Sequence record: NC_048668.1
DNA: 64,000 nucleotides
Direction: 5' to 3' (one strand)
The notes beneath the pieces are model-generated. The model was not told the DNA's origin. It ran no database searches and worked only from the letters and a program-made list of their open reading frames with translations. The translations under genes and the position numbers were made by a program. Shown here piece after piece: positions 1 through 64,000 of this stretch. The number at the start of each line of letters is the position of its first letter. Within the stretch, counting starts at the first letter, position 1.

Positions 1-351
1 AGTTTCACCACGACGAAGATTAATCTGGTCACCACGTTCACGCCAGTAATATTTATTCTGGTCAGCATAACGGATTAATTCAACAACCTCACCACGTTGT
101 ACATCGGGTGCAGTTGTCCAGCTACTATCGGTTCCTCGCCACTCTGCTTCAATGACAGTATCTGTAAATGTTTTTACGTGAACGGGATTACCCCTACTGT
201 CTTTACCTTCTATCTCCAGAGTCTGTGGATTAGAACGAATAGCACCTTGCATCCAGGGTGCGATCTCTACAGGCCACACCATGATGTTATTCGTTGTCAA
301 TGGTTTGTTCTCAGCAACGATACCGAAGAACTTAGATGCGATATCACTCAT
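1..351 (-). CDS. Virion structural/baseplate protein, probably phiKZ gp164-like; N-terminal part, runs off the window
   Basis: Open minus-strand frame from ATG at 351 (MSDIASKFFGIVAENKPLTTNNIMVWPVE...WTTAPDVQRGEVVELIRYADQNKYYW), absent from the ORF track because it is truncated. Divergent from the SbcC-like gene. Confidence 0.65.
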   Translation of the reverse strand, partial: MSDIASKFFGIVAENKPLTTNNIMVWPVEIAPWMQGAIRSNPQTLEIEGKDSRGNPVHVKTFTDTVIEAEWRGTDSSWTTAPDVQRGEVVELIRYADQNKYYWRERGDQINLRRGET

Positions 352-412
352 GGTTTATTTCTACGCTCGATTGAATTAGGTTGAAGACAATAGTTTAAAC
401 TGAGGAACTCTC

Positions 413-2894
413 GTGCTTAAATTGTTAGAAGTATCGATTAGTCATAACAAACGCTTTAAGTCTGGCTTGATCGATCAAATCGTCTACACCCCCGAATCAT
501 CTTACCAGGTGATCGTTGGGCCGAATGGGGCAGGTAAGTCAGCACTCCTGGAAGAATTGACATCATACCCTTCCCCTTCCGCTTCTTTCTACAAAAACGG
601 GGAATCGCGTAGAAAATTACAACTTGACGGAGTCAACTACGAATGCGTTTCAGACTTCCGTTCAGGGAGTAAGCATGAGTTCTGGAAAGAAGGCGTAAAC
701 CTTAATGAAGGCGGTACGCTAGTTGTTCAAAAGGATTTACTCGCCAAGCATTTGAACATCACTGAGCTGTCGCATCAGATAGCTACAGATAAGCTTGTCT
801 TATCGTCCATGTCGCCAGCGAAGCGCCAAGAAGTCTTTAGTCAACTTATTAACCAAGACTTGACTCTAGCGTATAGCCTGTTTAATAAGGCACGTACCAA
901 ACTCCGTGATGCCACCGGGGCAAAACGAATGTTGGAAGATTCACTGGTAAATAAGCAGACCATGAATCTCTCCGATGAAGAGTACGAAATGCTTCAGGTT
1001 CGTTTAGCTGAGTACCAAGGGAAGGTTACTGAGTTACTGACGGACTACAGCGAGCAGAATGGGACGTCGATGACAATTGACCAGATTATGGGTCAATGGA
1101 TGCGGTTTACTGAGGGCGATTTAAAGAACTGGGGGAAATACCTTCCAGATAGTCCCATAGACGCAGCAGATGAAGCTGTGTTCAATCAGAAGATGGAAAC
1201 GCTACGGTTATCGCTTAATCAGCTAAGAACGCAAGGAGCAGCGTTACAGGAAGAATATGACAACCTTGACGATACTGTTAAACGTTTAGGGGATAGCTCG
1301 GCGGAGAACGTTGAGAAACTCCAAGACGAAAGGGACTACCATCTCAAACGTATCGCTCGTTTAGAACACTCAGCCGACAACTACATGTTCCGTCCTGACA
1401 TCTATAGTCCTGAGATGAACTTTGGAGCAGCGAAGGAAGAACTCAAACGAGTCTTTACTCGTTGGTCTGATGCGCTCAGTTCCTTAACGCCCAACACGGA
1501 AGGTAAGTACACCAGAAACAATCTGGAAGAAATCCAACGTCGTATCCGTAACGGTAAAGAGTCGTATAACGCATTAGTCTTCCAGCGGCAACGTGCAGAA
1601 GAGCAGTTGGAACACTTCACTAAAGGCGAACAGATCCATTGCCCGCAGTGTAGTTACCAATGGACTCCTGGTACTAAGCCGGAAGATAAGCCTCGTTTAG
1701 TGGCTAAGATTAGTCAGTTGAACGAACAGATCGCTAAGGGTGACAAATACCTCTCAGAGCTCACTGCAACCGAGCAGGAGATCGTTGAGTGGAGTAACCT
1801 TTACCGTGAAGTTATCTCCTTGGAGAAAGGTTGTAGTGCAGCATCAGAGCTGTTTAATCAGATCCATCACGAGATTAACATTTCCGAGCAGCCCGTAATG
1901 GCTGTGGGCATGGCTCACAACCTGATTGAAGATTTGGAACGCTTTGTAGAAATCGAGAACTCCCGCAAGGTCATTCAGGAAACAGAAACTATCCTCCAGC
2001 GTCTGAGAGATAACAATGTTACCGGTGTTGATCAATTGAAGAAACGTATGGAACATCTTCGCGTACGTCTCTCCGATAATGCGGTAGAACAAGATAAACT
2101 CATTGTCGTTCTTAATGGAATGGAACAACAGGCGCGTCAAATTGCTCGCTTTAATGAGAAAGCTGGTGAACTGGAAGAGCGTTATGAACACCTGTGCACT
2201 GAAGGGCACCGGACAATCAATAACGTATTCAACCAAGTCCGTAAGATTCTCATTGCTGATCTACAAGGGCACATCGGTACGATCAGTAAACAGCTCAATG
2301 ATGTGAAGACTCTGCGTGACCAGATTGCCGACAACGAGAAACAGTTAGCTGAACAGCAACGACTCATTGTTGGATATTCTAAGATCGTTGAGGATCTTTC
2401 TCCGAAGTCAGGGATTATTGCTGAGCAGATGTCAGAGTTCATTGAAACCTTTGTTGGTCAGATGAATGAAGTCATCGCAGAGATCTGGACTTACCCGATG
2501 GAAATCATGATGGGTAAGCCAACGGACTCAGAATTGAGCTACGTGTTCCCTGTCTACCTTCCTGAGTCTGACTCTATAGTTTCCGGATGTGAAAGAGACG
2601 TCAGATGGTCAGATTGGCATTATTGATTTTGCTTTCAAAGTCACTGCCATGATGTACCTTAATCAAGTTAATGTACCTTTGCTACTTGACGAAGTTGACC
2701 GTCCTCTGCAACCTGCGCATAAAGCCAAACTGATTAACTTCATCAGTGGTTCAGTTGAAAACGAACGCTTCAGTCAAGTCTTCCTGATCTCTCACCACGA
2801 GGGTTCGCATGGAGCACTTCCATTCCCTGATATTATCGACTTCAACTACCGTGAACCTCGGGAAGAATCCAATAAGGTCATTAGCTTCCACTAG
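413..2894 (+). CDS. sbcC: SbcC/Rad50-like SMC ATPase (ORFs 413-2626 and 2589-2894 joined across a +1 frameshift at about 2580-2582)
   Basis: Walker A GPNGAGKS, long coiled coil, zinc hook CPQC, signature-like TSDGQ and Walker B LLLDE in the downstream frame. Removing one T from the TTT at 2580-2582 gives DSIVPDVKETSDGQ. Confidence 0.9.
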
Positions 2895-2907
2895 GGAGTA
2901 TGACTAG

Positions 2908-3069
2908 ATGGGTAAGATTAAACATCGCCTGCTACGCCTCGTGTTCTTCTTTGCTTTGGCGTACGTTACCGGACATGCAGTCAGTACTGATTTTAATAAC
3001 CCAGTGCTGATTGTATCGTTATTGATCTGTTGGTTGGGCGTATTCATCAACAACATTGTTAATGACTAA
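2908..3069 (+). CDS. Small membrane protein with two hydrophobic segments (53 aa)
   Basis: Read by hand: MGKIKHRLLRLVFFFALAYVTGHAVSTDFNNPVLIVSLLICWLGVFINNIVND, with AGGGAG Shine-Dalgarno (SD) upstream. Confidence 0.6.
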   Translation: MGKIKHRLLRLVFFFALAYVTGHAVSTDFNNPVLIVSLLICWLGVFINNIVND

Positions 3070-3102
3070 CATAGCGCAGAGAGGTTTTCCTCTCTGCCTA
3101 TT
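3070..3102 (+). terminator. Hairpin terminator-like element
   Basis: Stem GCAGAGAGG-tttt-CCTCTCTGC flanked by CATAG and CTATT. Confidence 0.6.
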
Positions 3103-3112
3103 CCCATTTATT

Positions 3113-3146
3113 TTCAAACATATATCACTACTATGCAAGTGGATAA
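3113..3146 (+). promoter_or_regulatory. Putative early (vRNAP) promoter, TATATCAC core
   Basis: TATATCAC at 3121-3128 resembles the phiKZ early consensus TATATTAC. The element is 30/34 identical to 42033-42066. Confidence 0.7.
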
Positions 3147-3171
3147 CTTAAAGAGTATAAACATTTAATTA

Positions 3172-3813
3172 TTGGAGAAAATTATGCGTTCTATTAAGCA
3201 GCTCGAACCTCTGTTAAGAACTTACGGCAAAGTCGATCGTGGTGGTGCAACCAGCGTTCAACATCAAACCTTCTTCGTCCGCCCGGCGCCGCTGAACAGC
3301 GAAATCGATATCAGCGAAAACCTCTCTGACTTCACTACCCATCAAATGGATGGCTGGCGTAACCTGGAGTCGTTCCAGGACATGATCGATGTCATCGCTA
3401 AGACTTATGGCGATAACGTCGCCAGCAAAGTCCCAGCCGTCCCTATGTCCAATCTGTCGGAAGTGTACGATCGCTTCCTGGCCGAATCCGGTCTGCGTAT
3501 GGTTCCGATCTTCGGTTTCTCCATGGAGATCCGTGATGCACAACCGTTCTCTCAAAACCTGTTCCACTTCATTGAAGGCATTCCGCCGGAAGTCTCCGAG
3601 AAACTGCTGAACGATGTTCGCGCCAAACTGGCCGAAGTTGACCTGCCGGGTGAAATGGTTAACCTGAACTTCATGGTTCAGGAAAGCTGCACGGTTATGG
3701 AACTGTACCGGATGATGACTTTCATCACCGTCCTGCTGAAAGAGTCGGCAAAAGAAACTCACTTCCTGCCAGGTCGTGCGGTGGGTACTTTCGCTTACAT
3801 CTCTGCGGAGTAA
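3172..3813 (+). CDS. Hypothetical protein, probably early and highly expressed
   Basis: 213-aa ORF downstream of the early-promoter motif, with strong CTG/AAC/TTC codon preference. Confidence 0.8.
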   Translation: MEKIMRSIKQLEPLLRTYGKVDRGGATSVQHQTFFVRPAPLNSEIDISENLSDFTTHQMDGWRNLESFQDMIDVIAKTYGDNVASKVPAVPMSNLSEVYDRFLAESGLRMVPIFGFSMEIRDAQPFSQNLFHFIEGIPPEVSEKLLNDVRAKLAEVDLPGEMVNLNFMVQESCTVMELYRMMTFITVLLKESAKETHFLPGRAVGTFAYISAE

Positions 3814-3819
3814 TTCCAG

Positions 3820-4515
3820 ATGGAAACCAAAGAGTTAACTTTAGTAGAAAAGATGCAGCGCCGGCGTGATCTGAAAAATCAGTTGCGTGGGCTACTGGAA
3901 AATCGTAACCCTGCCGATGTTTACACGGTAGTAAAGCGTCAATTCGTGCTCGATGAAAATGGGGAAACCAAGTTAGTCGAACGTGAGGTGCAGACTACCA
4001 AGGCAGAGGAAGATCTCCGTCTTGAGATTGATAACCTTAAGGCCGAGATTAACCATTACTCCGGCGACCACTGGATGAACCGCCATCGCGTCAATGAACT
4101 GATTGCCAAGGCGAAAGTTCAGTACGATGAGGTTATCTCGAAGGGGATAACTGATGGTCTGATCGAAGTTAAAAGCTACGGTCTGATGTTCCTCTCAAAC
4201 GGCGACGTTGCTTTCGGATCTACTCCTCGGTGGTCTACTGTGGAAATCGAAGAGCAGTTGAAAGAAGCAGCTGGTCTGTACCGCAGAGAAGCGGCCGTCC
4301 TGTACTCCATTTCCGGAGCAATGCACAGCGGTCAGAATAAAGGGTTCAGTACCCTGACCAAAGACCTCCGGGTCATCGGCGCAGCCACAGGGAAAGAGAA
4401 ATCTCGCATCTTCCCTATCCACGACGAAGCGCCGTTTATCCCAGGTAATCCAAAACCCCAGGGTAAAAACGATCTGCTTTCCAAATTAATCCGCCGTCGG
4501 GTTAACAACAAGTAA
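3820..4515 (+). CDS. Hypothetical protein
   Basis: 231-aa ORF with GGAG SD, co-oriented in the operon. Confidence 0.8.
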   Translation: METKELTLVEKMQRRRDLKNQLRGLLENRNPADVYTVVKRQFVLDENGETKLVEREVQTTKAEEDLRLEIDNLKAEINHYSGDHWMNRHRVNELIAKAKVQYDEVISKGITDGLIEVKSYGLMFLSNGDVAFGSTPRWSTVEIEEQLKEAAGLYRREAAVLYSISGAMHSGQNKGFSTLTKDLRVIGAATGKEKSRIFPIHDEAPFIPGNPKPQGKNDLLSKLIRRRVNNK

Positions 4516-4590
4516 CTTGTAGTAAATAACGTCATTATCCGTAGTATGTACAAACTGTAAATCACTCAATCTCAAATAGGAAATATCAAC

Positions 4591-4833
4591 ATGCAAATCG
4601 AACTGAACGAAGTACTGGCATCCAAAGTTGAAACTCTGGCAACTGCAACTGGCAAAGACGCACACGGCGTCGTAGAAGCTGCGATCGAAACTTTCGCCTG
4701 GACCACCACCGCAGAAGCCGCCGGCAAAACTGTTCTGGCTGCCAGTAAATCTGACGAAGGCACCTGGGTGGAAGAAGCGTTCCTGTCTGACGCTGACTTC
4801 CGTAAAGCTCCGGAAGCTGACGTAGCAGAATAA
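4591..4833 (+). CDS. Small acidic protein with a ribbon-helix-helix-like N-terminus
   Basis: 80 aa, AGGA SD, biased codon usage. MQIELNEVLASKVETLATATGKDAHGVVEAAIETF fits an RHH/CopG-like pattern. Confidence 0.6.
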   Translation: MQIELNEVLASKVETLATATGKDAHGVVEAAIETFAWTTTAEAAGKTVLAASKSDEGTWVEEAFLSDADFRKAPEADVAE

Positions 4834-4859
4834 ACCAAACAAATCGGCGCGATGCGCTA

Positions 4860-4920
4860 CGCTAGGATACCCTTCGGGGTATCCTAGTACCTACTTCTTT
4901 TTATCTTTTCTTTTTTTGTT
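4860..4920 (+). terminator. Rho-independent terminator
   Basis: CTAGGATACCC-TTCG-GGGTATCCTAG followed by long T tracts. Confidence 0.85.
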
Positions 4921-4933
4921 AGAGGATAGTAAC

Positions 4934-5587
4934 ATGACCGTTATCACCAAAGAAGAACTCCTGTCCGAGATGAAGACTCGCTTCTGTGAAGCTCTCGATT
5001 CTCTCTACGGTTTCCAACTCGTCATCGACGAAGAATACAACATCCTGGAGATGGCTACTCTCCAGCCATTAGTTAGCCCAACTACCCATAAAATTCTGGC
5101 GTTGATCAGCACCCGGATGATGGAAGAAGGTAAGTACGAAAACTTACCTAAAGACCCTGCTGATCTTTACAAACAACTGGACGCTAAGTTAGGCGAAGGC
5201 TGGCGTTCTATCCCAGTAACTAACTTCAAGTCTGATCCGAACGACGTATTCGACTGGGGTCAGATTGCCTCGATCTACATGGTAGGGAGTAACATCTCCT
5301 ATCAGATCAACAGCTTCTTTGCTATCATGGCCGCTCTGGCACTTAACTACGAAATCATCGTTACCTTCAACGACGAAGGTCAGCCGAGCATCCAATTCCC
5401 GGATACTTTCTCTGAGATCAAATCGGTAGTTGATGAGATTGTTGCCATGTACGCCGATAAGCTGGCGGAACGTCGTATCGAACTGGAAGCTGAGAACGAA
5501 GCTGTATTGAACAGAGTCCGCAGCGCCGTGACCATCGACCAAGATGCCGCCAACGCACCTGAGCTTGATCCAGCCAAACCAGAATAA
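4934..5587 (+). CDS. Hypothetical protein
   Basis: Long acidic ORF. ATG at 4934 follows a GAGGA SD; the track start is 4916. Confidence 0.8.
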   Translation: MTVITKEELLSEMKTRFCEALDSLYGFQLVIDEEYNILEMATLQPLVSPTTHKILALISTRMMEEGKYENLPKDPADLYKQLDAKLGEGWRSIPVTNFKSDPNDVFDWGQIASIYMVGSNISYQINSFFAIMAALALNYEIIVTFNDEGQPSIQFPDTFSEIKSVVDEIVAMYADKLAERRIELEAENEAVLNRVRSAVTIDQDAANAPELDPAKPE

Positions 5588-5591
5588 CAAA

Positions 5592-5626
5592 CATAGCCGG
5601 AGGACCTTACGGTCCTCCGGTTTATG
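5592..5626. terminator. Bidirectional hairpin between convergent genes
   Basis: CCGGAGGACC-ttac-GGTCCTCCGG flanked by CATAG and TTTATG. Confidence 0.75.
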
Positions 5627-5627
5627 A

Positions 5628-6236
5628 TCACTTCTTAGTCAACAGCTTTTGTAACTCTGCTACAGTTTGTCTCAGGGATGCATTGGCTTGTTGCTCTTGG
5701 AGTAACTGAGCGTAAGTCGATGTTCTGTTTTTGATAGCAGCTTGACGAGCCGCTTCCAGAGCATCAGCATCTTCTGGAGTAATAGCAGTAGTCGCAGGGA
5801 TTTGATCCAGGTTCATCGTAGGCGTTACACCAAACGTATCGCTGATAACATTACCTACTTGTTCCAGTAAGAAATCAAACGAGACGTTCAGAGGAATCGG
5901 ACCCAACTGAGCCGAGATAATCGCAATCCCATAGTTGGACATTGCAATCCCAGGATACTTCTCAATGTAGGTATCAGGAACCTGAATAACTGCACCGGCG
6001 TCACTCGAGAGTACGCACATTGTAGCATCGGCAGCTAAGTCTTCTTGGTACTTCTCCTGACTCAATCCCTTAGGTTGATAATGGACTTTGAAGATATCCA
6101 CACCATCGAGAGAGATCATTTCTCGGAACTTGCGAAGAGCGATACAAGTGTAGAGAAGAGTAGGGTCAGCAGCCCAAGGGGACTTCAGACTCCAGATACC
6201 ACGCATCGGTATCGAAGGCGTATTTTTCACTACCAT
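5628..6236 (-). CDS. Putative virion structural protein
   Basis: 202-aa ORF co-transcribed with 6240-7541 in the conserved block next to RNase H; C-terminal coiled coil. Confidence 0.6.
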   Translation of the reverse strand: MVVKNTPSIPMRGIWSLKSPWAADPTLLYTCIALRKFREMISLDGVDIFKVHYQPKGLSQEKYQEDLAADATMCVLSSDAGAVIQVPDTYIEKYPGIAMSNYGIAIISAQLGPIPLNVSFDFLLEQVGNVISDTFGVTPTMNLDQIPATTAITPEDADALEAARQAAIKNRTSTYAQLLQEQQANASLRQTVAELQKLLTKK

Positions 6237-6239
6237 TTA

Positions 6240-7541
6240 TTAGTCCTTAGAGAACCCGTTTTTAATTGGTGCCAAATACTGCACTGCGCCCACTGTTGTT
6301 GTGAGATAGTAGATGCCACCACGAACAGTACGGGTCATCCCAGTTGGAATGACACTGGTTGCTGTCGCTTTCTCTGCTGCTTTAAACAACGCGACCATGG
6401 CAATGATGAATTCGCGAGTAGCAGGAGGGATCTTACTGAACTCAGGGCTATCGGTAGAGATAGCGGCGTACTGAGGCCAGAGTGCGTCGAAGTTACTACC
6501 CACTGCGTAGTTGCGAATATGGCCGCAAGAGAGGAACGCGATGTTCTGGTAAGTTGAACCAGAGATACACGAGTTCTCCGCCACGTGTGCAGGATCGTAG
6601 CCAACGAAGTACTTAGCCGAATAAACCGGAATGTCCTTGACTGGTACAGTCGGGGAATACAACCCAGTTGATTCGATCTGGTTAGGTAAGGAATACCGAT
6701 CCCAGATAGGTACCAAGTAAAACTCAGTTGGAGTGAACAGGTCAGGTAGAACCTTTTCCCACTCGTCACGCCCGTATTTCGAGTTACTTAAAATGTACTC
6801 ACGCAGCGCATCTTTAATGTGGTCTAAGTTAGACCCGGCAAAGCCACGAATGATTGCAGTAAACGGGGCCAGGTAACGCACTTCATCGTTGGTGCGATCT
6901 ACCCAGGTAAAGTTACCCGTCCAAATTTCTGTTTGGGGTTGATCCCCTATTTTAGCCTGGATACGATCCGAGTGACTTTTAACCGTAATCGCCTTCAGAA
7001 TATCGAGTACGTCATTCCCGCTACCCATTAAAAGGTCGATATCATCGACTGGTGGGACGACGTCAATTTCGAAGTTCGGATATTCCGTACGGAAGTTGGC
7101 GTCAGCGTACCAAATATAGACCTCATTCTCTTCACCTGCGGTGGAGATGCGATATTGGATACTGCTTGGGAAATTATAGTTGCGGTGAGTAACAATTTCA
7201 CCTACACTACGGAATTCCGCAATGGTGGCGAACTGAGTATTCAACGCCTGAAGCAGACCGGTTGTATCTTTACCAATGAGGCCCTGAATACTACGGGTAT
7301 AAAGCCATTGGGATATTTGTAGGGTGATGCTGTAATACGCCAAGTTAAGGTCTACTTTCTGACCGTCCCGGCGTACATCGAAGGTCATCAGACTGACGTC
7401 AGGATAATCCTGAATTCGGTACAGACCTTTCTCGCTACTATACGTAGCGGAGTGAGCTGTAATCTCACCGACGGTGGACGTTTGTCCTGGGACGTTGTCG
7501 ATGAAGTTAGCAATATTGACGAAGCCGTACAGTGTCAACAT
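6240..7541 (-). CDS. Putative virion structural protein (phiKZ gp157-like by position)
   Basis: 433-aa ORF with GGA SD. Assignment rests on recalled synteny. Confidence 0.6.
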   Translation of the reverse strand: MLTLYGFVNIANFIDNVPGQTSTVGEITAHSATYSSEKGLYRIQDYPDVSLMTFDVRRDGQKVDLNLAYYSITLQISQWLYTRSIQGLIGKDTTGLLQALNTQFATIAEFRSVGEIVTHRNYNFPSSIQYRISTAGEENEVYIWYADANFRTEYPNFEIDVVPPVDDIDLLMGSGNDVLDILKAITVKSHSDRIQAKIGDQPQTEIWTGNFTWVDRTNDEVRYLAPFTAIIRGFAGSNLDHIKDALREYILSNSKYGRDEWEKVLPDLFTPTEFYLVPIWDRYSLPNQIESTGLYSPTVPVKDIPVYSAKYFVGYDPAHVAENSCISGSTYQNIAFLSCGHIRNYAVGSNFDALWPQYAAISTDSPEFSKIPPATREFIIAMVALFKAAEKATATSVIPTGMTRTVRGGIYYLTTTVGAVQYLAPIKNGFSKD

Positions 7542-7598
7542 ATCCAGTTTTCTCCAAAAATAAAATTATGATAATTTGCAACGCAGGAGGCTTCCGCC

Positions 7599-8030
7599 GT
7601 GAACCTTTTGATTTTGAGAATCATCCCGTACCTGTACTACTTCATTAGGGAGCAGTATAGAGCGGACGTGGAAGGGAGACCCCCAACCAAGAAGCAAAGG
7701 ACGAAGTACCGTACGATCATCTCCGTACTGACCATTTTCATCATCGTAGCTGGCGTATACCTTGGGTATAACAAGTTCGTTGATCGCAACATGGTTTGCG
7801 TAGATGAAAGGAAAGTCGAAACCTTACCATCTTCGATTGGTGTTGTTTCTCGCGAAACGTACGAAAAAGATGTGCGATTACTTATTCGGGAAAGTGTTGA
7901 GAAGGATTTCTTGAACGACAACCTTCGGGCCGAAGTCAAGAAGCTCTGCGACAAACATCCAACCGATTGTAACGAAAATACCCATCACATGATTGACCAG
8001 AGTAACAAAGTAAACCCGAACGGAAAGTAG
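7599..8030 (+). CDS. Membrane-anchored hypothetical protein
   Basis: AGGAGG SD, GTG start, hydrophobic helix IISVLTIFIIVAGVYLGY followed by a soluble segment. Confidence 0.7.
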   Translation: MNLLILRIIPYLYYFIREQYRADVEGRPPTKKQRTKYRTIISVLTIFIIVAGVYLGYNKFVDRNMVCVDERKVETLPSSIGVVSRETYEKDVRLLIRESVEKDFLNDNLRAEVKKLCDKHPTDCNENTHHMIDQSNKVNPNGK

Positions 8031-8086
8031 TAGTTAAAAAATACGATGGTTCCGGTTAGTTTGTAAATAATATCAGGAGCTATCGA

Positions 8087-9667
8087 ATGACTATCGACGA
8101 CATCCAAGAGGGCCTTTGGGCACCGGGTGAATTTAACGCGGTGTTATACACCGATGGTGGCTCTAACCAAGATACTTTGTTATCGGGTTGGTCTATCCAT
8201 GGTTACGTTTATCCGCTGGTAGAAGAGAAGAAGAACGAATTCACAAAGGCCAAAGGTGTCCCGAGTAACTACGGGTATGTCGATGGCCGTACAACAACTC
8301 CTTCTCGTAATTTGGGTACTGATCGCACTTACAAAGGTTCGAAAGGTACCCCTTTATTTCCGTACCCGGTAAACCCGGACGCGGCACCAGTAGTACCAAT
8401 GCATTACCTTGATTTCTACGGTGGGCAACATGCCACCACGAATAACTACGCAGAAATGACCGGATTAATGGTCGCCCTGCAATTCATCGAAAAGTTCCAA
8501 CCTAAGCAAGCCTTCATCTTACCTGACTCAGAGTACGCTCTGAAAGGTCTGCTGGTCTGGCGCCAGGGTTGGGAACGTAATGGTGGTAAGAACTCTAAAG
8601 GGATTATTACTCCTAACTGGGAATATTGGAAGCAGATCTACGAACTGTACGATCGTGTAGTAGCTGCCAATCATACCGAGTTGTTCTTCACTCACGTATA
8701 CGGTCACAGTGGCGATGCGGGTAACGAGAAAGCCGACTACAACGCTAACTGTGCGATGATCCTGCAGCGTGATGTTCCGGGCACTGCGAAGTTCCTGGTA
8801 AGTGATGCAAAAGGGTATATTCAGAAAACGAAAATAAGTAATCGTCTCTTAGAGCAACGTTGGTGGTATGCGACCAACGATCGTGCTTCCAACAAATATG
8901 ACTTCGATGAACGTCATTTTTACTTCTTCGGCAATCACGGGAAAGCTGAGGATGAGGAAGATCTGATCGGTAAATCGACCGCTACTGCTAAGGTATCGAT
9001 TCTGCTAATGAAAGAGCCAGAGCCGGTACTGGAGTTATTAGGGGAGTTTCTGAAGAATCAGTTCTACGATGGCAGCAACGTGATGACATTGGGGTACTTG
9101 GAAAATATCCTTCAACCTGAACGTTACGCTAACTTGTTAACTCACGGGCAAGCTGTGCTGTGGGATGATAAGTCTCGCGATTTGCTGTCGACTCCGGATA
9201 AAGTACCCGTCCTTAAAGAGTTACGTCCAACGTATCTCGGATATACGCTGCTCGACAAGTTCGATGGTCTAGTAGGCGTACTGGAGAAATATCTGAAAGG
9301 TAACTCATCTGTGGTCGTCACCGACATTACGGATAAGTGCCTGGTTACAACGCAGGAAGGTAACAAGAAGCCGGTAACTAAACCTACCGATGCTATCAAC
9401 CCTCCGCATAAAGCGTTTACGGTCGAGCTGAATTATCTCATGGGAGGTAAGGAAGGCAAGACTAAGGTTAAACTCAAGTTGGGTCAAGATATCCCGCTGC
9501 GTAACACCTTAAACGCAATTGGTACTTCGGAGACGAAAGTCTACGCAATTACCTGGCCAGTAGCACCGACCGCATTCCGTTATGGTACGATCGTAGAAGA
9601 GAACGGAGAGCTGTTATTCAGTTGCTCTTTAAGTTCCAATCTCTACGAGCTTACAGGCAAACTATGA
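8087..9667 (+). CDS. RNase H with a long C-terminal extension
   Basis: DEDD-type motifs YTDGGS, NNYAEM, PDSEYAL and HVYGHSGDAGNEKADYNA. Confidence 0.9.
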   Translation: MTIDDIQEGLWAPGEFNAVLYTDGGSNQDTLLSGWSIHGYVYPLVEEKKNEFTKAKGVPSNYGYVDGRTTTPSRNLGTDRTYKGSKGTPLFPYPVNPDAAPVVPMHYLDFYGGQHATTNNYAEMTGLMVALQFIEKFQPKQAFILPDSEYALKGLLVWRQGWERNGGKNSKGIITPNWEYWKQIYELYDRVVAANHTELFFTHVYGHSGDAGNEKADYNANCAMILQRDVPGTAKFLVSDAKGYIQKTKISNRLLEQRWWYATNDRASNKYDFDERHFYFFGNHGKAEDEEDLIGKSTATAKVSILLMKEPEPVLELLGEFLKNQFYDGSNVMTLGYLENILQPERYANLLTHGQAVLWDDKSRDLLSTPDKVPVLKELRPTYLGYTLLDKFDGLVGVLEKYLKGNSSVVVTDITDKCLVTTQEGNKKPVTKPTDAINPPHKAFTVELNYLMGGKEGKTKVKLKLGQDIPLRNTLNAIGTSETKVYAITWPVAPTAFRYGTIVEENGELLFSCSLSSNLYELTGKL

Positions 9668-10044
9668 TCAAACTGTTGTTTTGTTTAATAGGTCGAAAGT
9701 ATCTGAATGATAAGGGCCGGCGTATGCTGGTCCTCGGATCACTCTACGCAATTCTTCGTAAGAAGAAAAGTGTAACGACCTCCATGGAAGAACTGAACGA
9801 GAAAATGAATATCGCGATCGATTGCCGCGGTCTTCAGTTAGCTGCGATCCTTCCCGAAATCCTTTGGGACAAAAGAAAACGCGAACGTTTGGAATCACTT
9901 CCCCCTGAAAGGCTGGTACGCTATTATTCACAGCTGCTGCCTACGTGGTTGAAATACGATCACCAAGGGAACAACTTTAATTTCGAGAATGATCTTCAAC
10001 GGGTCACTGATCTCGCCTCAGCGAATCGTCATTTTGTTAGTTGA
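9664..10044 (+). CDS. Hypothetical protein
   Basis: ATG overlaps the RNase H stop (ATGA), giving MIKLLFCLIG... Confidence 0.7.
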   Translation: MIKLLFCLIGRKYLNDKGRRMLVLGSLYAILRKKKSVTTSMEELNEKMNIAIDCRGLQLAAILPEILWDKRKRERLESLPPERLVRYYSQLLPTWLKYDHQGNNFNFENDLQRVTDLASANRHFVS

Positions 10045-10054
10045 TATCGAAAAT

Positions 10055-10110
10055 AGAAAAAGGTAACCCAGAGAGCCGTAAAGCTCTCTGGGCCCTTATT
10101 TGTTTTATTG
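10055..10110. terminator. Bidirectional terminator
   Basis: CCCAGAGAGC-cgtaaa-GCTCTCTGGG with A and T tracts on either side, between convergent genes. Confidence 0.8.
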
Positions 10111-10111
10111 C

Positions 10112-10981
10112 TTAGCGAGGCAGGACAGACAGTAGTTTTTTAGCTGTGTCATCCATTGCTTGTTTGTGGCTAGCGAAGCGAGTATAAACCGCTGCGTACA
10201 GCTCAACCATCTCTGCAACGTCGTAAGTAACTTCGGACAGTTCTTTGATGGATTTAGGATTGAAACGATACGGCAGGTTACTGTCTTTGATTTGGACAGC
10301 CAGGGTATCGAGCATCTTACCGATGTTATCGACAGATGCGTTCACCAGATCCATGTTAGAGCTGCTCAGACCTTCACCCATGGCTTTGGTCAGGTTCATG
10401 GCTTCAATCGTGTCAGCGTTACGCTGAGCGCAATCGCCGTACTTACGAATAACGGTACGCTGGTTACCGGAAACAGGTTCAGCGATAGCTTTCAGCATAC
10501 CTTGAACGTCAGCTTGTTTGATCGTAATGATCTTACCAACCGCGCTCATTTGCTCAGGGCTAGTAATCGCAGTAGCCAGGAACTTCTCGAACGGCTTCAG
10601 GTAGTTGTCGTACATGTTGATAGAGAACTCTACCGGATGACGATATGCATCCAGGTATTCCAGCCAGGTAACATCCAGGCCAGGGGTAACCGGTACACGT
10701 TGGTCGATGATATCGATATACGGTACGTTTGCCAAACGCTGCTGCAGTTTAGCAATGTTAGGATCACGAGTCGCCAGCACATCGGTCGCTTCCGGCTCGA
10801 TATCCATGGAGAAGCTGCTCGAAACCTTTTTAAGGAAGTCACTGAACTTATTGATCAGTGGCATCAGAGGACGATGCAGAGCTAGTGCTTCATTAGACGG
10901 AGCTGTCATAGGGACAACCTTGACCAACTCGACCAAAGCGGCCTGCTCAGCTTTAATAAGAGAAAGGGAATGCTTTTTCAT
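10112..10981 (-). CDS. Putative head/ejection protein with a predicted propeptide
   Basis: 289 aa, next to UvsX. N-terminal S-N-E motif (APSNEALA) matches the [S/A/G]-X-E cleavage consensus of phiKZ-type proteases. Confidence 0.6.
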   Translation of the reverse strand: MKKHSLSLIKAEQAALVELVKVVPMTAPSNEALALHRPLMPLINKFSDFLKKVSSSFSMDIEPEATDVLATRDPNIAKLQQRLANVPYIDIIDQRVPVTPGLDVTWLEYLDAYRHPVEFSINMYDNYLKPFEKFLATAITSPEQMSAVGKIITIKQADVQGMLKAIAEPVSGNQRTVIRKYGDCAQRNADTIEAMNLTKAMGEGLSSSNMDLVNASVDNIGKMLDTLAVQIKDSNLPYRFNPKSIKELSEVTYDVAEMVELYAAVYTRFASHKQAMDDTAKKLLSVLPR

Positions 10982-11086
10982 GGAATAAACCTTTAGATCC
11001 GAAATGAAGGGACTTCAACATAAAAATAAATGTATCCCTCCATTAGAATGAACACAAGTTTCTTTATCGAACAGGATTAATAACGA

Positions 11087-12511
11087 ATGAGTAATTTCAG
11101 CTTGAGTATCGGCGGCGTAGTCGGGAAGGACAAAGCTGCAGACGCTACAACACCTAAGTTAAACGTAGGGTGTCTGTTCGACCACTTCTCTGGTCGTTAT
11201 ACACCAGGTAAACACGGAGAGATGATCCTCAACGGCGGCTTCTCTTATATCAATGCTGTAGTAGGCGAGAACAACCAGTTCAAATCTACCCTGTCCGATT
11301 ACTTCATGTTGAAGGCGCAGGAGAACTACTACGCGGCCACCAACAGTTTCTACTACGAGACTGAAGGTTCTAAAGACGTATCCGGTCTGATGTACCGTGC
11401 GGCTCGCTGCCCACAGATCCAGGCCGAAGGTATGGAAGAGAACGATAAGTTCTTCTTCTCTAACATGCTGAAAATGTCCGGTAACGCATACTGGGACATT
11501 CGTAAGGAATACGGCGACGCTAAGACTGACAAGAAAAACAAAGTCAGTCAGTTGACCACTCCTTTCGTTAACGTGGACGGTTCATCTATTACGATGTTCC
11601 CGCCAACGCTGGAAGAGATCGATAGCTGGTCGATGATGTCTTTTGACGCAATCGAACAGAAGTTCGGTGACGTTGAGATCGGCCACAAAGACAACAACAT
11701 GATGTTCATGAACGACGGTCGATACAAGACTCAGATCATGATGCAGATGCCAAGTTTGAACGGCCGCCACTCTATGTTTACTTTCATGACCGCACACATC
11801 GGTTCTAAAGTGAACATGGATCCCAACTCTCCGCCGTCTAAGATCATGGCTGACCTGGCAGCGGGTAAAGGTCTGAAGAACGCCACAGAGAAGTTCACGT
11901 TCGTACCAAATAACATGTGGATGGTGCACAAACGTACTCCTCTGACTGACTCTAACCGCATTCCAATCTATGGTCGCGGTGAAGCTGGGTCTAAGGACGA
12001 TAAAGACCTGGTGAAAGTATCGTGCATGAACCTGCGCGGTAAGTTCGGTCAATCGGGCGCGCCTTTCGAGCTGATCTTCTCTCAGACAGAAGGTCTGCAA
12101 GAGCACCTCACGCTGCTGCACTATCTGCGCGATACCAACAAATACTGGGGCATGGATTCTAACAACACTAACATGTCGTTGTTGATCTACCCGGAAGTGA
12201 AATTCACCCGTAATGCCGTACGCGATAAAATCGATGAAGACTACAAACTTCGTCGTGCTCTGGAGCTGACCGCTGGTATGTGCCAGATCAGTAACTTCAT
12301 GTGGTATCTCGGCCCGCACGTTACTGTGCCGCCTACTGATATCATTGCTAAGGTGAAGGAGCAGGGATACGACATCAACGAACTGCTGGAAACTACTCGC
12401 GGTTATTGGCAGTTTGAAGAGATCAAGGAAGAGAAGCATTACCTGTCCGCACTTGACCTGATCAATATCGCTGCCGGTACTTACAAGCCGTATTGGATGA
12501 AGAAAAAATAA
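11087..12511 (+). CDS. uvsX: UvsX/RecA-like recombinase
   Basis: Degenerate Walker A VVGENNQFKST, Walker B-like EEIDSWS, FTFMTAH and NLRGKFGQSG motifs typical of jumbo-phage UvsX. Confidence 0.88.
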   Translation: MSNFSLSIGGVVGKDKAADATTPKLNVGCLFDHFSGRYTPGKHGEMILNGGFSYINAVVGENNQFKSTLSDYFMLKAQENYYAATNSFYYETEGSKDVSGLMYRAARCPQIQAEGMEENDKFFFSNMLKMSGNAYWDIRKEYGDAKTDKKNKVSQLTTPFVNVDGSSITMFPPTLEEIDSWSMMSFDAIEQKFGDVEIGHKDNNMMFMNDGRYKTQIMMQMPSLNGRHSMFTFMTAHIGSKVNMDPNSPPSKIMADLAAGKGLKNATEKFTFVPNNMWMVHKRTPLTDSNRIPIYGRGEAGSKDDKDLVKVSCMNLRGKFGQSGAPFELIFSQTEGLQEHLTLLHYLRDTNKYWGMDSNNTNMSLLIYPEVKFTRNAVRDKIDEDYKLRRALELTAGMCQISNFMWYLGPHVTVPPTDIIAKVKEQGYDINELLETTRGYWQFEEIKEEKHYLSALDLINIAAGTYKPYWMKKK

Positions 12512-12526
12512 AGGAGAGCTAGTAAC

Positions 12527-12808
12527 ATGGTACGTCAAGAAGCACGCTTCCACATGGCCATGTTACTTGCGCAGTATTCTAATCGGATTGCGAACCGCTT
12601 TGAAAGCTCGTTCGAACATCGTGAAAGAGTACGGTCAAGTAACAAAGCGGAAATGCTAGAGATCAACGAGTTCTGGTCAGGGGTACTCAAGAACGATTCC
12701 CCTGAAGCATCGCGATATTGCGAAACCCTTCCCGTTGATCGCGGCATTGACGTCTGGTTGGATAGCTTCAACTCCAAAGTGCTTACCTATATCTTACGAT
12801 ACTGGTAA
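12527..12808 (+). CDS. Hypothetical protein
   Basis: 93-aa ORF with AAGGAG SD. Confidence 0.7.
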   Translation: MVRQEARFHMAMLLAQYSNRIANRFESSFEHRERVRSSNKAEMLEINEFWSGVLKNDSPEASRYCETLPVDRGIDVWLDSFNSKVLTYILRYW

Positions 12809-12823
12809 CTGAGGGTCATCGAT

Positions 12824-13318
12824 GTGGCCAAATATAAAATCATGGTATCGGGTTGTAGGGGATACATCCGATACTATCAATTCGCTAAGTTGATGGATAA
12901 GCTCCTGAAGCGCTTCCCTAAAGATGAAGTTATTATCATCGAAGGGGGCGCTAAGGGAACTGATTACTTAGCTTTCCTCTATGCTTTGCGTCGTGGTTAT
13001 AAGTGTTTAACTTTTACCGCAGATTGGGACAACCTCGGTCCGAGTGCGGGATACATTCGTAATGTAGAGATGTTAGAGATCGCCACGCATTGTGCAACCT
13101 TCTGGGATGGCAAGAGTAAAGGAACTGCTCACGTTGTACAGAACGCACATCGTTATGACGTCGCACATCGCGCATTCACTATCGAGATTCCTAAAAATGA
13201 AAAACAGAGAAAAGGCAACAGCACTTGGCGTAAAGCTAATGGCAGAACTCTTTCCAAAATCCGGCAACGACACCATGCTCAAAGCCGACCTGGAAAAGTT
13301 GAGCGACCAGCAGTTTGA
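12824..13318 (+). CDS. SLOG-superfamily protein (YspA/DUF2493-like)
   Basis: VSGCR, IIEGGAKGTD, ADWDNLGPSAGYIRNVEM and FWDGKSKGT motifs. Confidence 0.85.
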   Translation: MAKYKIMVSGCRGYIRYYQFAKLMDKLLKRFPKDEVIIIEGGAKGTDYLAFLYALRRGYKCLTFTADWDNLGPSAGYIRNVEMLEIATHCATFWDGKSKGTAHVVQNAHRYDVAHRAFTIEIPKNEKQRKGNSTWRKANGRTLSKIRQRHHAQSRPGKVERPAV

Positions 13319-13874
13319 AGAATTGATGGGACAGATCGCAGCCGGTCGCCCTGTTATTTCTGCAACGATTCCTAACATCTCAGGGATCACGCTGAACAAC
13401 GCTCACTTCAAAGCGATCGGTGATAAATGGGGTGTGGAGTTCTTCCATCACCTGATTATGACTGACCCGGAGACTAACCGTGAGTTCGTTACTCCGCTTC
13501 GGTACATGATCGTTCGTGAAGGTGTTGTTCGTCTCCAGCAGATGATCGAGGATAAACAATCTATCCCAGACGATACTACTCATGTAGACGATTTGACTGG
13601 TCAGGTAACAGGGCCGTCCAAAGGTTCTAAGCTGTCCTTCGTGGAAACTAACAACCTGCGTGGCCGTGGCTTCCTTAAAGTCATTCTGGAAACGATCTCT
13701 GTTCGTGGCGGTGACGAAGCCGCTAACCTTAAGTTCGAAGAAGACATCGCTCTCACTGGTGAGGGTAGTGTAGAAGTAGCGAAAGAGTTCGGCAGTGGCG
13801 TAACAGCTACTCGTAACTTTGCTACCATTCTTCGTGTTGCTCACCTGGATAACACGCTGGACAAAGGTTTATGA
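13197..13874 (+). CDS. Virion RNA polymerase beta-like subunit, C-terminal fragment (phiKZ gp149-like)
   Basis: DDLTGQVTGPSKGSKLSFVE...ISVRGGD segment. Likely start is ATG at 13197 (MKNREK); the track start is 13092. Confidence 0.8.
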   Translation: MKNREKATALGVKLMAELFPKSGNDTMLKADLEKLSDQQFEELMGQIAAGRPVISATIPNISGITLNNAHFKAIGDKWGVEFFHHLIMTDPETNREFVTPLRYMIVREGVVRLQQMIEDKQSIPDDTTHVDDLTGQVTGPSKGSKLSFVETNNLRGRGFLKVILETISVRGGDEAANLKFEEDIALTGEGSVEVAKEFGSGVTATRNFATILRVAHLDNTLDKGL

Positions 13875-14350
13875 TCAAAGAACATTTAGAGCTGCTTGCT
13901 GGCCAGGTAAACGACTATCATGATCGATACATGAGTCGTTACGGTAGCGACGAGCAGACGTTGAATCGCATCGCAGCTTTCGCTAGCCGGTTCTCTGCCA
14001 TGTCCCATATTCACACCCTGACTACCAAAGAAAGCCTAACGGCGGTAGCTAAGGAAATGTTTGCTTACGAAGAGCTGACAGAATACGTGATGGGTATGCG
14101 GTACGCGGCACTGGCTATCTTTACCAAAGACGAACTCTTCGCTATCGCAGACTCGTATGCCGCCAGTATTTCCAATGGTAGCTGGGGGCGTACAGGTTCA
14201 ATGGCTAGTCGTCCTAATCTCTCGGTATTGCCGACAGACGATACGATCTGGCAGACAACCTACGAAGACGTCTCTAACCTTTTCCGAGATAACATTTGGA
14301 TCATTCCTCTGTTAACTCTGGGGTTAGTGGAGATCTGGAAGGAGATCTAA
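13871..14350 (+). CDS. Hypothetical protein
   Basis: 159-aa ORF translationally coupled to the upstream gene. Confidence 0.75.
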   Translation: MIKEHLELLAGQVNDYHDRYMSRYGSDEQTLNRIAAFASRFSAMSHIHTLTTKESLTAVAKEMFAYEELTEYVMGMRYAALAIFTKDELFAIADSYAASISNGSWGRTGSMASRPNLSVLPTDDTIWQTTYEDVSNLFRDNIWIIPLLTLGLVEIWKEI

Positions 14351-15052
14351 TGGATCGCGTTAAGATACTACTCAGTTTGGACGATCTCTTTGATACTCGA
14401 CTTTCAACGGCATTGCGGTTGAATCAGAAGAAGGGTATTGACCTGATTAAAAACGGAATATGGACGCCGTCGTGGTGACTGGGTAATTTGGGAAGGTCTG
14501 GGGATTACCGAAGAGCAGTGGCGAAGTGCTTACGCTAAACGCGATAACGAAACGCTTAAACGATCAATCCGTTCTAAGTTAGTTAACGTTATACTGGAAG
14601 TTGCACTGGATGCAGATAAAGGGCCAAGGAACGAGATTTCAAAATCCAACATGGAGATTGTAATTAACGAGTGGCCTTATTCCATGACGCCGAAAGTGAA
14701 AGCGGACTTCGTTAAGATGTTCTCTCACTTAGTTCCGCCAAATATCCCTGTCGGATTTATTAGAAGAGCACCGAAGTTACTTACGCCTAAGTTTGTAACT
14801 GAGAGCTTCACCCACTTCATCAACTACGACATGATCAATTGGATTGATCTTCATTTGCAAACGGAAGAAGATTGCAACATGTTGAAACTGGAGTTGATTG
14901 GACCTCAGCTGTTCCAGTGTAAGCCGGACGTAGAAGACTTCGCTTTGTTTAAGGGTGTTATTGATGACGTTCACCGATTGGCTGAGCAATACGTTAGCCC
15001 GTCCATGTCAGTGCGCTATATTAGCACTGAGTACTTCAACACGCCGTTTTAA
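14350..15052 (+). CDS. Hypothetical protein (joined across a +1 frameshift at about 14457)
   Basis: MDRVKILLSLDDLFDTRL... continues in the frame of ORF 14651-15052 once one A is removed from GGAATATGGA (giving NGYGRRRGDW). Confidence 0.75.
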
Positions 15053-15059
15053 CGTCATA

Positions 15060-15083
15060 GGTGGAGGGAAGTTACCCTCCACC
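15060..15083. terminator. Hairpin between convergent genes
   Basis: GGTGGAGGG-aagtta-CCCTCCACC. Confidence 0.7.
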
Positions 15084-15087
15084 CTTG

Positions 15088-15612
15088 TTAGCCTTTACGC
15101 AGGTCTTCGTGAGCGTTTTCCATACGTTCAAAGAACTCGGAGGAACTTTCCTCTTTCTTATCGATGACCAATTCAGAGTCATCAATATCGTCAAACTCGG
15201 CTGCCATGTTCAGGGAGAAGACTTTATCGTCTCGAGTAGGCTTACCTGCATACATCGACTCGATTGGAGTTTCGCCACGTACAACGCGAGTAGACATCTC
15301 TTCCAGCAAGTGAGCAATACGCTCGTCGTTCTCGTTGGCTTTGTCAGCCACCTGAATACGTTTCTTGCCGATGACCTGTTTATCGATACCGTCGAGCAGT
15401 TTACTGAGGCTGTTGATAGAGTCTTTATCCGTAGGGACTTTACCATCCGTCACCAACTGATTTACCGCCATCATGCGGATACTCTGCGTAAACTCTAAAC
15501 GATCATCGTCGTTACCAGGGAAACCCTCAGCGACACGAGAAGATTGGAATTCCCCTTCCTTCACCTCTTCGAAGGTTTCAACCTTTTCATATCCAGACAT
15601 AGTCAGCTCCAT
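15088..15612 (-). CDS. Acidic hypothetical protein
   Basis: 174-aa ORF, Asp/Glu-rich. Confidence 0.75.
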   Translation of the reverse strand: MELTMSGYEKVETFEEVKEGEFQSSRVAEGFPGNDDDRLEFTQSIRMMAVNQLVTDGKVPTDKDSINSLSKLLDGIDKQVIGKKRIQVADKANENDERIAHLLEEMSTRVVRGETPIESMYAGKPTRDDKVFSLNMAAEFDDIDDSELVIDKKEESSSEFFERMENAHEDLRKG

Positions 15613-15625
15613 TTTTATTTAAACA

Positions 15626-15633
15626 TATATTAC
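15626..15633 (+). promoter_or_regulatory. Putative early promoter TATATTAC
   Basis: Exact match to the phiKZ early consensus in a divergent intergenic gap, 42 nt upstream of ATG at 15675. Confidence 0.65.
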
Positions 15634-15674
15634 ATTAATGATAGGCATATTAAATCTAAAGCGAGGAAACTGTT

Positions 15675-16188
15675 ATGTTTTCGTTCATCAACGAGTTCAT
15701 GCGTAAACGTAAGGTGAAGAAGGCCTTGTCACTGCTGAGCTCCCCAGAAGGAGAAATTGAATTTGAACCAGAAACTATCCGTGTTGTATTTGAAGCTGTA
15801 TCCGCTACAACTCGATGAGTCACAAAACGGGTTAAGCATTTATGGCACCCTTATCCAGATGCACCATGAACCTGAGTTCTTGCTGGAGAAGTTGGCTGTT
15901 GCTAACGACGCTATTCTCAATGCAGAAGAGTTCGAGCACTTCAGTCGACTGAGTAAGTTCAACAAGTTTGAGCTCAGAACATGGCTTGTGGATAGTGAAA
16001 AGAACCGTCTTGATTATTATGCTTTTATTAAGGCGATAACAACGATGGTGCAGGTCAACGTAGAATATTTAGATGAGGTAAAAGACCGAGTCAATAAAGT
16101 TCGCTATCGCGTGTATCTTGATTTATTATACACAATTCATTGCGATTGTTTAACGTTGGCTGAACTGCACTTACGTAAATACGGTTAA
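15675..16188 (+). CDS. Hypothetical protein (joined across a +1 frameshift at about 15750)
   Basis: GAGGA SD and ATG at 15675 (MFSFINEFMRKRK...) join ORF 15757-16188 after removal of one base. Confidence 0.7.
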
Positions 16189-16206
16189 TTTTAAAAGGTA
16201 TTATAC

Positions 16207-16966
16207 ATGCGTCCTGGACTGCCCCTCCGGTTTCGCACGGCTGAAGAAACTCACCGGATCTCTGACCATGAATACAGCGGACCAATGAATCTGCTGGCGT
16301 TGATGTTCAGGAAGGTCAAAGGTGATCTCGCGATTAACTCAGCTATGTGGTCTAACCTCATGAACCGGTATCTTAAAGATCCCCGTAATGAGGTGACACA
16401 AACATCTCGTGGTCGTTCATCTGAACGGTCTAACCTTAATCGTGGTTTGACTCACCCTGAGATGTCCATCAAGGTTTTCATAAAGGGATTGAGAGTGCTG
16501 AATCCAAAGCACTTGAAGTTCACTATCCTCTTAGTTCATTTGGACGGGTCTAAGACCTCCCATAAAGTTGAGATGGATCCAGAAGACCTGTACCAGCATT
16601 ACCACAATGAAAAATACCCAACGCGTTTAAACGTACTTCATCAGTTGTTCCTTGATATCCGTAAGACGGTAACGCCGACTGAGGAAGATTGGAATCGCGC
16701 CATGAAATCCTATCTGGAAGACCCCGGTAATGATTTCGATGATAAAAACAAGTTGCGTAGTAGTGAGAGGTCGAATGTCAATCGCGGGCTAAATAACCCA
16801 GACATGTCCTCTTAAAATCTTTACCAAGGGTTTGAAGGTTATTAACCCGGCCCAGATTTACTTCACGTTGGAACTCGAATTCCCCGGCGAACAGATTACT
16901 CACCACGAAGTAAGAATGGAAGGTAATCATCTGTACATCGCAGGCGGTGACGAGCAGGACGACTGA
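16207..16966 (+). CDS. Hypothetical protein with two internal repeats (joined across a +1 frameshift at about 16808)
   Basis: The repeat YLxDPxN...RSSERSN(L/V)NRGL..P(E/D)MS(I/L)K(V/I)F.KGL(R/K)V(L/I)NP is completed only if the frame shifts at ATGTCCTCTT. Confidence 0.8.
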
Positions 16967-17055
16967 GAAATACAAGAGGGGCGAAAGCCTCTCTTTATTC
17001 TGTCCTTTATTGGATTGAACTCGTTTCCTATGCACTTACAACGAGGACTATTCCG

Positions 17056-17310
17056 ATGGCTAAAGCTTTCAATACCAAAGCCTTAATGGATGATGTTTAC
17101 GCGCAAGTGGATTCTTTCATGGAAACTAACCCTACGAAAGCCGACACTGCAGAATTCATGGAAAGAATCGTTAAACAAATCATGTCTACTCTAGCCAGTC
17201 GAGAAGAGAAGATTAAGGCAATCGCTGATACGTTCAGTCACGCATTAGCGCAACGACAAAAGGCAACAGGGTTCCGAGGTTTCATCACTCGGTTATTATC
17301 AAGGGAGTAA
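17056..17310 (+). CDS. Hypothetical protein
   Basis: 84-aa ORF with GAGGA SD. Confidence 0.7.
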   Translation: MAKAFNTKALMDDVYAQVDSFMETNPTKADTAEFMERIVKQIMSTLASREEKIKAIADTFSHALAQRQKATGFRGFITRLLSRE

Positions 17311-17313
17311 ATA

Positions 17314-18384
17314 ATGGCCCTTAGCATAGACGCTTTCAAAAATACGGTAAAGGATAGTGCGGGTGAAGTCAGGGATACAGTCCAGACATCCTCCTCCATC
17401 TTTTCCACATCAGTAAACGACAGTATGGTGGCCGTCGACGGCTACGGTAAAACCCAAGAGCAAGTTCTCAGTAACATGCGCAATGGTATCTTGGATCGAC
17501 TGGGCGCAACCAAAGACTGGTTGTTGAACACGAAGATCTTTGACCTGGGGTCGTTGAATGATGCCTTGACTTCGGCTAAAGGAATCAAGGATGACGCGAC
17601 GGCGTTAACTAAACAGCTGTCGGATGAGATTGGTACTAACATCAATAGCATCCGTGGGATTAGCGATAATGTTATCTCTACAGCTACCAGTACACTAAAC
17701 GAAATCAACCAGTCAGTAAACGATACGTTCAGTACTATCAATGGCGTGAAGTATGACGTCACTGCCGGTACTTACGGTAACGTCGTTAATGACTTCATCA
17801 ACTCAGTTAACCGTTTGCTGTACGATGGTAAACAAACCTACGAAAATATCGTGGATAAGTTTGCCAATGATTCTCTGAAAGGAAGTATCCTTGAGAACTC
17901 ATCTTCTCTGGGATTGACCAACATCATCGATGGCGTTTACCAATCAGATCCAGGTAACCCTATCCTGATGCGGTCATTGTCTAACGGGCTTGAAGAAGCT
18001 CTGTTGACAGGCGACATTCGGACGATCAATTCCATCGTCCATAACCTGGGCGCCAATTACGTCATGGTAAGGCACCCTAACATCATTCGGGATATTCTGA
18101 CCAACTATACTTATCCGGTAGGCACAACGCCTAACGAGTATAAGGCTGAGGCTGACGTTCTCATTGATACGCTCAACTTCCTCAATCCAGATTGGAACAA
18201 AGCAGTCGGAGCACCTTACCTGAATCGTAACATCTCGGTCTTCCGTGATGCATCGACGAAAGCAAAGGCGGTATTGATTTCAAGACCTGAGTACGCGTAC
18301 CAGATTAAAATTGCTGATCGCTACCCATCTCAAGATATCAATTCGATTGCACGCACAATGTACCCAATGGGTGCTTTTAGTTAA
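17314..18384 (+). CDS. Putative virion structural (tail/baseplate) protein
   Basis: 356 aa, Ser/Thr/Asn-rich, close to the baseplate and tape-measure genes. Function inferred from context. Confidence 0.55.
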   Translation: MALSIDAFKNTVKDSAGEVRDTVQTSSSIFSTSVNDSMVAVDGYGKTQEQVLSNMRNGILDRLGATKDWLLNTKIFDLGSLNDALTSAKGIKDDATALTKQLSDEIGTNINSIRGISDNVISTATSTLNEINQSVNDTFSTINGVKYDVTAGTYGNVVNDFINSVNRLLYDGKQTYENIVDKFANDSLKGSILENSSSLGLTNIIDGVYQSDPGNPILMRSLSNGLEEALLTGDIRTINSIVHNLGANYVMVRHPNIIRDILTNYTYPVGTTPNEYKAEADVLIDTLNFLNPDWNKAVGAPYLNRNISVFRDASTKAKAVLISRPEYAYQIKIADRYPSQDINSIARTMYPMGAFS

Positions 18385-18418
18385 TAGATCCCTCCTCCTG
18401 TTTGGGAGGAGGGCTATG
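18384..18418 (+). terminator. Hairpin terminator-like element
   Basis: CCCTCCTCC-tgtttg-GGAGGAGGG flanked by ATAG and CTATG. Confidence 0.65.
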
Positions 18419-18446
18419 TCGAGTTATTACCTAAAAGGAGTTATTC

Positions 18447-19043
18447 ATGAAAGCTTTTGAAGATTTAACTAATAAGCAATACGGTCGTTTAACTGTAGTT
18501 GGATTGTCAGGTATGTCAGGACACTCCAGATGGAAGTGTATCTGCTCCTGTGGCGTTATTACTTATTCATGCACCGGTAACTTGGTTTCCGGTAGAAAAC
18601 AGTCATGTGGCTGTCTGAAGGTCGAGAAAGCCCGTGCTCAGCATAAGGGCACAGGTAAAAAGAAAAACGGAGATTATACTTGGACTGCCTGGTATAACCT
18701 CATCTATAATCGCACCTTCAACGCTGCAGAAGGTAACGGTATTGAGCAGGTCGATCCTCGTTGGTTGGAATACCAAAACTTCAAAGAAGATTTAGGCGAG
18801 AAGCCAGGTAAAGGATATTACTTGCATCGCATCGACGCTAATAAACCTTACAACAAGGATAACTGTAAGTGGAGTAAGATGCCTACCGGTAAACGTAAAG
18901 TCTTTTACTACAATACCAAACACAAGCACCCGGATACCAATGAAACGGTGGCACAACTTTCCCGTAGACTAGATATCTCTACTGGAACCATTTACGGCAG
19001 ACTCCGCCGCGGGTTGTCAATTTTAGAAGCAATTGAAAAGTAA
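18447..19043 (+). CDS. HNH-like protein with an N-terminal CxCxCG/SCGC zinc module and a C-terminal HTH
   Basis: DLTNKQYGRLTV..WKCICSCG..SGRKQSCGC, then F..DLGEKP..LHRIDANKPYNKDNCKW, then a C-terminal ISTGTIYGRLRRG helix. Confidence 0.8.
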   Translation: MKAFEDLTNKQYGRLTVVGLSGMSGHSRWKCICSCGVITYSCTGNLVSGRKQSCGCLKVEKARAQHKGTGKKKNGDYTWTAWYNLIYNRTFNAAEGNGIEQVDPRWLEYQNFKEDLGEKPGKGYYLHRIDANKPYNKDNCKWSKMPTGKRKVFYYNTKHKHPDTNETVAQLSRRLDISTGTIYGRLRRGLSILEAIEK

Positions 19044-19055
19044 AAGGAGAAAGTC

Positions 19056-19451
19056 ATGGAACCAGGTGTTATCACTGTCCATTATAACACGTTGGAAGAT
19101 GGCGATCAGAAGGTCTTGTTCAAACCGATCGATTCTTTGTTGAGTATCAAGGAAGGGTGCGAATATGTAGTCGCGTCCATTGTCTGCGACGATTCTGATC
19201 GTGGAGGGATTTGTGGCGTATTCCGGATTGATGAGCGTAAGAACTTCCCTACCAAGTATTGCGTAAACTACATCCACAGACACCTTATCGAAAAGGTCGT
19301 TCAGGGTGCAGGGGAAGATGCTCAACTGGCGTGCTTCTATTTAAAGATACTCAGCCGCATTGGCGACACAATTCACGTCGTCGACTATTTCGGTGAAGAG
19401 AAGTTTTTCACCATTCGTCCAGAAGGCCTTTATAAACCATCCATTCATTGA
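19056..19451 (+). CDS. Hypothetical protein
   Basis: 131-aa ORF with AAGGAG SD. Confidence 0.75.
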   Translation: MEPGVITVHYNTLEDGDQKVLFKPIDSLLSIKEGCEYVVASIVCDDSDRGGICGVFRIDERKNFPTKYCVNYIHRHLIEKVVQGAGEDAQLACFYLKILSRIGDTIHVVDYFGEEKFFTIRPEGLYKPSIH

Positions 19452-19907
19452 TAGGGGGAGTCGTGAATAGTTTCGTAGCAGATATTTTAAAGAAATCCAA
19501 TAAACTCCAACAAGAGAAATTCAACGATAAAGTCGCACGTTCATCTTACGTTGAGTGGAGTAAGTTACTCGACAAGTTCTCGAAGGAGACACACAAGCCT
19601 TGGTTGGAATCCTACGATATCTTCTTAATGGATAACGGAGAGCCGCCAAGTAATCACTACAGACTAGCTCGTCTGGATAACCAACGTCCATTCGAACCAG
19701 GGAACGTTATCTGGATCGGACCTAAAGGCGCACAGTACAGTAAGAACCGTCCTTACAGTCACCGTAGTAATTCTAAACGGGTTGAGTGGGAAGGTGTTCT
19801 CTATACGGTTCCTGAATTCGCCGCTAAGTTCGGTTTATCTGCGGCATACCGTCTATTGGCGTATGCGTCACTGGCCTAAGAAAGATTGGGCTGGTCGTGT
19901 CTCCTGA
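19448..19907 (+). CDS. Degenerate HNH-like protein (joined across a +1 frameshift at about 19843)
   Basis: F..DNGEPP...LARLDNQRPFEPGNVIW. After removing one G the C-terminus reads GLSAHTVYWRMRHWPKKDWAGRVS-stop. Confidence 0.65.
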
Positions 19908-19914
19908 AAAGGGG

Positions 19915-19955
19915 ACACAAAGAAAGGGCATTGCGCCCTTTCTTTTTTTGTGTTT
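19915..19955. terminator. Terminator
   Basis: AAAGAAAGGGC-att-GCGCCCTTTCTTT followed by a T tract, between convergent genes. Confidence 0.75.
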
Positions 19956-22125
19956 TTACAGACCACGATCGGTTCGTGACAACGCAGAAAGCAAAGACCC
20001 TACTCGGTTACCTGAGAAGATGGTGTTCACTACGTTGCTGTACGAGAAGAACTTATCAAATGCTGCCAGGTTACGGTTCCAGTTACGTTTGAAACGACTT
20101 AGCATGTAGACCTGAGTCTGCAAGTCCAGGCTAGAGAGAACGCTCGTATAAGACCCGTAGGAAGAATCCTGAGGGAAGAGCATACGACTCCAGTTGGTTG
20201 GGTCGAAACTACGCAGACCGAACGCTTCGTTCATTGGCATCGACATTACTGAAGAAAGATCAGTAATAGTCAATCGAACATCTACGCCCAGGTATTCGCC
20301 GTTCTGAGTCCAAGGCATATTAGACGTAGCACGAGTAATATCTACCGCAGTGATCATCCCTAACGGAATAGAACACCGACCTTGGCAATAGAACTCACCA
20401 ATGAATGGTTGCCCGTAAGTAGCAGCACCTTGTTGCACGGGGCAGAACACCGCAAAGCAACATGACCAGAGGTAAGATCTCATTCTGGAAACGAACCACG
20501 TTGTCAGCACACCACGCCCTCAGAGGAATCGTAATCGACATCTGGTTAAACGTAGCACTAGACGTATCGTAGTGTTTAGGGATATCAGCAAATGCGTTAC
20601 CTGCCAATACACCCAACCCGGAGATATGCAAGGAGTCAGCAACACCCGAGACAATATCCTTCATCGTATCCATGATCATCCCGATACCTGGAATGTCAGA
20701 GAAGTTACCATCAGCAAATTTGAAGCGCATGGAGCGAGCACGTTCAGACGTGGAGTTGATTGCGGATTCCAAATCGGAAGCACGTACGGAGTTACTGAAA
20801 CTTTCGTTAGCCGATTGACGTCCATCAATACGGAAACTCACCCACTGCGTACCATCGTGCTGTGCAGCCTTAAAGGTAGCCCAGGCACGTTCTAAAGTAT
20901 CGCTTGAGAAGTAGTCCTTAACAGACTCATAAGCTGCCTCAATGCTGTTCCCTAACGATTCCATCATACCTGGATCATTGACCGGGTTTCCGTTCTCGTC
21001 AGTTGCAGTTACCGGAGCTGTAGTATCGATAGTTGCCTCACCGCCACTAGTAGGAGCAGCAGTGTTAGCTGTTGTGTCCCCACTAGCGCCGCCAGTAGAA
21101 ACAGTAACAACCGGACGAAGCTGACCATCGGATTCCTTAAAGTAGGCATCCAGGAAATCTTCAGTAGTTGCGTACTCTTTACGACGAGCTCGACCCAGTG
21201 TCGCACTAGCGCCACCGAATGTCATCCAGTTATAGATGGCACCCACTACGCCATTACCGTTGCTCTGGTTATTAGCAGCAATCTGGTTAACTGCGTTATG
21301 CCAAGCATCTGCATAGGCCTGAGCACGAGAAGCCACAGCGTATACGTCGATACCTGTCAGGCCTTCACTACGGTAGACCGGAGGAATCATAGCGTCGTAT
21401 GCTTGACGTTCCCTTGCACCTACTTGGAAAGCGTTCTTAGCAGCCGCTTCGAGGCTACTTGTACCGGGGTCAGTTGCCATCCCCGCAGTACCGTTTAGGT
21501 CAGCGGTGTTAGCCAACTGCAGCCACGCATCAGCAGGCTGAGCAACCATGTCCAGGTTAGTACCGATGGTGTTAGCGAAGTCGTTAACATATTTCCAGTA
21601 CAAACCCATTTCAGGCTTCAGGTAATAGAACTTAGTCGAAACTGTACCGGAGAACCATTTCAGTGCTGAGAAAGTAAGGATGTACGGAACAAACCTTACA
21701 GAGAATGCCCAGCCCAATGCTTTACCGATCAAAGTACCGATACTCTGACCACGACCAGTACGAACCAGTCGAGAATCGTCCGAGCTATAGAAGTTCGAGA
21801 AGAACGAGCTCAGGGAGTTAAAGATTGGAATACCGAAGCGCATGTGTAACAACACTGCGTTGTCATCGATATTCTCAGAATAGAAGTGTCCCATCCCTTC
21901 GCCGATATCGACGTAGCGTTTAAGGATCGGGTCGCCGTGGTTACAATACTGCGGCGGAGCATTGATGGCAAAGTTACCACCCATGGTTGTATCGGTGTAC
22001 TTGTAATAGGCACTGGTGAATGTGCGATAATACATATCGTCCTCTTCGATAGCACCTTCAGGGAGTAACAATCCCTGTCGTATCCAATCGCTATCGCTGA
22101 TAACGTCGCTATTAACTTGGGCCAT
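19956..22125 (-). CDS. Baseplate/virion structural protein, phiKZ gp182-like (joined across a +1 frameshift at about 20431)
   Basis: Lies immediately downstream of the tape measure. The two track ORFs join as LPRATGAATYGQPF after removing one base. Confidence 0.75.
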
Positions 22126-22180
22126 TTTAAGTCCTCGATGAAAAAGGTGGGAGAGGAGTTACCCTCTCCCAATTATTAGA

Positions 22181-25100
22181 CTATCGTGTCACTCGGGTAT
22201 CGAACGGCAAACCGCCGGTCTTCTCTGGCATCCCTCCAGAAGTCGATGTCCGACGAAGTAAATCATCGGTATCAGAGTTCTTGGAGTTAGCCGGGATGTC
22301 TTCACCTTGAGTCTTACTTCCTTTTAAGTGCTTAAGGAGAGCATTGAGAATACCTGTGGTGTTTTCGCTGGTCAGTTTCTGATAAGTGAGTGAATCCTTC
22401 ATAAAATCAACAGAGCTCATCTCACTCTTCGTTTTCTCCCTCACGACTTCTTGTCTACGAGTGACAGAGCTGCGTTGGAGTTCACGACTTTCATTACGCT
22501 GATCTTGCGCTGCAGCAATCTCCGGAGCCACAGTACTCGGTGCAGTGATAGTTGGAACCGTATCAGTAGAACCGGTAAAGTTAGGCGTACCCAACGTACT
22601 ACCTTTAGGCAAGGCACCTTTAGGATCGAACGGGGTAGGAGTTGATGCAGTAGCACCAGGGGTAGTTGGCGTTTCAGCAGGGAGCGCTGGAGTAGTTGGC
22701 GTACCTCCTACGTTACGATCGCCCGCTTCGGAAGCAGCACGATTAGACAGAGCGTTAGCTTCATCCACGTACTGGCCACCATTACGGTTCAGATAACCGG
22801 ACAGACTTCTCCGGAAATCACCGACCGTTCTAACACCGTTAAAGATCTCCGGGTTAGCCTTAGATACCTTATCGTAGTCGGTCATCGCCTGACGAATATC
22901 CGTATCGTCAGATTTACTTAGCATCTTACGTGCACCACCCGTCCCTAAGAAGTGAGCAGCGTAGAGGTCTTCTGCAGTCAATGGACGACCGATGCTACCT
23001 AACGCTTCTTGGTTCTTACGCATGTACTCAGCTGTGGCCAGTATGTTAGCACGAGGATCCATCTGAGTGGCGTTAGGGTTAACTCCGTACTTCTTAACCA
23101 GAGTAGGGAGTATCTCCTTCCAAGTCGAGTCGATGAACTGACCGAAACCTGCGGCGCTGGAGTTACGGTTTTTGGCAGCCGGGTTAAACTTCGACTCCTG
23201 TGCTACCATCGCAGCAAGAGCACCGGCATCCACACCTACCATCCGAGCAGCAGCCACGATGAGATCGCGGTTCTCTGCCCAACCTCTGCCCTGGGACTGA
23301 GGAAGGTCATTTACGCTACCGCCAGTACCTGTACCATGTTGCAACTCATTACCGTAGATACCTGAAGTCCCTGCGTTCTCGAACGACGTGCCCGTAGTAC
23401 CGTAACTGGTTGAGTACGAGTTAGTGTTACCGCCTTGAGCGGATCCACTGTACTTGCCAGAAACAGCAATCTGGTTTTGCAACGCCATCTTAATCGCTTG
23501 ACCCGTCTTAGTGTCGTCAAGTTTCTTACCATCAAAGGTAGTCTTGTCGATCTCTTTCTGAGTACGGACTTTCTCTTGATAAACTTCTTTCTTAGACTGA
23601 TCCCTCAACGAGTCGAGGTTGTCGTTCACGGAACTGGAATCCGCATTCATCCGACGACCTGGCCATGGAGATGCCAGTACTTGCCAGACAGAATACGTAT
23701 TACCATTGAACTCAGTCTTAGCGCCAACCAGGAAGTTAGCAATCTTCAAGAGATCACTAGACTTAAGCGTTTTCCAAGAATCAATAGGAGATGTCTGTGG
23801 AGAAATCTTTTTAGCCTGAGCGCAGAAGTTCAAGAAGGCAGGCAAGAAACGATGCTGGAACCAAGTCATCCAGTTAGTCTTCGCTTCCTTATCTGCGGTG
23901 TTGATACCAAACCGAGGTGCCCACAATGCGAAGGTTTTATCCATGTCACCATTGAAGGTAGCTTGGAACTTAGCATTGTACTGAACCTGTTTAATCAGCT
24001 CGGATTCCATTACCAGCAACAAGTTGACGTCTTCTTTCACCAATTGATTCAGACCATACGTTTTTACACGGATAGAACTGAGGTCATCAATTCGGTTAGA
24101 GATTTGAATCATCTCGTCTTGCTGGACGTTACCCGTGATACCGCCAGGAATACTGACTTTATCACCTGGGCTGTAGAACAGATCAGTTGAAGGGTTAATG
24201 GCGCGGTCATCTTGTTGTTGCATATTGCGCAGGGCATTCTGAACAGGAGTGATCGGCTTAGTCGCAAACGTACTCTTAGCTTGGTCGACAGATTTCTTCG
24301 ACTGGTACGCCTTCTCTTGCTGGGAATATTTCTCGATAACGACATCACGGTATTTAGCCGGATAGCCAGAGCCTACAACAGAACGCTTACCAGGGAACGG
24401 TGAGGCTGAGATGTTGTAAGGTGAGTTTTCACCAGAGCTTTCGATAAAGGTTTCCCTTGCGAACTGTGGTCGTTGTCCAGGTTCGAGGAAGTCAGCATCA
24501 GTCAACTTAGCTTTAGGATCCATCTTACGGAGTACCGTAAGGTTCTTAGAGAACACCGGAACAAAGCGTTTGTTGTACCAACGCATCCACTCTACGACCT
24601 GACGTTGGTTTTGCAACTCAATACCGAACGACTCGAGGAGAGACTCGAACTCAAGAGAGCCAATACGAACACCGCCGTTAGGCATGACCGTCGTTTTCTT
24701 GAGTACAGCTTCTTCTAACGCCAAGATCTTACCGCGAGATTCACCATCGTTAACATCGGCACCATATTGAGCAATGCGATAGTCACGAAGTGGAGTCATG
24801 CGGTTACTGTACATCTGCCAACCTTTATAGATCAGGTAACCTGTACCTGCTACAGCAGCGGCAATAGCCAGACCAGGAGCAGAGACTAATCCACCGAGTG
24901 CAGCTGCACCCATACGGAGAACTGTACCTGCGCCACCTAATGCAAAGCGACCTGCTGCCAATGCACCGCGACCAGCCAAACGACCAACCTTACCTAAGAG
25001 ACGACCACCACGACGAAGGATACCGCCTTTACGACCACCGCCTGCCAAATCACCGATGTCACCTAGAGCATCAGCACCTTTACGAAGCGCCAACCATTTA

Positions 25101-28100
25101 GGCAAGTCTTTGATCCAACCTGCGAATTTACCCAGACCAGAACGAATGCCGCCAATAGCAGCACCGATACCAGACAGAGCCATCCAGATAAGTTTAGACC
25201 AGCCGCCCTCAGTCTTAGCAGCAACCTTCTCAGCTTTGGCTACGTCTGCAGCTTTCCCGCCGTTATCTTTCAAACGGTTTAACCAACTACCTGCACGAGC
25301 ACTTAAACGTTCTCTGATGTCATTAGCACGATCGATAGAGTTCTTACCGACATTACGTGCCCAACCGGTCAGTTTGGAAAGCGCACCTTGACCACCGCTA
25401 CGCAGATCCTCTACGCTATCACCCAACCCTTCCAACGGATTCTGTCCAGTGAATTGGTTAGCTAACAGACGATAGATACGTTTCAGCCAGAAGGTTTGTT
25501 TATCGGTACCTTTACCGCCACGACGACCAATGCCAGTAATTGCACCCAGGGCATTACCTGCCATGTTTACAACACCGTTAGCCGCTCTCCATGGAAGACT
25601 CAGGAGATCTTTACCGATACGGAACGCAGTACCAACACCGCCGGTAATTAACGCCCCTACGGTACCGTAGCCGCTACGGATAGGTTTACCTGAACGATCT
25701 ACAATCCCCTTCTCGCGAATCTCGCTATCGAGCAGTACAGGACGCAATTGACGGGTAGTAGGATCCATCTCACCGATGTCGCCAACAATGTCCCTTGGAC
25801 TACGAACAATCTTGCCTGTAGCGATTTGATAGTATTCACCAGCATTCAGCTTAGAGCTGTAAAGCCGGGGAGCCTTCTCACCTGCTACGTAAACATCAGG
25901 CATTCTGCTCAGCAGTCGTTTGGCCGTATTAAGGAAACCGCGCGCAACACCAGTAGCCATCCTGAAAGGAACACCTGTTGCGTTGTGGATACCGGCAACT
26001 ACTTTACCTACTGTACCAAAGATATTGGCAGAGAGGCGTTTACCGTCCTTATTGAACAGACCTTGTTTGACATCGTCTGCACTCAGAACTTGTGTTTGCT
26101 CAACGGTATCAAATACCGGACCGGTGATATCCTTAATAGAGGAAATAACTTTACCGGAGTTCTGATCAATGTACCGACCAGTCCCGAAGCCTTCTTTACT
26201 GATGACCTTTTTAAATCCTTGAGCACCTTGGATGTAAACGTCACTGAACCGATCACGAGCACGACCAATTACACCAGTCAATCCACCGGTGAGAACGTTC
26301 ATGGCAGTACGACCTACCGCCATAGCAGGAGAGATCGATTTGCGCAGAGCGGCATTGAATGCACGGAAAGGTAATCCAGTAGCGTTCCATACTGCTTTAT
26401 GCCCACGCCATGCTGTGCTAAGAGCACGTCTCCACCAAGGACCGCGAGCAGCACTTGAAGTAGAGGAGCCCGTACCTTCTCCACCACCGCCTGAACCACC
26501 ACCCATACCGCCAGCGGCGATGATAGACCGGATAGCTTCAACGTTGTCAGCCAACGAACCTACAGCGTGATGCGTGAACTCTTGTTGGATACCCAACTGA
26601 GCCAACAACTTAGCCGTTTGTTCTTCAATGGCAGAAACTACCCCGTTACCTTTCTCAGCTTGTCGACGACGAGTGAGGTCAAGTATCGAATTGTTGTCAA
26701 CCCGAGCAGAATAGTTAATAGAACTAGGTCCAGGATAATTACGAAGCTGGCTAAAACGAGCAGCACCAAGAGGCCCAGTGTTTCCAGAAAGCAACGACGA
26801 AATAGATGGAGCTTGTGACGGAGATCCTGATAAACCGCCTTCACCATTTTCAACCCCTTCATTATCAGTACGATTACCGTAGTAGTCAGGATTGATATCC
26901 CAACGACCGTTACGGAACTTAACTGCGCCTGTTGCAATTAATGCTTCGATTCCACCGGTACTCGCCAACGCATGTGCACGATTATAAATCCCAACGGTTT
27001 GGTTTGAACCGTAGTTGAATAACCCAGCATCACGGTTAAGGTTTTGGTTACGACCAGAGAAGATGTTAGTCGAATAACGACCATCATTACCCTGAGTCAT
27101 CCCGTAGCGCTCTACGAGGAGTTTACGCCACGTATCCTTATCGGCTTCGGACATACCGGAAACGTTTAAGTTCATGAGCTTGTTAGGGTTGAACGCAGCA
27201 CTGGTTCTGCCCCGACGCATCAGCTCACGAATAATAGCGTCCCTACCTTGAGGACTCAACGAATCGTTAGGGTCAATCGACTTCAATAAAGAAGACATGG
27301 TACGACGCTGACGTTCGATCTCATCTTTACCGATGAGAGAATTATGCGTGTCTTCTACGGACTCGTTAAATGTCGTGAATGTACCACGTTGTTGATTGTA
27401 AACGACGCGAGGAGTATTTTTATCTCCAGTACGGATACCATCGATACTATGTAATATCCGCGAGAGGTAGCCTGGAATAATCTCTTCCAGAGCACGGAGT
27501 TTACGATCTTCAAAACCGATCGCACTATCCTTCAGTCCATTGAGTCCAGTTGCTCTTACGGTTCCCTGGTCACGGTACCCTGAACGCAATACGTCTTTCA
27601 GGAGATTCGTTACCGGGGAATGCCAACGGCCGTATGATTGACCGCTACTACCGTATTCGGAAAGCAGACGTTCACGGTTATTGAAGAGATAGTTAGCCTG
27701 CTGGAATATACCGTCTGTCCTTTTAAGGAAACGGTTATTACGAACACGACGACCTAACCAACGGCCACCACGCAGAGCTGCTTGGTTACCGACCGCACCT
27801 GCTGCGAATTCCAATGGATCAATACCCATGGACTCCAACAGCTCACGCTGCATCTCCATCCCTTCCAGACCGCTGTTAGCAGTCTCTAAACCATATTGGA
27901 AGTTTTGGATCTGACGAGATACCGCGCTCTTAGCACGGTTAGTGATGTTGGTGCGGTAGTTACGTGTCCACTCACCAATGGTCTGGTTGATCTTGCCAAA
28001 GACACCTTCACGCGCATAACGCATGTACTCTTCACTCTGACGTTGTTTAACAACTTCAGGTAAGCCGGTGTTCTTGACTACGTCACGTAACAGGTTAGAC

Positions 28101-28822
28101 GTTTCAATCGCAGACTTCTGCGCTACGTCCAATGTCGCACGAGAAACCATGAGCTGACGAATACGGAGCTCTAACGATTTCTTTTGATACGCACGCTGGA
28201 CATTGAATGTATACGCGGTTTGTTTACTGAGTTCGTTCTGGATACCGAAAAGGCTATCCGCAACTACTTGACGATATTTCAGTTCACTGAGACGATCAAT
28301 TGTCTTATCCGCTTGATCTTGTAAGCGATCGTTTTCCTGGTTAGCGAAAACTTCTTCCAAGACACGAGAAGCAACAGCATCTTCTACGTTAATGTTATTT
28401 AGCGAATAAGGGTTCTGTTTATTCTCCTGTCCCCATTTAGCCAAGCGCTTGTTGAATGGGTTCTTAGGGAACAATCGGTTTAGTGACCGAGCAGCAGCTT
28501 TGAATTCACGTACAGCAGGCCCTGCTTCTCTTCGTACGTCGGTCAGTAATTCTTTGGTACCTAACGCCGCACGGTCTGCGTTTTCCAAAGTGACTGAGAA
28601 AGAGGGAGGTAACGCACCTTTGAGGATTTCCCTCGCCATGGTAGTCGTTAGCGTACTCTTACCCATTTCGCGAAGTACAGTTTTACCTACGCGAATTGTC
28701 GGGTTACGATCCCTGCTTTTATTGTCAGGCTGCAGGTCATTATAGTTGAGGTCATTGCCCCAACTTTCCTCGAAGTCGTATTCGTTAGCACGACCGAGAT
28801 CAACCTTTTCTTTTTTAGCCAT
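22181..28822 (-). CDS. Tail tape-measure protein with a lytic transglycosylase domain (phiKZ gp181-like)
   Basis: 2213 aa, Gly/Ala/Arg-rich. SLT motif AAMVAQESKFNPAAKNRNSSAAGFGQF, followed by YAAHFLG. Confidence 0.92.
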   Translation of the reverse strand: MAKKEKVDLGRANEYDFEESWGNDLNYNDLQPDNKSRDRNPTIRVGKTVLREMGKSTLTTTMAREILKGALPPSFSVTLENADRAALGTKELLTDVRREAGPAVREFKAAARSLNRLFPKNPFNKRLAKWGQENKQNPYSLNNINVEDAVASRVLEEVFANQENDRLQDQADKTIDRLSELKYRQVVADSLFGIQNELSKQTAYTFNVQRAYQKKSLELRIRQLMVSRATLDVAQKSAIETSNLLRDVVKNTGLPEVVKQRQSEEYMRYAREGVFGKINQTIGEWTRNYRTNITNRAKSAVSRQIQNFQYGLETANSGLEGMEMQRELLESMGIDPLEFAAGAVGNQAALRGGRWLGRRVRNNRFLKRTDGIFQQANYLFNNRERLLSEYGSSGQSYGRWHSPVTNLLKDVLRSGYRDQGTVRATGLNGLKDSAIGFEDRKLRALEEIIPGYLSRILHSIDGIRTGDKNTPRVVYNQQRGTFTTFNESVEDTHNSLIGKDEIERQRRTMSSLLKSIDPNDSLSPQGRDAIIRELMRRGRTSAAFNPNKLMNLNVSGMSEADKDTWRKLLVERYGMTQGNDGRYSTNIFSGRNQNLNRDAGLFNYGSNQTVGIYNRAHALASTGGIEALIATGAVKFRNGRWDINPDYYGNRTDNEGVENGEGGLSGSPSQAPSISSLLSGNTGPLGAARFSQLRNYPGPSSINYSARVDNNSILDLTRRRQAEKGNGVVSAIEEQTAKLLAQLGIQQEFTHHAVGSLADNVEAIRSIIAAGGMGGGSGGGGEGTGSSTSSAARGPWWRRALSTAWRGHKAVWNATGLPFRAFNAALRKSISPAMAVGRTAMNVLTGGLTGVIGRARDRFSDVYIQGAQGFKKVISKEGFGTGRYIDQNSGKVISSIKDITGPVFDTVEQTQVLSADDVKQGLFNKDGKRLSANIFGTVGKVVAGIHNATGVPFRMATGVARGFLNTAKRLLSRMPDVYVAGEKAPRLYSSKLNAGEYYQIATGKIVRSPRDIVGDIGEMDPTTRQLRPVLLDSEIREKGIVDRSGKPIRSGYGTVGALITGGVGTAFRIGKDLLSLPWRAANGVVNMAGNALGAITGIGRRGGKGTDKQTFWLKRIYRLLANQFTGQNPLEGLGDSVEDLRSGGQGALSKLTGWARNVGKNSIDRANDIRERLSARAGSWLNRLKDNGGKAADVAKAEKVAAKTEGGWSKLIWMALSGIGAAIGGIRSGLGKFAGWIKDLPKWLALRKGADALGDIGDLAGGGRKGGILRRGGRLLGKVGRLAGRGALAAGRFALGGAGTVLRMGAAALGGLVSAPGLAIAAAVAGTGYLIYKGWQMYSNRMTPLRDYRIAQYGADVNDGESRGKILALEEAVLKKTTVMPNGGVRIGSLEFESLLESFGIELQNQRQVVEWMRWYNKRFVPVFSKNLTVLRKMDPKAKLTDADFLEPGQRPQFARETFIESSGENSPYNISASPFPGKRSVVGSGYPAKYRDVVIEKYSQQEKAYQSKKSVDQAKSTFATKPITPVQNALRNMQQQDDRAINPSTDLFYSPGDKVSIPGGITGNVQQDEMIQISNRIDDLSSIRVKTYGLNQLVKEDVNLLLVMESELIKQVQYNAKFQATFNGDMDKTFALWAPRFGINTADKEAKTNWMTWFQHRFLPAFLNFCAQAKKISPQTSPIDSWKTLKSSDLLKIANFLVGAKTEFNGNTYSVWQVLASPWPGRRMNADSSSVNDNLDSLRDQSKKEVYQEKVRTQKEIDKTTFDGKKLDDTKTGQAIKMALQNQIAVSGKYSGSAQGGNTNSYSTSYGTTGTSFENAGTSGIYGNELQHGTGTGGSVNDLPQSQGRGWAENRDLIVAAARMVGVDAGALAAMVAQESKFNPAAKNRNSSAAGFGQFIDSTWKEILPTLVKKYGVNPNATQMDPRANILATAEYMRKNQEALGSIGRPLTAEDLYAAHFLGTGGARKMLSKSDDTDIRQAMTDYDKVSKANPEIFNGVRTVGDFRRSLSGYLNRNGGQYVDEANALSNRAASEAGDRNVGGTPTTPALPAETPTTPGATASTPTPFDPKGALPKGSTLGTPNFTGSTDTVPTITAPSTVAPEIAAAQDQRNESRELQRSSVTRRQEVVREKTKSEMSSVDFMKDSLTYQKLTSENTTGILNALLKHLKGSKTQGEDIPANSKNSDTDDLLRRTSTSGGMPEKTGGLPFDTRVTR

Positions 28823-28866
28823 TACACTACCTTTATTAACTAAAGTTTGAGAGGAGCACGTTTACC

Positions 28867-30506
28867 ATGCGTCTCAATGAAATGCCTTTTAACATTTTCA
28901 TTATGGACGTTACTCCAGAACTTATTCGTTCCATGCGAGCAACGACCACAACTGAAATTTTCGAAACGGGCACACGTAACTTCAACCGGGACGGTTTGTT
29001 TAGCGTAGAGACTTACGGTACGCTAGGTAGCCCAGAACGTGACGGAAGATTCAGCTATATTAATTTAAACACGTCCATTTTCCACCCTTTGATTTACAAA
29101 CGTTTGGGGACATTGAAACGTCTCTATACCGAAATTATCGAAGGTACTCGTTACGCGATATTTGACGAAGAGAAAAAAGACTTCATCCCAGCCGATGAGA
29201 CGGTTGGTGAAACAGGCTTTGCTTTCTTCGTTAAACATTTCCCTAACCTCGTTATAGAGGAAGGCGATTCTGAGATCCGTAACCTTCGCGTTCGCTTGAT
29301 TAACGAAAACCGTAATAAAGCAATGCTCGAACGCATCTTGGTGATGCCGGCAGGTTTACGTGACCTGATTGTTGGAACCGGGCACAGGAAGAACCTCAGA
29401 AGACGAGATCAACAAATTCTACCGTGCAATGATTTCCATCGCTAACGGTATCTCCGGTTCATCCACCAACCGCAATGACCCAATCATCAACTATTCTCGT
29501 CTGAGTTTACAACGTAACTTCAACGAGATCTTTGAGTACGTCTTTAACATGATTAAAGGCAAGAAGGGGTTTGCGTTGTCCAAGTGGGCATCTCGTAAAA
29601 TCCTGAACGGTACCGCTAACGTAATCACGCCGATTGAACGTAGGTACTGATCGCCTGGGCTCTAACCGTACTCCAGTCATCAACGACGTCCAGCTCGGTC
29701 TGTATCAAGTAATTAAAGCAGTACTTCCTAAGACACGTTACTTCATTCGTAACGGTTGGGTTGGCCAGGTATTCTCCGGTAACACCGAAGATGAAGTTCG
29801 CTTGACCGATCCTAAGACACTGCGCGCAGTATTCGTAAAACCTTCTCCAGAGTCCGTCACTCGTTGGACGACTAAAGAGGGTATCGATGCAGAGATTACC
29901 CGGTACAAGATCCTAGGTTTCCGTCAGCGTCCAATTATGGTCGATGGCTACTACCTTGGTCTGCTTTATGCTGGCCCACAAGGTTGGCGTTTCTTTGCAG
30001 ATATTAATGAGCTGCCTCAAGGGTTCGACAAAAAGTATGTCTACCCTATTAACATGACCTCTCTTTATTATCTGAGCGGTTATCGTGAGTGGCACAAAAT
30101 GGCCGGTATCGTTACCCGTTATCCGGTAACTGGCCCAGGCTCTACTTACATAGGAAACATCTATTGTAAGACAACTCAGAAGACGCAATCTCTCCCTGAG
30201 TTGGACGAAAGCTGGCATCGCCTTGGTCCGGACTTCATTGCCAATGAGTTCCCAGACCAGTCGCAAAAAGCGACTCACTATATGACCCTCAGTCCACACC
30301 CGTCACGTATCGCCCCGCTGGGCGCGGACTATGACGGTGACCGTTGTACTTTCACTGCAGTGTACGGTCGTGATTCTCTGGAAGAGTACGAACTCATCAA
30401 GAGTAAGAAAGAGTGGTACGTATCTGCTCGAGGTAGCCTGGCACTTTCTGCTGACGTAGATAACCTCGACTTGGTACTCCGTAATATCACTGGCGGGCCG
30501 AAATAA
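28867..30506 (+). CDS. Virion RNA polymerase beta-prime-like subunit with the catalytic site (phiKZ gp180-like); joined across +1 frameshifts at about 29374 and 29634
   Basis: GLFSVETYG N-terminal motif and catalytic GADYDGD. Three track ORFs join after removing one G and one T. Confidence 0.9.
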
Positions 30507-30535
30507 ATTAATTACTCTTAGGAGTGTCTCTGACA

Positions 30536-33500
30536 ATGAGTAACATTACTTATCCCGAACTCTATCAACGATTCGGTATACGTTCTACTTCGGGGTTAAC
30601 TACCCCGAAACTGTTTAATCTGGAGAACTTCAAACTCCCTCGTGGAGCGATCGTTCACTACCTGCCTCAGTCGGTTTCCGATTTAGGCCCGGACGATCAG
30701 TTCTTCCCGATTATCAATGAACGTCTTCGTCCCTACGTAGACCAGGTTACCGATATGACCTCCCATGAAGGAGCTCCTCGACGTCGTGGTGCCTTTAACG
30801 TAGAGAACCTGAAGCGCCAGTGGCTGATTCGTAATCGTCGCTACAGACGCGTTACAGACATCGCCAGAGCGTTAGACGATCGTCAAACTGCAATCGTTGT
30901 TAACTACGCTTTGATCCCGATGCAATGGAAATACCAACCGGTCCCAATGGCCCGCTGGTTCCGTTTCCAAAACCTGATGAAGACGTTCGCTGACCGTGTC
31001 AAATATTTCGGTGAACAGTCTAGCCGTCCCCAGTTCCTCTTCCTTACTCTGCCGGATGTATTACCGTCACGTCAATACCTGAACGTATCGGTTGAGGCCT
31101 ACGATGTAATTCAGGATGCCCGTCAGGCTCAGCAAAGTAATCTGCAGAGCCAACAAGGCGATACTATCGCACGGTACTACGATAACCTCTATCCGGGTAT
31201 CATGACTGGCCAGGGTACTGCGTTCTCTAACGAGGCGTTTGATGCCAGTGCGTTAGGTTGGGGCGATGAACCTGCGTTCGAATCCTTCGATGAATCTTCA
31301 CTCTCAATGGGTGATGATGATCCGATCGTAGCCGTTGAGTCGATGAACCGTATTCGCCTGGGTTACTTCCAAGATGACGCGTCTCTGTTCCTTTCTGATC
31401 TTTGGAAGTGGATGTCAGAGAACCGCGATGAATCCATCCTGGGTTCCATCCCAAGTAATGCATTGAAGAACCTTAACCTGGTTGTCATGCGTAACGGTAA
31501 GTTCAGTCTGCTCTCCTTTGATAAACTCGACCAATGGGTTAAGTCTGAAGAGAACGAACGTGGTATCGGTTTCGGTTCAATGTCTCAGACGATGGATCGC
31601 TACTTGCAGAACATCGTAACGACGACTTCGGTATCCGACAAAATCACCGTTGAAGAAGAAGTTGCAGAAACCGGTGAAACGGAAGTCAGCGACATCAAAG
31701 TCCCTGAACCACAACCAGGCGACCCGGATGTAGATGTCAGCGTTGGTGACAAAGGCGAAAGTGACATCGCACGTCTTCGTCGTAGTGCTCAGCGTGTAAC
31801 TAAAACTCCTCGTGAGATTTTGGCAACTAAGCGCAGTGAAACGCCAATTCAAAATACCGACGTCACGGCGACCACAAGTTTCCAACCCGAGGAAACGACT
31901 GTTGTAGTAGACAAGCCTACTCCGGGTAAATCGGAAGAGGAAGTCATCGATACCAACAACCCGTTGATCAAACCGGTTGAAAAACGTTCCCGTGATCTCC
32001 TGAGTAAAGGACTTATCTCGGGTAACGAGTTTAAACGTCACGTACGCCTCGCTAACAGCTTCAAGAGTATCAAAGCACCATTCGGTGAAGGTACACTGGA
32101 AGACTTCATGAAGATCCCTCACGAGCAACTGTGGGACTTTAAAGCGAAAGAGATTCCGGACATCCCTCACGTGGTCGATAAGACCATGTTGAAGTCTACC
32201 TTACTGAACTACGACCAAGATTACATCAGTAATGTCTTCCAGAAAGATGTTGCAAACATGGTCGTCAGTTTACAGAAGGCAGGTCTGGCAATTACGGATT
32301 ATCGCGTCGAGAAGAAATCCGATGCGTTGAACGACCTCTACGACTACACGATTAAAGTCGTGCCGGTCTATGGTAGTCCTTCTACTATCCGCTTCCAATT
32401 ACCGGCAGTGGATAAGAATGGTAAGTATCGCGTGAATGGCACTAAGTACTTCATGCGTAAACTTAAGTTCGATAAACCAATCCGTAAGATCTCTCCGAGC
32501 ATCGTGGCGTTGTCTACGTACTACGGTAAACTCTTCGTTGAGCGCTCTTCGCGCGCAAGTGAAGATTTGGGCCATGTCCTCGTTGACCTGATCGAAAGGT
32601 CTAGTCAGCTCGACGTCCCTACCGTTACCGATTTGGTACTGGGCAATACATTCACGGAAGATCAGGACGTACCGCGCGAATATTCCGCATTGGCAAAAGA
32701 GTTCGTCTCCTTTGTACTGAATGGAATCCTGTTTACATTCGACTACCCTAACCTGGCGAATAACTACACGGAAGACGTCGTAGTGGCAGCTAAGGCGAAG
32801 GGCTGGGTTCCAGTTGGTCGCAAAGGTAAAGAGTTCATCTTCATGAATAATGAAGGTAAGCTCGTCGACGCTAAAGGTAATGTGTTAGGTTCTATCAACG
32901 AGATGTTGGGATTACCTGATGAGAAACTTCCGGTTGAGCAAGTGATCGTTAAGATCATGGGCGAAGAGATTCCGATGGCTGCGATCCTCATGTATCACAT
33001 GGGCATCACTAAGTTGATGAACACTCTCCCAGTAAAACCAGAGCGTCGTGTTAAAGGCACTCGCGTCGAGCCTGTCCCAGGTACGTTCGAGTTAGTCTTT
33101 GCTGATGAAGTTTGGCGCTTCCCTGTCCACGGTGGTAATAGTAGTCTGATTTGGGCTTCCCTCCAACGTTGGAAGAAATACCTCCGTAGCTTCTCTGTAC
33201 AAGAGCTGGACAATCCGGACACCTTTAACCTGCTGTTCGGTATGGCTAACCTGAGTGCGCGTTACGTGCGTGAGATCGACAACATCAATGCGTTGTTCTT
33301 AGATCCTATCGCTATTGACGTACTGCGCGATATGAAAGAACCGACCGAGTTGAACGACCTGTTCATCAAGGCAGCTTTCTATCTGGTGACCGATAACTAT
33401 CCGAGTGATATTTCCTCAGACGGTTCTCTGTTCCGTGGTTACGAACGTATGCCTGGCGAAGTCTACCGTACTTTGTCCAACGCGTATCGTTCTTACGCCA

Positions 33501-33895
33501 GTCAGCCTGTTAGTTCCCGTGCAACTATCGATATCCCGCCGTTTGAAGTATTGGCGGCAATCCAACGTGACCCATCCGTCGCCATCGTTGAGGATTCTAA
33601 CCCAATCCACAACCTTAAAGAGAAAGAGAACGTAACTTACTCTGGTACAGGCGGTCGGTCTAAACGTGCAATGGTTCGTCGTACTCGTGCGTTCCATAAA
33701 TCAGATATCGGTATTCGTGCAGAGGCATCGGTGGATAACGGTGACGTAGGGATTAACACATTCCTTACTGCTAACCCTAACCTGACCTCGCTTCGTGGTA
33801 CAGCAGTTCCAACTGTTGATCCGGATCCGAAGAACGGTGTCGGTAACCTTCTGAGTACGTCAGCGCTCGTAGCTCCATTTGCGACTTACGATGAT
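30536..33895 (+). CDS. Virion RNA polymerase beta-like subunit (phiKZ gp178-like), exon 1
   Basis: GGRS...R, EASVDNGDVG and PFATYDD motifs. Ends at the in-frame TAA that begins the intron. Track start is GTG at 30524. Confidence 0.9.
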
Positions 33896-33919
33896 TAATG
33901 TAATTGAACTGTAATGAAT

Positions 33920-33960
33920 TTAACACTCCTTAATATGAGAAGTACTTAAGGAGCGGTTAA
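33920..33960 (+). promoter_or_regulatory. RBS-sequestering hairpin with a TATG late-promoter core in its loop
   Basis: CTCCTTAA 33926-33933 pairs with TTAAGGAG 33946-33953, which contains the SD. TATG lies at 33934-33937. Confidence 0.75.
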
Positions 33961-33961
33961 G

Positions 33962-34948
33962 ATGCCGATAGAATCAATTCAGTTTCCTGGATTTTACGAG
34001 ATACCCGGATTCGACCGGTACGTGATTTCCAAAGAGGGTAGAGTAGTCAATAAATTAACTGGTACCGAACTGAACGGTAGCGTGAACGAAGCCGGATACC
34101 TCCATTTTCGACTTACACGCGCTGCTCAGGACGCGTTAACGATAGGTAGACATCGATTGATGGGTATTGTCTTTAAAGACCCAGGGATCCCTGTAGACGA
34201 TTTGGTGATTAATCACCTTAACGGCATAAAGGGAGATGACTTCCTAGATAACCTGGAATGGGAAACCTACCAAGGCAACGCTGAACATGCCGGTGAAATG
34301 GGGTTGACTAGTAAATGTTTACCAATCTCTGTGCGAGACTATGAAACGGGAGAAGTTAGAAATTACCCGAGCTTTATAGCCTACGCCAGAGAGTCTGGGA
34401 TGACTAAGGATGCAGTTAGTCGTAGAGTGGCAATTGGGGAGAGACGTTTGTTCCCTGAATTGAAACAATACCGACTAGCATCTGTAACAACCCCTTGGTA
34501 CGCTATCCGAAATAAGGAAGCTGCTCTTAATGAGAACGGTACGGAAAAGAGCGTTGACGTGAGAGAGCTGATCAGCGGAAAGGTAACAACCTTCCCAAAA
34601 GCATCATTGGTCGCAATCCACTTTAAAGTTTCGCCCGCCACTGTTACTCTCTGGTTGAAACAAGAAAACCAACCAGTCTTACCAGGTATGATTCAGATAA
34701 AATTCTCTGATGATGAAACTCCCTGGAGAGAAGTAATTGATCCGTGGAAATCCTTAGAGGAATACACGAAGAATCGCGTCATAGTCGTCACCAATGTCGG
34801 AACCGGCGAAAAGGTATTTTATCCATCCGGCAAAGATTGCGCAACCAAACGAAACATTAAACCAACCACGCTACACATGCGGTTGAAATCCCCTAAAGGG
34901 AAAGTGTTCTCCGATGGCTGTCGATACGACTATTATTCAGAAATTTAA
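33962..34948 (+). CDS. Intron-encoded NUMOD4-HNH homing endonuclease with C-terminal NUMOD1-like repeats
   Basis: IPGFDRYVISKEGRV, GYL, HRL, INHLNGIKGDDFLDNLEW, then three repeats of the type V.D..TGE...(Y/F)PS. Confidence 0.92.
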   Translation: MPIESIQFPGFYEIPGFDRYVISKEGRVVNKLTGTELNGSVNEAGYLHFRLTRAAQDALTIGRHRLMGIVFKDPGIPVDDLVINHLNGIKGDDFLDNLEWETYQGNAEHAGEMGLTSKCLPISVRDYETGEVRNYPSFIAYARESGMTKDAVSRRVAIGERRLFPELKQYRLASVTTPWYAIRNKEAALNENGTEKSVDVRELISGKVTTFPKASLVAIHFKVSPATVTLWLKQENQPVLPGMIQIKFSDDETPWREVIDPWKSLEEYTKNRVIVVTNVGTGEKVFYPSGKDCATKRNIKPTTLHMRLKSPKGKVFSDGCRYDYYSEI

Positions 34949-35266
34949 TTACCAGGTCACTTCTGAGAGTAATCTCAGTCGATAACTCCTTTAATTGCTG
35001 GAACCCCCTTAGAGCTTAATCAACTACAACGTAGATCGAAAGATCAAGCGTGAATGTTTGAAAATGATTAAGATTGGGCAATCAGCAGCGAAGCTCCTGT
35101 AAAATGGAGAACGTTCAACGACTATCGCCGTCGGGCGAGTAGGGTTCAAGTGAACTCGAAACGGGGAGCCCCTTTAATTAGGGTGAAGATATAGTCTCGA
35201 CATCTGAGGAAAGCTCAGAGCTGCAAAGGCAGGCTTAGGAGTAACGAACCTAAGTGAAGATTTTCG

Positions 35267-36418
35267 CCAAAACGAGTAAGTTTCATCTCTATTCAGCAAT
35301 CCCACGTTATCGCTTCTAGTGACGCAATGGTTTCTCCTATCCGTACTGGGTACGAGCAAGTCATGGCTCACCGTGTTGACGATACATTCGCTACCGCGGC
35401 TAAAGGCCCAGGGGTGGTGACAGAGAAAGGCCCTAACTACATGGTCGTAAAATACGACGATGAGAAATTAGGTGAGGAGCGTATCCAATTAGGTCGTCGC
35501 TTCGGTGTGGTAACTGGTCACGTTGTTCCACACGCCGTAGTATCTGAACTGGAAGTGGGTAAGCGAGTAGTAGAAGGTGAGATCGTAAGTTACCATCCTG
35601 GGTTCTTCCAGCGCGACTGGCGTGACCCGACTCAGGTGCTGTGGAAGTCAGGTACTCTGGCCAACATCGCACTGATGGAAAACAACTCGACCTTTGAGGA
35701 TGCGAGTTTGATCTCCGAATCACTCTCTAAACGTCTGCACACGCCGACTAGCCATACGCGTACTATCTTGGTTAACTTTAACCAGGGTATTCGTAATCTG
35801 GTAGCGGTTGGCGAACATGTAGATAATGAAACGGTTCTCGGCTACATTGAGGATGAGGTTTCTTCTGCGAGTGATTTGTTCGACGAGTCCACTTTGGAAG
35901 CATTGAAACGTTTGGGTTCTCCAGCTCCGCGTGCTAAGTATGTAGGAGATATCGAGAAAATCGAGGTAATCTATTTCGGTGAGAAGGAAGACATGTCTCC
36001 TTCATTACGGAAAATTGCGGATTACTACGATAACCAACGCGCCAAGCTTTCTAAGGCTTTGGGTGGTACAGAAGCGAAGACTGGGCAGATTTTCACGCCT
36101 ACGCGATTGGACGGTCTCTCTATTGAGATTGATATGATGGCGATTCGTATCTACATTACCCATGACCGCTCTATGGGTGACGGGGACAAGATCGTGGTGG
36201 GTAACCAGAAAAAGTCCGTGGTGTCTGGAGTGTTCACTGGTAAGTGCCGTACTGTCGGCCCAGTGATTCCTGGCGATAAACCATGGGACGTAGATCTCCA
36301 GTTCTCGTACAAGTCTGTAAACGCACGTATCGTAAACTCCGCGATGATGTCGGGGATGGTTAACATCCTTCTCCAGCACATTGCCACTGCGATGCTGAAC
36401 GCTTACAACGAAGAGTAG
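35267..36418 (+). CDS. Virion RNA polymerase beta-like subunit, exon 2
   Basis: In frame with track ORF 35327-36418 (60 nt upstream). PKRVSFISIQQSH, TFEDAS and GDGDKIVVGNQKKSV beta motifs. Confidence 0.9.
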   Translation, partial: PKRVSFISIQQSHVIASSDAMVSPIRTGYEQVMAHRVDDTFATAAKGPGVVTEKGPNYMVVKYDDEKLGEERIQLGRRFGVVTGHVVPHAVVSELEVGKRVVEGEIVSYHPGFFQRDWRDPTQVLWKSGTLANIALMENNSTFEDASLISESLSKRLHTPTSHTRTILVNFNQGIRNLVAVGEHVDNETVLGYIEDEVSSASDLFDESTLEALKRLGSPAPRAKYVGDIEKIEVIYFGEKEDMSPSLRKIADYYDNQRAKLSKALGGTEAKTGQIFTPTRLDGLSIEIDMMAIRIYITHDRSMGDGDKIVVGNQKKSVVSGVFTGKCRTVGPVIPGDKPWDVDLQFSYKSVNARIVNSAMMSGMVNILLQHIATAMLNAYNEE

Positions 36419-36434
36419 TCAGTAGTTACGTAGC

Positions 36435-36470
36435 CGCTGGGTAGGGGCCCCTACCCAGCTTACTTTTTGA
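36435..36470 (+). terminator. Rho-independent terminator
   Basis: GCTGGGTAGGG-g-CCCCTACCCAGC-type stem followed by TTACTTTTT. Confidence 0.75.
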
Positions 36471-36486
36471 TGGAAGGTTTCAAAAC

Positions 36487-36672
36487 ATGAACGACAATCA
36501 GGCAGTTACCGTCCTGTCATTGGCGAATATCCTCGAGGCTGGGAAACGTGTACTGAAGAACGCGAAAAGCGAAGACTTCATTATCCCAGAAGGCGCTAAC
36601 GTTGAGGAAGACTTGGCCGCTGCAATTGCTAGCGAAGTCCGTAATCAGAAAATTGACCAGGGGATTGCGTAA
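36487..36672 (+). CDS. Small hypothetical protein
   Basis: 61 aa, GGAAGG SD, stop overlaps the next ATG. Confidence 0.65.
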   Translation: MNDNQAVTVLSLANILEAGKRVLKNAKSEDFIIPEGANVEEDLAAAIASEVRNQKIDQGIA

Positions 36673-38153
36673 TGCTCAGTAATAAATCAGTAGAACTGGC
36701 TCAGATGATTGTAAGCAACGAATGTGCTTGCGTAACTCCTCGCCCGAACTCTATCCTGGAAGAAGCTGTCGTTAACTCGGCACCTGTTCTTCAGACCGAA
36801 GGCCCTTCGCTGGAATCCTTCGCCCAAGAAATGATCGTTGCCTCAGCTCGTGAAGCTGACGGGTTCGATCTCCACGACGCAGCAATCTCTGACGTCGTTG
36901 CTACCGTCGGCCCCGCTCTGGTTCGTCAGATCAAATATGTACGTGACGTTGTCGTCCCGTTCATTACTGAAACCTCTGCGACCCTGATGGATAAAGTTCA
37001 GGAATCTGAACCGCTGGAATACGAAATTGTTCCTGTCGGTATCGGTGACCTGAGCACCCTGCCAGTAGTTGCCGAACTGTTCGGTAAAATGAACAGTAAC
37101 GTACCTTTTGCTCGTCTGATCAAAGACGCTCCGGCTAAGACCGATGCAGAGCTCATCAATGCCCTGCGTACCGGTTTGCCTGAGCTGGACGATGCAATGG
37201 CAGCCACCATCGCTAAATACGGCCACAGCCGCATTGTGGAAATGTACGAAGCCTTCTTCCGTGGTACCTTTAACCAGGCCAATGACGAAGTATCTCGCGG
37301 CATCTACAACATGATCGTCAAGTCTGGCGACGGCTATCGTTTCTCTCTGGTTAACCCAGGTATCGTTGACCTGGCCATCGTTGGGTATTTCCTGATCGAT
37401 AGCTTCATGGACAACGTAATCCCAGGCACCGGTATGTCGCTGGATCAGTACAAAGGCGTTATCCAGGGGATGAAACTCTCCATGGGCCAACAGATCCAAA
37501 ACCTGATCCGTAACTTCACTGACGACATTAAACGTCAGCGTCTGATCATCCGTTGGGCAGACCAGCGTGGTATCGTTACTGATGCGAGCAAAGCGCGTAT
37601 CCTGGTTAACGAAATCGTTTACACCAATGCTCTGGCTCAGAACGTTACCCCTGAGGTCATCATTGGCGGCATGATGGATCCTCGCGGTGCTAAGATGGAC
37701 TTGCAGTCCTTCATCACCAACGCACGTTTCTATCAAGGCCTGTGGGAACAACTGGATAAGTCTCGCAACGACTTCGTTGAGAAAGGCTTCCAGCTGCGCC
37801 TGAAAAACATCATCGCCCCGGTTATCGAACAGAAACTCCAAGCGCTGCCGAACGATTATCTGCCAGACGGCTACGATCGTACTGCCCGCGTTAAAGCTAT
37901 CCTCGATAACCTGAACGCAAGTGGCCTGAACGCTTATGGCGATTGGGACATGGACGGCGTACCTAACCTGTTCTACCTGGTTAAGAACATCGCCACCACC
38001 GGTATCTTTAACTTCATCGATACCCGTTCCATCATCGATATCATCGAACGCGATATCGAAGAGGGCGAAGAAAAGCCGGAGTACGCAGCTTATCGTGCAG
38101 CTGTTATCTACCTGGCTAAATGGCTGGTATCCCAGTTCGACGTCACCGCGTAA
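36672..38153 (+). CDS. Virion/head protein (phiKZ gp177-like by position)
   Basis: 493 aa, strongly biased codon usage, S-L-E motif near the N-terminus. Confidence 0.7.
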   Translation: MLSNKSVELAQMIVSNECACVTPRPNSILEEAVVNSAPVLQTEGPSLESFAQEMIVASAREADGFDLHDAAISDVVATVGPALVRQIKYVRDVVVPFITETSATLMDKVQESEPLEYEIVPVGIGDLSTLPVVAELFGKMNSNVPFARLIKDAPAKTDAELINALRTGLPELDDAMAATIAKYGHSRIVEMYEAFFRGTFNQANDEVSRGIYNMIVKSGDGYRFSLVNPGIVDLAIVGYFLIDSFMDNVIPGTGMSLDQYKGVIQGMKLSMGQQIQNLIRNFTDDIKRQRLIIRWADQRGIVTDASKARILVNEIVYTNALAQNVTPEVIIGGMMDPRGAKMDLQSFITNARFYQGLWEQLDKSRNDFVEKGFQLRLKNIIAPVIEQKLQALPNDYLPDGYDRTARVKAILDNLNASGLNAYGDWDMDGVPNLFYLVKNIATTGIFNFIDTRSIIDIIERDIEEGEEKPEYAAYRAAVIYLAKWLVSQFDVTA

Positions 38154-38162
38154 GGAGAGCCA

Positions 38163-38888
38163 ATGGATATCTCTGCATTAAAGCGTAATGCAGATGCTGT
38201 CAAGGCTACACTCGAAGAAACTAAACAAGGCAGCCTGGTCACTAAGACCGGCTGCCGTATTCAGATTCAAGAGTCGTTTCGTTCTAAGAAGCTGATTTCC
38301 ATGGGCATCGAAACCCTGATCGTTGGCTTCTTTACAATGATTAACCCGGACGGCAGTTACGCAGTTACGACTACTCCAAGTATGTTCCGTACCAAACCTG
38401 CTTCGATCAAGACAGTTGAGATCAAAGGCGTTTCTTACTACGAGCTGACCTACAAGCCTGGACAAACTGTCTTCGCTTCCTTGGATCTGCTGAAAGACAA
38501 CACCTTGCTGTATTACCTGTTCGAAGAAGTATTGGCGCGTGGACGTATCCCTTGGTTTATGTCGTACACCGACCTCTCCAACTTCTTTACCCTGTCCCCG
38601 TACTATACCGGGACGCATCTGGTGGCCACACCGTCTATCGGTGAAATGATCGTAGCGCAGATCGCCCGCCAGGACAGTAACCGTCGTTTACCTTTGCGTC
38701 AAAGCGTGAAGAAGTATTCTGACGTCTACACGATTCCTTATTCATGGATTCCATTGCGTAACGTAGTGGATGGTTCTACGGATACCACGACCAAGATCTC
38801 CGGTAGCTATACCGCAGATGGTCTGGATTCGGCGATTGTTAACCCTAACACGGTAATTCAACCGATCGAAGCGATCCTGAGGACGTAA
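38163..38888 (+). CDS. Conserved jumbo-phage protein (phiKZ gp176-like by position)
   Basis: 241 aa, AAGGAG SD, between the gp177-like gene and the protease. Confidence 0.65.
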   Translation: MDISALKRNADAVKATLEETKQGSLVTKTGCRIQIQESFRSKKLISMGIETLIVGFFTMINPDGSYAVTTTPSMFRTKPASIKTVEIKGVSYYELTYKPGQTVFASLDLLKDNTLLYYLFEEVLARGRIPWFMSYTDLSNFFTLSPYYTGTHLVATPSIGEMIVAQIARQDSNRRLPLRQSVKKYSDVYTIPYSWIPLRNVVDGSTDTTTKISGSYTADGLDSAIVNPNTVIQPIEAILRT

Positions 38889-38890
38889 CC

Positions 38891-39605
38891 ATGGACATCG
38901 AACTCGGGTTAATGGAGTACTTACTTAAGTTTCCTCCGTATGTCATTGAAGGTCTGGAGATTGACAAGTCGAATCCGGTCTTGCTCCACATCTCCCCAAA
39001 CCCGAATATTCGAGAGTTCGTTCCTCGTCCAATTCAGCGGACGATGAAAGGAGAAGATGAATACGTCCCTCGTGTTTGCACGGGGGTCGGTTTACTGGAT
39101 TGCCTACGCGGCTATGCCGTAGCGATTAACGACTTCCTTAAAAAAGAAGCCACTTGTGCAGGTGACGATGATTGGCTAGGTGGTTACACCATTTACCGCC
39201 ATCCCTAACGAGGTCGCTTTAAAGCCTAGTCCGCGTATGGCTCCTATCTCGAAGTGGTGTGAGGAAAGGTGGTTGGTTCCTTACGAGGGTCCTAACCAGC
39301 CGTATATCCCTGAAGTCGTAGGGAAGTTCTTTATCAACGATGTTAAGTTGGAAGAGGACAGAACTATCGTAACCGAGTTATTCTTACACGTCGAAAAGGA
39401 ACCGATGATCTTTGATCGTCATCTGACGTTATTTCCCGGTTATTGGAGAATCGTTATCCCTCACCTTAACTCGTATTTCGAGGAGAGGTTTAAACGTGCT
39501 GACGTCGAAGTCAGTAAGTTGGATTCTAAAGAATTCACTGTCTCCAAGCAGAGCAAGGCGCATTTACTTTCCTATGACGTTAATTCATTTATAAAGCGCT
39601 GGTGA
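38891..39605 (+). CDS. Hypothetical protein (joined across a +1 frameshift at about 39196)
   Basis: Joins as GGYTIYAIPNEVALKP after removing one C. Contains LLHIS..F.PR..ED..PRVC. Confidence 0.7.
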
Positions 39606-39612
39606 AGAAATC

Positions 39613-40362
39613 ATGGGATCTGTATTTGAAGTAACTGCCTTGAAAGGGGTAAACAAGGTAGGGGAGATCAAGCGCCTGGATAATAACTATCTCGAAGTTA
39701 TTCTGGGTGCTCTGGAGTTCCCCAACAGTATTGGCGCAGTCTACGACATGGATCGTGCTATGCGGTTCTTCGAACCAGGTAGTATTTTCCAGCGCCGTAT
39801 CATACAGGGTTTTCTTCGTGGTGAATTAGGTCACCCGAAAGAATATAACTGCCGCGACTACCGTCAGTATGTGGAACGCATCCACACCATTGACGAAGGT
39901 AACTGGGCTATCCATATTCGTAAAGTAACTATCGTTCCTGGCTATCGTTTACCGAACGGTCAGGTTGTTACTGCGATTATCGGTGAAGTCTGCCCGACGG
40001 GCGTACATGCACCGGTTGTTGAACGTATCCTGGCTAACCCAGATGAGAATCTGGCATTCAGTATTCGTTCGATGGCCACTGACCGTATCGTAGGCGGTAA
40101 GCGCCGTAAGTATCTGGACAACGTGATTACGTTTGACGTGGTTAACGAACCAGGTATCTCGATCGCTACCAAATACAATGCCCCTGCATGTGAATCCATG
40201 GACCTGGCAGCAGTGTTCCCTGAGATTATTCGTAGCATGGTTAATGACACTGAGAAAGAAGTTGCTCTGGAAAGTTCTTTGGGACAGACCGTTGAAGCTA
40301 TCCGTGCCATTGATCGCCGCGAATACGTGCGCAATCATTCGAGTGCCATTACTCGTTGGTAA
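39613..40362 (+). CDS. Prohead maturation protease (phiKZ gp175-like)
   Basis: Catalytic His in LRGELGHP and Ser in AFSIRS, TFDVVNEPG motif, C-terminal A-C-E and A-L-E self-cleavage candidates. Confidence 0.9.
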   Translation: MGSVFEVTALKGVNKVGEIKRLDNNYLEVILGALEFPNSIGAVYDMDRAMRFFEPGSIFQRRIIQGFLRGELGHPKEYNCRDYRQYVERIHTIDEGNWAIHIRKVTIVPGYRLPNGQVVTAIIGEVCPTGVHAPVVERILANPDENLAFSIRSMATDRIVGGKRRKYLDNVITFDVVNEPGISIATKYNAPACESMDLAAVFPEIIRSMVNDTEKEVALESSLGQTVEAIRAIDRREYVRNHSSAITRW

Positions 40363-40372
40363 AGCAAAATAG

Positions 40373-40410
40373 GGAGAGAGGCGTTTGCCTCTCTCTTTTT
40401 GTTTGTTGTT
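40373..40410 (+). terminator. Rho-independent terminator
   Basis: GAGAGAGGC-gttt-GCCTCTCTC followed by TTTTTGTTT. Confidence 0.8.
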
Positions 40411-40458
40411 TCGGCAAATTATATAGAGCCTCGCGCCTATCAATAAAGGAACCTTTAC

Positions 40459-41154
40459 ATGGCCATTGAAGCAGGTATTTACGATGACCCTAAATTACCT
40501 TGTGTAATCCAGGCTATCAACCCAACAGCACCCTGGACAAAGACACCGCGCGTCGTGGACTTTGTCGGAGAAACAAAACCCTGGAAATCGATCCCAATCA
40601 TTTCTTGGGTAATTCAGTATCGTGAAGTTGACTTTCGTAAGAAGTTGGCTGACTACTTAGTTGCACAGAACAAATTCGGTGATCCAGTACTTGTTCGTAA
40701 AGCTATTATGGACTTACCGGATAACTCGGTGAACTCTACTCTGGGCAATATCTTCTACGGCGTTACAACGCTCGCTGCGGGCATGTTACGTCCGAGGCTG
40801 GATAACCAGATGACTACGAGCGCACCTGCCACGTACCAGCTCTGGTTGGCTTATTACATGGCAGAGATGTTTGCAGCAGAACTGGAGGGTAAGGACGATA
40901 ACGAATCCCGTTACCGTCGAAAAGAGATGCTCTCTACTCGTGAAGTCGTAGGTTACACGATGCGACAAGCACTGACCCGTAACCCTAACATTAACTGGGG
41001 TAATAAAGTTATCTTAGACGCTACTGATGCTATCGAGGTTCGCGATACACTCTATTGCAACCGCGCAGCACTGGACGTCTATTTGAGCAGAGGCGGTACG
41101 TTGAATACCTTAGGTGCAGATTGGCTGACTAAAGGGACTAACCCTACCGTATAA
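40459..41154 (+). CDS. Putative virion protein (phiKZ gp174-like by position)
   Basis: 231 aa, AAGGA SD, adjacent to the protease. Confidence 0.6.
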   Translation: MAIEAGIYDDPKLPCVIQAINPTAPWTKTPRVVDFVGETKPWKSIPIISWVIQYREVDFRKKLADYLVAQNKFGDPVLVRKAIMDLPDNSVNSTLGNIFYGVTTLAAGMLRPRLDNQMTTSAPATYQLWLAYYMAEMFAAELEGKDDNESRYRRKEMLSTREVVGYTMRQALTRNPNINWGNKVILDATDAIEVRDTLYCNRAALDVYLSRGGTLNTLGADWLTKGTNPTV

Positions 41155-41190
41155 AGAGGAGGGACTTCGGTCCCTCTTTTATTTTTTACA
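41155..41190 (+). terminator. Rho-independent terminator
   Basis: AGAGG-AGGGAC-TTCG-GTCCCT-CTTTTATTTTTT. Confidence 0.8.
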
Positions 41191-41235
41191 GTTACTCCAC
41201 TGGTATGTGGAACTACCAAAAAGGTTGGACTAAAG

Positions 41236-42021
41236 ATGATTGAGAACAAAATGGTTCAGACACTTAACGACCCTCGTTCTGGTCTGAATAACTCTCAAAA
41301 GAAACTGGCTGTTGCTAACTCGGTTAAAAGTGTAGCTGAGCAAGTTCTGGGTGGCGTCTATAACTACGCAGTACTGATCGCAGCATTGACTGATGAGAAA
41401 TTCAACGTCAACCCTAAGATTCGTATCGTTGCCAAAGGTGACGTTAACGATTATCAGGTCGACGAAGACGGAGAGGATTCCGTTATCCTTTCGGTTAACC
41501 CTAAGTTGCTGAACCTGGCTAACTTGGCAGACTTCAAAGTAGCAGTAGGCGCTGCTATGAAGAAAACCCAGGGACTGAACCCTACCGAAGCTCTGCGTAC
41601 TACCGGCACCCTGATTACTACTTACAGTAACTCACTGGTTATGGATTACAACGAAGCTAAGGAAGATGTACGTGACCAGATGTTCGCTTCTCTGGCTACT
41701 AACGTCTTCAACTATCTGCGTAACTACACGCCGGATGTTATCTCTAACATTGCCGACGCCACGGTATTTAAAGATACCTGGGTAACTGCAGGTAAGAAAT
41801 ACCAACACGAAGAGAACGATGTAAACGGACTGGTTAATCGCTGCACGTTTGCTCTGTTCGAAATCATCTACGGTATCCTGGCAGCAGATGCACGCATCTT
41901 CTACGGCCACTATAAAACCGTAGCGGCAGCCACAGACCGTACTCAAAACGGCGGGATTGATATTCGTACTGGGACTGACGAATTCATCACGACTTACCTG
42001 ATGCTCTGCCTGCGCGACTAA
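41236..42021 (+). CDS. Hypothetical protein
   Basis: 261-aa ORF with GGA SD. Confidence 0.8.
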   Translation: MIENKMVQTLNDPRSGLNNSQKKLAVANSVKSVAEQVLGGVYNYAVLIAALTDEKFNVNPKIRIVAKGDVNDYQVDEDGEDSVILSVNPKLLNLANLADFKVAVGAAMKKTQGLNPTEALRTTGTLITTYSNSLVMDYNEAKEDVRDQMFASLATNVFNYLRNYTPDVISNIADATVFKDTWVTAGKKYQHEENDVNGLVNRCTFALFEIIYGILAADARIFYGHYKTVAAATDRTQNGGIDIRTGTDEFITTYLMLCLRD

Positions 42022-42032
42022 ATCAAAATAAT

Positions 42033-42066
42033 TTCAAGTATATATCACTACTTTGCAAGCGGATAA
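42033..42066 (+). promoter_or_regulatory. Putative early promoter, TATATCAC core
   Basis: 30/34 identical to 3113-3146. Confidence 0.7.
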
Positions 42067-42128
42067 TAGAGTGCACTTTCTTATCCGCTATTTTACCTTT
42101 CGATAAAAATCCATATGGAGTTAAAACA

Positions 42129-42584
42129 ATGTCTGACGTTAAAGCAAAAGAAGTAACCCTGGAAATCTCTGCCGACATCCGTACTCTGGCTGACAAGCTG
42201 AAAGAGAACATGACTATCAGCGAACACGGCGTAATGACCGTCGCAGAAAATTCCTTCCTGGACAACGCACCGAAAGAAGTGAAAGAACACTTCGCATCTG
42301 TCCAAAACTACGAAAGCGCTTTCGCAACTTCTCTGATGCTGGCCGGCGGCGAAAACGCCATCGACTTCCTGAAGTCCAACAAAGAAGTGAAACGCGTTGC
42401 CGGCGTAGTCGCCACTGGTAATACTCAGATGGCGTTCAACTACACCGCACCAACCGGCCGTAAGCAAGACGGCACCATGAAAGATCCTTCCATCAGCACC
42501 GTGTATCGTCGCAAAGAGCACGAAGATCACACGGCGGTTCGCCAGGCGCTGACTGAGAAGACCCGCACGACTCTGTTCGATTAA
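42129..42584 (+). CDS. Hypothetical early, highly expressed protein
   Basis: 151 aa, GGAG SD, strong codon bias. Confidence 0.85.
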   Translation: MSDVKAKEVTLEISADIRTLADKLKENMTISEHGVMTVAENSFLDNAPKEVKEHFASVQNYESAFATSLMLAGGENAIDFLKSNKEVKRVAGVVATGNTQMAFNYTAPTGRKQDGTMKDPSISTVYRRKEHEDHTAVRQALTEKTRTTLFD

Positions 42585-42672
42585 TCGAAACAGATCGGCG
42601 TTGAAACAAACGGGAGGGGATTACCTCTCCCGATAATTCTCCAGAAACAAAAAAAGACTGAGGTCTATTGTC

Positions 42673-43245
42673 ATGACGACTACCAATACCATCATCGATA
42701 AAGCAGTAGAAGAAGCAAAGAACCTGGGTAAGGAAGTTCGCCAATCTCTGCTGGGTAACGTTAACGGTAACGACTTCGTTGCTATCGACCAAACGTATCC
42801 AACGATGATCGAAACTGATGCCACTCCGGCAACGCGCCGCGTAAACCGCGAAAAGCATCAGGAGTACCTGGATCGCGTAAGTAAGATGATCCTGACTCAC
42901 TCCCTGTTCCTCGGCCTGGGCATCGAGCCTCCTACCGGTCACGCGCTGAAGAAAGAGCTGGCAGCTGAGCTGGCTACCGAATGCAACGCAACCTTCACCA
43001 AACAAGCCAGCGCCGAACACGGCGAGATCTATTCGACTACAGTCGAACTGGAAGATGCGCAATACCGCTTCCTGGAAACCGATCTGTGGCTGGCATACCT
43101 GCGCGCGATCCACTTCGCCGTAACCCGTAACGATCCGGATCTGACCGAAATCATCAACCGCAAGCTGGCGGCTGAAAACGGCCTGAACGATGCCGAATGG
43201 CTGGATGCTGCTTATAAAGCAGACGAAGCTAAAAAGGCAAGTTAA
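42673..43245 (+). CDS. Hypothetical protein
   Basis: 190 aa, GAGG SD, strong codon bias. Confidence 0.85.
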   Translation: MTTTNTIIDKAVEEAKNLGKEVRQSLLGNVNGNDFVAIDQTYPTMIETDATPATRRVNREKHQEYLDRVSKMILTHSLFLGLGIEPPTGHALKKELAAELATECNATFTKQASAEHGEIYSTTVELEDAQYRFLETDLWLAYLRAIHFAVTRNDPDLTEIINRKLAAENGLNDAEWLDAAYKADEAKKAS

Positions 43246-43293
43246 TCCAATAGACGGAGGGGAGCAAAAGCTCCTCTCCCCTATAACCGAATT

Positions 43294-43410
43294 TTACTGA
43301 GTAAGCAGACTTAGTCAGTAATGTTTGGAGAAAAGTCGAAAGACCTTTAGGGTACCTTCGGGTATCAGAGAGGGGCCCAAGGAATCGGGCCCTTCTCTAT
43401 TTTTTGTTGC
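43294..43410 (+). ncRNA. Candidate small structured RNA (three hairpins plus a terminator)
   Basis: TTACTGA-GTAAG-caga-CTTAG-TCAGTAA; GTC-GAAA-GAC; GTACC-TTCG-GGTAT; AGAGAGGGGCCC...GGGCCCTTCTCT with a T tract. Lies after another terminator. Confidence 0.45.
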
Positions 43411-43468
43411 TTTTATTTTTTTGTCTTTTTTTACAATGGTCTGAGATGTCTATAGGAGGAATTTTTGG

Positions 43469-43894
43469 ATGACTCAGATATTAGAAGTTTTTACAGGAAG
43501 AATTCAGGATTGGAGAGAATGGCATAACAGCGACGTCCTCTTCTATGACATTACTCTGAAATCTGGCGACAGAGTATTTGCACCATCGGCCGAACTGCTC
43601 TATCCGTATAAGCAAGGCTTAATTAACTCCAGGGAATATGGTGAGATTTACTATCGACTATTACGACAACGCTACAGGAAAGACCCTGAGCCTTTCGAGT
43701 GGTTGATTAGACAACGACGGATTGTATTAACCTGCTACTGCGGACACGGTAAGTTCTGCCATCGCCACTTGCTGAAAAGACCCCTTCGTAAACTATGTGA
43801 AAAAGAAGGGATACTCTTTATTGATCGCGGAGAACCACAATGGCAGTCACCACTCGTCGACCCGGAGAGCCGGGAACGGAGAAGCGGAAGGTAA
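43469..43894 (+). CDS. DUF488/YeaO-like protein
   Basis: FAPS..L..Y...Y...L..R and LTCYC....FCHRHLL motifs. Confidence 0.75.
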   Translation: MTQILEVFTGRIQDWREWHNSDVLFYDITLKSGDRVFAPSAELLYPYKQGLINSREYGEIYYRLLRQRYRKDPEPFEWLIRQRRIVLTCYCGHGKFCHRHLLKRPLRKLCEKEGILFIDRGEPQWQSPLVDPESRERRSGR

Positions 43895-44406
43895 ATGAAG
43901 AACGTGAACGTTTGAAGGATACGATTAAAGTTAATCCTGTCCTGTTCATGGAACATTTGCGTATGTCGGAAACACTCAAACCCTTGTGCGAGTTATACGA
44001 CACCAACGTAAGTCAGCTGACCCATGTGGTACATGAGTTATTCATGCATACACCTCGGCAGATGATGGAACCTACCCGAAGACTCTGTCTGACCAATCGA
44101 CGTATTACTGAAGGTGAGTACCGCGAGATCCCCAACTTGAAAACGGACAGTGAGTTTGGGCGTGCAGTAGAAGATCTGTTCCCTGGCTTTAAATATCTGG
44201 CAGGGAAAGCGGCAAAAAATAAAGATGAGATCTACGACGTATACGGTTATCGTAGCGATAACGTATTGTTCGTTGCACTGGAGCGCCCTGACTCTTCTTT
44301 ATTGGGTACTTGTTATATATCGGCTTACGGGAAAGTCAAAGCTAAACAGACCCGTCCTTTAAGCTTCCCTAAGAAAGCATTCGAAGACTTGTTTGGCATC
44401 TGTTAA
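43840..44406 (+). CDS. Hypothetical protein
   Basis: 188 aa, GCGGAG SD. Confidence 0.75.
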   Translation: MAVTTRRPGEPGTEKRKVNEERERLKDTIKVNPVLFMEHLRMSETLKPLCELYDTNVSQLTHVVHELFMHTPRQMMEPTRRLCLTNRRITEGEYREIPNLKTDSEFGRAVEDLFPGFKYLAGKAAKNKDEIYDVYGYRSDNVLFVALERPDSSLLGTCYISAYGKVKAKQTRPLSFPKKAFEDLFGIC

Positions 44407-44450
44407 TTCTATGAGCTGAACTAAAAGTTTTATTTCAATGGAGTTTACCC

Positions 44451-45017
44451 ATGTACGTTGAGTTATTCGGACGTCCTAAATTTGAGATCCTTGCTGACCT
44501 CATCACTGTACAGAACAACGTGACCCCAGCACTGAACGCCAGCTACCTGACGTTTGGCGACGTTAAAGGCGCAACTGTTCCTGGTACTGAAGAACGCGTG
44601 AGCGTTCCTGTAACCGGTCGTAGCCCTTATAGCGGTCAACGTGTGTTCACGTATACCCGTATCGATCTGAACAAACTGCTGGGCGCCCAGGGCCCTTCCC
44701 TGATCCTGCCAGAGACAGCCAACACCGTAACGGATCTGCTGCCGCTGATTCAGACCAAATACAAAATCTACATCGATGAAGTTGACGTAGCTAACGCAAC
44801 TGAACTTCTGCCGTTCATCCCGGAAGGCGAAACTGCGGTCGTCACTGTACAGACTAAAGCAGGTACGGATTACAACTCCCACGTCTGGAGCGGTAACCTG
44901 GACATCACCATCACCGGCGGCATGAAAATGCCACGCGGCGCAATCCTTACCGAATCTGGTAAAGCGATTACGACCGAGAACGATAAGTTCATCGTCACTG
45001 AACAAGGCGGTAATTAA
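44451..45017 (+). CDS. Putative tail-fibre adaptor/virion structural protein
   Basis: YSGQRVFTYTRIDL motif seen in jumbo-phage virion proteins, C-terminal ILTESG/ITTEN/IVTE repeats, and TATG at 44410 upstream. Confidence 0.6.
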   Translation: MYVELFGRPKFEILADLITVQNNVTPALNASYLTFGDVKGATVPGTEERVSVPVTGRSPYSGQRVFTYTRIDLNKLLGAQGPSLILPETANTVTDLLPLIQTKYKIYIDEVDVANATELLPFIPEGETAVVTVQTKAGTDYNSHVWSGNLDITITGGMKMPRGAILTESGKAITTENDKFIVTEQGGN

Positions 45018-45122
45018 TCGCATAGTTGCTCTCCCGGACCTTCATGGTCTGGGGGAGTCTATGTTCATATGTAATTCTTTCTTTTTTGACACGAAACCCC
45101 AGTCTCGACGCTAGAGGTATTA

Positions 45123-47339
45123 ATGGCTAACTCAAGCTTAGGCAATCGTATTTCGGAACTCCCACGTTCTACGAGATCGATCAACGATGCCGACTTAACC
45201 CCGATTTCTCAAATCAAAACCAACAATCCGGAAACCGTAGCGGCAACCGTCGGTGACATTCGTGCCACCTTGGATTTTGATAATGCTTATAATTCCATCC
45301 CAGAAGGCCTGGCAGGGACTTTCCCTGAAGAGCGCTTCTATGTTTACACCGATAACTCAAAACGCTTTGTAAACGGCTACATCAACAAAAACGGCGTATC
45401 TGAAGTTATCCTCGACAAATCAGGTCAACCTCGTCGCTGGGCTACCCCGCTCTATATGCTCGCTATCGGTGAGCAATCTATCACAGTAGCTTCTGTTGAC
45501 CAGATGCGTATCATGGCTCCGCAAGTTGACGGCCAAGTCGTACGTATGCGTAACTTCCGCCAGGGTAACGTTCAGTACAAAAACGGTGGCGATTGGGTTT
45601 ACGACGCTAACGACAAAACCACCAAAGACGACGGCGTGATGTGTGTTGTTACCAACACCGGCGAACGTTTCAAGCGTGACATCTCTAGCGGCTCTATCGA
45701 AACCGATTGGTTCTTCGACCCGGTAATGGATATCGCAGACTATAGTCTGACGCTGAACAAAGCCGCTGAGTGGGTGGAAGTAAAAGGTACTGAGTGGTGG
45801 CAGACCTGGTTACCAAGCACCCCAGCTTACATTACCATGGTAGGTCCTGGCGGTGTTCGTACCTGTAAGAAACCAGTATGGCTCCGTATGTGGGCCGTGA
45901 GCTGGGACTTCCGTGGTACTTTGCTGGACTTCACTGGAGGTGCTGTCGGTCAGACCAACGTCTCCGTAGTCTACGGTCACCGTAACTCTACACTGAGCAA
46001 CCTGCGCATGTTATCCAGCGTAGCGTTGAAGCAGAAGGGTATCAACGTCTCAACGACTTCCGGTAACATTCACGGTCTGTCCGCAGCGTTCCTGAACTTC
46101 AACAACATCTCAATCAACCGTCACGACATTGCTTGGGATCTGGGCGATAACTGCTACCTGAACAACTGGTTCCAGTGCACCACTCAAGGCTGCCGTCTGC
46201 CAATCAACGCACCTAAGTCTGCAAACGCCGGGGAAACTCTGGTATGGACTAAGTGTATCTTCGGTGACGGCATTGGCCCTTACCTGAACACAGGTATGTC
46301 GATGACCTTCCACGGTTGCTCGTTCGACTACTCCGGTTACAAAACCGAAGCTGACCAATTGGCTAATGCTGAGAAAGAAGGATTATTCAATATCGATAAC
46401 TGTACGGTTCTGATGTATGGTTGCGGTAACGAATATGGTAACTTGAACAGCCGGTGGTCAGGTCCAGTATGGAGAGGTACGGGTATTATCAAGCTCTACG
46501 AATGTCAGTGGATCTTGACTACTTCAAGTACAGTCGAACCTAACGAAACGACACCGCACTTGGTACACAACTACTACTTCGAAGATACTTCTGCCGACCT
46601 GTCGTCCAAGGTCTATCTGGAAGGGTTCTACGTCCCTAACCCTGACTTGAACCGATTCTCCGGTAGTTGGACTAATGGCTGCTTCATCAAAGTCACTGAG
46701 TCTTATCCAGGTCGTTATAAGGACATGTGGCGTAACTACACGCTAGGTAAGGGAGCTAACATGTTAATCTCCCCTAACCCTAACAACGTTGGTTACTTGA
46801 CCATCAACCGTCCTCGTTGCTCTGGCGGTACTGTGGTTTCTCCTACTGAGACTTCTCTGTTCAAAGTGACTACTAACGGCAACAAGTTAGTGATCACTAG
46901 TTCAGATACTACCAAGGCACCCAAGACCTTCAGTTTCTACACTAAGGGTAAAGCGGGTAACTGGTACGGTTCTCAGTTGACCGTTAACGGTAACCGTGAC
47001 ATGACCGATGTACGTATTGCAACTAACTGCTTCGGTGTAGTGGGTTACGTAGCTCAGGACAACAGCATCACCTCGTTGGGCGAGCAACGTCAAACTTGGA
47101 ACGCCGGTCTTCAGGGTATTAAGACCACGCCTCAGACTACTCCAGGTATGCGCATGACGCAGTTGGGTACGAGTGAATACCTGCCACTTTGTCCTCCGGG
47201 TACCGAGTGGGTTCGTGTCTCTATCGAGATGACTAACTTTGGCATTGCAGCCGGTGAAGCTCCAGCGGTATTGGAAATCACCGACTTCTACGCTTGTGAA
47301 GTTGGCGTCTGTCGTGACACCAACCACCGCGTTTGGTAA
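45123..47339 (+). CDS. Tailspike/putative capsule depolymerase 1
   Basis: RISELP anchor, GG.W..D....DDG tailspike N-module, beta-helix-like Asn/Gly/Cys ladder. Confidence 0.85.
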   Translation: MANSSLGNRISELPRSTRSINDADLTPISQIKTNNPETVAATVGDIRATLDFDNAYNSIPEGLAGTFPEERFYVYTDNSKRFVNGYINKNGVSEVILDKSGQPRRWATPLYMLAIGEQSITVASVDQMRIMAPQVDGQVVRMRNFRQGNVQYKNGGDWVYDANDKTTKDDGVMCVVTNTGERFKRDISSGSIETDWFFDPVMDIADYSLTLNKAAEWVEVKGTEWWQTWLPSTPAYITMVGPGGVRTCKKPVWLRMWAVSWDFRGTLLDFTGGAVGQTNVSVVYGHRNSTLSNLRMLSSVALKQKGINVSTTSGNIHGLSAAFLNFNNISINRHDIAWDLGDNCYLNNWFQCTTQGCRLPINAPKSANAGETLVWTKCIFGDGIGPYLNTGMSMTFHGCSFDYSGYKTEADQLANAEKEGLFNIDNCTVLMYGCGNEYGNLNSRWSGPVWRGTGIIKLYECQWILTTSSTVEPNETTPHLVHNYYFEDTSADLSSKVYLEGFYVPNPDLNRFSGSWTNGCFIKVTESYPGRYKDMWRNYTLGKGANMLISPNPNNVGYLTINRPRCSGGTVVSPTETSLFKVTTNGNKLVITSSDTTKAPKTFSFYTKGKAGNWYGSQLTVNGNRDMTDVRIATNCFGVVGYVAQDNSITSLGEQRQTWNAGLQGIKTTPQTTPGMRMTQLGTSEYLPLCPPGTEWVRVSIEMTNFGIAAGEAPAVLEITDFYACEVGVCRDTNHRVW

Positions 47340-47341
47340 AA

Positions 47342-47372
47342 CAGAGGAGAGGGCTTCGGCCCTCTCCTTATA
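47342..47372 (+). terminator. Terminator
   Basis: GGAGAGGGC-TTCG-GCCCTCTCC-TT. Confidence 0.8.
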
Positions 47373-47415
47373 TCGTTTCCTATGAAATCTAAACAGACTT
47401 TGTAAGGTAAATAAA

Positions 47416-49681
47416 ATGGTTGATCAGGTTAAAATATCTGAGCTCGGTAAGGCTACTGTTGTACGGGAAAGTGATGTTATTCCTTTAAACAACACCACGA
47501 CCAGAGGTCTTCCTATTACTAAAGGAGCCAGTGTTGACAACTTAAGAAGTTGTTTCAATTTTGAACACGCCTTCTCAAGTGTAGACGAAGGTATTTCCAA
47601 TACCAATTCTGATGAAGTATTCTACGTTTTTACTGACTCCAATAAAGTGATGGTCGGTAAATATATTAATAGTAATGGCCATGCCTCTATAGTAGTCGGC
47701 GAAGACGGTAAACAGGTAACTTACCCAACTGTTAAAGCTAGCGCTAGTATGTCTAGTATTTTTGAAGCTGACGGGTATAAGGATTTAGGTAAGGTTCAGT
47801 ACATTGCCGATTTAGTAAATATTGAGCCAAGTAACGATAAACAAAGTATCATTGTAGAACGTTCAGTAGAAGGCGGCCCTGCTCTCAATTTAATCTACAC
47901 TTACGATAGTAGATTCCAACAAGGGAATATAGACGGAGTTCTGCGAGTAACCTCCGCCAAAGGTAAAGTTTGGGTTTTAGATATCTCAAACGGTTTGAAT
48001 GTCTTTGCGTTCGGATTTGTACCAGAGGCGAACAACTTGGCGCAAACGATCAATAAAGGCGTTAAATCCCTCGTAGACATGGCTATAACTAATAAAGCGA
48101 CTTACGGCACATGCTCTCATTTACTGGTACCTGGCGTCAATCCTGCAACCGGCTTAGCCAAGTACGTAATGACCGAGACAATTAAACTCCCTAGCTTCAT
48201 TGGCTTGAGGTTTACTTGTTCGACTCTCCTCGATTATTCAGGTAATGACATTGACGGGATTACGGTCAATAATACCATGTTCCCTAATGCTACAGATGCC
48301 AACCTTATTAGTTGGTACAATACTCAATCGAATGGCGTCACTGTCATTGAATGTCCAGGTAAGGTCATCGTAAAAGGAGTTGGGTCGGATACCTCTACCG
48401 CACACGGAGTTTGGGTGGGTAATACTGTAAAAGGGTTTATCAACTGCCCGTGACGTATTAGTTTCAGATGTAACTATTATCGGATTCAAATACGGCCTAC
48501 GTCATGATGGGGTGGATAGTTACCTGAACTCTTTCCGTAGGGTAGTCTGTGCCAGGAATTTTAACTCGGTTTACTTTAAAGGTACCGGAACTGGTAACGC
48601 CGGAGAAAAAATTTCATTCTTCGAATGTCTATTCAGCGACACCTCTTCATCCAACATTGTCCTTGATATTTTTGCGTTTGAGTTAACCTTCGATAATTGT
48701 AGTTTTGACTATCAGAAAGGCGATGTATTCTTCTTAGGTAAGAGTACAACTCACGGATGGGTTAAAATTACCAATTCCCATATCGAAGGATTCGATGGTT
48801 ATCTTATCAACCAACCGGATAAGTGGACGGGTACCGGACAGAAGTTCTACTTCGTCAATACCCAGGTTTGGGGCGTATACGCCACAATTCCATATAGTCC
48901 ACCACGTAAACTCTTCGACGCAGAATTGGGAGCATTCTACGTTAGCTTCCAGGATTCCCCGGTAAACTTCCGGAATAAGGGTACTAAGGACTACGGGACA
49001 TTAACTGGATTTGGTAAAACGAATGACAGTAGTTCAGTTACTGGCCAGTTCACTGTGAATAGCTCCAGAACCGATCCATGTTACTTGATAAGCTATAACC
49101 TTGCTGATAACCGTAGGTATCGTTTTACCGGTACAGAAGGCGTAGTATTACCTAACCCGGAACCTAGCACTGGGATTTCCTACATTACCCGCAACGGTGC
49201 AGTAGAAGTCACCTATGGCAAAATTGGGGCAGACGGGCTTCAGAGCGTTGTTATCAACTCTAGTGATGTCGGTGCTGAGGTAGACTTTGTCTTCCCTGAA
49301 AGGGTCCCGGTCGGTCCACGAGATACCTTTAATAGCATGATATCAGTTAAGCAAGGTAGTGCGACTGGTGATGTGAAAGTGTTCGGTATTGCGCGCTGCT
49401 TTACAGACCCAACTATGACAGGTAAGAAGAACGCTGCTGACGATAACGTAGTGATCACCACTAACTATCCAGTACTAGGTACAACCGCCGATCGTAACTT
49501 CCTCCTTTCAGAAGCACTAGGTGAAGTAGGTACTAACGTGACCCGTAACGATTTCGTCGCAACCCCTCCATTAACATCAACGTTATGGAACGCTGTTAAG
49601 AGCGCCAGTATTGGTCTTCGTATTACTGGCTTCACCGGTTCAATCGAGATCAAACTACCAGTGTACTGGAAGGTAAAATAA
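47416..49681 (+). CDS. Tailspike/putative depolymerase 2 (joined across a +1 frameshift at about 48447-48449)
   Basis: VKISEL anchor. Removing one C gives FINCRDVLVSDVTIIGFKYGLRHDGVDSY and joins ORF 48512-49681. GNAGEKISFFECLF beta-helix turn. Confidence 0.85.
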
Positions 49682-49722
49682 TTTTATCAGGGGGCTTCGG
49701 CCCCAATAACGAGGCTGAGAGA

Positions 49723-51855
49723 ATGCCAGTATCACCGACGAAATATACTAAGATCTCCGACTTACCTAAAAAGGAAGTTATGGAGAACGATCAGTTTATC
49801 ATTAATACCAACGACACTAAGCTGGATCAAACGAGCGTAGCTTCTCTCTACGATATTCGTGAGGGCGTCTACTTCAGTAACGCAGCTAACACTATCACCG
49901 AAGGTCTGGCCTCCGTGGACGATGACGAGATGTTCTTTGTCTACGACACTGCAGCTAAGTTCTCTGTCCTTCAGTACATGAAGGTTCGTAACCAGGCATC
50001 ACCTGTCATTGGTTCCGATGGCAAACAACGCCGTTTCCCTACTTATCTTTCCATGTTGAATGTAACTGCTATCTCGGAAACGTCCGGTTACGACATCATC
50101 GGTAAGGTTGACAATTTCGCCGCTCTACGTTCTATCAAACCTACCTACACAGGTCAGCGCGTTATCCTGGCTGGGTATTTCTCTGGTAGCTCTTTGGGAT
50201 CCGGGGAATTTGTGGGGTACGCAGGGACAGCTAACGATGATGGCGGTACTACTGCCTCAGGTGATGGCTTTTATTGGAAGCGGAACAAGACTGCCTTTAC
50301 GCTCGAAGATTTCGGTGGCGGTCAAGTAGACGATACTGAAGCAATGCGTGCATCTCAGAAAGCACAAGTAGGTCCTATTACCCTCTCCCCAGGTAAAACC
50401 TATTATTACTCATCCCCGGTAAAACATTATTCTAAAGCCGGCTGGATTGGTAACGGTGCTTCTATCGTATTCAGAGGGACAGGTAACCGAATTCCGTTTA
50501 TCTCTTCTCCGACTACAGCCGCTGGCGTTGATAACGACCGCGCAAACGGAAGTACTGCCGTAACTGGAGCTATCTTTAAAGACCTGACTATTGACGTCAA
50601 CTATGTCGATACTACGGGTGCATTAGGCTTTGAGTTTGGCGAGAACACGTTAGACAACTGGACGAATTGCGTCTTTACTAACGTGACATTCAAGAACGGT
50701 AAGTTCGATAACTTGGGGCTGCAGAATAACTCCACCGATAACCAGTTTATCCGCTGTACTTTCATTAACGCAGGTGAAGACTCGGTTACTGTACGCGGCG
50801 GTTGTCTCCGTAATGAGTTTGTTGAATGTGATGTTGTCAATAGCGCCCAGGTAGCTCACCGAGACGGAACCTTCTACGGAGACGGTATCGTCAACAAAGG
50901 TCGTGATACCTTGATCAAAAGCTGTCGCTTCATCAATATCGGTAATGGTAAGAAAGGCGCGGGTATTGCGAATAACGCTGAAGATACCAAGAACGCTGAC
51001 GAAGCTAGTAACGGTACTTACCTCAACAACTATTTCATTAACTGTTATGGCGGTTTTGGTTTCGGTACGGTTAACCCAGACTTCATCGCAGCAGGTGATT
51101 TGATTAAAGGTATCAAGGCTATCGGAAACGTATTTGTAAATACGCTTCGCACCGTGATAGGTATTCGTGATCTTTACCAACCGGTTCTGTTGGATAACGT
51201 TATCCTTACCCAGACCACCGGTAACGTAACCACGATTGAGATTACCAACTGCACCAACTTCCAAATGACCGGTCGTGTTACAGATGCCGCTGGCTCCGCT
51301 ATTACGATTACGTCTTCCTCGGGTAAAGTTGATTTGGTGGCGGATAATGTCTCCACGACCAAGACACTCAACGGGGTGGTTATTACCGACAGTAATCGGA
51401 TTACGGGCAGTATCCGTTTGATCAATGCTCAACGCCGCGGCTGTACTTTCTCTAACTGTAACAACATGGACTTAGACCTCTACGTTGAGTCGCCTGCACA
51501 GGACGCGCTGGAAGCAGTTGGCTGTCGTTACTCTAACTTAGATGTTAAGTTGGTGAACGTCCCTGAACACGGTATGACATTGAACGGCGTTGTTGAAAGT
51601 AATATCAAGTTCAACATCAATGATGCGGGAGTTAAAACTCCATCTGCATTTTATCCGATCCGGTTACTGGGTGTACGTAACAGTATCCTCAGCGGAGTAT
51701 CGTCTTCGGCTAATGCGAATAAACCACTTTACGATATTACATCCGATGCTAATAACGTAAACGTATTAATCGCCAATAGTCGTCTTGGAGCGGGTACTAC
51801 GGGTAAAGTACAGGTTGGTCAAGGGTCTACTATTACCCAGAACAATATCATCTAG
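49723..51855 (+). CDS. Tailspike/putative depolymerase 3
   Basis: KISDLP anchor, GSGEF...DDGG module, EDFGGGQVDDT pectate-lyase-3-like start, beta-helix repeats. Confidence 0.87.
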   Translation: MPVSPTKYTKISDLPKKEVMENDQFIINTNDTKLDQTSVASLYDIREGVYFSNAANTITEGLASVDDDEMFFVYDTAAKFSVLQYMKVRNQASPVIGSDGKQRRFPTYLSMLNVTAISETSGYDIIGKVDNFAALRSIKPTYTGQRVILAGYFSGSSLGSGEFVGYAGTANDDGGTTASGDGFYWKRNKTAFTLEDFGGGQVDDTEAMRASQKAQVGPITLSPGKTYYYSSPVKHYSKAGWIGNGASIVFRGTGNRIPFISSPTTAAGVDNDRANGSTAVTGAIFKDLTIDVNYVDTTGALGFEFGENTLDNWTNCVFTNVTFKNGKFDNLGLQNNSTDNQFIRCTFINAGEDSVTVRGGCLRNEFVECDVVNSAQVAHRDGTFYGDGIVNKGRDTLIKSCRFINIGNGKKGAGIANNAEDTKNADEASNGTYLNNYFINCYGGFGFGTVNPDFIAAGDLIKGIKAIGNVFVNTLRTVIGIRDLYQPVLLDNVILTQTTGNVTTIEITNCTNFQMTGRVTDAAGSAITITSSSGKVDLVADNVSTTKTLNGVVITDSNRITGSIRLINAQRRGCTFSNCNNMDLDLYVESPAQDALEAVGCRYSNLDVKLVNVPEHGMTLNGVVESNIKFNINDAGVKTPSAFYPIRLLGVRNSILSGVSSSANANKPLYDITSDANNVNVLIANSRLGAGTTGKVQVGQGSTITQNNII

Positions 51856-51930
51856 TCATACGGCCAGGGGTTTCCCTGGCCTATGTTTGTTCATATGACA
51901 GTTTCCTAAAACAATCAGGATAAGTATACA

Positions 51931-53943
51931 ATGGCCGATAAATCACCAGTTAAAATATCTCAGTTACCCGAGCCTACCGGGACTGGGATTAACGATAGCG
52001 ACATCTTCGCGGCATCCCGTATAACGGGAGCAGATAAGTTAGAGACTCAACGTATCACTGTCAGCGAATTGCGTAAGCTGATGGATTACGGTAATGCATT
52101 CTCTGACTTGAACGCAGCTATTGCAGCAACCGTTAAAGATCAACAGTTTTACGTATTCGTTGATGACTCGAAAGAGTTCGTTTACCGTTACGTGAACATG
52201 GGCGGAATTGCTTCCCCAGTTCTCGATATGTCAGGTAATCCGCTCAGGGAACCAACCAAAGAACTTGTTAAACATCTTGAACAAATACGTTCTAGTGTCG
52301 GTTTCGGATTGATTGGCCAGATTAAATCATTCGATGAGCTACGGGCAACAGAGCCTACCTTCCCTGGTCAGCGTGTATTACTCAGCGGATATCGAGATGG
52401 CGCTAACTACGGCGGAGGGGAATTCTTCCACGACGTAGCTGACAAAAATACAGCCGACAATTCAGGTACAGTGGCAGTTACCCCAGGAGGGGCGCGCTGG
52501 AAACGGGTTATCGTTGACACATCTACTAACCATGCCGAGTGGTGGGGTGTACATTACTCTCAGGCAGATAACGCAGTTGCGTTAAAGAAGGCAGCAGACG
52601 CATCACGCAAAAAGATACTTATGCTTCCACAAGGTAGTAACGCTAACCCGATCGTAATTCGTAGCCCTATCGTATTCCAGACTAACTGCGGGATTAAACT
52701 GCGCGGCTGCGGTGTCAAAGACTCCACGACCATCTCTGTTCAAATCGGCCCTGGTTATGAAACCTACGGAGCCCTTCACTTCCCTGGCCGTAACCCTACC
52801 ACCAATGCGATGGAAGCCGGTTTCGCTGGGATTGAAATTAGTAACGTTCAGTTGTTGGGTAACTTGAGTACCTGTCGTGGCATTTATCTTCAGTACCAAT
52901 ATCAGTCTCTGTTCAGTTACGTTAACGTAGAGCGCTTCAACGGTGCCGGTCTTTATCTTGATAAGAGCCAAGATAGCGATTTCAACTTCTTTAACGTTTG
53001 GGATTGTGGTCGTACTAACGGGGATCGTACATCTAACGTTGATACGTTCGACATGACGAAAACAGCGGAGTCTCCGATCGTAGCAGTTAGTACCATTACT
53101 AACGACTTCTGTAACTATCTCCGTTTCAACGACTGTCAGTTCGAAGATAACCACGTATGCCCGGTTATGGACCTTAACTGGGGTATTGAGAACTACATCA
53201 ACAACTGTCACGTTGAGTTTAACGCTAACTGGAACATCACGGGAGCACCCACCCCATACTTCCTTAAGATGCAACAGGGCGTAACTAAAATCAACGGAGG
53301 CGGTATTGCCGAGTATCAGGGCATTCAGCATAATTACGGTGAACTCTATCTCCGTGATGTTCGATGTTCCCCAGGTATCGTTTACACCATGCTTAACGAT
53401 GTAACGAGCCGTGCAGAATTCCACGGGATCAGTTTCTATTCAATCCCTGGGTTGGCACGTAAACGATTCACTAAGTTTGAGTATTGTAACTTCTCCCAAC
53501 CAGTTACATTAGCGTACCCTAACTCGGATATCTGGTTTGATAAATGTACGTTCGTGGGAGATTTCACTACTACCCATGCTGGTGCAGATCTCCGTATGAC
53601 AATCAGAGGTTGTTACTTCAATGCTAACGTAACTATCGCAGACGATACGACTAACGTATTCATGGACGGGTGTTATATCGCAGGTGATGCCAACTATGGT
53701 TCAGGCGGCGGGATGTGGGGTAACAACAAAGTACTCGGTACGTTTACTCAAACGAGTAATGGTGTTCGCTGGGTAACTCCTACGTTCAAGCAAGTGGTAG
53801 GTACAAGTGCCCCAACGACCGGATCCTTCAGAGTCGGTGATTTGTGCTGGAATACTGCACCTACTGCCGGAGGCGTCACTCACTGGCGTTGTGTCACGGC
53901 AGGTAGTCCTGGTACCTGGCGCGCAGTCTCAATTGTTTCCTAA
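51931..53943 (+). CDS. Tailspike/putative depolymerase 4
   Basis: VKISQLP anchor, GGGEF module, beta-helix, C-terminal APTTGSFRVGD..W..P.AGG..W.C...G.PGTW motif. Confidence 0.87.
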   Translation: MADKSPVKISQLPEPTGTGINDSDIFAASRITGADKLETQRITVSELRKLMDYGNAFSDLNAAIAATVKDQQFYVFVDDSKEFVYRYVNMGGIASPVLDMSGNPLREPTKELVKHLEQIRSSVGFGLIGQIKSFDELRATEPTFPGQRVLLSGYRDGANYGGGEFFHDVADKNTADNSGTVAVTPGGARWKRVIVDTSTNHAEWWGVHYSQADNAVALKKAADASRKKILMLPQGSNANPIVIRSPIVFQTNCGIKLRGCGVKDSTTISVQIGPGYETYGALHFPGRNPTTNAMEAGFAGIEISNVQLLGNLSTCRGIYLQYQYQSLFSYVNVERFNGAGLYLDKSQDSDFNFFNVWDCGRTNGDRTSNVDTFDMTKTAESPIVAVSTITNDFCNYLRFNDCQFEDNHVCPVMDLNWGIENYINNCHVEFNANWNITGAPTPYFLKMQQGVTKINGGGIAEYQGIQHNYGELYLRDVRCSPGIVYTMLNDVTSRAEFHGISFYSIPGLARKRFTKFEYCNFSQPVTLAYPNSDIWFDKCTFVGDFTTTHAGADLRMTIRGCYFNANVTIADDTTNVFMDGCYIAGDANYGSGGGMWGNNKVLGTFTQTSNGVRWVTPTFKQVVGTSAPTTGSFRVGDLCWNTAPTAGGVTHWRCVTAGSPGTWRAVSIVS

Positions 53944-53947
53944 AACC

Positions 53948-53976
53948 AGAGGAGGGGAAACCCTCCTCTTTTATTT
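53948..53976 (+). terminator. Terminator
   Basis: AGAGGAGGG-GAAA-CCCTCCTCT-TTTATTTT. Confidence 0.85.
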
Positions 53977-54020
53977 TGGGTTCCTATGAATATTTACACA
54001 ATACCATGAGGCTCACGTCC

Positions 54021-57000
54021 ATGTCAGATAACGATTTACAATTGCGCATTACCGAGTTGCCGAAGTTAGACCACTTCGATTCCAACTCTGTTCTCCCTGC
54101 GGTAGGGCGTAGTCAAGGCACTAAGATGACAGGTAAAGTTAACTTCCGTGAAATGCGGAGTTACTTCGATTTGTCAAACGCCTACGAAACCATTAAGGAC
54201 GGTGTCGATGCCACTAAGTTAGGCGATACGTTCTTCGTCTACTCTGATGGCACCAAAGTATTCGCCAACGAATACCAGAACATCGGTGGCGCTGCCACTC
54301 CAATCCAAGATCCCAAAGAAGGGGTCATCTATTACCCAACGCGTATGGGTATTGTAGGTAGTCTGGCTGCCGGTGCTACCGTAGGTAGCTTTGATGAACT
54401 CCGTAACACTCGCCCGTTAAAAGAGGGTGTTAGCATTTATCTCAGTAGCTATTATAAAGGCCTTAATAAAGGTGGCGGTGAGTTTATTGGCTATTACGGT
54501 AAACGCGCCGACGATGGCGGCATGGTAGCCGGTGACGGGAATAACTACTACTGGGTACGTAACGCTAACTTCGTCACTCCGGAAATGTTTGGTGCTTACG
54601 GTACTCCAGATAAAGATGACTCAGCTGCTATAGAAGGGGCACTGAACTCAGGATTAGATGTTCAGTTCGACGGTAGCGCTACTTATATCGCAAACCGTAC
54701 CCTTGTCCTGAAGTCAATCAAGTGGCAACAATTCATTGACGGTAACGGAGCATGGATCAAGTATAGCGATAAATCCCGTGGTTTGATTAACGAGATTGAC
54801 GCCAATGGTGTTACCCAGCGTTACACGAAGTTCCGTAGCTTCTTCAACTTGAATCTCCAGGGTCCTGCTACCAAGAACTCTAAGTGGAACGACGTTAACC
54901 AGTGCGATGCTCTGTGCATTAGTTACGGTGTAGTTGAGAACTGTAACTTCTACGGATGGTCTAACGCCCTGCGTGGTTTCGGTGAAGCCTACGTAAACAA
55001 CTGCTTCGGTGACGACCTTCGTACAGCAATGTTCTCCTGCTACGATCCAGGGCATAACGAAATCACTAACAGTTCGGTTGGTTGGTGTTCTGGTGACGCT
55101 ATCATCCTTAAAGGTGGTTCAGGTAAAGCTCACAACGTCGATATCGTCTACGCAGGCTGTATTGACAAAAACAACGAAGACGGCGCTACGGCTCTCCCAG
55201 GTTGTATCGTGTCATGTGGCGCAGATGGTGCCGGATCTCAAAACATCCAGATCTCCAACATCAGTTGCCAGTACTTCGGTTGTGCTGGTCTGAACATCCA
55301 GGGTGACGGCGTAACGGTTTCCGGTGACATGAACCTGGGGTCTATCTACGAAGATAACTTCCAGTACGCTAACCAAGCAGCTGCCTTGTGGATTGGCGCT
55401 AAGAACTTCACCATCGGTAACTTGCACTTTAACAAAGTACACGTCGGTGTAGGGATCAACGGTAACTGCGCGAATGGTTCGATTGGTAAGATTCGGATCA
55501 TGAGCAAAACCAACCTGGCAGGATCTACTCTGTTCTCGGCAACAGATGGCCCTAACTCCCAGATCACCAAAGTTATCGTGGACGCAATTGACTTCCTCGG
55601 CGCCTCTACGATTAACAACGACGTTTACATCAACACCGATGGCCTGTATCTGAAATCGTTCTATATCCAGTCCTTGAACAACCTTCAAGGCGGTTATACG
55701 GTTGCTCTGCGTAAGAACGCCCGTATCGGTAAAATGATTCTGGCAGCAACGACTTCAGCAAGTACGAGTCCGGTAATGCTCATCGAGAGCGATTCTGTCA
55801 TCGATGAACTGGAGTTCCGTCGTAACTTCGGTACTGCATTGGTGGTTGAGAATAATGCTCGCCCGGCGATCAAGCGTCTTTCCTTCCAGTACAAACAAGG
55901 TATTGCTGCACCGTTCATTATTAAAGGTGACGGTACCATGACCTTGAACTGGGGTGACGTCGATATGTTCGGTCCGAGTGTGGCTCGTCCTCAGATCGCT
56001 GGTAAGCTCGTAATGAACTCTTACCAAGGCCCTACGTTCCGTCCGTTTGATGCAGCCGTATATGCAGGCGTTTCTGTACCTAATCGCGTGTTCCAGGGTA
56101 TAGAAGAAATGCGTATGGTAGGTCCGTCCAAAGAAGGTGACACCGCTTACCTTTCTGGTTATTACCTTAACAGTACCAGTACATTAGGTAGCGGTACTTT
56201 CATCGGACACATTGGCGCTGCTCCTGTGGCAGACGACAAAGGTTGTTTGATCGTAGGTAACGGTTACTGGTGGGAACGTATCGTGGCTGGCCCTCTAGAT
56301 GTATTCATGTTCGGGGCTAAAGGCGACTTTAACGTAACCACCCAATCTGGTACGGATGACTCGGATTCATTCATCAGCACTATTGCCGCTGCCATTCGTT
56401 TAAACTACCGTGACGTATTGGTCCCTGCCGGTTACAACTACTACCTGACTAAAACCATCAACCCAGGTGGTGTAGGTTATCGCGGTAATAAAGGCGTTGC
56501 TATCCGCGGCGGGTCTACCGCCAACACGAATATCTTCTTCAACCCAGCTACCAATGGAACTGCATGTTTTGAGATTCTCGGTGGTTCAGGTATTCACTCA
56601 GGACGCGAAGTTTCTGGTTTTACGATTCAGCCCGTTAACAGTAAACTTTACACTGGTGTTGGTATTCGTTACGCCGGCTGTTGCTTCGTAAGGCCTGCTA
56701 ACTTCAATATCATCATGAAGTTCGATATAGCACTTCACTTACTGAACGACCAAGGCCCAGGGGTATTTACCGAATACAACAACTTCTTTAACTGGCGTCT
56801 GCACCGTTCACACGTTGATGTCCTGTTCGAAGTTAACGGTGGCGATAACTCGTTCCACGGTAACAGCTTCTACGAAAGTCAGATTCAGGTTAAAACGAAT
56901 CAGAACTTGGGTGACGGTAACACCGACGTAGGTATCGGTATTGAGTTAAGGGGCGTAACCGCACCAGCATACTGGTACGATGCTAAGGTATTTGTTGATA

Positions 57001-58064
57001 TCTTCGGCGGCCCAGGTGCTATCGGGATGAAACTTACCCGTGCTAACACTGACCACTTGATCGGAGGTATCAATGGCGAAGGTGATTTGATCTTCCAGAG
57101 CACCGATACCTCTGCTTTCGAGTTGGCGGGTGATCTGCGCAGTATTGGTAAGGTAACCTGGGATGTGGCCGCCGAACCAACCACGGGTCGAGCTGCTGTC
57201 TACATCTTCAATAACCGAATCAGTAACGAATCCAACTTCACCTCCCCACGGATGAATGGACTTAGTCCGAGACTTTTGAATCCTTCTCTGGCCGATAGAA
57301 CGGACAACGGGTCAGTTCCTGCTATATTCCGTGCAACTAAGTTAGACTATGACAGTATCTGTAACGCGGTGATTGGGTTGGCAAATAACCGCCACCTTTG
57401 GGGTTATATTCCACCTAACGGTAACCTGCAGAGTTTCGTACCTGGCGCAGCGCTATCGTTCGATGGCACCTCGTTTACTAGCTACAGTGATTCGTTTATT
57501 ATCGGGACCCAGAACAGAACCTTCTCCATTAATGGCACTGCTCTGTTCCCGTCTACTACAGGTAGCTTAACCCTTGGTCAGTCTCAATATCGCTGGAGTA
57601 GTATCTACCTCAATAACTTCGACATTGATTCAAATGGGATTAACCCGGTAGTAACTAATGCGATGTCAATTGGTAGTACGAGTAAGATCTTCAAGGATAT
57701 CTATCTCCAAAATGCTCCAACTGTTGTTTCCGATGAAAAGGATAAGGATGAAGTTTCCGAAATCCCTCCTGAGGTTATTGCTGCATGGGGTAAAATAAAC
57801 TTCTCTCAATGGAAAATGAAAACGGCCATTGACGAGAAGGGAGAGAAAGCCAGATTGCACGTTGGTGTAATCGCGCAAGATATACAGAAGGCTTTCCAGG
57901 AAGCTAATTTGGATGCCACGGATTACGGTATCTTAATTATCGAGAAAGACGAAGACGAGAACGAACAATGGATGGTTCGCATGGATGAGTGCCTTGTACT
58001 AGAGGCCGCTTACCAGCGTAGTCGTTTGGATGAGATTGAGAAATTACTTAAAGGTAAGAAATAG
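54021..58064 (+). CDS. Tailspike 5 with two tandem beta-helix modules and a C-terminal Peptidase S74 intramolecular chaperone
   Basis: RITELP anchor; the adaptor plus FGAxGD module occurs twice; VSDEKDK...HVGVIAQD...R.DE chaperone motifs. Likely start is ATG at 54021; the track start is 53976. Confidence 0.88.
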   Translation: MSDNDLQLRITELPKLDHFDSNSVLPAVGRSQGTKMTGKVNFREMRSYFDLSNAYETIKDGVDATKLGDTFFVYSDGTKVFANEYQNIGGAATPIQDPKEGVIYYPTRMGIVGSLAAGATVGSFDELRNTRPLKEGVSIYLSSYYKGLNKGGGEFIGYYGKRADDGGMVAGDGNNYYWVRNANFVTPEMFGAYGTPDKDDSAAIEGALNSGLDVQFDGSATYIANRTLVLKSIKWQQFIDGNGAWIKYSDKSRGLINEIDANGVTQRYTKFRSFFNLNLQGPATKNSKWNDVNQCDALCISYGVVENCNFYGWSNALRGFGEAYVNNCFGDDLRTAMFSCYDPGHNEITNSSVGWCSGDAIILKGGSGKAHNVDIVYAGCIDKNNEDGATALPGCIVSCGADGAGSQNIQISNISCQYFGCAGLNIQGDGVTVSGDMNLGSIYEDNFQYANQAAALWIGAKNFTIGNLHFNKVHVGVGINGNCANGSIGKIRIMSKTNLAGSTLFSATDGPNSQITKVIVDAIDFLGASTINNDVYINTDGLYLKSFYIQSLNNLQGGYTVALRKNARIGKMILAATTSASTSPVMLIESDSVIDELEFRRNFGTALVVENNARPAIKRLSFQYKQGIAAPFIIKGDGTMTLNWGDVDMFGPSVARPQIAGKLVMNSYQGPTFRPFDAAVYAGVSVPNRVFQGIEEMRMVGPSKEGDTAYLSGYYLNSTSTLGSGTFIGHIGAAPVADDKGCLIVGNGYWWERIVAGPLDVFMFGAKGDFNVTTQSGTDDSDSFISTIAAAIRLNYRDVLVPAGYNYYLTKTINPGGVGYRGNKGVAIRGGSTANTNIFFNPATNGTACFEILGGSGIHSGREVSGFTIQPVNSKLYTGVGIRYAGCCFVRPANFNIIMKFDIALHLLNDQGPGVFTEYNNFFNWRLHRSHVDVLFEVNGGDNSFHGNSFYESQIQVKTNQNLGDGNTDVGIGIELRGVTAPAYWYDAKVFVDIFGGPGAIGMKLTRANTDHLIGGINGEGDLIFQSTDTSAFELAGDLRSIGKVTWDVAAEPTTGRAAVYIFNNRISNESNFTSPRMNGLSPRLLNPSLADRTDNGSVPAIFRATKLDYDSICNAVIGLANNRHLWGYIPPNGNLQSFVPGAALSFDGTSFTSYSDSFIIGTQNRTFSINGTALFPSTTGSLTLGQSQYRWSSIYLNNFDIDSNGINPVVTNAMSIGSTSKIFKDIYLQNAPTVVSDEKDKDEVSEIPPEVIAAWGKINFSQWKMKTAIDEKGEKARLHVGVIAQDIQKAFQEANLDATDYGILIIEKDEDENEQWMVRMDECLVLEAAYQRSRLDEIEKLLKGKK

Positions 58065-58139
58065 ACATAGCGCGGAGGGGAAACCCTCCGCCTATTTTGT
58101 TCCTATGAAACATTACTCTCTTATACTAGGTGCAAACCC

Positions 58140-60335
58140 ATGGCCGATAATTTCAGCGGTATTAAGATTAGTCAGTTAGACGATCCTAATCGTATTAACG
58201 ACAACGATATCATCCCGTTCACTAACGATGACATGGGCGATAAACAAACACGTAAAATAAAGTTAAGTGCCCTACGTGATCAGCTCAATTACGATAACGC
58301 TTTCCTAACCGTGCAGGAAGGTTTAGCCAACACTATCCCAGGACAGATCTTCCACGTATACGTTGACGACACTCAGTTAGAAGTCTACGCGTACCTTAAC
58401 AGTAATGGTGCAGCAGAGATCGTCCAAGATGCGCAGGGTAATCCTTTTAAAGGACAAACCGCCAAAGCGCTGGACTTCATTCGTGGTGAGTTAGGACTTA
58501 CCATGATCGGTCACGTAAGTTCCTTTGCACGACTGCGCGAAATCAAACCTCCTTTCGAAGGTGCTATTGTAGAACTTCTGGGTTGGAACGAGGGCTCCAC
58601 TTACGGCGGTGGTCGTTTCCAAGGCAATCTGTCTACGGGAGCTGACGACAACGGTATTGTTGCGGCAGGCGACGGTTTCCAATGGCGTCGCATTAATGTC
58701 GACGAAGGCATTAACCCAGAGTGGTTCGGTTACGTGAATGGTTCAGGTAATGACGTATCCACTACGTTGAAACAAGCCATTGCTCAGGCGGTTAACCTGA
58801 AACGTCCTGTTGTATTCCGCGATGGGGCTCAAATGAGTCTAGCGGTAGCAGGGATTGAAATTCCAGTAGGCGTTGATCTTACTGTGGCTAACGGTGGGAG
58901 AGCTTACTTTGAAATCACTCACGAAATCGAAACAACCGGACAGTTCCTTGTCAAAAGTAAAAACCGAATCTCCGGACTTGTCTTCAACTACCCGAAACAA
59001 ACGAAAGACATCAATGCTAAGCCGATTGTGCGTTACGGACCTATTTTTGTCGGTGCTGGATTTTATTCTTCTTTCACGGGAATAAACGTAGGTAACGCAT
59101 ACTACGGATTTAAGATCGGCGGTAATGACGAAGGCTCCGCATCGTACATCACGATGAAAGACATTAACGGCGCCCCTATCTATCGTGGAATTTCACTTGA
59201 CCGCGTTCTGGACATCCCTCGTATTTCTGATATCCATTGGAACTACAACATGTACCTGAACTCCGATCAGGACTACGCACCATCTCTGAAACAGTGGATC
59301 CATGAGAATGGTGAGGCGTTCCATTTTGGTCGTGTTGACTTTGCTGAGGTACAACGTATCTTTGCATTCGGGTACAGTAAAGGTATCTTCCTGAGAGGTG
59401 AGCGTTATGCGGGGAGCGCTGATTCCATTCGCTTCACGGGTTGCGATATGGACATCTGTGTTAACCCTATCTACGCTCAGAACTTTAGTGGTCAGTTAGT
59501 TATTCGTAACGGTAAGTTCACGGGTAACGGTAATAACCTGAATGGGTTGACTGCGCCGGCTAACGGTTGTTTCAACTACTTCCAACGCGTGTCTCCGTAT
59601 GCACGAGTCATCTTGGATTCAGTTACCATGAACAACTACGACCGCGATGCTATTCGTACGGGTAACGACACGGTCATCAGTAACAGTAAGATCTACTCTT
59701 ACGGCTTGGACAAACAGCAACGTGCAGCAGTAGCTATCATTACCGATAGCAATGCGTCGTTGACTGTAGATGCTTGTTACTTCGATGCTACTGGTCAACA
59801 GAACCGCGGCATTACAGGTATCAGTACTACCGGTCAGTTGTTAATCACTAACGGTACTCAAATCCTTAACGCTTCGTTAGAAGGGTATCGTTGGTTAACC
59901 GGTTTTGCGCTAGTTGAAGAAGGTTGTCGTATCGATGGTCCATCTCGTAACATCAACACGTTCATCACCAATGTCCGTCGCACTATGTACACGGATAATC
60001 TCCCTACCGCAGGCGGTGGATGGATTCGCGGCGATAAAGCGATGTTGACTAACCCCGGTATCGGTACCCAGGCAACCCAGGGCACCTACACTATCCTGGG
60101 CTGGATACGCATCACTGCCTCTAATGCCGAAGGTACCAACCACGTATTAGGTGTTGACTGGTTAGAGATCAGATCTCAAATTGAACCTGTCCCTAAGTTC
60201 AGTTCAGCAGGTAGCGTACGACCAGCGGTAACTGCCATTGGCTATTACTTCTTCGACACCACATTAGGTAAACCAATTTATCTCAAATCTGCTAACCCAG
60301 CTGTTTGGGTTGATGGCAACGGTAACCCTGTTTAA
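58140..60335 (+). CDS. Tailspike/putative depolymerase 6
   Basis: IKISQL anchor, GGGRF module, PEWFG, beta-helix, C-terminal RP....GY.FFDTTLGKPI...W.DGNG motif. Confidence 0.87.
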   Translation: MADNFSGIKISQLDDPNRINDNDIIPFTNDDMGDKQTRKIKLSALRDQLNYDNAFLTVQEGLANTIPGQIFHVYVDDTQLEVYAYLNSNGAAEIVQDAQGNPFKGQTAKALDFIRGELGLTMIGHVSSFARLREIKPPFEGAIVELLGWNEGSTYGGGRFQGNLSTGADDNGIVAAGDGFQWRRINVDEGINPEWFGYVNGSGNDVSTTLKQAIAQAVNLKRPVVFRDGAQMSLAVAGIEIPVGVDLTVANGGRAYFEITHEIETTGQFLVKSKNRISGLVFNYPKQTKDINAKPIVRYGPIFVGAGFYSSFTGINVGNAYYGFKIGGNDEGSASYITMKDINGAPIYRGISLDRVLDIPRISDIHWNYNMYLNSDQDYAPSLKQWIHENGEAFHFGRVDFAEVQRIFAFGYSKGIFLRGERYAGSADSIRFTGCDMDICVNPIYAQNFSGQLVIRNGKFTGNGNNLNGLTAPANGCFNYFQRVSPYARVILDSVTMNNYDRDAIRTGNDTVISNSKIYSYGLDKQQRAAVAIITDSNASLTVDACYFDATGQQNRGITGISTTGQLLITNGTQILNASLEGYRWLTGFALVEEGCRIDGPSRNINTFITNVRRTMYTDNLPTAGGGWIRGDKAMLTNPGIGTQATQGTYTILGWIRITASNAEGTNHVLGVDWLEIRSQIEPVPKFSSAGSVRPAVTAIGYYFFDTTLGKPIYLKSANPAVWVDGNGNPV

Positions 60336-60347
60336 TAAGGTATTAAA

Positions 60348-62538
60348 ATGAGCGATTACAGCGCTAAGATTACGGAACTACCTGGTGGTTCTAAAGTAAG
60401 GGAAAGTAGCCTACTGCCATTGGCAACGGCTAAGACAGCAGGTGGAATAACTGAGAAGTTTACCGTAGCGCAGCTTCGTAAGGGACTGAACTACGAGAAC
60501 GCGTACAATACCTTAGCCCGAAGCTATTCCTGATACGGTACAAGGCGAGGTGTTCTTCGTATTCACTGGGCCAGACAAAACTGCGGTAGCTGAGTACCTT
60601 CGTGGCGCCAGCGGTGCAGGGCAGGTGTTGGATGAGGCAGGGACTCCTGTAGTCCACCTGACTCCAAAAGGTATGGCATCTTATCGTGTCATTCCTAACA
60701 TGGCTACACTGCGTACCACTAAGCCAAAGAACCCTAACGAAATTGTTGAGGTCACCGAGTATTACACCGGTAAAATGAATGGCGGTGGTCGCTTTGTATC
60801 TGCGGTTAATACGACCGTACCTGACGACGGTGGTTACACTACGATTCGCGTTGATGATAATACCGTGTGGTATCGCCAGGATCTACGTGCTTTGACTCTG
60901 TGGGATGGTGGTTGCGATAACTCGGTAGCGGATAACGGCCCGTTCATCCAGAACATCCAATACTCTCGTTCTTTGCAACCGATCAAGGTGCCGAGTCAGT
61001 ACTTCGGTATCCGTACGCCAATCGTAATCAAAGCTAACAAAGGGTTTGCTTTGTACGCAGATGGTGCCCATACTGGTCGTGCTGTACTGCAATGGATGGG
61101 TGGTGACTTTAATGACGATACCACTGCAGTTCTGAGCATTACTGTAGACAATCCTACTGACTTCACTTACTCGGGTGTAGTTCTGAAGGGATTCTCTATC
61201 TTGGGTGGCGGTAAAGTCCTACACGGCCTCTACATGCGTAACGTAGGTTACCCTGAGATCGATAGCCTTAAGATCGAGAACTTCAAAGGGGCCGGTCTTC
61301 TGCTCGACCAAGTTCAGGACGGTTACTTCAACTTCCTGGAAGTTCAAATCTGTGGTCGTACCTCAGGGGACTACGGCGTTTACGCTGACTTGGTCAACTT
61401 GAGCAAGACGCAATTCGCACCGATCCACATCATCTCCAGTAAGTCAGGCGATGCATCTAACATGCTGCGTTTCCAAGGCGGTCAGTGGGAAGCTAACAAC
61501 TGTTCCCCTACTGTCTACTATCGTGGTGGTATTGGCCTGTGGATCTCCAAGATTCACTGCGAGCAGCGTAACGGCCCGATGAGTAAGTTTAAACTCTACG
61601 ATCCTAACTTTGTCATGGACACCAGTCCTGAGAAAGCGGGTCGTGTGTTTATCCAAGTAGATGGCTCCAGTTCGTCCGAAGTCATGCTGGATCAGATGCA
61701 GTCTTCTGAAACCGAACGTTTCGTTTACGCCGGTGGTTACGGTGTGGTCATGATCACGAACACAACGCGAGGGGGCGGTATTTGTTTAGCCTCTGCCAAC
61801 CGTGAGTTTGCCATGACTATCACCAATAGCTGGTTGACCGACTGCTACTTTAGCTCGTCTTCTCGGGTATGGATCGACAACTGCCGTCTTGGTAACCTGA
61901 CCTGGTCTTACCCGTCTTATACTGGACTGATTTCCAACACCATGATGAAAGACGTCGTCATGAACAACGATGGCTCTTTCCCGGATATCAACTTCAACAA
62001 CTGTATCTTCGATAACTTCACTAACTACGTGAAGAACGTTCGTGTTACCGGCGGACACTGTAAAGGTAACTTCTCCTTCAACGCCTCTGGCGGTGGCGGC
62101 GCAGTAATCGGTACAGTTATTGATGGTACGTTGAGCGTTGATACCAAATGGGGTATTGACTTCCGTCCATCTGGCGCAGTGATGAACCAGGTTTACTCAA
62201 ATAACGCCCCTGCGGAACAAGCGCCTAACGGCACTCGTCCAAACGGTTCTATCTGGGTTAACAAGAACGTGGTTGCCAACGCACCTGACGGCACTCCTAT
62301 CTCTTGGGTTAAAGATGCCGCCGGTAAATGGGTTCCGTTTGCATTCGTTGGTACCTTAGCTAACGGCGTGGTGGCGAAAGAATATACGTTCGCTAACTTA
62401 CCAGGGGCATCTTTGGCTAAGCGTGCGATTGTTACCTGTACGGATACAGCGAAAACGCCTAAAGACCAACTGATCTATTCCGATGGGACTAACTGGCGTT
62501 ACGTGTCCGATCCTGCCACTGTAGTAACTAAAGGCTAA
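60348..62538 (+). CDS. Tailspike/putative depolymerase 7 (joined across a +1 frameshift at about 60517-60519)
   Basis: KITELP anchor. Removing one C gives NTLAEAIPDTVQGEVFFVF and joins ORF 60550-62538. Confidence 0.85.
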
Positions 62539-62626
62539 TATAGACACCCTTGGCAGTACTAACGCTGCCAAGGGGTTTATGTCGTGTTTCTATGAGATTT
62601 CGAGCGTAATCAAAAGGTCCAGTATA

Positions 62627-64000
62627 ATGAACAACAATCAAACTAAAATCAGCGAGTTGCCTAAAGGTGCAAAACTCAAAGAGTCCAGTTTATTACCTGT
62701 TGTCAGTAAGCTCAGACACCGCAATTGAAACAGAACGCTTTACTCTATCTGATTTCAGAAGCTGGGCTAACTACGACAATGCTTACTCAACTTTGGCTGA
62801 CGGCATTAAAGACACTGAAGTGGGTAATACTTTCCTTGTTTACACCAGCGATAACAAATACTCCGTAGCAGAATACGTACGTCTCCCATCTGGAGCGAGT
62901 CAGGTTATTGATGGTGAAGGCAATGCAATTTTTCATTTAACAGCTAAGGGTAGAATCCCCGTTAAGACAATAGCTGCATTACGTAATCGTGTCCCTACGT
63001 TAGAGGGCGAGCCGGTCTACGTTATTAGTTACGACGAAACTGTAACTACAGGCGGCGGTTGGTTCATCGCCAAGAAAGGGACTGTAGTCGACGATGGCGG
63101 TCACCTTATTTCCGTTAATGGATCATGGTATTGGGAACGATCTGCTAACGAGGTTAACCTATTAGACTACGGAATTAAAATCTCTTCTCGTGAAGCCGGG
63201 AAAGAAGTTTATTACGACGTCACGGATAAACTGCAGGCTGCGACTAAACGAGCCGGTGACAAAGGCTGTCCGTTAGTTTCCAGTGCTACGTTCCAGAACG
63301 ACCCAGGCAACGACGGTTATCCGCGTTGGGGTTATTTCATCACCAAAACGTGGGATATCACCGGACTTAAATATCTGAACGGTCAGTTTAACATCCTGGT
63401 TCGGGGCAATACATTTGCTACCACCGGGACAGTGCCAATGGGCGGAACTACTCCATACTGCATCACTGCACTTAACTGTAAGTGGGGTACGGACGGTAAG
63501 TTCTTCGGTACAACGTACGGTAACCTTGTCATCGATAAGTTGAATCTGTTCAACATGGACGGATATAACCCTAACGTTGCTCTTAACGGTATCTTGATGA
63601 TTGCATCGGGTTCTCGTTTTAACTTCATGATGGCAACTAACTTCAACGGCCGTGCTATCCATTTCGCCGACTCTTACGATAACGTAATGGGTGACATTCG
63701 AGTAATGTGGTCTGGGAACCAAAGCGCCTTTGCATTAGAAGTTGGTGCATGGAAAGCTGACAGTACGTCTAGTCGCGATGAATCTAACGCCAATACATTC
63801 TTGGCAGTAATGGCGCATAACTGCCGTGAGAAGTCGTGGTTGATTGCTGGTAGTAAAACCAACGTTGTCCGTATTCACGACGAGGCAATCTTGTCCACTA
63901 CGGCAACTCCGAGTAATCCTATCCGGGATTGAGTCACGAAATGGTTACGGGTATACCTCGTGCTACTTCTCTTCAATCGGCGGTCACTTAGGCGATGTCA
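62627..64000 (+). CDS. Tailspike/putative depolymerase 8, runs off the window (+1 frameshifts at about 62708 and 63925)
   Basis: ATG at 62627 gives MNNNQTKISELPKGAKLKESSLLPVVS, joining ORF 62667. After the GGG at 63925-63927 it continues IESRNGYGYTSCYFSSIGG. Confidence 0.83.

Follow-up and report, generated by a model that had tools for sequence, protein, structure and literature searches.

The virion RNA polymerase raises a simple question in the Serratia jumbo phage vB_SmaM_2050HW (genus Moabitevirus, NC_048668.1), whose GenBank record gives two separate CDS named ‘RNA polymerase beta subunit’ and a ‘putative endonuclease’, with no intron annotated: are these the parts of a divided gene, or is one gene interrupted by DNA that is removed from its RNA? 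We analysed a window of 64 kb (the whole stretch of this genome that was studied) and find that the interval 33896-35266 is very probably a mobile group I intron of the IA type, lying in the gene for a virion RNA polymerase (RNAP) beta-like subunit. A first-pass annotation made from the letters of this DNA had proposed a group I intron with these ends, and each element that it listed was found where it had been placed. Our literature search found no paper on the 2050HW intron, and the Moabite announcement is silent on introns.

The interrupted gene is an orthologue of phiKZ gp178, the beta-like subunit of the virion-packaged RNA polymerase. The exon 1 reading frame, open from GTG 30524, matches PHROG 3148 ‘RNA polymerase beta subunit’ over profile positions 2-1050 of 1424 (E 0), while exon 2 matches positions 1051-1422 (E 4e-136). 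Similarly, the last 367 aa of exon 1 align with phiKZ gp178 up to D1072 at 35% identity, and exon 2 is 42% identical to it from P1073 on. The pieces abut in both comparisons, at 1050/1051 in the profile and at D1072/P1073 in gp178.

The intron boundaries are not a judgement call, because phage Moabite has the same gene uninterrupted, the exon 1 stretch being part of a single CDS of 4512 nt that encodes 1503 aa and reads FATYDD-PKRVSF. Relative to this allele the window carries an insertion of exactly 1371 nt between GAT and CCA; exon 1 closes with ...GATGAT, its T at 33895, and exon 2 opens at 35267 with the letters CCAAAACGA. The splice sites proposed earlier, with U at the exon end, TAA at the intron start and a terminal G, agree base for base with the intron-less allele, and a homologous tail, ...GAAGAU(N4-5)G, is present in PhiPA3, C-ZP2022, Kodama and Totoro. 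The TAA stops the exon 1 frame, and the other two frames are stopped at 33901-33903 and 33912-33914. Removal of the intron restores a continuous conserved frame, in which 1120 aa (30536 to 33895) and 383 aa add up to 1503 aa, and Moabite encodes the same amino acids across the junction; the single Moabite CDS and the abutting matches bear out the fusion of FATYDD to PKRVSF that had been suggested. In E. coli RpoB, the counterpart of the ...YDD-PKR... motif is presumably HDDANR. The coordinates of all features are collected in Table 1.

Table 1. Features of the interrupted RNAP gene and its intron, in window coordinates
Feature	Position	Strand	Evidence or remark
Exon 1, virion RNAP beta-like gene	30536..33895	+	1120 codons from annotated ATG
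P1 5' strand (UGAU/U)	33892..33896	+	U33895 in U.G wobble marking 5' splice site
TAA stop, exon 1 frame	33896..33898	+	first three intron bases, read from sequence
Group I intron	33896..35266	+	1371 nt; exactly the surplus DNA relative to the Moabite allele
P1a extension, 5' strand	33900..33908	+	pairs with 34944-34952; 9-bp helix in every mini-construct fold
Hairpin with endonuclease Shine-Dalgarno	33926..33953	+	33926-33933 with 33946-33953; MFE and centroid folds of 33880-33975
Intron ORF, 328-aa HNH homing endonuclease, I-HmuI type (NUMOD4 + HNH)	33962..34948	+	
P1a 3' strand and P1 3' strand	34944..34959	+	P1a 34944-34952; internal guide sequence GGUCA 34955-34959
Ribozyme core and periphery	34963..35254	+	Rfam alignment, helix comparison, RNAalifold, fold of 35120-35200
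P2	34963-68/34973-78	+	RNAalifold; compensatory changes
P3	34986-91/35163-68	+	RNAalifold; compensatory changes
P4	34996-35001/35082-87	+	Rfam, RNAalifold; compensatory changes
P5	35004-06/35076-78	+	
P6	35094-97/35106-09	+	RNAalifold; compensatory changes
P7	35120-25/35191-96	+	unconstrained fold of 35120-35200
P7.1	35126-29/35134-37	+	unconstrained fold of 35120-35200
P7.2	35142-47/35152-57	+	unconstrained fold of 35120-35200
P8	35170-73/35180-83	+	unconstrained fold of 35120-35200; RNAalifold
P9	35204-08/35214-18	+	RNAalifold; compensatory changes
P9.1	35221-24/35229-32	+	RNAalifold
P9.2	35234-39/35249-54	+	
Terminal G (omega G), 3' splice site	35266	+	final base ahead of exon 2 (Moabite comparison)
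Exon 2, virion RNAP beta-like gene	35267..36418	+	383 codons plus stop

The intron belongs to the group I fold family. A search with the group I covariance model, which the first-pass annotation had named as a check, matched RF00028 to 34937-35220 on the plus strand along the full model (1-253), with 82.6 bits and an E value of 1.7e-19 against a gathering score of 50 bits; no other Rfam match was found across the 64-kb window, even at E up to 0.05. The P4 strands are aligned, as are the conserved elements R (GUUCAACGACUA) and S (AAGAUAUAGUC) that had been proposed. Of the helices that had been listed, P9 is recovered by RNAalifold, and P7.1 and P7.2 are present together with P7 and P8 when the segment 35120-35200 is folded without constraints. 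Comparison with the introns of PhiPA3, Kodama, Totoro and Yaphecito revealed compensatory changes in five helices (P2, P3, P4, P6 and P9), and P7.2 is preserved in PhiPA3 by the same kind of change (GCUC/GGGC versus GUUC/GAAC). In an RNAalifold analysis of five introns at this site, 29 of the 77 predicted pairs stay paired through changes on both sides. C-ZP2022 was excluded from that run because the MAFFT alignment of the six introns mis-registers variable peripheral helices (P5, P7.1, P8, P9.1 and P9.2) in the distant introns; the ‘broken’ pairs seen in those helices are alignment artefacts and do not argue against the helices. P7.1 and P7.2 are placed between P7 and the 3' strand of P3, and the evidence supports a subgroup assignment no finer than ‘IA with P7.1/P7.2’.

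The pairing that defines the 5' splice site spans the ORF. In folds of a mini-construct from which the ORF was deleted, the end of exon 1 pairs with the internal guide sequence to form P1, with the wobble U33895.G34956 and only 4 base pairs contributed by the exon. The adjoining P1a helix forms in these folds as well, and therefore the ORF sits within the terminal loop of an extended P1, with its stop codon (34946-34948) inside the 3' strand of P1a; the ORF-less Yaphecito intron has a simple hairpin where 2050HW has P1a and the ORF. We rejected the ‘P1’ hairpin of the Rfam alignment (34941-34962), which is forced, the true 5' strand lying ∼1 kb upstream because the ORF occupies the P1 loop. 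Exon position -4 covaries with the guide sequence, being U-A in 2050HW but C-G in Yaphecito, Kodama and C-ZP2022, and the exon change that the guide tracks is synonymous.

Two structural signals were weak. By inspection, a P10 pairing between the guide and exon 2 was not convincing, since UUACCAG (5' of the wobble G) and CCAAAA form one pair; many natural introns have a weak P10 or none, and thus a poor P10 does not bar membership in group I. Folding of 35120-35200 was not significantly more stable than that of shuffled sequence (z -0.77), and the argument for the structure uses covariation and the covariance model instead of thermodynamic stability.

The ORF in the P1 loop encodes a member of the HNH homing endonuclease family. 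It matches NUMOD4 with 26.2 bits (cut-off 23.4), HNH_3 of Pfam with 20.4 bits (below the curated cut-off of 24.8), the PHROG 59 HNH endonuclease with an E value of 1.3e-40, and the structure of I-HmuI (1U3E) with an E value of 6.6e-5, the DH..N..N residues being aligned. Its closest non-identical relative is gp210 of phage PhiPA3 (50,697 phage records; best among 375 phage records), with 43% identity over 324 of 328 aa (E 1e-90), and by sequence comparison the two are orthologous. The ORF is intact and full-length relative to gp210, the predicted catalytic histidine, H85, aligns with H82 of gp210, and the flanking motif is conserved; the H82R mutant of gp210 is inactive (PMC11620839). The Shine-Dalgarno sequence of the endonuclease (AAGGAG, 33948-33953) falls in the 3' arm of a hairpin, which by this model may limit translation of the enzyme; the 96-nt stretch 33880-33975 showed no significant gain in stability over shuffled sequence (z -1.47).

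To our knowledge the occupancy of this site is described here for the first time: a single genus contains four states, in which the site is empty or holds the 2050HW intron, an intron lacking an ORF, or a mosaic one whose HNH gene is different. The Moabite locus has no insert, because its CDS is single and uninterrupted. Yaphecito and BUCT660 carry an intron of 424 nt without an ORF, at the same insertion point and with the same overall fold, and the intron of Kodama and Totoro, likewise at this point and with this fold, has in its P1 loop an ORF for a 413-aa HNH protein that is only 29% identical to that of 2050HW. The Kodama ribozyme is itself mosaic: the part from P1' to P7 is 95-100% Yaphecito-like, and P7.1 and the stretch between J8/7 and the 3' end resemble 2050HW. 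At the gathering threshold there is no Rfam match in Moabite, Yaphecito or Kodama; the Yaphecito (37.5 bits) and Kodama (46.4 bits) introns fall just under it and appear only with E-value reporting, the scores for the Yaphecito/BUCT660 and Kodama/Totoro introns being 37.5, 46.4 and 49 bits (E 5e-8 to 1e-9). The distribution of introns is sporadic, because most chimalliviruses are contiguous at this site.

The 2050HW intron bears signs of recent homing. All 1371 nt are 100% identical in 2050HW, Haymo and vB_ParM-25, whose exons differ at 12-69 of 4512 positions, and this base-identical intron occurs on different exon backgrounds in isolates from China, the USA and the Philippines. Between 2050HW and Haymo, 18.5 intron differences were expected at the exon rate and 0 were seen (P about 9e-9), a test that assumes similar evolutionary rates for intron and exon sites. 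In Haymo, markers of the 2050HW type are confined to positions -10 to +36 around the junction, and the nearest informative markers on either side are Moabite-type (-253 and -193 upstream, +48 and +57 downstream; marker -127 is not informative because 2050HW alone differs there). The exons of 2050HW and Moabite are 98.4% identical, and 10 of their 72 differences fall within 25 nt at the junction (P 1e-11), all of them synonymous and including a TCG-to-AGT serine switch. Both the identity of the intron across divergent exons and this junction peak of divergence are new observations, and together they suggest that the intron appears to be spreading among close relatives.

General recombination has made mosaics of the Moabitevirus genomes, as the exon alignments show, and it might be supposed that the intron splices but is immobile, with an inactive or domesticated endonuclease whose HNH_3 match falls short of the Pfam cut-off, and that identical copies arose through ordinary homologous recombination. 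We consider this improbable. The reading frame has been kept at full length relative to an active enzyme, with its catalytic histidine and the motif around it; the 2050HW-type tract in Haymo spans very few bases, with the insertion site at its centre; and a sharp peak of divergence at the junction is what is expected for co-conversion initiated by a break.

If the gene were instead split without splicing, two separately translated polypeptides would assemble, and a free-standing HNH gene and a dead ribozyme relic would lie between their genes. The beta and beta-prime subunits of RNAP in phiKZ-like phages are naturally split, which lends this reading some plausibility, as does the layout of the GenBank record. 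Moreover, a long-read transcriptome of phiKZ contained no spliced reads for the introns predicted around gp56, gp72 and gp179 (PMC10914365), and for this reason prediction alone is no proof in this phage group. Nevertheless, we judge a split gene very unlikely, even less probable than an immobile intron. The break falls inside the most conserved motif, DD/PKR, and the first ATG in the exon 2 frame (35327), at which the GenBank piece begins, would forfeit 20 conserved residues and lacks a Shine-Dalgarno sequence. A ribozyme far above the Rfam threshold, with helices preserved by compensatory changes and a guide sequence that follows a synonymous exon change, also argues against a split gene, as does the uninterrupted allele of Moabite in nearly identical exons. 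An intein was rejected, since there is a stop codon at the junction.

For a mobile group I intron, we propose the following course of events. Transcription would run through the intron, and the TAA at its start would halt ribosomes on unspliced RNA. Exon UGAU would pair with the guide GGUCA ∼1 kb downstream, placing the U33895.G34956 wobble at the 5' splice site; free guanosine would attack there, and the terminal G35266 would then dock in the guanosine pocket of P7. Exon ligation would create the junction GAUGAU-CCAAAA in an mRNA for the 1503-aa protein with ...YDD-PKR... restored, recognizable as a single polypeptide of ∼170 kDa with the tryptic junction peptide NGVGNLLSTSALVAPFATYDDPK (sequence context ...APFATYDDPK). 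On this reading the RNA would splice itself. The P1-loop ORF would yield the I-HmuI-type HNH enzyme, which, by analogy with the 43%-identical gp210, would nick intron-less alleles of this gene in co-infecting relatives, and recombinational repair would copy in the intron with a short stretch of flanking exon. By the same analogy, the endonuclease may bring a competitive benefit through interference.

These results bear on annotation first. In the records of 2050HW, Haymo, vB_ParM-25, Kodama, Totoro, Yaphecito and BUCT660 the gene appears as two fragments named ‘RNA polymerase beta subunit’, which an endonuclease gene separates in all but Yaphecito and BUCT660. The proper annotation is one intron-containing gene for an essential virion enzyme. 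Moabitevirus also offers a test system, in which exons that are >98% identical come with an empty site, the 2050HW intron, an ORF-less intron or a different endonuclease; natural isolates grown on laboratory strains of Serratia could serve to measure homing, co-conversion, target-site resistance and interference. T4 introns need translation for efficient splicing. If Moabitevirus phages form a nucleus like their relatives, their intron must splice without coupled translation. More tentatively, and with considerable doubt, the DD/PKR codon boundary might be an active battleground among Serratia and Pectobacterium jumbo phages, where a gp210-like intron is now sweeping as an interference weapon against intron-less relatives, the Moabite allele is a naturally selected, endonuclease-resistant target beyond mere co-conversion history, and the ORF-less and mosaic introns are stages in a cycle of invasion, decay and re-invasion.

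Among known introns, several resemble that of 2050HW in part. In the Twort-like (Kayvirus) introns of Staphylococcus phages, 47-49 nt around P6-J6/7-P7 are 94-96% identical, and in the intron of the Aeromonas jumbo phages PS1 and PS2 a stretch of 112 nt (window 34984-35095) is 87.6% identical; in both, the similarity is confined to the core, and host genes and insertion sites are different. The PS1/PS2 intron adjoins an RNAP beta-prime-like gene. The T4 td, nrdB and nrdD introns, of subgroup IA2 in Michel and Westhof's classification, have P7.1 and P7.2 between P7 and P3', and they share with 2050HW these helices, a stop codon right after the 5' splice site and the context of an essential gene. 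However, the T4 enzymes I-TevI and I-TevII are of the GIY-YIG family, their ORFs lie in peripheral loops other than P1, and a nucleotide search detected no nucleotide similarity between these introns and that of 2050HW. The I-HmuI, I-HmuII and I-BasI introns of the Bacillus phages SPO1, SP82 and Bastille are likewise group I introns with a nicking endonuclease of the HNH and NUMOD kind, but their host gene is that of DNA polymerase in a Gram-positive phage lineage, and the similarity of I-HmuI to the 2050HW ORF is detectable only in the N-terminal catalytic domain. For these introns, homing that involves co-conversion and marker exclusion is cited as established in two papers (PMC11620839, PMC12908238).

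The intron of PhiPA3 is the closest in kind. It lies in the vRNAP beta gene gp211/209 (Birkholz et al., Science 2024; PMC11620839), and its endonuclease gp210 has been shown experimentally to nick phiKZ gp178, with nicking, nuclear import and interference all demonstrated (PMC11620839). The host genes are orthologous (phiKZ gp178 family), and the insertion point is identical, directly after the conserved DD (E. coli RpoB D675; phiKZ gp178 D1071-D1072). Both introns are group I ribozymes (67.8 bits with Rfam for PhiPA3) in which an ORF separates the 5' splice site from the guide sequence, and they have sequences in common in P7.2 (GUAGGGYUCAAGUG), J8/7-P7-P9 and the 3' tail. There are also differences: the host of PhiPA3 is Pseudomonas, whereas phages with 2050HW-type introns grow on Serratia and Pectobacterium; the exon proteins are only about 44-48% identical in the 100 residues that flank the insertion in each direction; sequences are unlike in P2, in P9.1/P9.2 and in the extension of P5; and the first codon of exon 2 is Met in PhiPA3 and Pro in 2050HW. 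The first-pass annotation had called this intron the enterobacterial counterpart of that in PhiPA3, and the alignment of the insertion site with PhiPA3 and intron-less relatives that it had suggested, together with the kinship of the endonucleases, makes that claim stronger than the sequence alone had done. As far as we know, a competitive advantage conferred on a virus by an intron endonuclease has been demonstrated solely for the gp210 intron. An intron of this type is no Pseudomonas oddity, for enterobacterial jumbo phages and a Vibrio phage carry an orthologous element at the same codon boundary.

The RNA polymerase (RNAP) beta gene in the window, which is 100% identical over 33000-36200 to Serratia phage vB_SmaM_2050HW (MF285618, 276 kb, genus Moabitevirus; window 29000 is position 91000 of that record), is interrupted by a group I intron whose boundaries are agreed by three independent lines. 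Exon 1 ends in frame with TTT GCG ACT TAC GAT GAT, the last T being 33895, and is directly followed by TAA at 33896-33898; after G35266 the frame resumes with CCA AAA CGA GTA AGT TTC (PKRVSF). First, Moabite (MK994515) carries the uninterrupted gene as one 4512-nt CDS, annotated as ‘virion-associated DNA-directed RNA polymerase subunit beta’, and in alignment with it the window has exactly 1371 additional bases between GAT and CCA. Second, the exon 1 protein covers positions 2-1050 of the PHROG 3148 profile and the exon 2 protein covers 1051-1422. Third, in alignment with phiKZ gp178, D1072 is the last residue matched by exon 1 and P1073 the first matched by exon 2. Since gp178 is the sole phiKZ match of the exon 2 piece, the interrupted gene is the orthologue of this virion RNAP beta subunit. 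The first-pass annotation had named the same splice sites and a fused FATYDD/PKRVSF product of about 1503 aa; all the features that it listed are present where it placed them, and the Moabite allele reads FATYDD-PKRVSF in a 1503-aa CDS. The conserved motif at the junction corresponds to HDDANR of E. coli RpoB. Its second D has been equated with RpoB D675 (PMC11620839).

The GenBank record of 2050HW has no intron annotation at this locus, and our literature search found no publication describing the intron. Two other genes are also divided in this record. The upstream vRNAP beta-prime-like gene (28867-30506), which Moabite, Yaphecito, Kodama and Haymo have as a single 1638-nt CDS, is split into three ORFs by 1-base insertions at 29374 (an additional G within GTTGGAAC) and 29634 (an additional T within CGATTGAAC), which are probably sequencing errors of the record rather than biology. 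Similarly, one 714-nt CDS of the same four phages is annotated as two at 38891-39605 (38891-39208 and 39273-39605), apparently another frameshift specific to the 2050HW record.

The assignment to the group I family rests on a covariance model and on covariation, because local pieces of the intron did not fold significantly better than shuffled sequence. The covariance-model search, which the first-pass annotation had proposed as a check, matched Rfam RF00028 (group I intron) along the whole model at 34937-35220 on the + strand (82.6 bits against a gathering score of 50, E 1.7e-19), and the alignment includes the conserved J6/7-P7 and J8/7-P7 elements; no other RNA family (Rfam, with the E limit relaxed to 0.05) and no tRNA was found in the window. 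The ‘first hairpin’ of the RF00028 match (34941-34962) is a forced placement, as the ORF occupies the P1 loop and the real 5' strand of P1 lies 1 kb upstream. In same-site introns of other phages, pairing in P2, P3, P4, P6 and P9 is maintained despite changes on both strands; for instance, P2 is CUGAGA/UCUCAG in 2050HW and UAGAUA/UAUCUA in PhiPA3, and P3 is CUCCUU/GGGGAG in 2050HW and CUCUCU/AGAGAG in Yaphecito. RNAalifold, run on five same-site introns, independently recovers these five helices, with double changes in 29 of 77 pairs. P1 covaries with the exon, in that position -4 forms U-A in 2050HW and C-G in Yaphecito, Kodama and C-ZP2022.

Features of the RNAP beta locus and of the intron model (window coordinates)
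Feature	Coordinates	Remarks
‘RNA polymerase beta subunit’	30536-33898	GenBank CDS
‘putative endonuclease’	33962-34948	GenBank CDS
second ‘RNA polymerase beta subunit’	35327-36418	GenBank CDS
P1	33892-33896 / 34955-34959	UGAU/U with guide sequence GGUCA; U33895.G34956 at splice site
P1a	33900-33908 / 34944-34952	9-bp extension; ORF in terminal loop, ORF stop codon included
P2	34963-68 / 34973-78	
P3	34986-91 / 35163-68	
P4	34996-35001 / 35082-87	
P5	35004-06 / 35076-78	extended
P6	35094-97 / 35106-09	
P7	35120-25 / 35191-96	
P7.1	35126-29 / 35134-37	
P7.2	35142-47 / 35152-57	
P8	35170-73 / 35180-83	
P9	35204-08 / 35214-18	
P9.1	35221-24 / 35229-32	
P9.2	35234-39 / 35249-54	
omega G	35266	

No convincing P10 pairing was found in the 2050HW intron. 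RNAalifold predicted a long-range helix, UCACUU/AAGUGA, between 34957-34962, just 3' of the guide sequence and overlapping it, and 35252-35257, 9 nt upstream of the 3' splice site. One of its pairs is A-U in 2050HW, G.U in Kodama and Totoro and G-C in Yaphecito; the helix is not conserved in PhiPA3. Because it overlaps three P1 bases, this modelled helix would compete with P1, or would aid placement of the 3' splice site without P10.

It is unlikely that the two halves of RNAP beta are instead translated separately from a split gene, given that the break falls within a conserved motif, that the first in-frame ATG (35327) is without a ribosome-binding site, that a start there would lose 20 conserved residues and that the ribozyme is clearly structurally constrained.

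The intron ORF (33962-34948) encodes a 328-aa protein with NUMOD4 and HNH motifs, which matches PHROG 59 ‘HNH endonuclease’ (E 1.3e-40) and the I-HmuI structure 1U3E (E 6.6e-5). Its Shine-Dalgarno sequence, AAGGAG at 33948-33953, lies in the 3' arm of a predicted 8-bp hairpin (33926-33933 / 33946-33953) that could, by analogy, limit translation of the ORF from precursor RNA; translation of T4 intron ORFs is limited in this manner. Leaving identical copies aside, the search of 50,697 phage records placed its orthologue, PhiPA3 gp210, nearest (43% identical across 324 residues, E 1e-90), and H85 of the ORF aligns with the catalytic H82 of gp210, whose H82R mutant is inactive (PMC11620839).

In the mechanism that we infer, transcription of the RNAP beta gene would run through the intron, ribosomes would be excluded by the intron-initial TAA and by stop codons that close both remaining frames within 19 nt, and P1 would form across the ORF-containing loop. 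Guanosine would attack after U33895, G35266 would take its place in P7, and ligation of the exons would give a spliced mRNA for a 1503-aa subunit packaged in virions. The HNH enzyme, at a presumed site and with a presumed specificity, would nick intron-less alleles in co-infecting relatives, which may bring a benefit by interference, and repair would copy in the intron along with some tens of flanking bases. By analogy, phiKZ is a caution on the predicted splicing, as no spliced long reads were obtained for the introns predicted in that phage (PMC10914365). At the DD site phiKZ carries no intron. Its gp179 (5638-6711 of the extracted locus L009), an HNH gene with 29% identity to the 2050HW ORF, lies between gp180 and gp178 and is followed by ∼500 nt of unannotated DNA; an old prediction made gp179 intron-borne, and no splicing was seen in long-read data (PMC10914365).

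Several patterns speak for present mobility of the intron. Within Moabitevirus, this one site occurs in four states, in exons that are >98% identical. The site is empty in Moabite; 2050HW, Haymo and vB_ParM-25 carry the 1371-nt intron; Yaphecito and BUCT660 carry mutually identical ORF-less introns of 424 nt; and Kodama (L004 4897-6578) and Totoro (L008 4433-6115) carry an intron of ∼1682 nt with a different HNH gene, whose 413-aa NUMOD1/HNH product shares only 29% identity with the 2050HW ORF. The Kodama/Totoro ribozyme is a mosaic, recombined from a Yaphecito-type 5' part and a 2050HW-type 3' part: the stretch between guide sequence and P7 resembles Yaphecito (95-100%), and P7.1 and the segment that starts at J8/7 and runs to the 3' end resemble 2050HW. 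The ORF-less intron (L003 4897-5320 in Yaphecito, L010 2397-2820 in BUCT660) would end in A (GACTAGA/CCAAAG) if the Moabite sequence were exactly restored, and the homologue of the G that closes the other introns is found 9 nt further upstream (CATTG/ACGACTAGA). Splicing at that G would remain in frame and insert Thr-Thr-Arg between DD and PKR. Since Yaphecito and BUCT660 are identical, this 3' end cannot come from a sequencing error.

Three phages, 2050HW (China), Haymo (USA) and vB_ParM-25 (Philippines, Pectobacterium host), share the 1371-nt intron without a single difference; between their exons, 12-69 of the 4512 positions differ. At the rate seen in the exons, 2050HW and Haymo should differ at 18.5 intron positions; they differ at none (P ∼9e-9, assuming equal rates). 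Near the junction, Haymo has 2050HW-type bases at markers -10 to +36 only, and Moabite-type bases at the nearest informative markers (-253 and -193 upstream, +48 and +57 downstream), which looks like a short co-conversion tract. Similarly, 10 of the 72 differences between 2050HW and Moabite fall within -10 to +15 (P 1e-11), all of them synonymous, including a TCG-to-AGT serine switch; between Moabite and Yaphecito, whose exon 1 sequences are 99.6% identical, 19 of 35 differences lie ≤300 nt from the junction (P 1e-8). Such clusters, as read from the alignments, are footprints of intron transfer. An intron that splices yet is immobile is disfavoured, since the ORF is intact and the transfer tract is centred on the junction. 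We also note that vB_ParM-25 (L014), whose recorded host is Pectobacterium aroidearum from cabbage, matches 2050HW at 99.7% identity across the 3.2 kb compared; either its hosts belong to both genera, or its host record should be verified.

Beyond this genus, the site is contiguous in most other chimalliviruses sampled (phiKZ and relatives, Erwinia, Ralstonia and Klebsiella phages, PhiEaH1), a sporadic distribution as expected of a mobile element. Vibrio phage C-ZP2022 has an intron of the same architecture with a 38% identical endonuclease; in Klebsiella phage phiKp_32 and a Raoultella phage the intron lies ∼10 nt downstream of the 2050HW site. The phiKp_32 intron (L007 4458-5860; group I, 51.9 bits, related HNH ORF) follows DDPKR, with U at the exon end. 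A second group I match occurs in the adjacent upstream beta-prime-like gene of phiKp_32 (L007 748-1078) and C-ZP2022 (L006 1026-1420), and in such phages the RNAP genes seem to act as hot spots for introns. Aeromonas jumbo phages PS1 and PS2 contain 112 nt (L011 3001-3112 in PS2) with 87.6% identity to ribozyme positions 34984-35095 (P3 to P6); an RNAP beta-prime-like gene immediately precedes this DNA and an HNH gene follows it. Kayvirus (Twort-like) Staphylococcus phages share 47-49 nt around P6-J6/7-P7 at 94-96% identity.

The closest known system is PhiPA3. Its vRNAP beta gene gp211/209 has a putative group I intron directly behind a conserved pair of aspartates; gp210 lies within this intron and nicks phiKZ gp178 at the homologous place (PMC11620839). 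We mapped the PhiPA3 intron to L005 4432-5783 (1352 nt, Rfam 67.8 bits), with flanks GATGAT/ on the 5' side and GAAGATCTCG/ATGAAACGC on the 3' side; thus the 2050HW intron occupies the same codon boundary of an orthologous gene. Alignment of the insertion site, another check that had been proposed, gives this boundary in PhiPA3 and the exact 1371-nt gap in intron-less Moabite. As the endonucleases are homologous, the ORFs are placed alike and the ribozyme segments are recognisably homologous, the term ‘enterobacterial counterpart’ of the PhiPA3 intron, used in the first-pass annotation, is correct in the strict sense. Group I introns with HNH homing endonucleases are already known, including at this exact site in PhiPA3; the 2050HW intron adds a natural allele series in one genus and signs that spread is ongoing, so that the interference idea from PhiPA3 can be tested in enterobacterial phages.

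Follow-up and report, generated by a model that had tools for sequence, protein, structure and literature searches.

An HNH homing endonuclease gene in the predicted P1 loop of a group I intron interrupting the virion RNA polymerase gene of Serratia phage vB_SmaM_2050HW

The group I introns of phage T4 interrupt the essential genes td, nrdB and nrdD (sunY) and carry their endonuclease ORFs in the P6a or P9.1 loops. The locus analyzed here raises the question of whether a phage intron can carry such an ORF in P1, the helix formed by the end of the upstream exon and the internal guide sequence, and of how the two strands of this helix would then be brought together. It lies in a stretch of 64,000 nt from sequence record NC_048668.1 (the window), which is identical to the sequence of the phiKZ-like, 276-kb Serratia jumbo phage vB_SmaM_2050HW (hereafter 2050HW); record MF285618 is likewise 100% identical. 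The interrupted gene and the intron are delimited as follows.

30524 to 33895, plus strand: exon 1 of the virion RNA polymerase beta-like gene (ORF list and RNA polymerase beta subunit annotation of MF285618; contiguous with exon 2 in the intronless phage Moabite)
33896 to 35266, plus strand: group I intron of 1371 nt, from the base adjacent to U33895 to omega-G35266 (RF00028 match; borders from the intronless allele)
35267 to 36418, plus strand: exon 2 of the RNA polymerase beta-like gene, beginning PKRVSFISIQQ (first 20 codons encode the Moabite protein sequence)

The exon-1 reading frame (30524-33898) ends at a TAA stop codon (33896-33898) immediately after the conserved residues ...ATYDD. 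In Serratia phage Moabite the gene is uninterrupted and reads GACGAT|CCGAAG at the 2050HW insertion point, with CCGAAGCGT as the start of exon 2. Overlay of this allele sets the splice sites at 33895|33896 and 35266|35267, and the flanking bases differ at each junction, so that the intron borders cannot slide. Exon 1 ends in U33895 and the intron in G35266, in agreement with the U(-1) and omega-G rules. The predicted ligated exons join ...GAUGAU to CCAAAACGA (junction GAUGAU|CCAAAA), and removal of the intron yields the continuous frame ...ATYDD|PKRVSFISIQQ, matching Moabite and two relatives in IMG/VR. A protein scan of IMG/VR returned only two intronless alleles.

Between 35267 and the first ATG of exon 2 (35327) there are 20 codons that differ from Moabite at nine bases, and all nine differences are synonymous. 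This stretch is therefore translated, which requires splicing, and it provides the strongest indirect indication in this analysis of a functional intron. Downstream of the ORF, the remainder of the intron can be divided into three parts.

34963 to 34978, plus strand: P2 hairpin, CUGAGA-GUAA-UCUCAG (cmscan alignment; G-C to A-U covariation relative to the introns of phages Kodama and Yaphecito)
34984 to 35220, plus strand: ribozyme core P3-P9, with P7 strands GACUA and UAGUC and an insertion between P7 and P3' (cmscan alignment to RF00028)
35221 to 35266, plus strand: 3' peripheral extension past P9, with hairpin CUUAGG...CCUAAG and omega-G35266 at its end (read from the sequence; border from the intronless allele)

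A cmscan search matches 34937-35220 to positions 1-253 of the Rfam group I intron model RF00028 with 82.6 bits against a 50-bit cut-off (E 1.7e-19). The P2 string that an earlier note on this DNA had read from the letters alone is present at 34963-34978 and is backed by both the Rfam alignment and the covariation listed above. The model's own P1 is forced onto 34941-34962 with four non-canonical pairs, a false local helix that arises because the true 5' strand is distant. P10 amounts to 1 bp. From these features a self-splicing group I intron is predicted, and the 2050HW intron presumably splices.

The annotation invites a different reading. Database records list two separate 'RNA polymerase beta subunit' CDSs with the endonuclease between them, the second starting at ATG 35327, and splicing could have been lost, leaving the polymerase subunit as two polypeptides, like other split phiKZ-like polymerase subunits, and the element as an endonuclease cassette with a decayed ribozyme. 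The RNA data are in line with this reading: no exon-exon junction was found in four public RNA runs aligned to 33600-35600, which yielded no more than related intron cores of diverse kinds from wastewater samples, and a long-read transcriptome study reported no evidence of splicing, under its conditions, for the predicted phiKZ introns, including that of gp179 (PMC10914365). Against it, the Rfam score of the core is well in excess of the cut-off, the P7 strands, U(-1) and omega-G are intact, and the 20 codons ahead of ATG 35327, which encode conserved catalytic-region residues that would be absent without splicing, are protein-identical to the intronless allele despite their nine base differences. 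The guide sequence described below has also tracked a synonymous exon change (C to U). A loss of splicing is therefore considered very improbable. In annotation, jumbo-phage records with two 'beta subunit' CDSs miss 20 conserved exon-2 codons, and covariance scans misplace P1 here.

The insertion point follows two conserved Asp codons of the beta subunit and is the same site as that of the published intron of phage PhiPA3 that carries gp210 (PMC11620839). The intervening ORF and its leader hairpin are as follows.

33926 to 33953, plus strand: hairpin holding the endonuclease Shine-Dalgarno sequence AAGGAG (RNA fold, -14.3 kcal/mol, z -3.46)
33962 to 34948, plus strand: homing endonuclease ORF of 328 aa, HNH/NUMOD4 type, with candidate catalytic His85 (Pfam; alignment to gp210)

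In Pfam searches, NUMOD4 scores 26.2 bits (cut-off 23.4) and HNH_3 scores 20.4 bits, which is below its cut-off of 24.8 (E 4e-4). The product is 43% identical to PhiPA3 gp210 over its full length, and His85 aligns with gp210 His82, mutation of which abolishes activity (PMC11620839). With its NUMOD module and conserved His, the 328-aa ORF has the attributes of an HNH enzyme of the I-HmuI and gp210 type and encodes a putative homing endonuclease.

Where this ORF lies in the fold depends on the position of the guide. The two strands of P1 are assigned as follows.

33892 to 33896, plus strand: P1 5' strand, exon UGAU plus the first intron U, overlapped by the exon-1 stop UAA (33896-33898) and pairing with 34955-34959 (position -4 co-varies with the guide)
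34955 to 34959, plus strand: internal guide sequence G-GUCA, with G34956 in a wobble pair with U33895, 3 nt upstream of P2 (covariation across five exon contexts)

The guide pairing proposed in the earlier note, TGAT (33892-33895) with GTCA (34956-34959), forms 4 bp including U33895.G34956, and U33896.G34955 adds a fifth pair. At 4-5 bp the exon/guide pairing is short in 2050HW, and at 20 G positions within the intron at least 4 bp can be formed with the exon end; a 4-bp guide is not unique. The assignment to GUCA is supported by its place, 3 nt before P2 in a block common to ORF-less relatives, and by its covariation with the exon. The Serratia phages Yaphecito and BUCT660 have an ORF-less intron at the same site, and their guide-P2 block, GGUCGCUUCUGGGAGUAA, is homologous to GGUCACUUCUGAGAGUAA in 2050HW. 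Covariation among homologous introns, named in the earlier note as a check, is found here, with the guide following the exon in five contexts: UGAU/GUCA in 2050HW; CGAU/GUCG in Yaphecito, BUCT660, Kodama and Totoro; GGAU/GUCC in the phiKZ gp180 intron; GAAAU/GUUUC in the KTN4 gp55 intron; and CUCU/GGAG in two marine ORF-less introns (L018 and L019) that have the same P2.

Other guides would move the ORF to J1/2 or L2. GUUA (33956-33959), located before the ORF start, and GUCG (34978-34981), located after P2, can each form 4 bp with the exon end, and the latter is conserved. GUUA, however, makes two of its pairs as wobbles, and in the local fold three of its four bases take part in a small hairpin that spans the ORF start. 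It is also the sole guide candidate in the leader between splice site and ORF, which bears out the earlier note in finding no convincing local P1. The GUCG after P2 remains constant while the exon changes from UGAU in 2050HW to CUCU in L018 and L019 and the guide before P2 changes with it; it is therefore not the guide. Group I architecture and the Rfam model likewise put the 3' strand of P1 ahead of P2. Both candidates were rejected, GUUA for its wobbles and local hairpin and GUCG for its lack of exon covariation, and the chance that either serves as the guide is slight.

With GUCA as the guide, the ORF is bounded by the 5' splice site on one side and the guide sequence on the other and is therefore inside P1 by definition. 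The earlier note's statement that about 1 kb of ORF is looped out of P1 thus stands, with the ORF (33962-34948) between 33895|33896 and the guide (34955-34959), and the same layout is common to the relatives. The note had further proposed that this loop is closed by a long-range stem, the arms of which are placed as follows.

33900 to 33917, plus strand: 5' arm of the P1 extension, with core GUAAUUGAA at 33900-33908 and a possible continuation by CUG at 33909-33911 and AAUGA at 33913-33917 (duplex fold; minimum free energy (MFE) fold of the mini-intron; anchored test p ~0.014)
34933 to 34952, plus strand: 3' arm of the P1 extension, with core UUUAAUUAC at 34944-34952, overlapping the ORF stop, and a possible continuation at 34933-34940 (duplex fold; mini-intron fold)

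The two 9-mers named in the earlier note, GTAATTGAA at 33900-33908 and TTTAATTAC at 34944-34952, are where it put them and form 9 bp, eight Watson-Crick and one G.U, and the ORF stop TAA (34946-34948) falls within the 3' arm. In the duplex fold the stem is lengthened by CUG/CAG and AAUGA/UUAUU to about 22 bp with an energy of -12.6 kcal/mol. Both flanks are AT-rich, and when any pair of 30-nt flanks is compared, a 9-bp helix arises in 6% of shuffles and in 4.4% of real windows; the duplex energy of the 2050HW stem is indistinguishable from that of shuffles (z -0.62). The energy test was replaced by an anchored-helix test, which demands that the helix start no more than 7 nt from the splice site and end no more than 4 nt from the guide. 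An anchored helix as long as the 2050HW stem is found in 1.4% of shuffles (p about 0.014).

At -10 to -12.6 kcal/mol, no stem in the family is weaker than that of 2050HW. When the full-length RNA is folded, the thermodynamic ensemble gives it a probability of 8.6% and the MFE structure lacks it, which is a caveat rather than a refutation because 1.4-kb folds ignore tertiary docking and transcription order. Positions 34199-34212, inside the ORF at codons of the HNH motif VDDLVINH, can form a 14-bp decoy helix with the 3' arm and the guide at -16.7 kcal/mol, versus -8.8 kcal/mol for the cognate partner in the same frame. Compared with shuffled ORFs this helix falls in the 1.7% tail, and it is not kept in PhiPA3 or Kodama; it may have arisen by chance and would compete with P1. 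Six ORF-internal sites pair with the 3' arm and guide as well as the cognate partner or better.

Taken for 2050HW alone, these properties agree with a reading that keeps the ORF in L1 and GUCA as the guide but treats the 9-bp stem as a coincidence or as lacking a function. Splice site and guide would then be joined by other means, such as compaction of the ORF RNA, tertiary docking or a protein, and the complementarity of the AT-rich arms would have arisen by chance or be left over from coding and insertion history. The energy no better than that of shuffles, the low ensemble probability and the competing ORF-internal sites all favor such a reading, and the 3' arm, made up of the last codons and the stop, is under coding constraint. 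Set against these points are the anchored test, which reaches p 0.014 for the 2050HW intron by itself, and the relatives, through which the stem and the guide pairing become convincing; it is only through this comparison, and not alone, that they do so.

In Yaphecito and BUCT660, the MFE structure of the first 50 nt consists of P1 (CGAUC/GGUCG, 5 bp), an internal loop, a 10-bp tetraloop hairpin, 3 nt and P2. The marine ORF-less introns L018 and L019 also retain a compact hairpin in this place. Kodama and Totoro have the same hairpin arms as Yaphecito and BUCT660, with a gene for a 413-aa HNH endonuclease, 29% identical to the 2050HW enzyme, exactly in the tetraloop. Between Kodama and Totoro the stem shows a C-G to U-A change, which is compensatory, and a U.G to U-A change. 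These four introns resemble that of 2050HW in their insertion site, their guide/P2 block (GGUCRCUUCUGRGAGUAA...) and their layout of P1, internal loop and stem. They differ in the sequence of the stem, which is UACUUUAGUU/RACUGAAGUA in the Yaphecito group as opposed to the 2050HW arms listed above, and the 3' halves of the ribozyme are mosaic.

The ORFs of PhiPA3 gp210, phiKZ gp179 and KTN4_075 are likewise flanked by the 5' splice site and the guide, and their closing stems have energies of -20 to -36 kcal/mol with anchored helices of 11-12 bp. The anchored helix has p values of 0.0005-0.003 in five of the six relatives tested, compared with 0.014 in 2050HW; the stem of the phiKZ gp180 intron is interrupted and is not significant by this contiguous-helix test. 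For KTN4, the borders predicted from P1 are matched by the intronless phiKZ gp55 allele. Deletion of the ORF, another check named in the earlier note, was performed in silico on six introns, and all fold into P1, internal loop, stem, 3 nt and P2. The closing stem is thus conserved at the level of the helix in six lineages, with different sequences in the same register. The comparison omits the introns of Escherichia phage nepoznato and Aeromonas phage PS1, the ORFs of which adjoin the core and the 5' splice sites of which are not fixed. A metagenome scan added two marine ORF-less relatives and one false match.

The long-range closing stem of the earlier note accordingly finds its support at the family level, in the local hairpin of ORF-less introns, the placement of an ORF in its tetraloop, the compensatory change in Totoro and the folds of the mini-constructs. 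A stem in the same register in every relative tested, formed from differing sequences, makes a fortuitous helix in 2050HW decidedly unlikely. Support for the 2050HW helix itself comes from register and homology, from which its 9-bp stem is predicted to form in vivo. In phage Haymo and Pectobacterium phage ParM-25 the whole intron is 100% identical to that of 2050HW while the exons differ at 5-6 positions, which looks like recent spread. A pattern scan of IMG/VR found no further variants of the 2050HW type. Because the introns of Haymo and ParM-25 match that of 2050HW throughout, they supply no sequence variants of the 2050HW-type stem, and there is no column-level covariation for this helix.

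Taken together, the evidence makes it very probable that this phiKZ-like Serratia phage harbors a mobile group I intron in its virion RNA polymerase beta gene, with an HNH gene in the terminal loop of an extended P1. After transcription, the first ~15-25 intron nucleotides (33900-33917) would pair with the last codons of the endonuclease and the bases that follow (34933-34952). This pairing would put the exon end UGAU|U on the guide G-GUCA (34955-34959), forming P1 with U33895.G34956 across ~1.04 kb. P1 would then dock into the P3-P9 core downstream of P2, and splicing would restore ...ATYDD-PKRV....

The placement of the arms would also bring splicing into contact with translation. A ribosome terminating at the exon-1 UAA (33896-33898) would sit on the 5' arm of the stem, and one ending the ORF on unspliced RNA would block P1, the stop codon being in the 3' arm, 8 nt upstream of the guide G. 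T4 introns have an in-frame stop at the intron start, hold the endonuclease ribosome-binding site in a hairpin and loop the ORF out of the core, and their enzymes are of the GIY-YIG type or another HNH type. The 2050HW intron resembles them in its early in-frame stop, its hairpin-held endonuclease ribosome-binding site and its looped-out ORF, and differs from them in having the ORF in P1. Kept in its hairpin, the buried Shine-Dalgarno sequence would limit translation of the endonuclease on unspliced RNA, as in T4 introns. An interplay of translation and splicing is plausible; the earlier suggestion that an L1 location may couple translation of the ORF to splice-site formation is a hypothesis.

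If 2050HW builds a nucleus-like compartment, splicing would occur away from ribosomes. A single-sequence query with the phiKZ chimallin gp54 gave no match in the 2050HW genome, a blank of little weight given the high divergence expected of this family. It is conceivable that L1 housing is the rule in phiKZ-like jumbo phages, perhaps as a result of a ribosome-free phage nucleus that would do away with the customary conflict between ribosome and ribozyme, or that the overlap of stop and 3' arm together with the decoy helix makes a translation/splicing switch in 2050HW, and either idea is regarded as unlikely. The extended P1 with the HNH gene in its loop is preferred as the description of this intron.

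An endonuclease gene in P1 is less unusual than the contrast with T4 in the earlier note implied. Nuclear rDNA group I introns carry endonuclease genes in P1, P2, P6, P8 or P9 (PMC9223047), and the mitochondrial cox3-i2 intron of Hypomyces aurantius carries one in the P1 loop (PMC4964425). As in 2050HW, the coding sequence in these introns is looped from P1 and the 5' splice site and guide pair at long distance. They belong to the IC1/IE or the mitochondrial IA1 type, encode His-Cys box or LAGLIDADG enzymes, and reside in rRNA or mitochondrial genes. In contrast, the 2050HW element belongs to a phage, encodes an HNH enzyme and interrupts a protein-coding gene in a setting where the pre-mRNA is open to translation. 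A literature search for a phage intron explicitly described with its ORF in P1 found none, which does not prove that there is none. The location of an endonuclease gene in P1 is already known as a principle, and the advance is therefore incremental. The new part is the RNA-level description of a jumbo-phage intron family together with a natural series of ORF-less and ORF-containing introns. At one site, the series comprises an intronless allele, an ORF-less intron and endonuclease-bearing introns, and it can be used to probe the effect of a 1-kb P1 loop on the choice of 5' splice site.

Among the closest published cases is the PhiPA3 intron with gp210, an element that acts in competition between phages; there the intron is called putative and no RNA structure is given (PMC11620839). 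The present comparison provides a comparatively supported RNA structure for the family, including the gp210 intron, an RNA structure of which is given neither in that paper nor in the other literature searched. The 2050HW element is an orthologue of the gp210 intron. Both interrupt the virion RNA polymerase beta gene after Asp-Asp, the ribozyme cores are about 73% identical, and 5' splice site, ORF, guide, P2 and core follow in the same order, although the phages differ in genus and host. The PhiPA3 P1 is continuous with the long-range stem and is much more stable, at -25 kcal/mol versus -12.6 kcal/mol in 2050HW. The two introns also differ at the end of the ORF, which in 2050HW terminates in the 3' arm of the P1 extension and in PhiPA3 continues through the guide into P2; the phiKZ gp179 ORF, like that of gp210, runs on through guide and P2.

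Within the window, 34199-34212 can pair with 34945-34958 to form an alternative helix of 14 bp (GAUUUGGUGAUUAA / UUAAUUACCAGGUC; -16.7 kcal/mol) that sequesters both the guide and the 3' arm of the long-range P1 stem and includes a mimic of the splice site, GAU|U. This helix is present in the minimum-free-energy structure of the full-length fold and has a p of ~0.017 in a test against shuffled ORFs; its conservation does not extend to PhiPA3 or Kodama. The Shine-Dalgarno sequence of the endonuclease gene, AAGGAG, is buried by a hairpin (33926-33953; -14.3 kcal/mol, z -3.46), the loop of which contains UAUG.

The P1 hairpin of the covariance model is placed by cmscan at 34941-34962, with four non-canonical pairs. 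Such a local P1 is an artefact, since the actual 5' strand of the helix lies 1 kb upstream, and automated annotation will misplace P1 in other introns of this layout.

The intron (33896-35266) is 100% identical over its full length in three phages, 2050HW, Haymo (L016) and ParM-25 (L017), one of which was isolated on Pectobacterium, and the same comparison reveals 5-6 substitutions in 380 bp of flanking exon. The finding of an identical intron between diverged exons suggests recent horizontal spread by homing. Synonymous differences from the intronless phage Moabite (33884-33895 and 35267-35326 compared) are concentrated at the insertion site, with three located at the end of exon 1, in its last 4 codons, and seven in the 5 codons that open exon 2. 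The cluster could represent variation, or resistance, at the endonuclease target of alleles that lack the intron. Comparison of the ribozyme 3' halves from the window and the Kodama/Yaphecito relatives (L002 and L004) identifies the introns as mosaics: the Kodama intron has its 5' half in common with Yaphecito and its P7.1-P9 region in common with 2050HW, a pattern that suggests recombination between introns occupying one site.

In phiKZ (L008), an in-frame stretch of ~60 amino acids follows the gp179 intron core (~2820-2990), and the annotated gp180 stops at the first codon of the intron. Splicing of the gp179 intron would add this stretch to gp180; none was seen there in a published long-read transcriptome (PMC10914365). 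The gp55 homologue carries an intron with an L1 ORF in some phiKZ-species genomes, namely KTN4 (L014, 1552-2795) and OMKO1 (L007), and phiKZ itself has no such intron in gp55. No other long-range P1 stem in the set is as stable as that of the KTN4/OMKO1 intron (11 + 7 bp, -36 kcal/mol). The 2050HW genome contains a second group I intron outside the window (L012, G000:C1:237265-237574; 58 bits), which is apparently ORF-less. Its host looks like a gp55-like non-virion polymerase gene, in which it occupies a different site from that of the KTN4 intron.

Follow-up and report, generated by a model that had tools for sequence, protein, structure and literature searches.

A hairpin over the ribosome-binding site of an intron-encoded endonuclease gene in Serratia phage vB_SmaM_2050HW, with a candidate promoter motif in its loop

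The gene for a putative homing endonuclease, encoded in a group I intron of Serratia phage vB_SmaM_2050HW, is preceded by a hairpin in which its Shine-Dalgarno (SD) sequence is paired, and comparison of related lineages gave good support to occlusion of the ribosome-binding site (RBS) as a conserved, covarying trait of this endonuclease gene family. Because occlusion recurs across lineages with different complementary arms, the hairpin very probably represses translation of the endonuclease in vivo. Our preferred reading of the locus, which we put forward tentatively, is that the hairpin is a translational repressor from which the gene would be released by a shorter, internal transcript.

The window analysed here, the whole stretch of 64,000 nucleotides, was from the genome of this phage (window base 32900 corresponds to record base 94900, with 100% identity), whose genus, Moabitevirus, is now placed in the Chimalliviridae, the nucleus-forming jumbo phages. 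The GenBank annotation of the locus contains two 'beta subunit' coding sequences and the endonuclease, without an intron, and the coding sequence given for exon 2 covers only 35327-36418, from an internal ATG. Uninterrupted, intronless beta alleles were found in Moabite, Yaphecito and BUCT660, and alignment with the Moabite gene placed the junction between exon 1 and the intron after T33895. Joining of the exons gave TYDD/PKRVSF, identical to the uninterrupted Moabite reading frame. At the junction there were 10 synonymous differences from Moabite in 27 nt, in DNA that was otherwise about 99% identical. The intron and its surroundings contained the following features:

30536-33895, plus strand: first exon of the gene for the virion RNA polymerase beta subunit, an annotated coding sequence that ends in TAC GAT GAT (Tyr-Asp-Asp)
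33892-33896, plus strand: 5' strand of P1, UGAU/U (the slash marks the splice site), which pairs with the guide GGUCA at 34955-34959
33896-35266, plus strand: group I intron of 1371 nt, which starts with an in-frame UAA (33896-33898) and has G35266 as its last base
33900-33917, plus strand: 5' strand of the P1 extension, from duplex prediction, with its partner at 34932-34952; the helix encloses the hairpin and the endonuclease ORF
33962-34948, plus strand: putative HNH/NUMOD4 homing endonuclease gene of 328 aa, identified with Pfam, tblastn and BLASTP, a homolog of PhiPA3 gp210
34932-34959, plus strand: 3' strand of the P1 extension and the guide, including the ORF stop codon TAA (34946-34948)
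34937-35220, plus strand: ribozyme core, P2 to P9, a match to Rfam RF00028 that also takes in the final four ORF codons
35267-36418, plus strand: exon 2 of the beta-subunit gene, with CCA AAA CGA GTA AGT as its first codons

The intron was assigned to group I from a ribozyme core that scored above the curated threshold (82.6 bits, the gathering score being 50, with the full model, 1-253, covered), a U·G pair at the splice site in P1 (U33895 with G34956), a terminal G, and restoration of the reading frame. The guide sequence is located downstream of the endonuclease ORF, and P1 showed a compensatory change in Kodama, in which the exon reads CGAU and the guide GUCG, compared with UGAU and GUCA in 2050HW. 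Since the intron bases from 33900 were predicted to pair with 34932-34952, across the ORF stop codon, the ORF and its leader hairpin are placed in the P1 loop. Sequence comparison also indicates that the P1 extension covaries between lineages: equivalent helices with unrelated sequences were found in ten of them, and the mean pairing energy was -11.6 kcal/mol for strands from the same lineage versus -6.7 kcal/mol for strands combined across lineages (Mann-Whitney p=2e-5). Neither P1 nor its extension emerged from a thermodynamic fold of the full pre-mRNA (probability 0.05-0.08), so both helices are assigned from covariation only. Each of the 18 related loci that were scanned, Kodama and 17 homolog loci, had a ribozyme core directly 3' of the ORF, with scores of 92 bits at phiKZ gp179 and 68 bits in PhiPA3. 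The Kodama and Totoro introns were missed by Rfam at the gathering threshold, and the Kodama core was recovered at 46 bits in a permissive mode. For phiKZ gp179, long-read data have been reported without evidence of splicing.

The product of the ORF is a putative HNH homing endonuclease and a homolog of gp210 of PhiPA3, to which it showed 43% identity over the full length (42.9% over 99% of the query by tblastn; 43% over 324 residues, E=1e-90, by BLASTP). Pfam NUMOD4 matched with 26.2 bits (cutoff 23.4), and HNH_3 with 20.4 bits, below its cutoff of 24.8. The catalytic histidine was kept, with His85 aligned to His82 of gp210, the residue at which the H82R change abolishes activity (PMC11620839). 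The gp210 protein is an intron endonuclease that nicks the virion-polymerase gene of phiKZ and aids PhiPA3 in co-infection (PMC11620839). The two loci are also alike in arrangement: in both phages the group I intron is inserted into the beta gene of the virion RNA polymerase immediately behind the identical pair of Asp codons, the ribozyme core is 3' of the ORF, and a hairpin occludes the SD. Nicking activity and the competition phenotype have been demonstrated for PhiPA3 only. Neither the gp210 paper (Birkholz et al. 2024, PMC11620839) nor a 2025 review mentions a hairpin or a promoter.

The leader of the endonuclease gene was resolved into the following elements:

33920-33960, plus strand: RBS-sequestering hairpin, read from the sequence and from folding
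33920-33924 and 33956-33960, plus strand: outer stem of the hairpin, TTAAC/GTTAA
33926-33933, plus strand: anti-SD arm, CTCCTTAA
33934-33945, plus strand: hairpin loop of 12 nt, TATGAGAAGTAC, with TATG at its 5' side
33934-33937, plus strand: TATG, a motif match to the phiKZ-type initiator promoter of the non-virion RNA polymerase (nvRNAP) and a candidate for such a promoter, its putative +1 being G33937
33935-33949, plus strand: four-codon mini-ORF, AUG AGA AGU ACU UAA, which starts in the loop, has its UAA (33947-33949) inside the SD arm and is without an SD of its own
33946-33953, plus strand: SD arm, TTAAGGAG

As RNA, the arm CUCCUUAA is paired to the Shine-Dalgarno UUAAGGAG, which ends 8 nt upstream of the endonuclease start codon (ATG, 33962-33964). 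A single A (A33925) lies between the outer stem and the anti-SD arm, and CG (33954-33955) is found on the 3' side. The first-pass annotation of this DNA had described the hairpin, its SD/anti-SD pairing and the TATG at 33934-33937; the coordinates match the sequence, the motif is where it was said to be, and the folds agree, with the hairpin being both the MFE and the centroid structure (-15.3 kcal/mol, z about -2.35 to -2.5). Three of 200 dinucleotide shuffles folded equally well. When the 1.4-kb pre-mRNA was folded, the eight SD/anti-SD pairs had probabilities of 0.93-1.0 and the outer stem only 0.41-0.48. When the 61 gene starts annotated in the window were compared, the endonuclease gene ranked third in the energy required to open positions -18 to +4 and was tied for first in SD pairing probability (0.93), and shuffling of the upstream 39 nt gave p=0.013 for RBS occlusion. 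By itself, the hairpin was only modestly unusual relative to chance. No terminator was detected in 33700-35400, the hairpin itself lacking a T-run, and the sole sigma-70-like match in that region was on the minus strand, at 34960-34932. With no match at the hairpin, roles as a terminator or a sigma-70 promoter site were rejected.

Analysis of homologous loci covered 16 endonuclease lineages, taken from Serratia, Klebsiella, Vibrio and Pseudomonas phages in GenBank and from IMG/VR contigs (27-51% protein identity), and in each lineage the difficulty of opening the RBS was compared with that obtained when the upstream sequence was shuffled. Occlusion was significant singly (p<0.05) in 10 of the 16, including PhiPA3 gp210 and phiKZ gp179, and the Fisher combined value was 3e-9, although the lineages are related by descent, so that these P values overstate their independence. 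As a control, 10% of ordinary genes in the window reached p<0.05. The sequences of the arms varied between lineages while their complementarity was kept: in addition to the pair found in 2050HW, there were CUCCUAU/AUAGGAG, UCCUGAGU/ACUCAGGA, GUUAUCCUAU/AUAGGAUAAC and CUCCAA/UUGGAG, the last forming the hairpin that occludes the SD of PhiPA3 gp210. Two blocks in the leader 5' of the hairpin, TTGAAT and TTAACAC, were conserved in sequence. The earlier claim that the endonuclease SD is occluded was thus supported both by the folds and by covarying occlusion across the family.

In the proposed circuit, the beta pre-mRNA and the excised intron would both carry the two arms of the hairpin, and ribosomes would seldom initiate on the endonuclease ORF while its SD was masked. 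A ribosome that finished the ORF would be expected to melt the helix by which the 5' splice site is specified, because the end of the ORF and its stop codon form the 3' strand of the P1 extension, beside the guide, so that translation would disturb P1. Unrepressed translation would also yield nuclease with faulty timing or dosage. Phages that form a nucleus keep transcription and splicing apart from ribosomes. This separation weakens the rationale of splicing protection, and nuclease dosage or timing is therefore more likely to be the selective reason for the hairpin. Release would most likely occur via a second, shorter transcript, for which the phage non-virion RNA polymerase would initiate at the loop TATG in the manner of phiKZ. 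An RNA beginning at G33937 would lack the anti-SD arm and would have a free RBS, with 25 nt from its 5' end to the ATG; such sites are typically 24-49 nt from the start codon. An early/late timing of endonuclease expression would be a less well supported part of this scheme.

The late promoter of the phiKZ nvRNAP is T(-3)ATG(+1), with G as +1; all four bases are required, the motif is contacted by the beta-like subunit of the polymerase, and it is necessary but not sufficient. The literature therefore agrees with the late-start rule on which the first-pass annotation had drawn. Its further point, that the placement of the TATG would cause a transcript from G33937 to drop the whole 5' arm, was in keeping with the predicted folds, in which removal of the arm lowered SD pairing from 0.81 to 0.42 and changed the MFE from -18.2 to -5.0 kcal/mol, opening the SD. 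As the motif is only a 4-mer, its presence in a loop of 12 nt says little alone. Across the family, TATG was found at -40 to -16 in 9 of the 16 lineages, compared with 2.4 expected (P about 1e-4), and 12 of the 14 leaders aligned by MAFFT had T-N-T-G where the loop begins on its 5' side, the other loop bases being variable. Five lineages had TGTG, TTTG or AATG in place of TATG. In contrast to 2050HW, the hairpins of PhiPA3 gp210 and phiKZ gp179 were without TATG; specificity for TATG was established in phiKZ itself, to which PhiPA3, a Pseudomonas phage, is related.

Upstream regions in 2050HW showed a related signal. Of the 44 genes preceded by a spacer of 40 nt or more, 19 had a sense TATG 12-80 nt upstream, versus 8 in antisense and 11.4 +/- 2.9 in shuffles (P=0.009). 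CTATG occurred upstream of genes seven times in the sense orientation and never in the antisense, and CTATG, TATGA and TATGT were the top 5-mers found de novo, making (C)TATG(A/T) the leading upstream motif. The longer TCCTATG was nearly restricted to positions approximately 33 nt ahead of gene starts, in many cases downstream of terminator-like hairpins, with five of its six occurrences on the plus strand just before a gene start. The plain 4-mer occurred about as often as composition predicts (33 observed, about 33 expected), and a gene-agnostic re-analysis gave z=0.9; TATG as a simple enriched 4-mer was thus rejected, and only (C)TATG(A/T) and the asymmetry between sense and antisense stand. 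In the local consensus, the phiKZ-type core seems to be preceded by T at -6 and CC at -5/-4. The site in the endonuclease leader lacks the CC, and its flank score, at the 90th percentile of coding TATGs, was middling. In the 50 kb examined of phiKp_32, which has TATG in its loop, upstream TATG was not enriched and the top upstream motif was TATTAT. The 2050HW site resembles phiKZ late promoters of the P119L type in its coding-strand TATG core, short 5' UTR and AT-rich context; the phiKZ promoters also need downstream determinants. No TATG was found within 60 nt upstream of the start of the polymerase operon (28867), which makes it probable that the host gene is under another promoter class. 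By analogy with phiKZ, in which the virion-polymerase genes are middle genes, the beta gene would be a middle rather than an early gene.

Taken from these motif data, it is possible, though somewhat doubtful, that the loop TATG acts as a promoter that bypasses the hairpin. The bypass proposed in the first-pass annotation is favored by the placement of the motif, its recurrence in the family and the leading upstream motif, and is disfavored by its absence from PhiPA3 and phiKZ, by the TGTG, TTTG and AATG variants, by the report of a phiKZ gp179 transcript that has no internal starts, and by flanks that depart from the consensus.

Several other explanations of the leader were considered. The hairpin could be an attenuator and nothing else, with translation always low, scant protein made when the hairpin breathes on the pre-mRNA or the excised intron, no internal promoter, and some other function or none for the TATG. 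We regard this as unlikely, yet it would account for the hairpins kept without TATG in PhiPA3 gp210, phiKZ gp179, L012, L016, L018 and L019, and it is consistent with a 2025 preprint in which phiKZ gp179 was reported as part of a polycistronic transcript that has no internal starts, as well as with the insufficiency of TATG as a promoter and the off-consensus flanks in 2050HW. It leaves unexplained why the T, T and G of the motif were kept in 12-14 of the 14 leaders amid varying loop bases, and why TATG exceeds its expected frequency among the lineages; in addition, an SD helix of 8 bp at 0.93-1.0 would permit very little translation. A start codon, rather than a promoter, could instead be what is conserved in the loop. 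Occasional translation of a leader mini-ORF of 2-10 codons from a loop NUG would then melt the SD arm and allow coupling or re-initiation at 33962. The second base of the motif varied among A, G and T, with C never seen, so all variants contain bacterial start codons (AUG, GUG, UUG), and C-ZP2022 retains ATG with the first T lost. In 11 of 13 lineages the mini-ORF stops no later than the main start, and the 2050HW stop codon falls within the SD arm, but 73% of control frames also stop before the main start, so this property is not specific, and mini-ORF coupling was rejected on the likeness of its stop placement to that of the control frames. The loop NUG has no SD, since what lies upstream is the pyrimidine-rich anti-SD; the T conserved ahead of the NUG (13 of 14) is left unexplained, and the aligned position in PhiPA3 lacks an NUG. 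Taken together we consider the mini-ORF improbable.

It is similarly improbable that the hairpin chiefly serves the structure or processing of the RNA, for instance as a peripheral domain of the ribozyme, an entry site at which RNase III/E would cleave the 5' arm, or the binding site of an autorepressor. The hairpin is located atop the P1 extension within the P1 loop, the leader blocks TTGAAT and TTAACAC are conserved as sequence, and the Totoro/Kodama loop copies the end of exon 1 (GTATGACGAT), as the I-TevI operator does with its homing site. What is conserved at the hairpin, however, is complementarity to the SD, which follows the start codon in every lineage, and the exon mimic is not general (combined p=0.12; 2050HW alone p=0.10). 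The hairpin is also not a terminator, and an Rfam scan matched the intron core as its sole family. A homing-site mimic, serving either as an I-TevI-type operator or as an alternative P1 substrate, was significant only in Totoro/Kodama (p=0.001) and was rejected.

Release of the repressed gene by a shorter transcript, the reading preferred here, has precedents in T4's I-TevI, I-TevII, I-TevIII and segB and in mobE of Aeh1, in each of which transcription from an internal promoter, late or middle, bypasses an RBS hairpin; the T4 I-TevI parallel drawn in the first-pass annotation is in agreement with this literature. Removal of the I-TevI hairpin in T4 leads to loss of splicing. Like these systems, the 2050HW locus has a homing endonuclease gene within a phage gene, a stable hairpin that masks the SD on read-through RNA, a promoter motif (in 2050HW a candidate) in the hairpin region from which a short RNA without the 5' arm would arise, and an ORF whose 3' end enters the structure of the ribozyme, so that translation would disturb splicing. 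The T4 promoter is a gp55 late promoter used by the host polymerase, whereas the 2050HW candidate is a 4-bp initiator for a multisubunit phage polymerase that uses no sigma factor. In 2050HW the P1 loop holds the ORF, in T4 the P6 loop does, and phages of the 2050HW type, unlike T4, separate transcription from translation by a protein nucleus. No operator for autorepression of the I-TevI kind was detected in 2050HW by the test for a homing-site mimic. The description of 2050HW as a T4-type circuit therefore stands with respect to the SD hairpin and the end of the ORF in the ribozyme structure, while for the promoter there is a TATG match, which PhiPA3 and phiKZ lack.

To our knowledge, gp210 of PhiPA3 is the only intron endonuclease shown to confer a competitive advantage on a phage, and we know of no published work on how expression of such intron endonucleases is controlled in nucleus-forming phages. 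The logic described here is the one known from T4 and Aeh1; what is new is its occurrence across one family of Chimalliviridae intron endonucleases, together with the placement of the ORF in the P1 loop and a candidate promoter of the initiator type for a phage multisubunit polymerase. The family-wide hairpin, found also at gp210 and phiKZ gp179, and the stop codon within the splice-site helix provide a concrete model for this control. More speculatively, and with rather more doubt, the intron endonucleases located in virion-polymerase genes of the Chimalliviridae may share a module composed of an ORF in the P1 loop, a hairpin that locks the SD, and a 4-bp nvRNAP initiator in its loop, in which a switch of polymerase or promoter class, and not of a sigma factor, would time the nuclease. 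The nuclease timed in this way is one that serves PhiPA3 as a weapon against co-infecting phages. If the module is shared, the lineages with TGTG or TTTG would point to an altered polymerase specificity. Should the loop TATG prove inactive, the hairpin alone would still account for sparing production of the nuclease. If it is active, it would be a compact natural reporter of the specificity of the non-virion polymerase beyond the Pseudomonas phages, and the T4 circuit would have been independently re-invented with different transcription machinery.

The exon sequence flanking the group I intron in the virion RNA polymerase beta gene of Serratia phage 2050HW was compared with the uninterrupted gene of phage Moabite. 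There were 10 synonymous differences in 27 nt at the intron site (window 33881-33895 + 35267-35281), where the junction codons read ACT TAC GAT GAT / CCA AAA CGA GTA AGT in 2050HW and ACG TAT GAC GAT / CCG AAG CGT GTG TCG in Moabite (the slash marks the intron site), while the surrounding DNA was ~99% identical between the two phages. To judge from the sequence, this cluster of synonymous changes looks like either target-site immunity or a co-conversion tract. Elsewhere in the window, three overlapping CDS annotated 'RNA polymerase beta subunit' (28867-29445, 29429-29650, and 29634-30506) correspond to one 1638-nt gene in Moabite, and the split in 2050HW reflects either frameshifts or sequence errors.

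Phages Kodama (L003, 2496-4180) and Totoro contained a related intron at the same site as 2050HW. Its ORF is a different, longer HNH ORF (413 aa, 29% identical), with a hairpin of its own near the start and a TATG at -27. The loop of that hairpin contains GTATGACGAT, an exact copy of the end of exon 1 of Totoro and Moabite (4/2000 shuffles), which resembles the I-TevI operator or, alternatively, a second P1 substrate. In Klebsiella phage phiKp_32 (L009, 1110-1200), the frame runs on through D-D-P-K-R before reaching a stop, which suggests that the homologous intron does not share the Asp-Asp site of the 2050HW and PhiPA3 introns but lies ~9 nt further downstream.

A stretch of the ribozyme core (within window 34984-35125) was 87.6% identical over 112 nt to Aeromonas phage PS1, in an unannotated region adjoining an HNH gene; against Staphylococcus Kayvirus genomes, the identity was 94% over 49 nt. 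By this comparison, very similar group I core segments are present in unrelated phage families. At the phiKZ gp179 locus (L010, 838-2175), flanked by gp180 and gp178, a strong group I core (92 bits) follows the gene, and the RBS hairpin has a perfect 10-bp stem, though splicing was not seen in published long-read data. In 2050HW, the P3 5' strand ACUCCUUUAAU (34976-34986) is nearly identical to the anti-SD arm of the RBS hairpin, ACUCCUUAAU (33924-33934), so the SD arm, if free, could pair wrongly with the ribozyme core; an additional role of the hairpin may be to insulate that core.

The hairpin is preceded by TTGAAT and (A)A.TTAACAC (window 33905-33926), sequence that was kept at the same place in further lineages with homologous endonuclease loci (L012-L020). 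The arrangement TTGAAT-N20-TATNNT is reminiscent of a sigma-70 promoter, but the spacer is too long; the leader of one of these lineages, L016, reads TTGAAT-17-TATAAT. Across the window, a T-rich TCCTATG(A) was found ~24-36 nt upstream of gene starts on the + strand (17026, 39570, 47378, 53982, and 58101), often directly after a GC-rich hairpin and T-run; this motif is a candidate late-promoter consensus of Moabitevirus.

Follow-up and report, generated by a model that had tools for sequence, protein, structure and literature searches.

An array of anchor-sharing tailspike genes in Serratia phage vB_SmaM_2050HW and its counterpart in phiKp24

Phages that carry several spikes are a natural model for how one virus can recognize many surface polysaccharides. 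Serratia phage vB_SmaM_2050HW, a published phiKZ-like jumbo phage, has a row of tailspike-like genes that begin alike and continue differently. What are these genes for, and how could so many spikes be attached to one particle? The window examined here is a stretch of 64,000 nucleotides (NC_048668.1:62001-126000). A first-pass annotation, made from the sequence alone, had proposed at least eight tailspike/depolymerase genes in it with one common N-terminal anchor of about 110 aa. The best explanation of the whole, with a probability of roughly 0.75, is that these genes encode the main receptor-binding arsenal of the phage, a set of virion-borne spikes of multiple specificities for which parallel docking is favoured. 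Virion location, enzyme activity, docking partner and geometry are what we infer from the sequence.

The array and its genes

The first spike gene starts at exactly 45123, and the array continues to the end of the window and about 5 kb past it. Within the window, a profile built from six anchors has eight matching genes and no other match, in agreement with the proposed number. All eight are on the same strand. The genes, with the one that adjoins them upstream, are:

44451..45017, + strand: gp114, 188 aa, stand-alone DUF7941 (PF25613; Pfam E 2.5e-11), adjoins the array; PHROG 2935 "virion structural protein"
45123..47339, + strand: gene 1, gp115, 738 aa; anchor, head domain, body
47416..49681, + strand: gene 2, annotated as gp116 and gp117; one frameshift in the record; 754 aa intact in ParM-25 and Totoro
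49723..51855, + strand: gene 3, gp118, 710 aa; anchor, head, body
51931..53943, + strand: gene 4, gp119, 670 aa; anchor aa 1-115 (51931-52275), head aa 129-193 (52315-52509)
54021..58064, + strand: gene 5, gp120, 1347 aa, double-bodied spike
58140..60335, + strand: gene 6, gp121, 731 aa; anchor, head, body
60348..62538, + strand: gene 7, annotated as gp122 and gp123; one frameshift in the record; 729 aa intact in ParM-25 and Moabite; PHROG 27731, E 3.9e-246
62627..64000 (window end), + strand: gene 8, an unannotated N-terminal piece with gp124 and gp125; extends 1,130 bases further; two frameshifts over its whole length; 833 aa intact in ParM-25

Thus, genes 2, 7, and 8 are in pieces in the record, and gene 8 is additionally cut by the window end. 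Whole in the record are gp115, gp118, gp119, gp120, and gp121, as well as the anchor-carrying part of gene 2. The frameshifts are probably sequence errors. It is unlikely that they, and the frameshifting of gp231/230, are real and the array partly decayed, so that 2050HW would display fewer spikes than its relatives. Such decay would account for the four single-base length differences between the 2050HW and ParM-25 arrays, which are all coding and all frame-breaking. However, the density of single-base differences is equal elsewhere (10 in the 45.1 kb of the rest of the window and 4 in 21.9 kb), and homopolymer runs are the site of two of the four array differences. Presumably essential genes are interrupted in the record as well: the NAD ligase gene is in three parts, and a DnaB-like helicase and a transglycosylase are likewise split. 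The genes that are broken in 2050HW are intact in all of the relatives examined. The 2050HW record appears to be rich in single-base errors, and its gene calls therefore need to be checked against ParM-25 or Moabite. For comparisons over the full length, the unbroken genes of ParM-25 and Moabite were used unaltered.

A scan of the 276-kb genome found the anchor at one second locus only, where two more copies lie 55 kb away, which brings the total to ten. An anchor-less spike, gp126, comes after gene 8. Together with gp136 and gp137, two spikes headed by DUF7941, there are thirteen candidate receptor-binding proteins. The locus has the same order in the Serratia phage and in phiKp24-like phages: prohead protease, a 188-aa DUF7941 gene, the spike array, two DUF7941-headed spikes, and dUTPase.

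A shared anchor, a head domain and exchangeable bodies

The common N-terminus is real. BLASTP between paralogues gave E values of 1e-12 to 1e-37, limited to the first 150-220 aa, and every anchor motif that had been described by eye is present. Across 113 family members, and in gp119 numbering, the best-conserved columns are K8 (91%), I9 (81%), S10 (86%), and L12 (92%). Further along the anchor are R48 (94%), A56 (89%), T67 (91%), F73 (96%), V75 (93%), V84 (91%), and T109 (76%). The six anchors from which the profile was built score 1e-42 to 1e-48 against it, which is circular. Independent support is given by phiKp24 proteins, which the profile matches at 1e-19 to 1e-32, by PHROG 27731, which the array N-termini match at 1e-20 to 1e-37, and by placement, as the anchor begins within the first 12 residues in 128 of 133 family members. 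The family comprises 134 clusters among 1.84 billion protein representatives. Among 50,697 phage records, the anchor occurs in Moabitevirus and phiKp24-like phages only. A compact attachment domain with sharp boundaries, common to all main spikes of two jumbo-phage genera, can be defined, and it provides a simple rule to find such spikes in metagenomes.

The anchor does not resemble a solved structure in the searches made. An anchor-only profile had a best E of 1.2 against the PDB, and Foldseek found no fold match for the anchor model in the PDB (best E 0.18, TM 0.22). Against BFVD, all hits with E of 1e-3 or less were to the same family, and weak, partial hits to other spike N-termini had E of about 1e-2. 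The AlphaFold model of gp119 aa 1-120 has a pLDDT of 84.5 and is a monomer model of a domain that is surely oligomeric. The K-I-S-E-L peptide is the most conserved stretch of the anchor, yet it has low model confidence, as is expected if this peptide is an interface. An alignment of gp118 to 7lzj from residue 52 had suggested that half of the anchor is shared with DpK2; this was dropped, as the anchor-only profile gives it no support. Pfam was uninformative for P0121, P0126, P0130, and P0134, odd representatives in which partial matches to the anchor recur. No array protein has a DUF7941 match in Pfam, a domain that is present in gp114, gp136, and gp137.

Behind the anchor is the tailspike module that had been read as GG.F...DDG. 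It equals the neck and connection (head) domain of the solved tailspikes 7lzj, 7vyv, 6tgf, and 5w6p, with E down to 1e-18; in Depo32, its counterpart is the neck helix together with the connection domain (PMC10581125). For DpK2 (7lzj), Depo32 (7vyv/7vz3), and Pantoea WceF (6tgf), this homology has E values of 1e-18 to 1e-16. Their own N-terminal anchors, in contrast, are unresolved in the structures and are not matched by the anchor-only profile. Precomputed annotation lists PF27114 for gp115, gp118, gp119, gp120, gp121, gp123, gp124, and gp126.

The match to WceF, a bacterial enzyme, bears on whether the array proteins are virion parts at all. They could be enzymes like AmsF or WceF that are released at lysis and modify exopolysaccharide in solution, and several records do annotate them as "amylovoran/exopolysaccharide biosynthesis protein". 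However, WceF is itself tailspike-like and the match to it is limited to the head domain, it is hard to see what a free enzyme would do with an N-terminal domain that is conserved on ten paralogues, and the neighbours of the array are virion structural genes. Free enzymes are therefore most improbable here.

The bodies probably bind and cut surface polysaccharide, which would be capsule or O-antigen. That the genes encode tailspikes or depolymerases is supported, in gp120 among others, which carries two bodies and two heads:

54021-54359, + strand: anchor
54378-54563, + strand: head copy 1
54618-56090, + strand: body A, full-length match to tail spikes of Serratia, Klebsiella, and Stenotrophomonas phages
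56097-56282, + strand: head copy 2
56295-57938, + strand: body B, solved-structure match to the depolymerase of Klebsiella phage Kp7 (7y5s), E 7e-44
57729-57908, + strand: Peptidase_S74 chaperone, Pfam E 3.9e-12

The beta-helix match is clear for body B (7y5s), and the bodies of gp118, gp120 (A), gp121, gene 2, and gene 8 match spikes of unrelated Serratia, Klebsiella, and Acinetobacter phages. HMM searches of the bodies recovered Peptidase_S74 in gp120 and otherwise nothing significant in Pfam or NCBIfam. This C-terminal intramolecular chaperone is found in gp120 only in the array and is optional in tailspike depolymerases. Weak matches connect the gp119 body to Pfam Beta_helix (E 0.0074, below the cut-off) and the gene 2 body to PDB 7xyc (E 2.9e-4). 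No match was found for the gp115 and gene 8 bodies in the PDB sequence search, and no beta-helix match for the gp118 and gp121 bodies in Pfam, NCBIfam, and PDB sequence searches. Relatives of these bodies carry tail-spike annotations.

The relatives of the bodies are spread widely. The gene 2 body is like many Klebsiella phage spikes, and the gene 8 body is also like Klebsiella phage spikes, phiKp24 gp309 among them. The gp121 body shares 41% identity with a protein from Acinetobacter phage ABPH49 and 33% with a tail spike from a Klebsiella phage. Relatives of the gp115 body were found in Moabitevirus and one Stenotrophomonas jumbo phage only. The whole length of the gp118 body aligns at 41% identity with a protein that occurs in the Serratia phages phiMAM1, 3M, and 2050H1. 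For most bodies, no characterised relative was found. Phages 2050H1 and 2050HW have one common host strain, wk2050. The bodies had been called mostly unrelated to each other, which is correct overall and fails for two pairs, gp119 and gp123 (28% identity over 361 aa) and gp115 and the anchor-less gp126 (24% over 480 aa). No similarity was found between gp126 and phiKp24 gp313.

Comparison of the array across relatives, which had been suggested as a check, shows bodies exchanged behind position-specific anchors. Anchors group by array position with at least 50% identity across Moabite, ParM-25, and Totoro, and paralogues inside one phage are 22-44% identical. At position 4, a 92% identical anchor is followed by a replaced head and body; at position 2, a 63% identical anchor is followed by a replaced body. 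The ParM-25 array is 99.6% identical to that of 2050HW, though ParM-25 was isolated on Pectobacterium. Recombination just behind the anchor or the head would replace the bodies and leave the anchors in place at each array position. Since anchors are kept while bodies are replaced, the receptor set can change with the attachment interface untouched. Vertical descent alone could also explain the position-specific conservation, without distinct docking sites.

Proposed attachment of the spikes to the virion

The likeness to Klebsiella phage phiKp24 that had been pointed out is true homology. The gp119 anchor matches four to seven places per phiKp24-like genome at 34-38% identity, and the loci are syntenic. 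In phiKp24 itself (vB_KpM_FBKp24, Maaswegvirus; PMC9700779, PMC8386662), the homologous anchor is on eight proteins at 35-44% identity, namely gp301, gp306-310, gp312, and the product of one outlying 881-aa gene. The two phages also have in common the head domain, the place in the genome, an adjoining gene 70% identical to gp114, and two DUF7941-headed spikes beyond. Candidates total 14 in phiKp24 and 13 in 2050HW. In contrast, the phiKp24 bodies are almost all unlike those of 2050HW, there are two divergent arrays in phiKp24 and one co-directional array in the Serratia phages, and the Serratia phages are without a gp306-type protein, which has a 213-aa insert. The 2050HW array is the counterpart of the many-fibred phiKp24 tail and not a new kind of system.

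Fibres surround the phiKp24 baseplate in cryo-ET, without protein assignment, and nine capsule types are susceptible (PMC9700779). The same paper ranks the fibres by N-terminal length and not by a shared domain, and a text search of it found neither an anchor nor conservation mentioned; the published ranking overlooks the common N-terminus. The favoured explanation for 2050HW is one in which the anchor, which is predicted to consist of the K-I-S-E-L peptide and, behind it, a small alpha/beta domain (about 110 aa in all), would fix each spike to the virion. A neck helix and beta-sandwich head domain would come next, as in solved tailspikes, and last an exchangeable body for binding, and probably cutting, surface polysaccharide. 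Docking would be parallel, possibly by way of gp114, with a separate site at or close to the baseplate for each anchor-bearing spike. Anchor-less spikes would ride on other spikes.

The term "hyperbranched" may not fit this system. In the hierarchical model for phiKp24, one primary fibre sits on the baseplate and the shared anchor would plug the others onto docking domains of primary and secondary fibres. For the primary fibre, the phiKp24 paper puts forward gp306, to which it assigns T4 gp10-like domains (PMC9700779), and gp306-like proteins do have the 213-aa insert between anchor and head, for which no Pfam match was found in phiKp24 gp306. In 2050HW, a platform could be provided by gp120, in which body and head are each present twice. 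Branching of this kind operates in CBA120 and RaK2 (PMC10253068). Like the array, CBA120 (TSP1-4) and RaK2/phiK64-1 have several spikes per virion, exchangeable bodies, and a D1-type head domain ahead of the body, with 5w6p and 5w6h matched (PMC10253068, PMC7506556). Unlike the array, they have the virion anchor on one protein only (TSP4 or gp528), and the T4 gp10-like domains of this protein serve the others as docking sites; in 2050HW, ten genes have a homologous anchor. Furthermore, the same anchor heads the proposed primary (gp306), secondary (gp301), and four tertiary (gp307-310) fibres of phiKp24, so it does not mark rank. The distance from anchor to head is 3-14 aa in all eight array genes, which leaves no inserted docking region of the gp306 type. 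Hierarchical branching is therefore doubtful for 2050HW.

It is very unlikely that the spikes sit away from the baseplate, whether on the neck as appendages or along the sheath as hairs. Some jumbo phages are described as hairy, which would allow for it, and in the Moabite record the orthologue of gp115 is labelled "neck protein" because HHpred matched it to the pre-neck appendage of phi29. However, that phi29 protein is a beta-helix spike too, so what the match shows is fold and not place, and the homologous phiKp24 fibres were seen around the baseplate.

A putative partner for parallel docking is gp114. It is 70-72% identical in phiKp24-like phages, occurs in the same 23 records as the anchor, and adjoins arrays in the metagenomic contigs L006 and L007 as well. 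Adjacency and co-occurrence make it a candidate spike adaptor. In phiKZ, gp131, gp133, gp134, and gp135 are paralogous fibres with a common N-terminal domain and differing C-terminal parts, and six such N-termini bundle per baseplate attachment site (PMC13250141). The 2050HW anchor is another domain. A link between DUF7941 and the phiKZ gp131-type N-terminus was not found, with neither a phiKZ nor a PDB match. We tentatively suggest, as a reading that is possible but more likely wrong than right, that the anchor is a structurally new domain that sets up to ten spikes side by side on a phiKZ-type baseplate, where position-specific anchor subtypes would act as addresses and the DUF7941 protein as the socket. 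If so, the "hyperbranched" apparatus of phiKp24 would be mostly a flat parallel array, with branches formed by anchor-less spikes only.

Intergenic elements

The gaps between the array genes contain two kinds of putative control elements. G+C-rich hairpins were found at:

47344..47369, + strand: G+C-rich hairpin directly 3' of the gene 1 stop
49684-49709, 51862-51881, 53948-53969, 58072-58091, 62547-62574: similar hairpins

There are 23 terminator-like sites, with 16.5 expected, and the strongest are in intergenic gaps. A scan for sigma-70 promoters gave 15 sites, compared with 25.7 by chance; this consensus is uninformative here, as the phage has its own RNA polymerases. Alignment of the intergenic gaps revealed a motif, TTCMTATGA:

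47377..47385, 51890-51898, 53981-53989, 58100-58108, + strand: motif in the gaps of the array
39569-39577, + strand: motif upstream of the prohead protease gene

The five matches compare with 0.88 expected, and all five are intergenic and on the + strand. TTCMTATGA is a candidate late promoter of the phage.

Shared N-terminal domain of the spike array

Nine long ORFs, all on the same strand, occupy 45123-64000. This stretch is 100% identical to MF285618 / NC_048668.1, Serratia phage vB_SmaM_2050HW, a phiKZ-like jumbo phage of 276 kb belonging to Moabitevirus. In that record, the window corresponds to 62001-126000. Its genome encodes multi-subunit RNA polymerases, PhuZ tubulin, and a 2213-aa tail protein with a transglycosylase domain:

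22181-28822, minus strand: 2213-aa ORF, PHROG 3201, annotated 'tail fiber protein'; transglycosylase domain at residues 1824-2034

Rather than a fibre, it is probably the giant tail lysin, or a tape-measure-like protein, of the kind found in phiKZ-type phages.

When the N-termini of the nine ORFs were aligned, one common region of about 110 aa, here called the anchor, was followed by a second common module. The only matches in the window to a profile built from six anchors were to eight genes, in agreement with the first-pass annotation, which had proposed at least eight genes sharing a single anchor of that size. These are gp115, gp116/gp117, gp118, gp119, gp120, gp121, gp122/gp123, and gp124/gp125 with an N-terminal piece (positions 1 to 8). 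The best-conserved columns, K8, I9, S10, L12, R48, A56, T67, F73, V75, V84, and T109 (gp119 numbering), are each kept in 76-96% of 113 members and correspond to the motif residues first read from the N-termini. A piecewise scan of the whole 276-kb genome found the anchor only in the array and at a second locus (179-184 kb), giving ten anchor-bearing genes:

NC_048668.1 179344-183665, outside the window: second anchor locus, gp232 (688 aa) and gp231/gp230

In Moabite, gp231/gp230 has an intact counterpart of 725 aa, and gp232 has none at this locus.

In pairwise BLASTP, similarity between the paralogues did not extend significantly beyond the first 150-220 residues, apart from two pairs with related bodies as well, gp119/gp123 and gp115/gp126. 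The view that the bodies are mostly unrelated thus holds outside these two pairs. Directly after the array, gp126 possesses the second module without the anchor and starts at the point equivalent to the gp115 neck helix. Farther downstream, the spikes gp136 and gp137 have a different N-terminal domain, DUF7941.

The anchor was present in 23 of 50,697 phage records. These are Moabiteviruses, with the anchor at 5-8 places per genome, and phiKp24-like Klebsiella jumbo phages, with 4-7. A search of 1.84 billion representative proteins yielded 134 anchor clusters; the match begins within the first 12 residues in 128 of 133, and the proteins are usually 570-1350 aa long. Two long metagenomic contigs have the same layout, with 4-5 anchor genes adjoining a DUF7941 gene and the prohead protease. 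In the window, small genes between the protease and the array gave these matches:

42129-42584, plus strand: NrdI-like flavodoxin (weak, below cut-off)
43469-43894, plus strand: DUF488-N3a (E 1.6e-7)

The DUF488 gene adjoins the DUF7941 gene in the metagenomic relatives too.

Spike modules and possible docking

The second module (about 65-90 aa) matches the Klebsiella depolymerases DpK2 (7lzj) and Depo32 (7vyv/7vz3) at E 1e-18 and Pantoea WceF (6tgf) at E 1e-16, as well as CBA120 TSP2, TSP4, and K2-type spikes. A common tailspike module behind the anchor, as originally suggested, is therefore borne out by solved structures. The equivalent stretch in Depo32 is the neck helix and connection domain (PMC10581125); for CBA120 it is called the D1 head (PMC10253068). 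All genes with this module have a precomputed assignment to PF27114, a newer Pfam family.

The bodies had been read as beta-helices. This stands for body B of gp120, which matches the solved Kp7 depolymerase 7y5s (E 7e-44); gp119 and gene 2 gave a hint of it, and for most others nothing significant was found in Pfam or NCBIfam. The protein gp120 is a double spike, in which body A is followed by a second head copy, body B, and a terminal Peptidase_S74 chaperone. Body A (aa 200-690) has full-length matches to tail spikes of Serratia phages (phiMAM1, 2050H1, 3M, Tsm2, and Kevin), of a podophage of Klebsiella, and of a jumbo phage of Stenotrophomonas. The body of gp118 shares 41% identity with a protein found in phiMAM1, 3M, and 2050H1; phages 2050H1 and 2050HW were isolated on the same strain. 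For the gp121 body, identity is 41% with a protein from an Acinetobacter phage and 33% with a Klebsiella tail spike. Many Klebsiella phage spikes resemble the bodies of genes 2 and 8, and those of gp115 and gp119 are almost restricted to Moabitevirus.

By sequence, no solved structure was found to be related to the anchor (best E 1.2). An AlphaFold model of gp119 aa 1-120, made with 113 sequences (mean pLDDT 84.5, pTM 0.67), predicts the first 20 residues only loosely; a beta-hairpin comes next, then two short helices and a small sheet, and finally the neck helix. Foldseek returned no match in the PDB (best E 0.18, TM 0.22), and good scores in BFVD were confined to the anchor's own family. The best-conserved stretch, K-I-S-E-L (residues 8-12), falls in the low-confidence part of the model, a pattern that would be expected of a peptide ordering only upon binding. 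In four unrelated-looking proteins (P0121, P0126, P0130, and P0134), short parts of the anchor profile are partially matched 3-12 times in tandem. Pfam did not explain these matches, which may be due to chance or to a common small repeat.

The likeness to the multi-fibre system of phiKp24 noted earlier is supported by homology. The two spike loci are syntenic, and the anchor is carried by phiKp24 gp301, gp306, gp307, gp308, gp309, gp310, gp312, and an outlying 881-aa gene, whereas gp300, gp303, gp304, and gp313 lack it. The phiKp24 paper proposes that gp306, with docking domains like those of T4 gp10, is the primary fibre, and a search of its text found no description of a common N-terminal domain (PMC9700779).

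Most likely, the array encodes a set of spikes differing in specificity, each held on the virion by one kind of N-terminal domain, and exchange of the body behind the anchor shifts host range. The anchor-bearing spikes could be ranked in a CBA120-like hierarchy. Against this, phiKp24 has one and the same anchor on the fibres proposed as primary, secondary, and tertiary; in the Serratia phages, head follows anchor without an insert in every spike; and the anchor is present on ten proteins. These three facts favor parallel docking of the anchor-bearing spikes, in which the anchor-less spikes would be the true branches. A precedent is found in the phiKZ atlas, where paralogous fibres with a common N-terminal domain are bundled at baseplate sites (PMC13250141). 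The best candidate for a docking partner would be gp114, a 188-aa DUF7941 protein that always adjoins the array and is 70% conserved between the two genera, compared with 35-44% for the anchors.

The spike array first noted is confirmed as an observation, and homology supports the interpretation first given to it. The system corresponds, in a Serratia phage, to the apparatus of phiKp24, and the genome had been published before. Modestly new are the definition of the anchor family, the absence of any solved structure like it, the finding that phiKp24 fibres of every rank carry it, and the two bodies of gp120.

Relatives and exchange of bodies

Pectobacterium phage ParM-25 (ON375847.1) is 99.6% identical to 2050HW across the array and 99.6-99.8% across the whole window. 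Kodama, Moabite, Haymo, BUCT660, and Yaphecito are 95-99% identical, and Totoro 76%. ParM-25 was isolated on Pectobacterium aroidearum from cabbage and 2050HW on Serratia marcescens, hosts of different families. By this isolation metadata, the near-identical arrays fit a broad reach.

Anchors of ParM-25, Moabite, and Totoro group strictly according to their position in the array, with at least 50% identity; between paralogues of a single phage, anchor identity is only 22-44%. At position 4, the anchor is 92% identical with head and body replaced. At position 2, it is 63% identical with the body replaced, in Moabite by one with clear Beta_helix and GH28 signatures. The entire gene is replaced at position 8. 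Natural fusions were also found. In Totoro (locus L004, 18812-21748), the anchor, head, and first 133 body residues of position 4 are joined to the body of position 7, resulting in two head copies. In BUCT660, P0001 (1001 aa) has the front of gene 6 followed by the gene 8 body. The array is shortened in both.

A strong hairpin ends most array genes. The motif TTCMTATGA, a candidate late promoter for the phage's own RNA polymerase, has five matches (0.88 expected), all intergenic and just upstream of structural genes:

39569-39577, plus strand: TTCMTATGA
47377-47385, plus strand: TTCMTATGA
51890-51898, plus strand: TTCMTATGA
53981-53989, plus strand: TTCMTATGA
58100-58108, plus strand: TTCMTATGA

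Looser copies precede gp115 and gene 8. With a hairpin behind most genes and the motif before many, each array gene looks like a bounded cassette.

Split genes in the 2050HW record

Three of the eight array genes are broken in the record:

Gene 2 (gp116/gp117): one frameshift
Gene 7 (gp122/gp123): one frameshift
Gene 8 (unannotated N-terminal piece, gp124, and gp125): two frameshifts

No inserted elements or in-frame premature stops were found in them. Outside the window, gp231/gp230 is likewise split once. The counterparts are whole in ParM-25, Moabite, and Totoro, and these natural intact genes were used for full-length comparisons. Across the 21.9-kb array, 2050HW and ParM-25 differ in length at exactly four places, by one base each, all in genes 2, 7, and 8 and two of them in homopolymer runs. 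The remaining 45.1 kb of the window has ten more single-base length differences, a density equal to that of the array. A DnaB-like helicase, a NAD ligase (three pieces), a transglycosylase, and a 722-aa gene are also split in the record but whole in ParM-25. Places of such split non-spike genes include:

19956-22125, minus strand: 722-aa gene
gp036/037 and gp257-259 of NC_048668.1, outside the window

Given the equal density elsewhere and the split helicase, ligase, and transglycosylase, the breaks in the array are quite probably for the most part errors of the deposited sequence and not decay of the arsenal. The single-base differences look like sequencing error across the whole record.

A virion RNA polymerase beta-subunit gene is also in two parts, with another gene between them:

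30524-33898, plus strand: first part, PHROG 3148 positions 2-1050
33962-34948, plus strand: 328-aa gene; ParM-25 counterpart annotated HNH endonuclease
35327-36418, plus strand: second part, PHROG 3148 positions 1071-1422

Either insertion of a homing endonuclease or a split-gene arrangement may account for this layout. Totoro has a larger gene at the site of the 328-aa gene.
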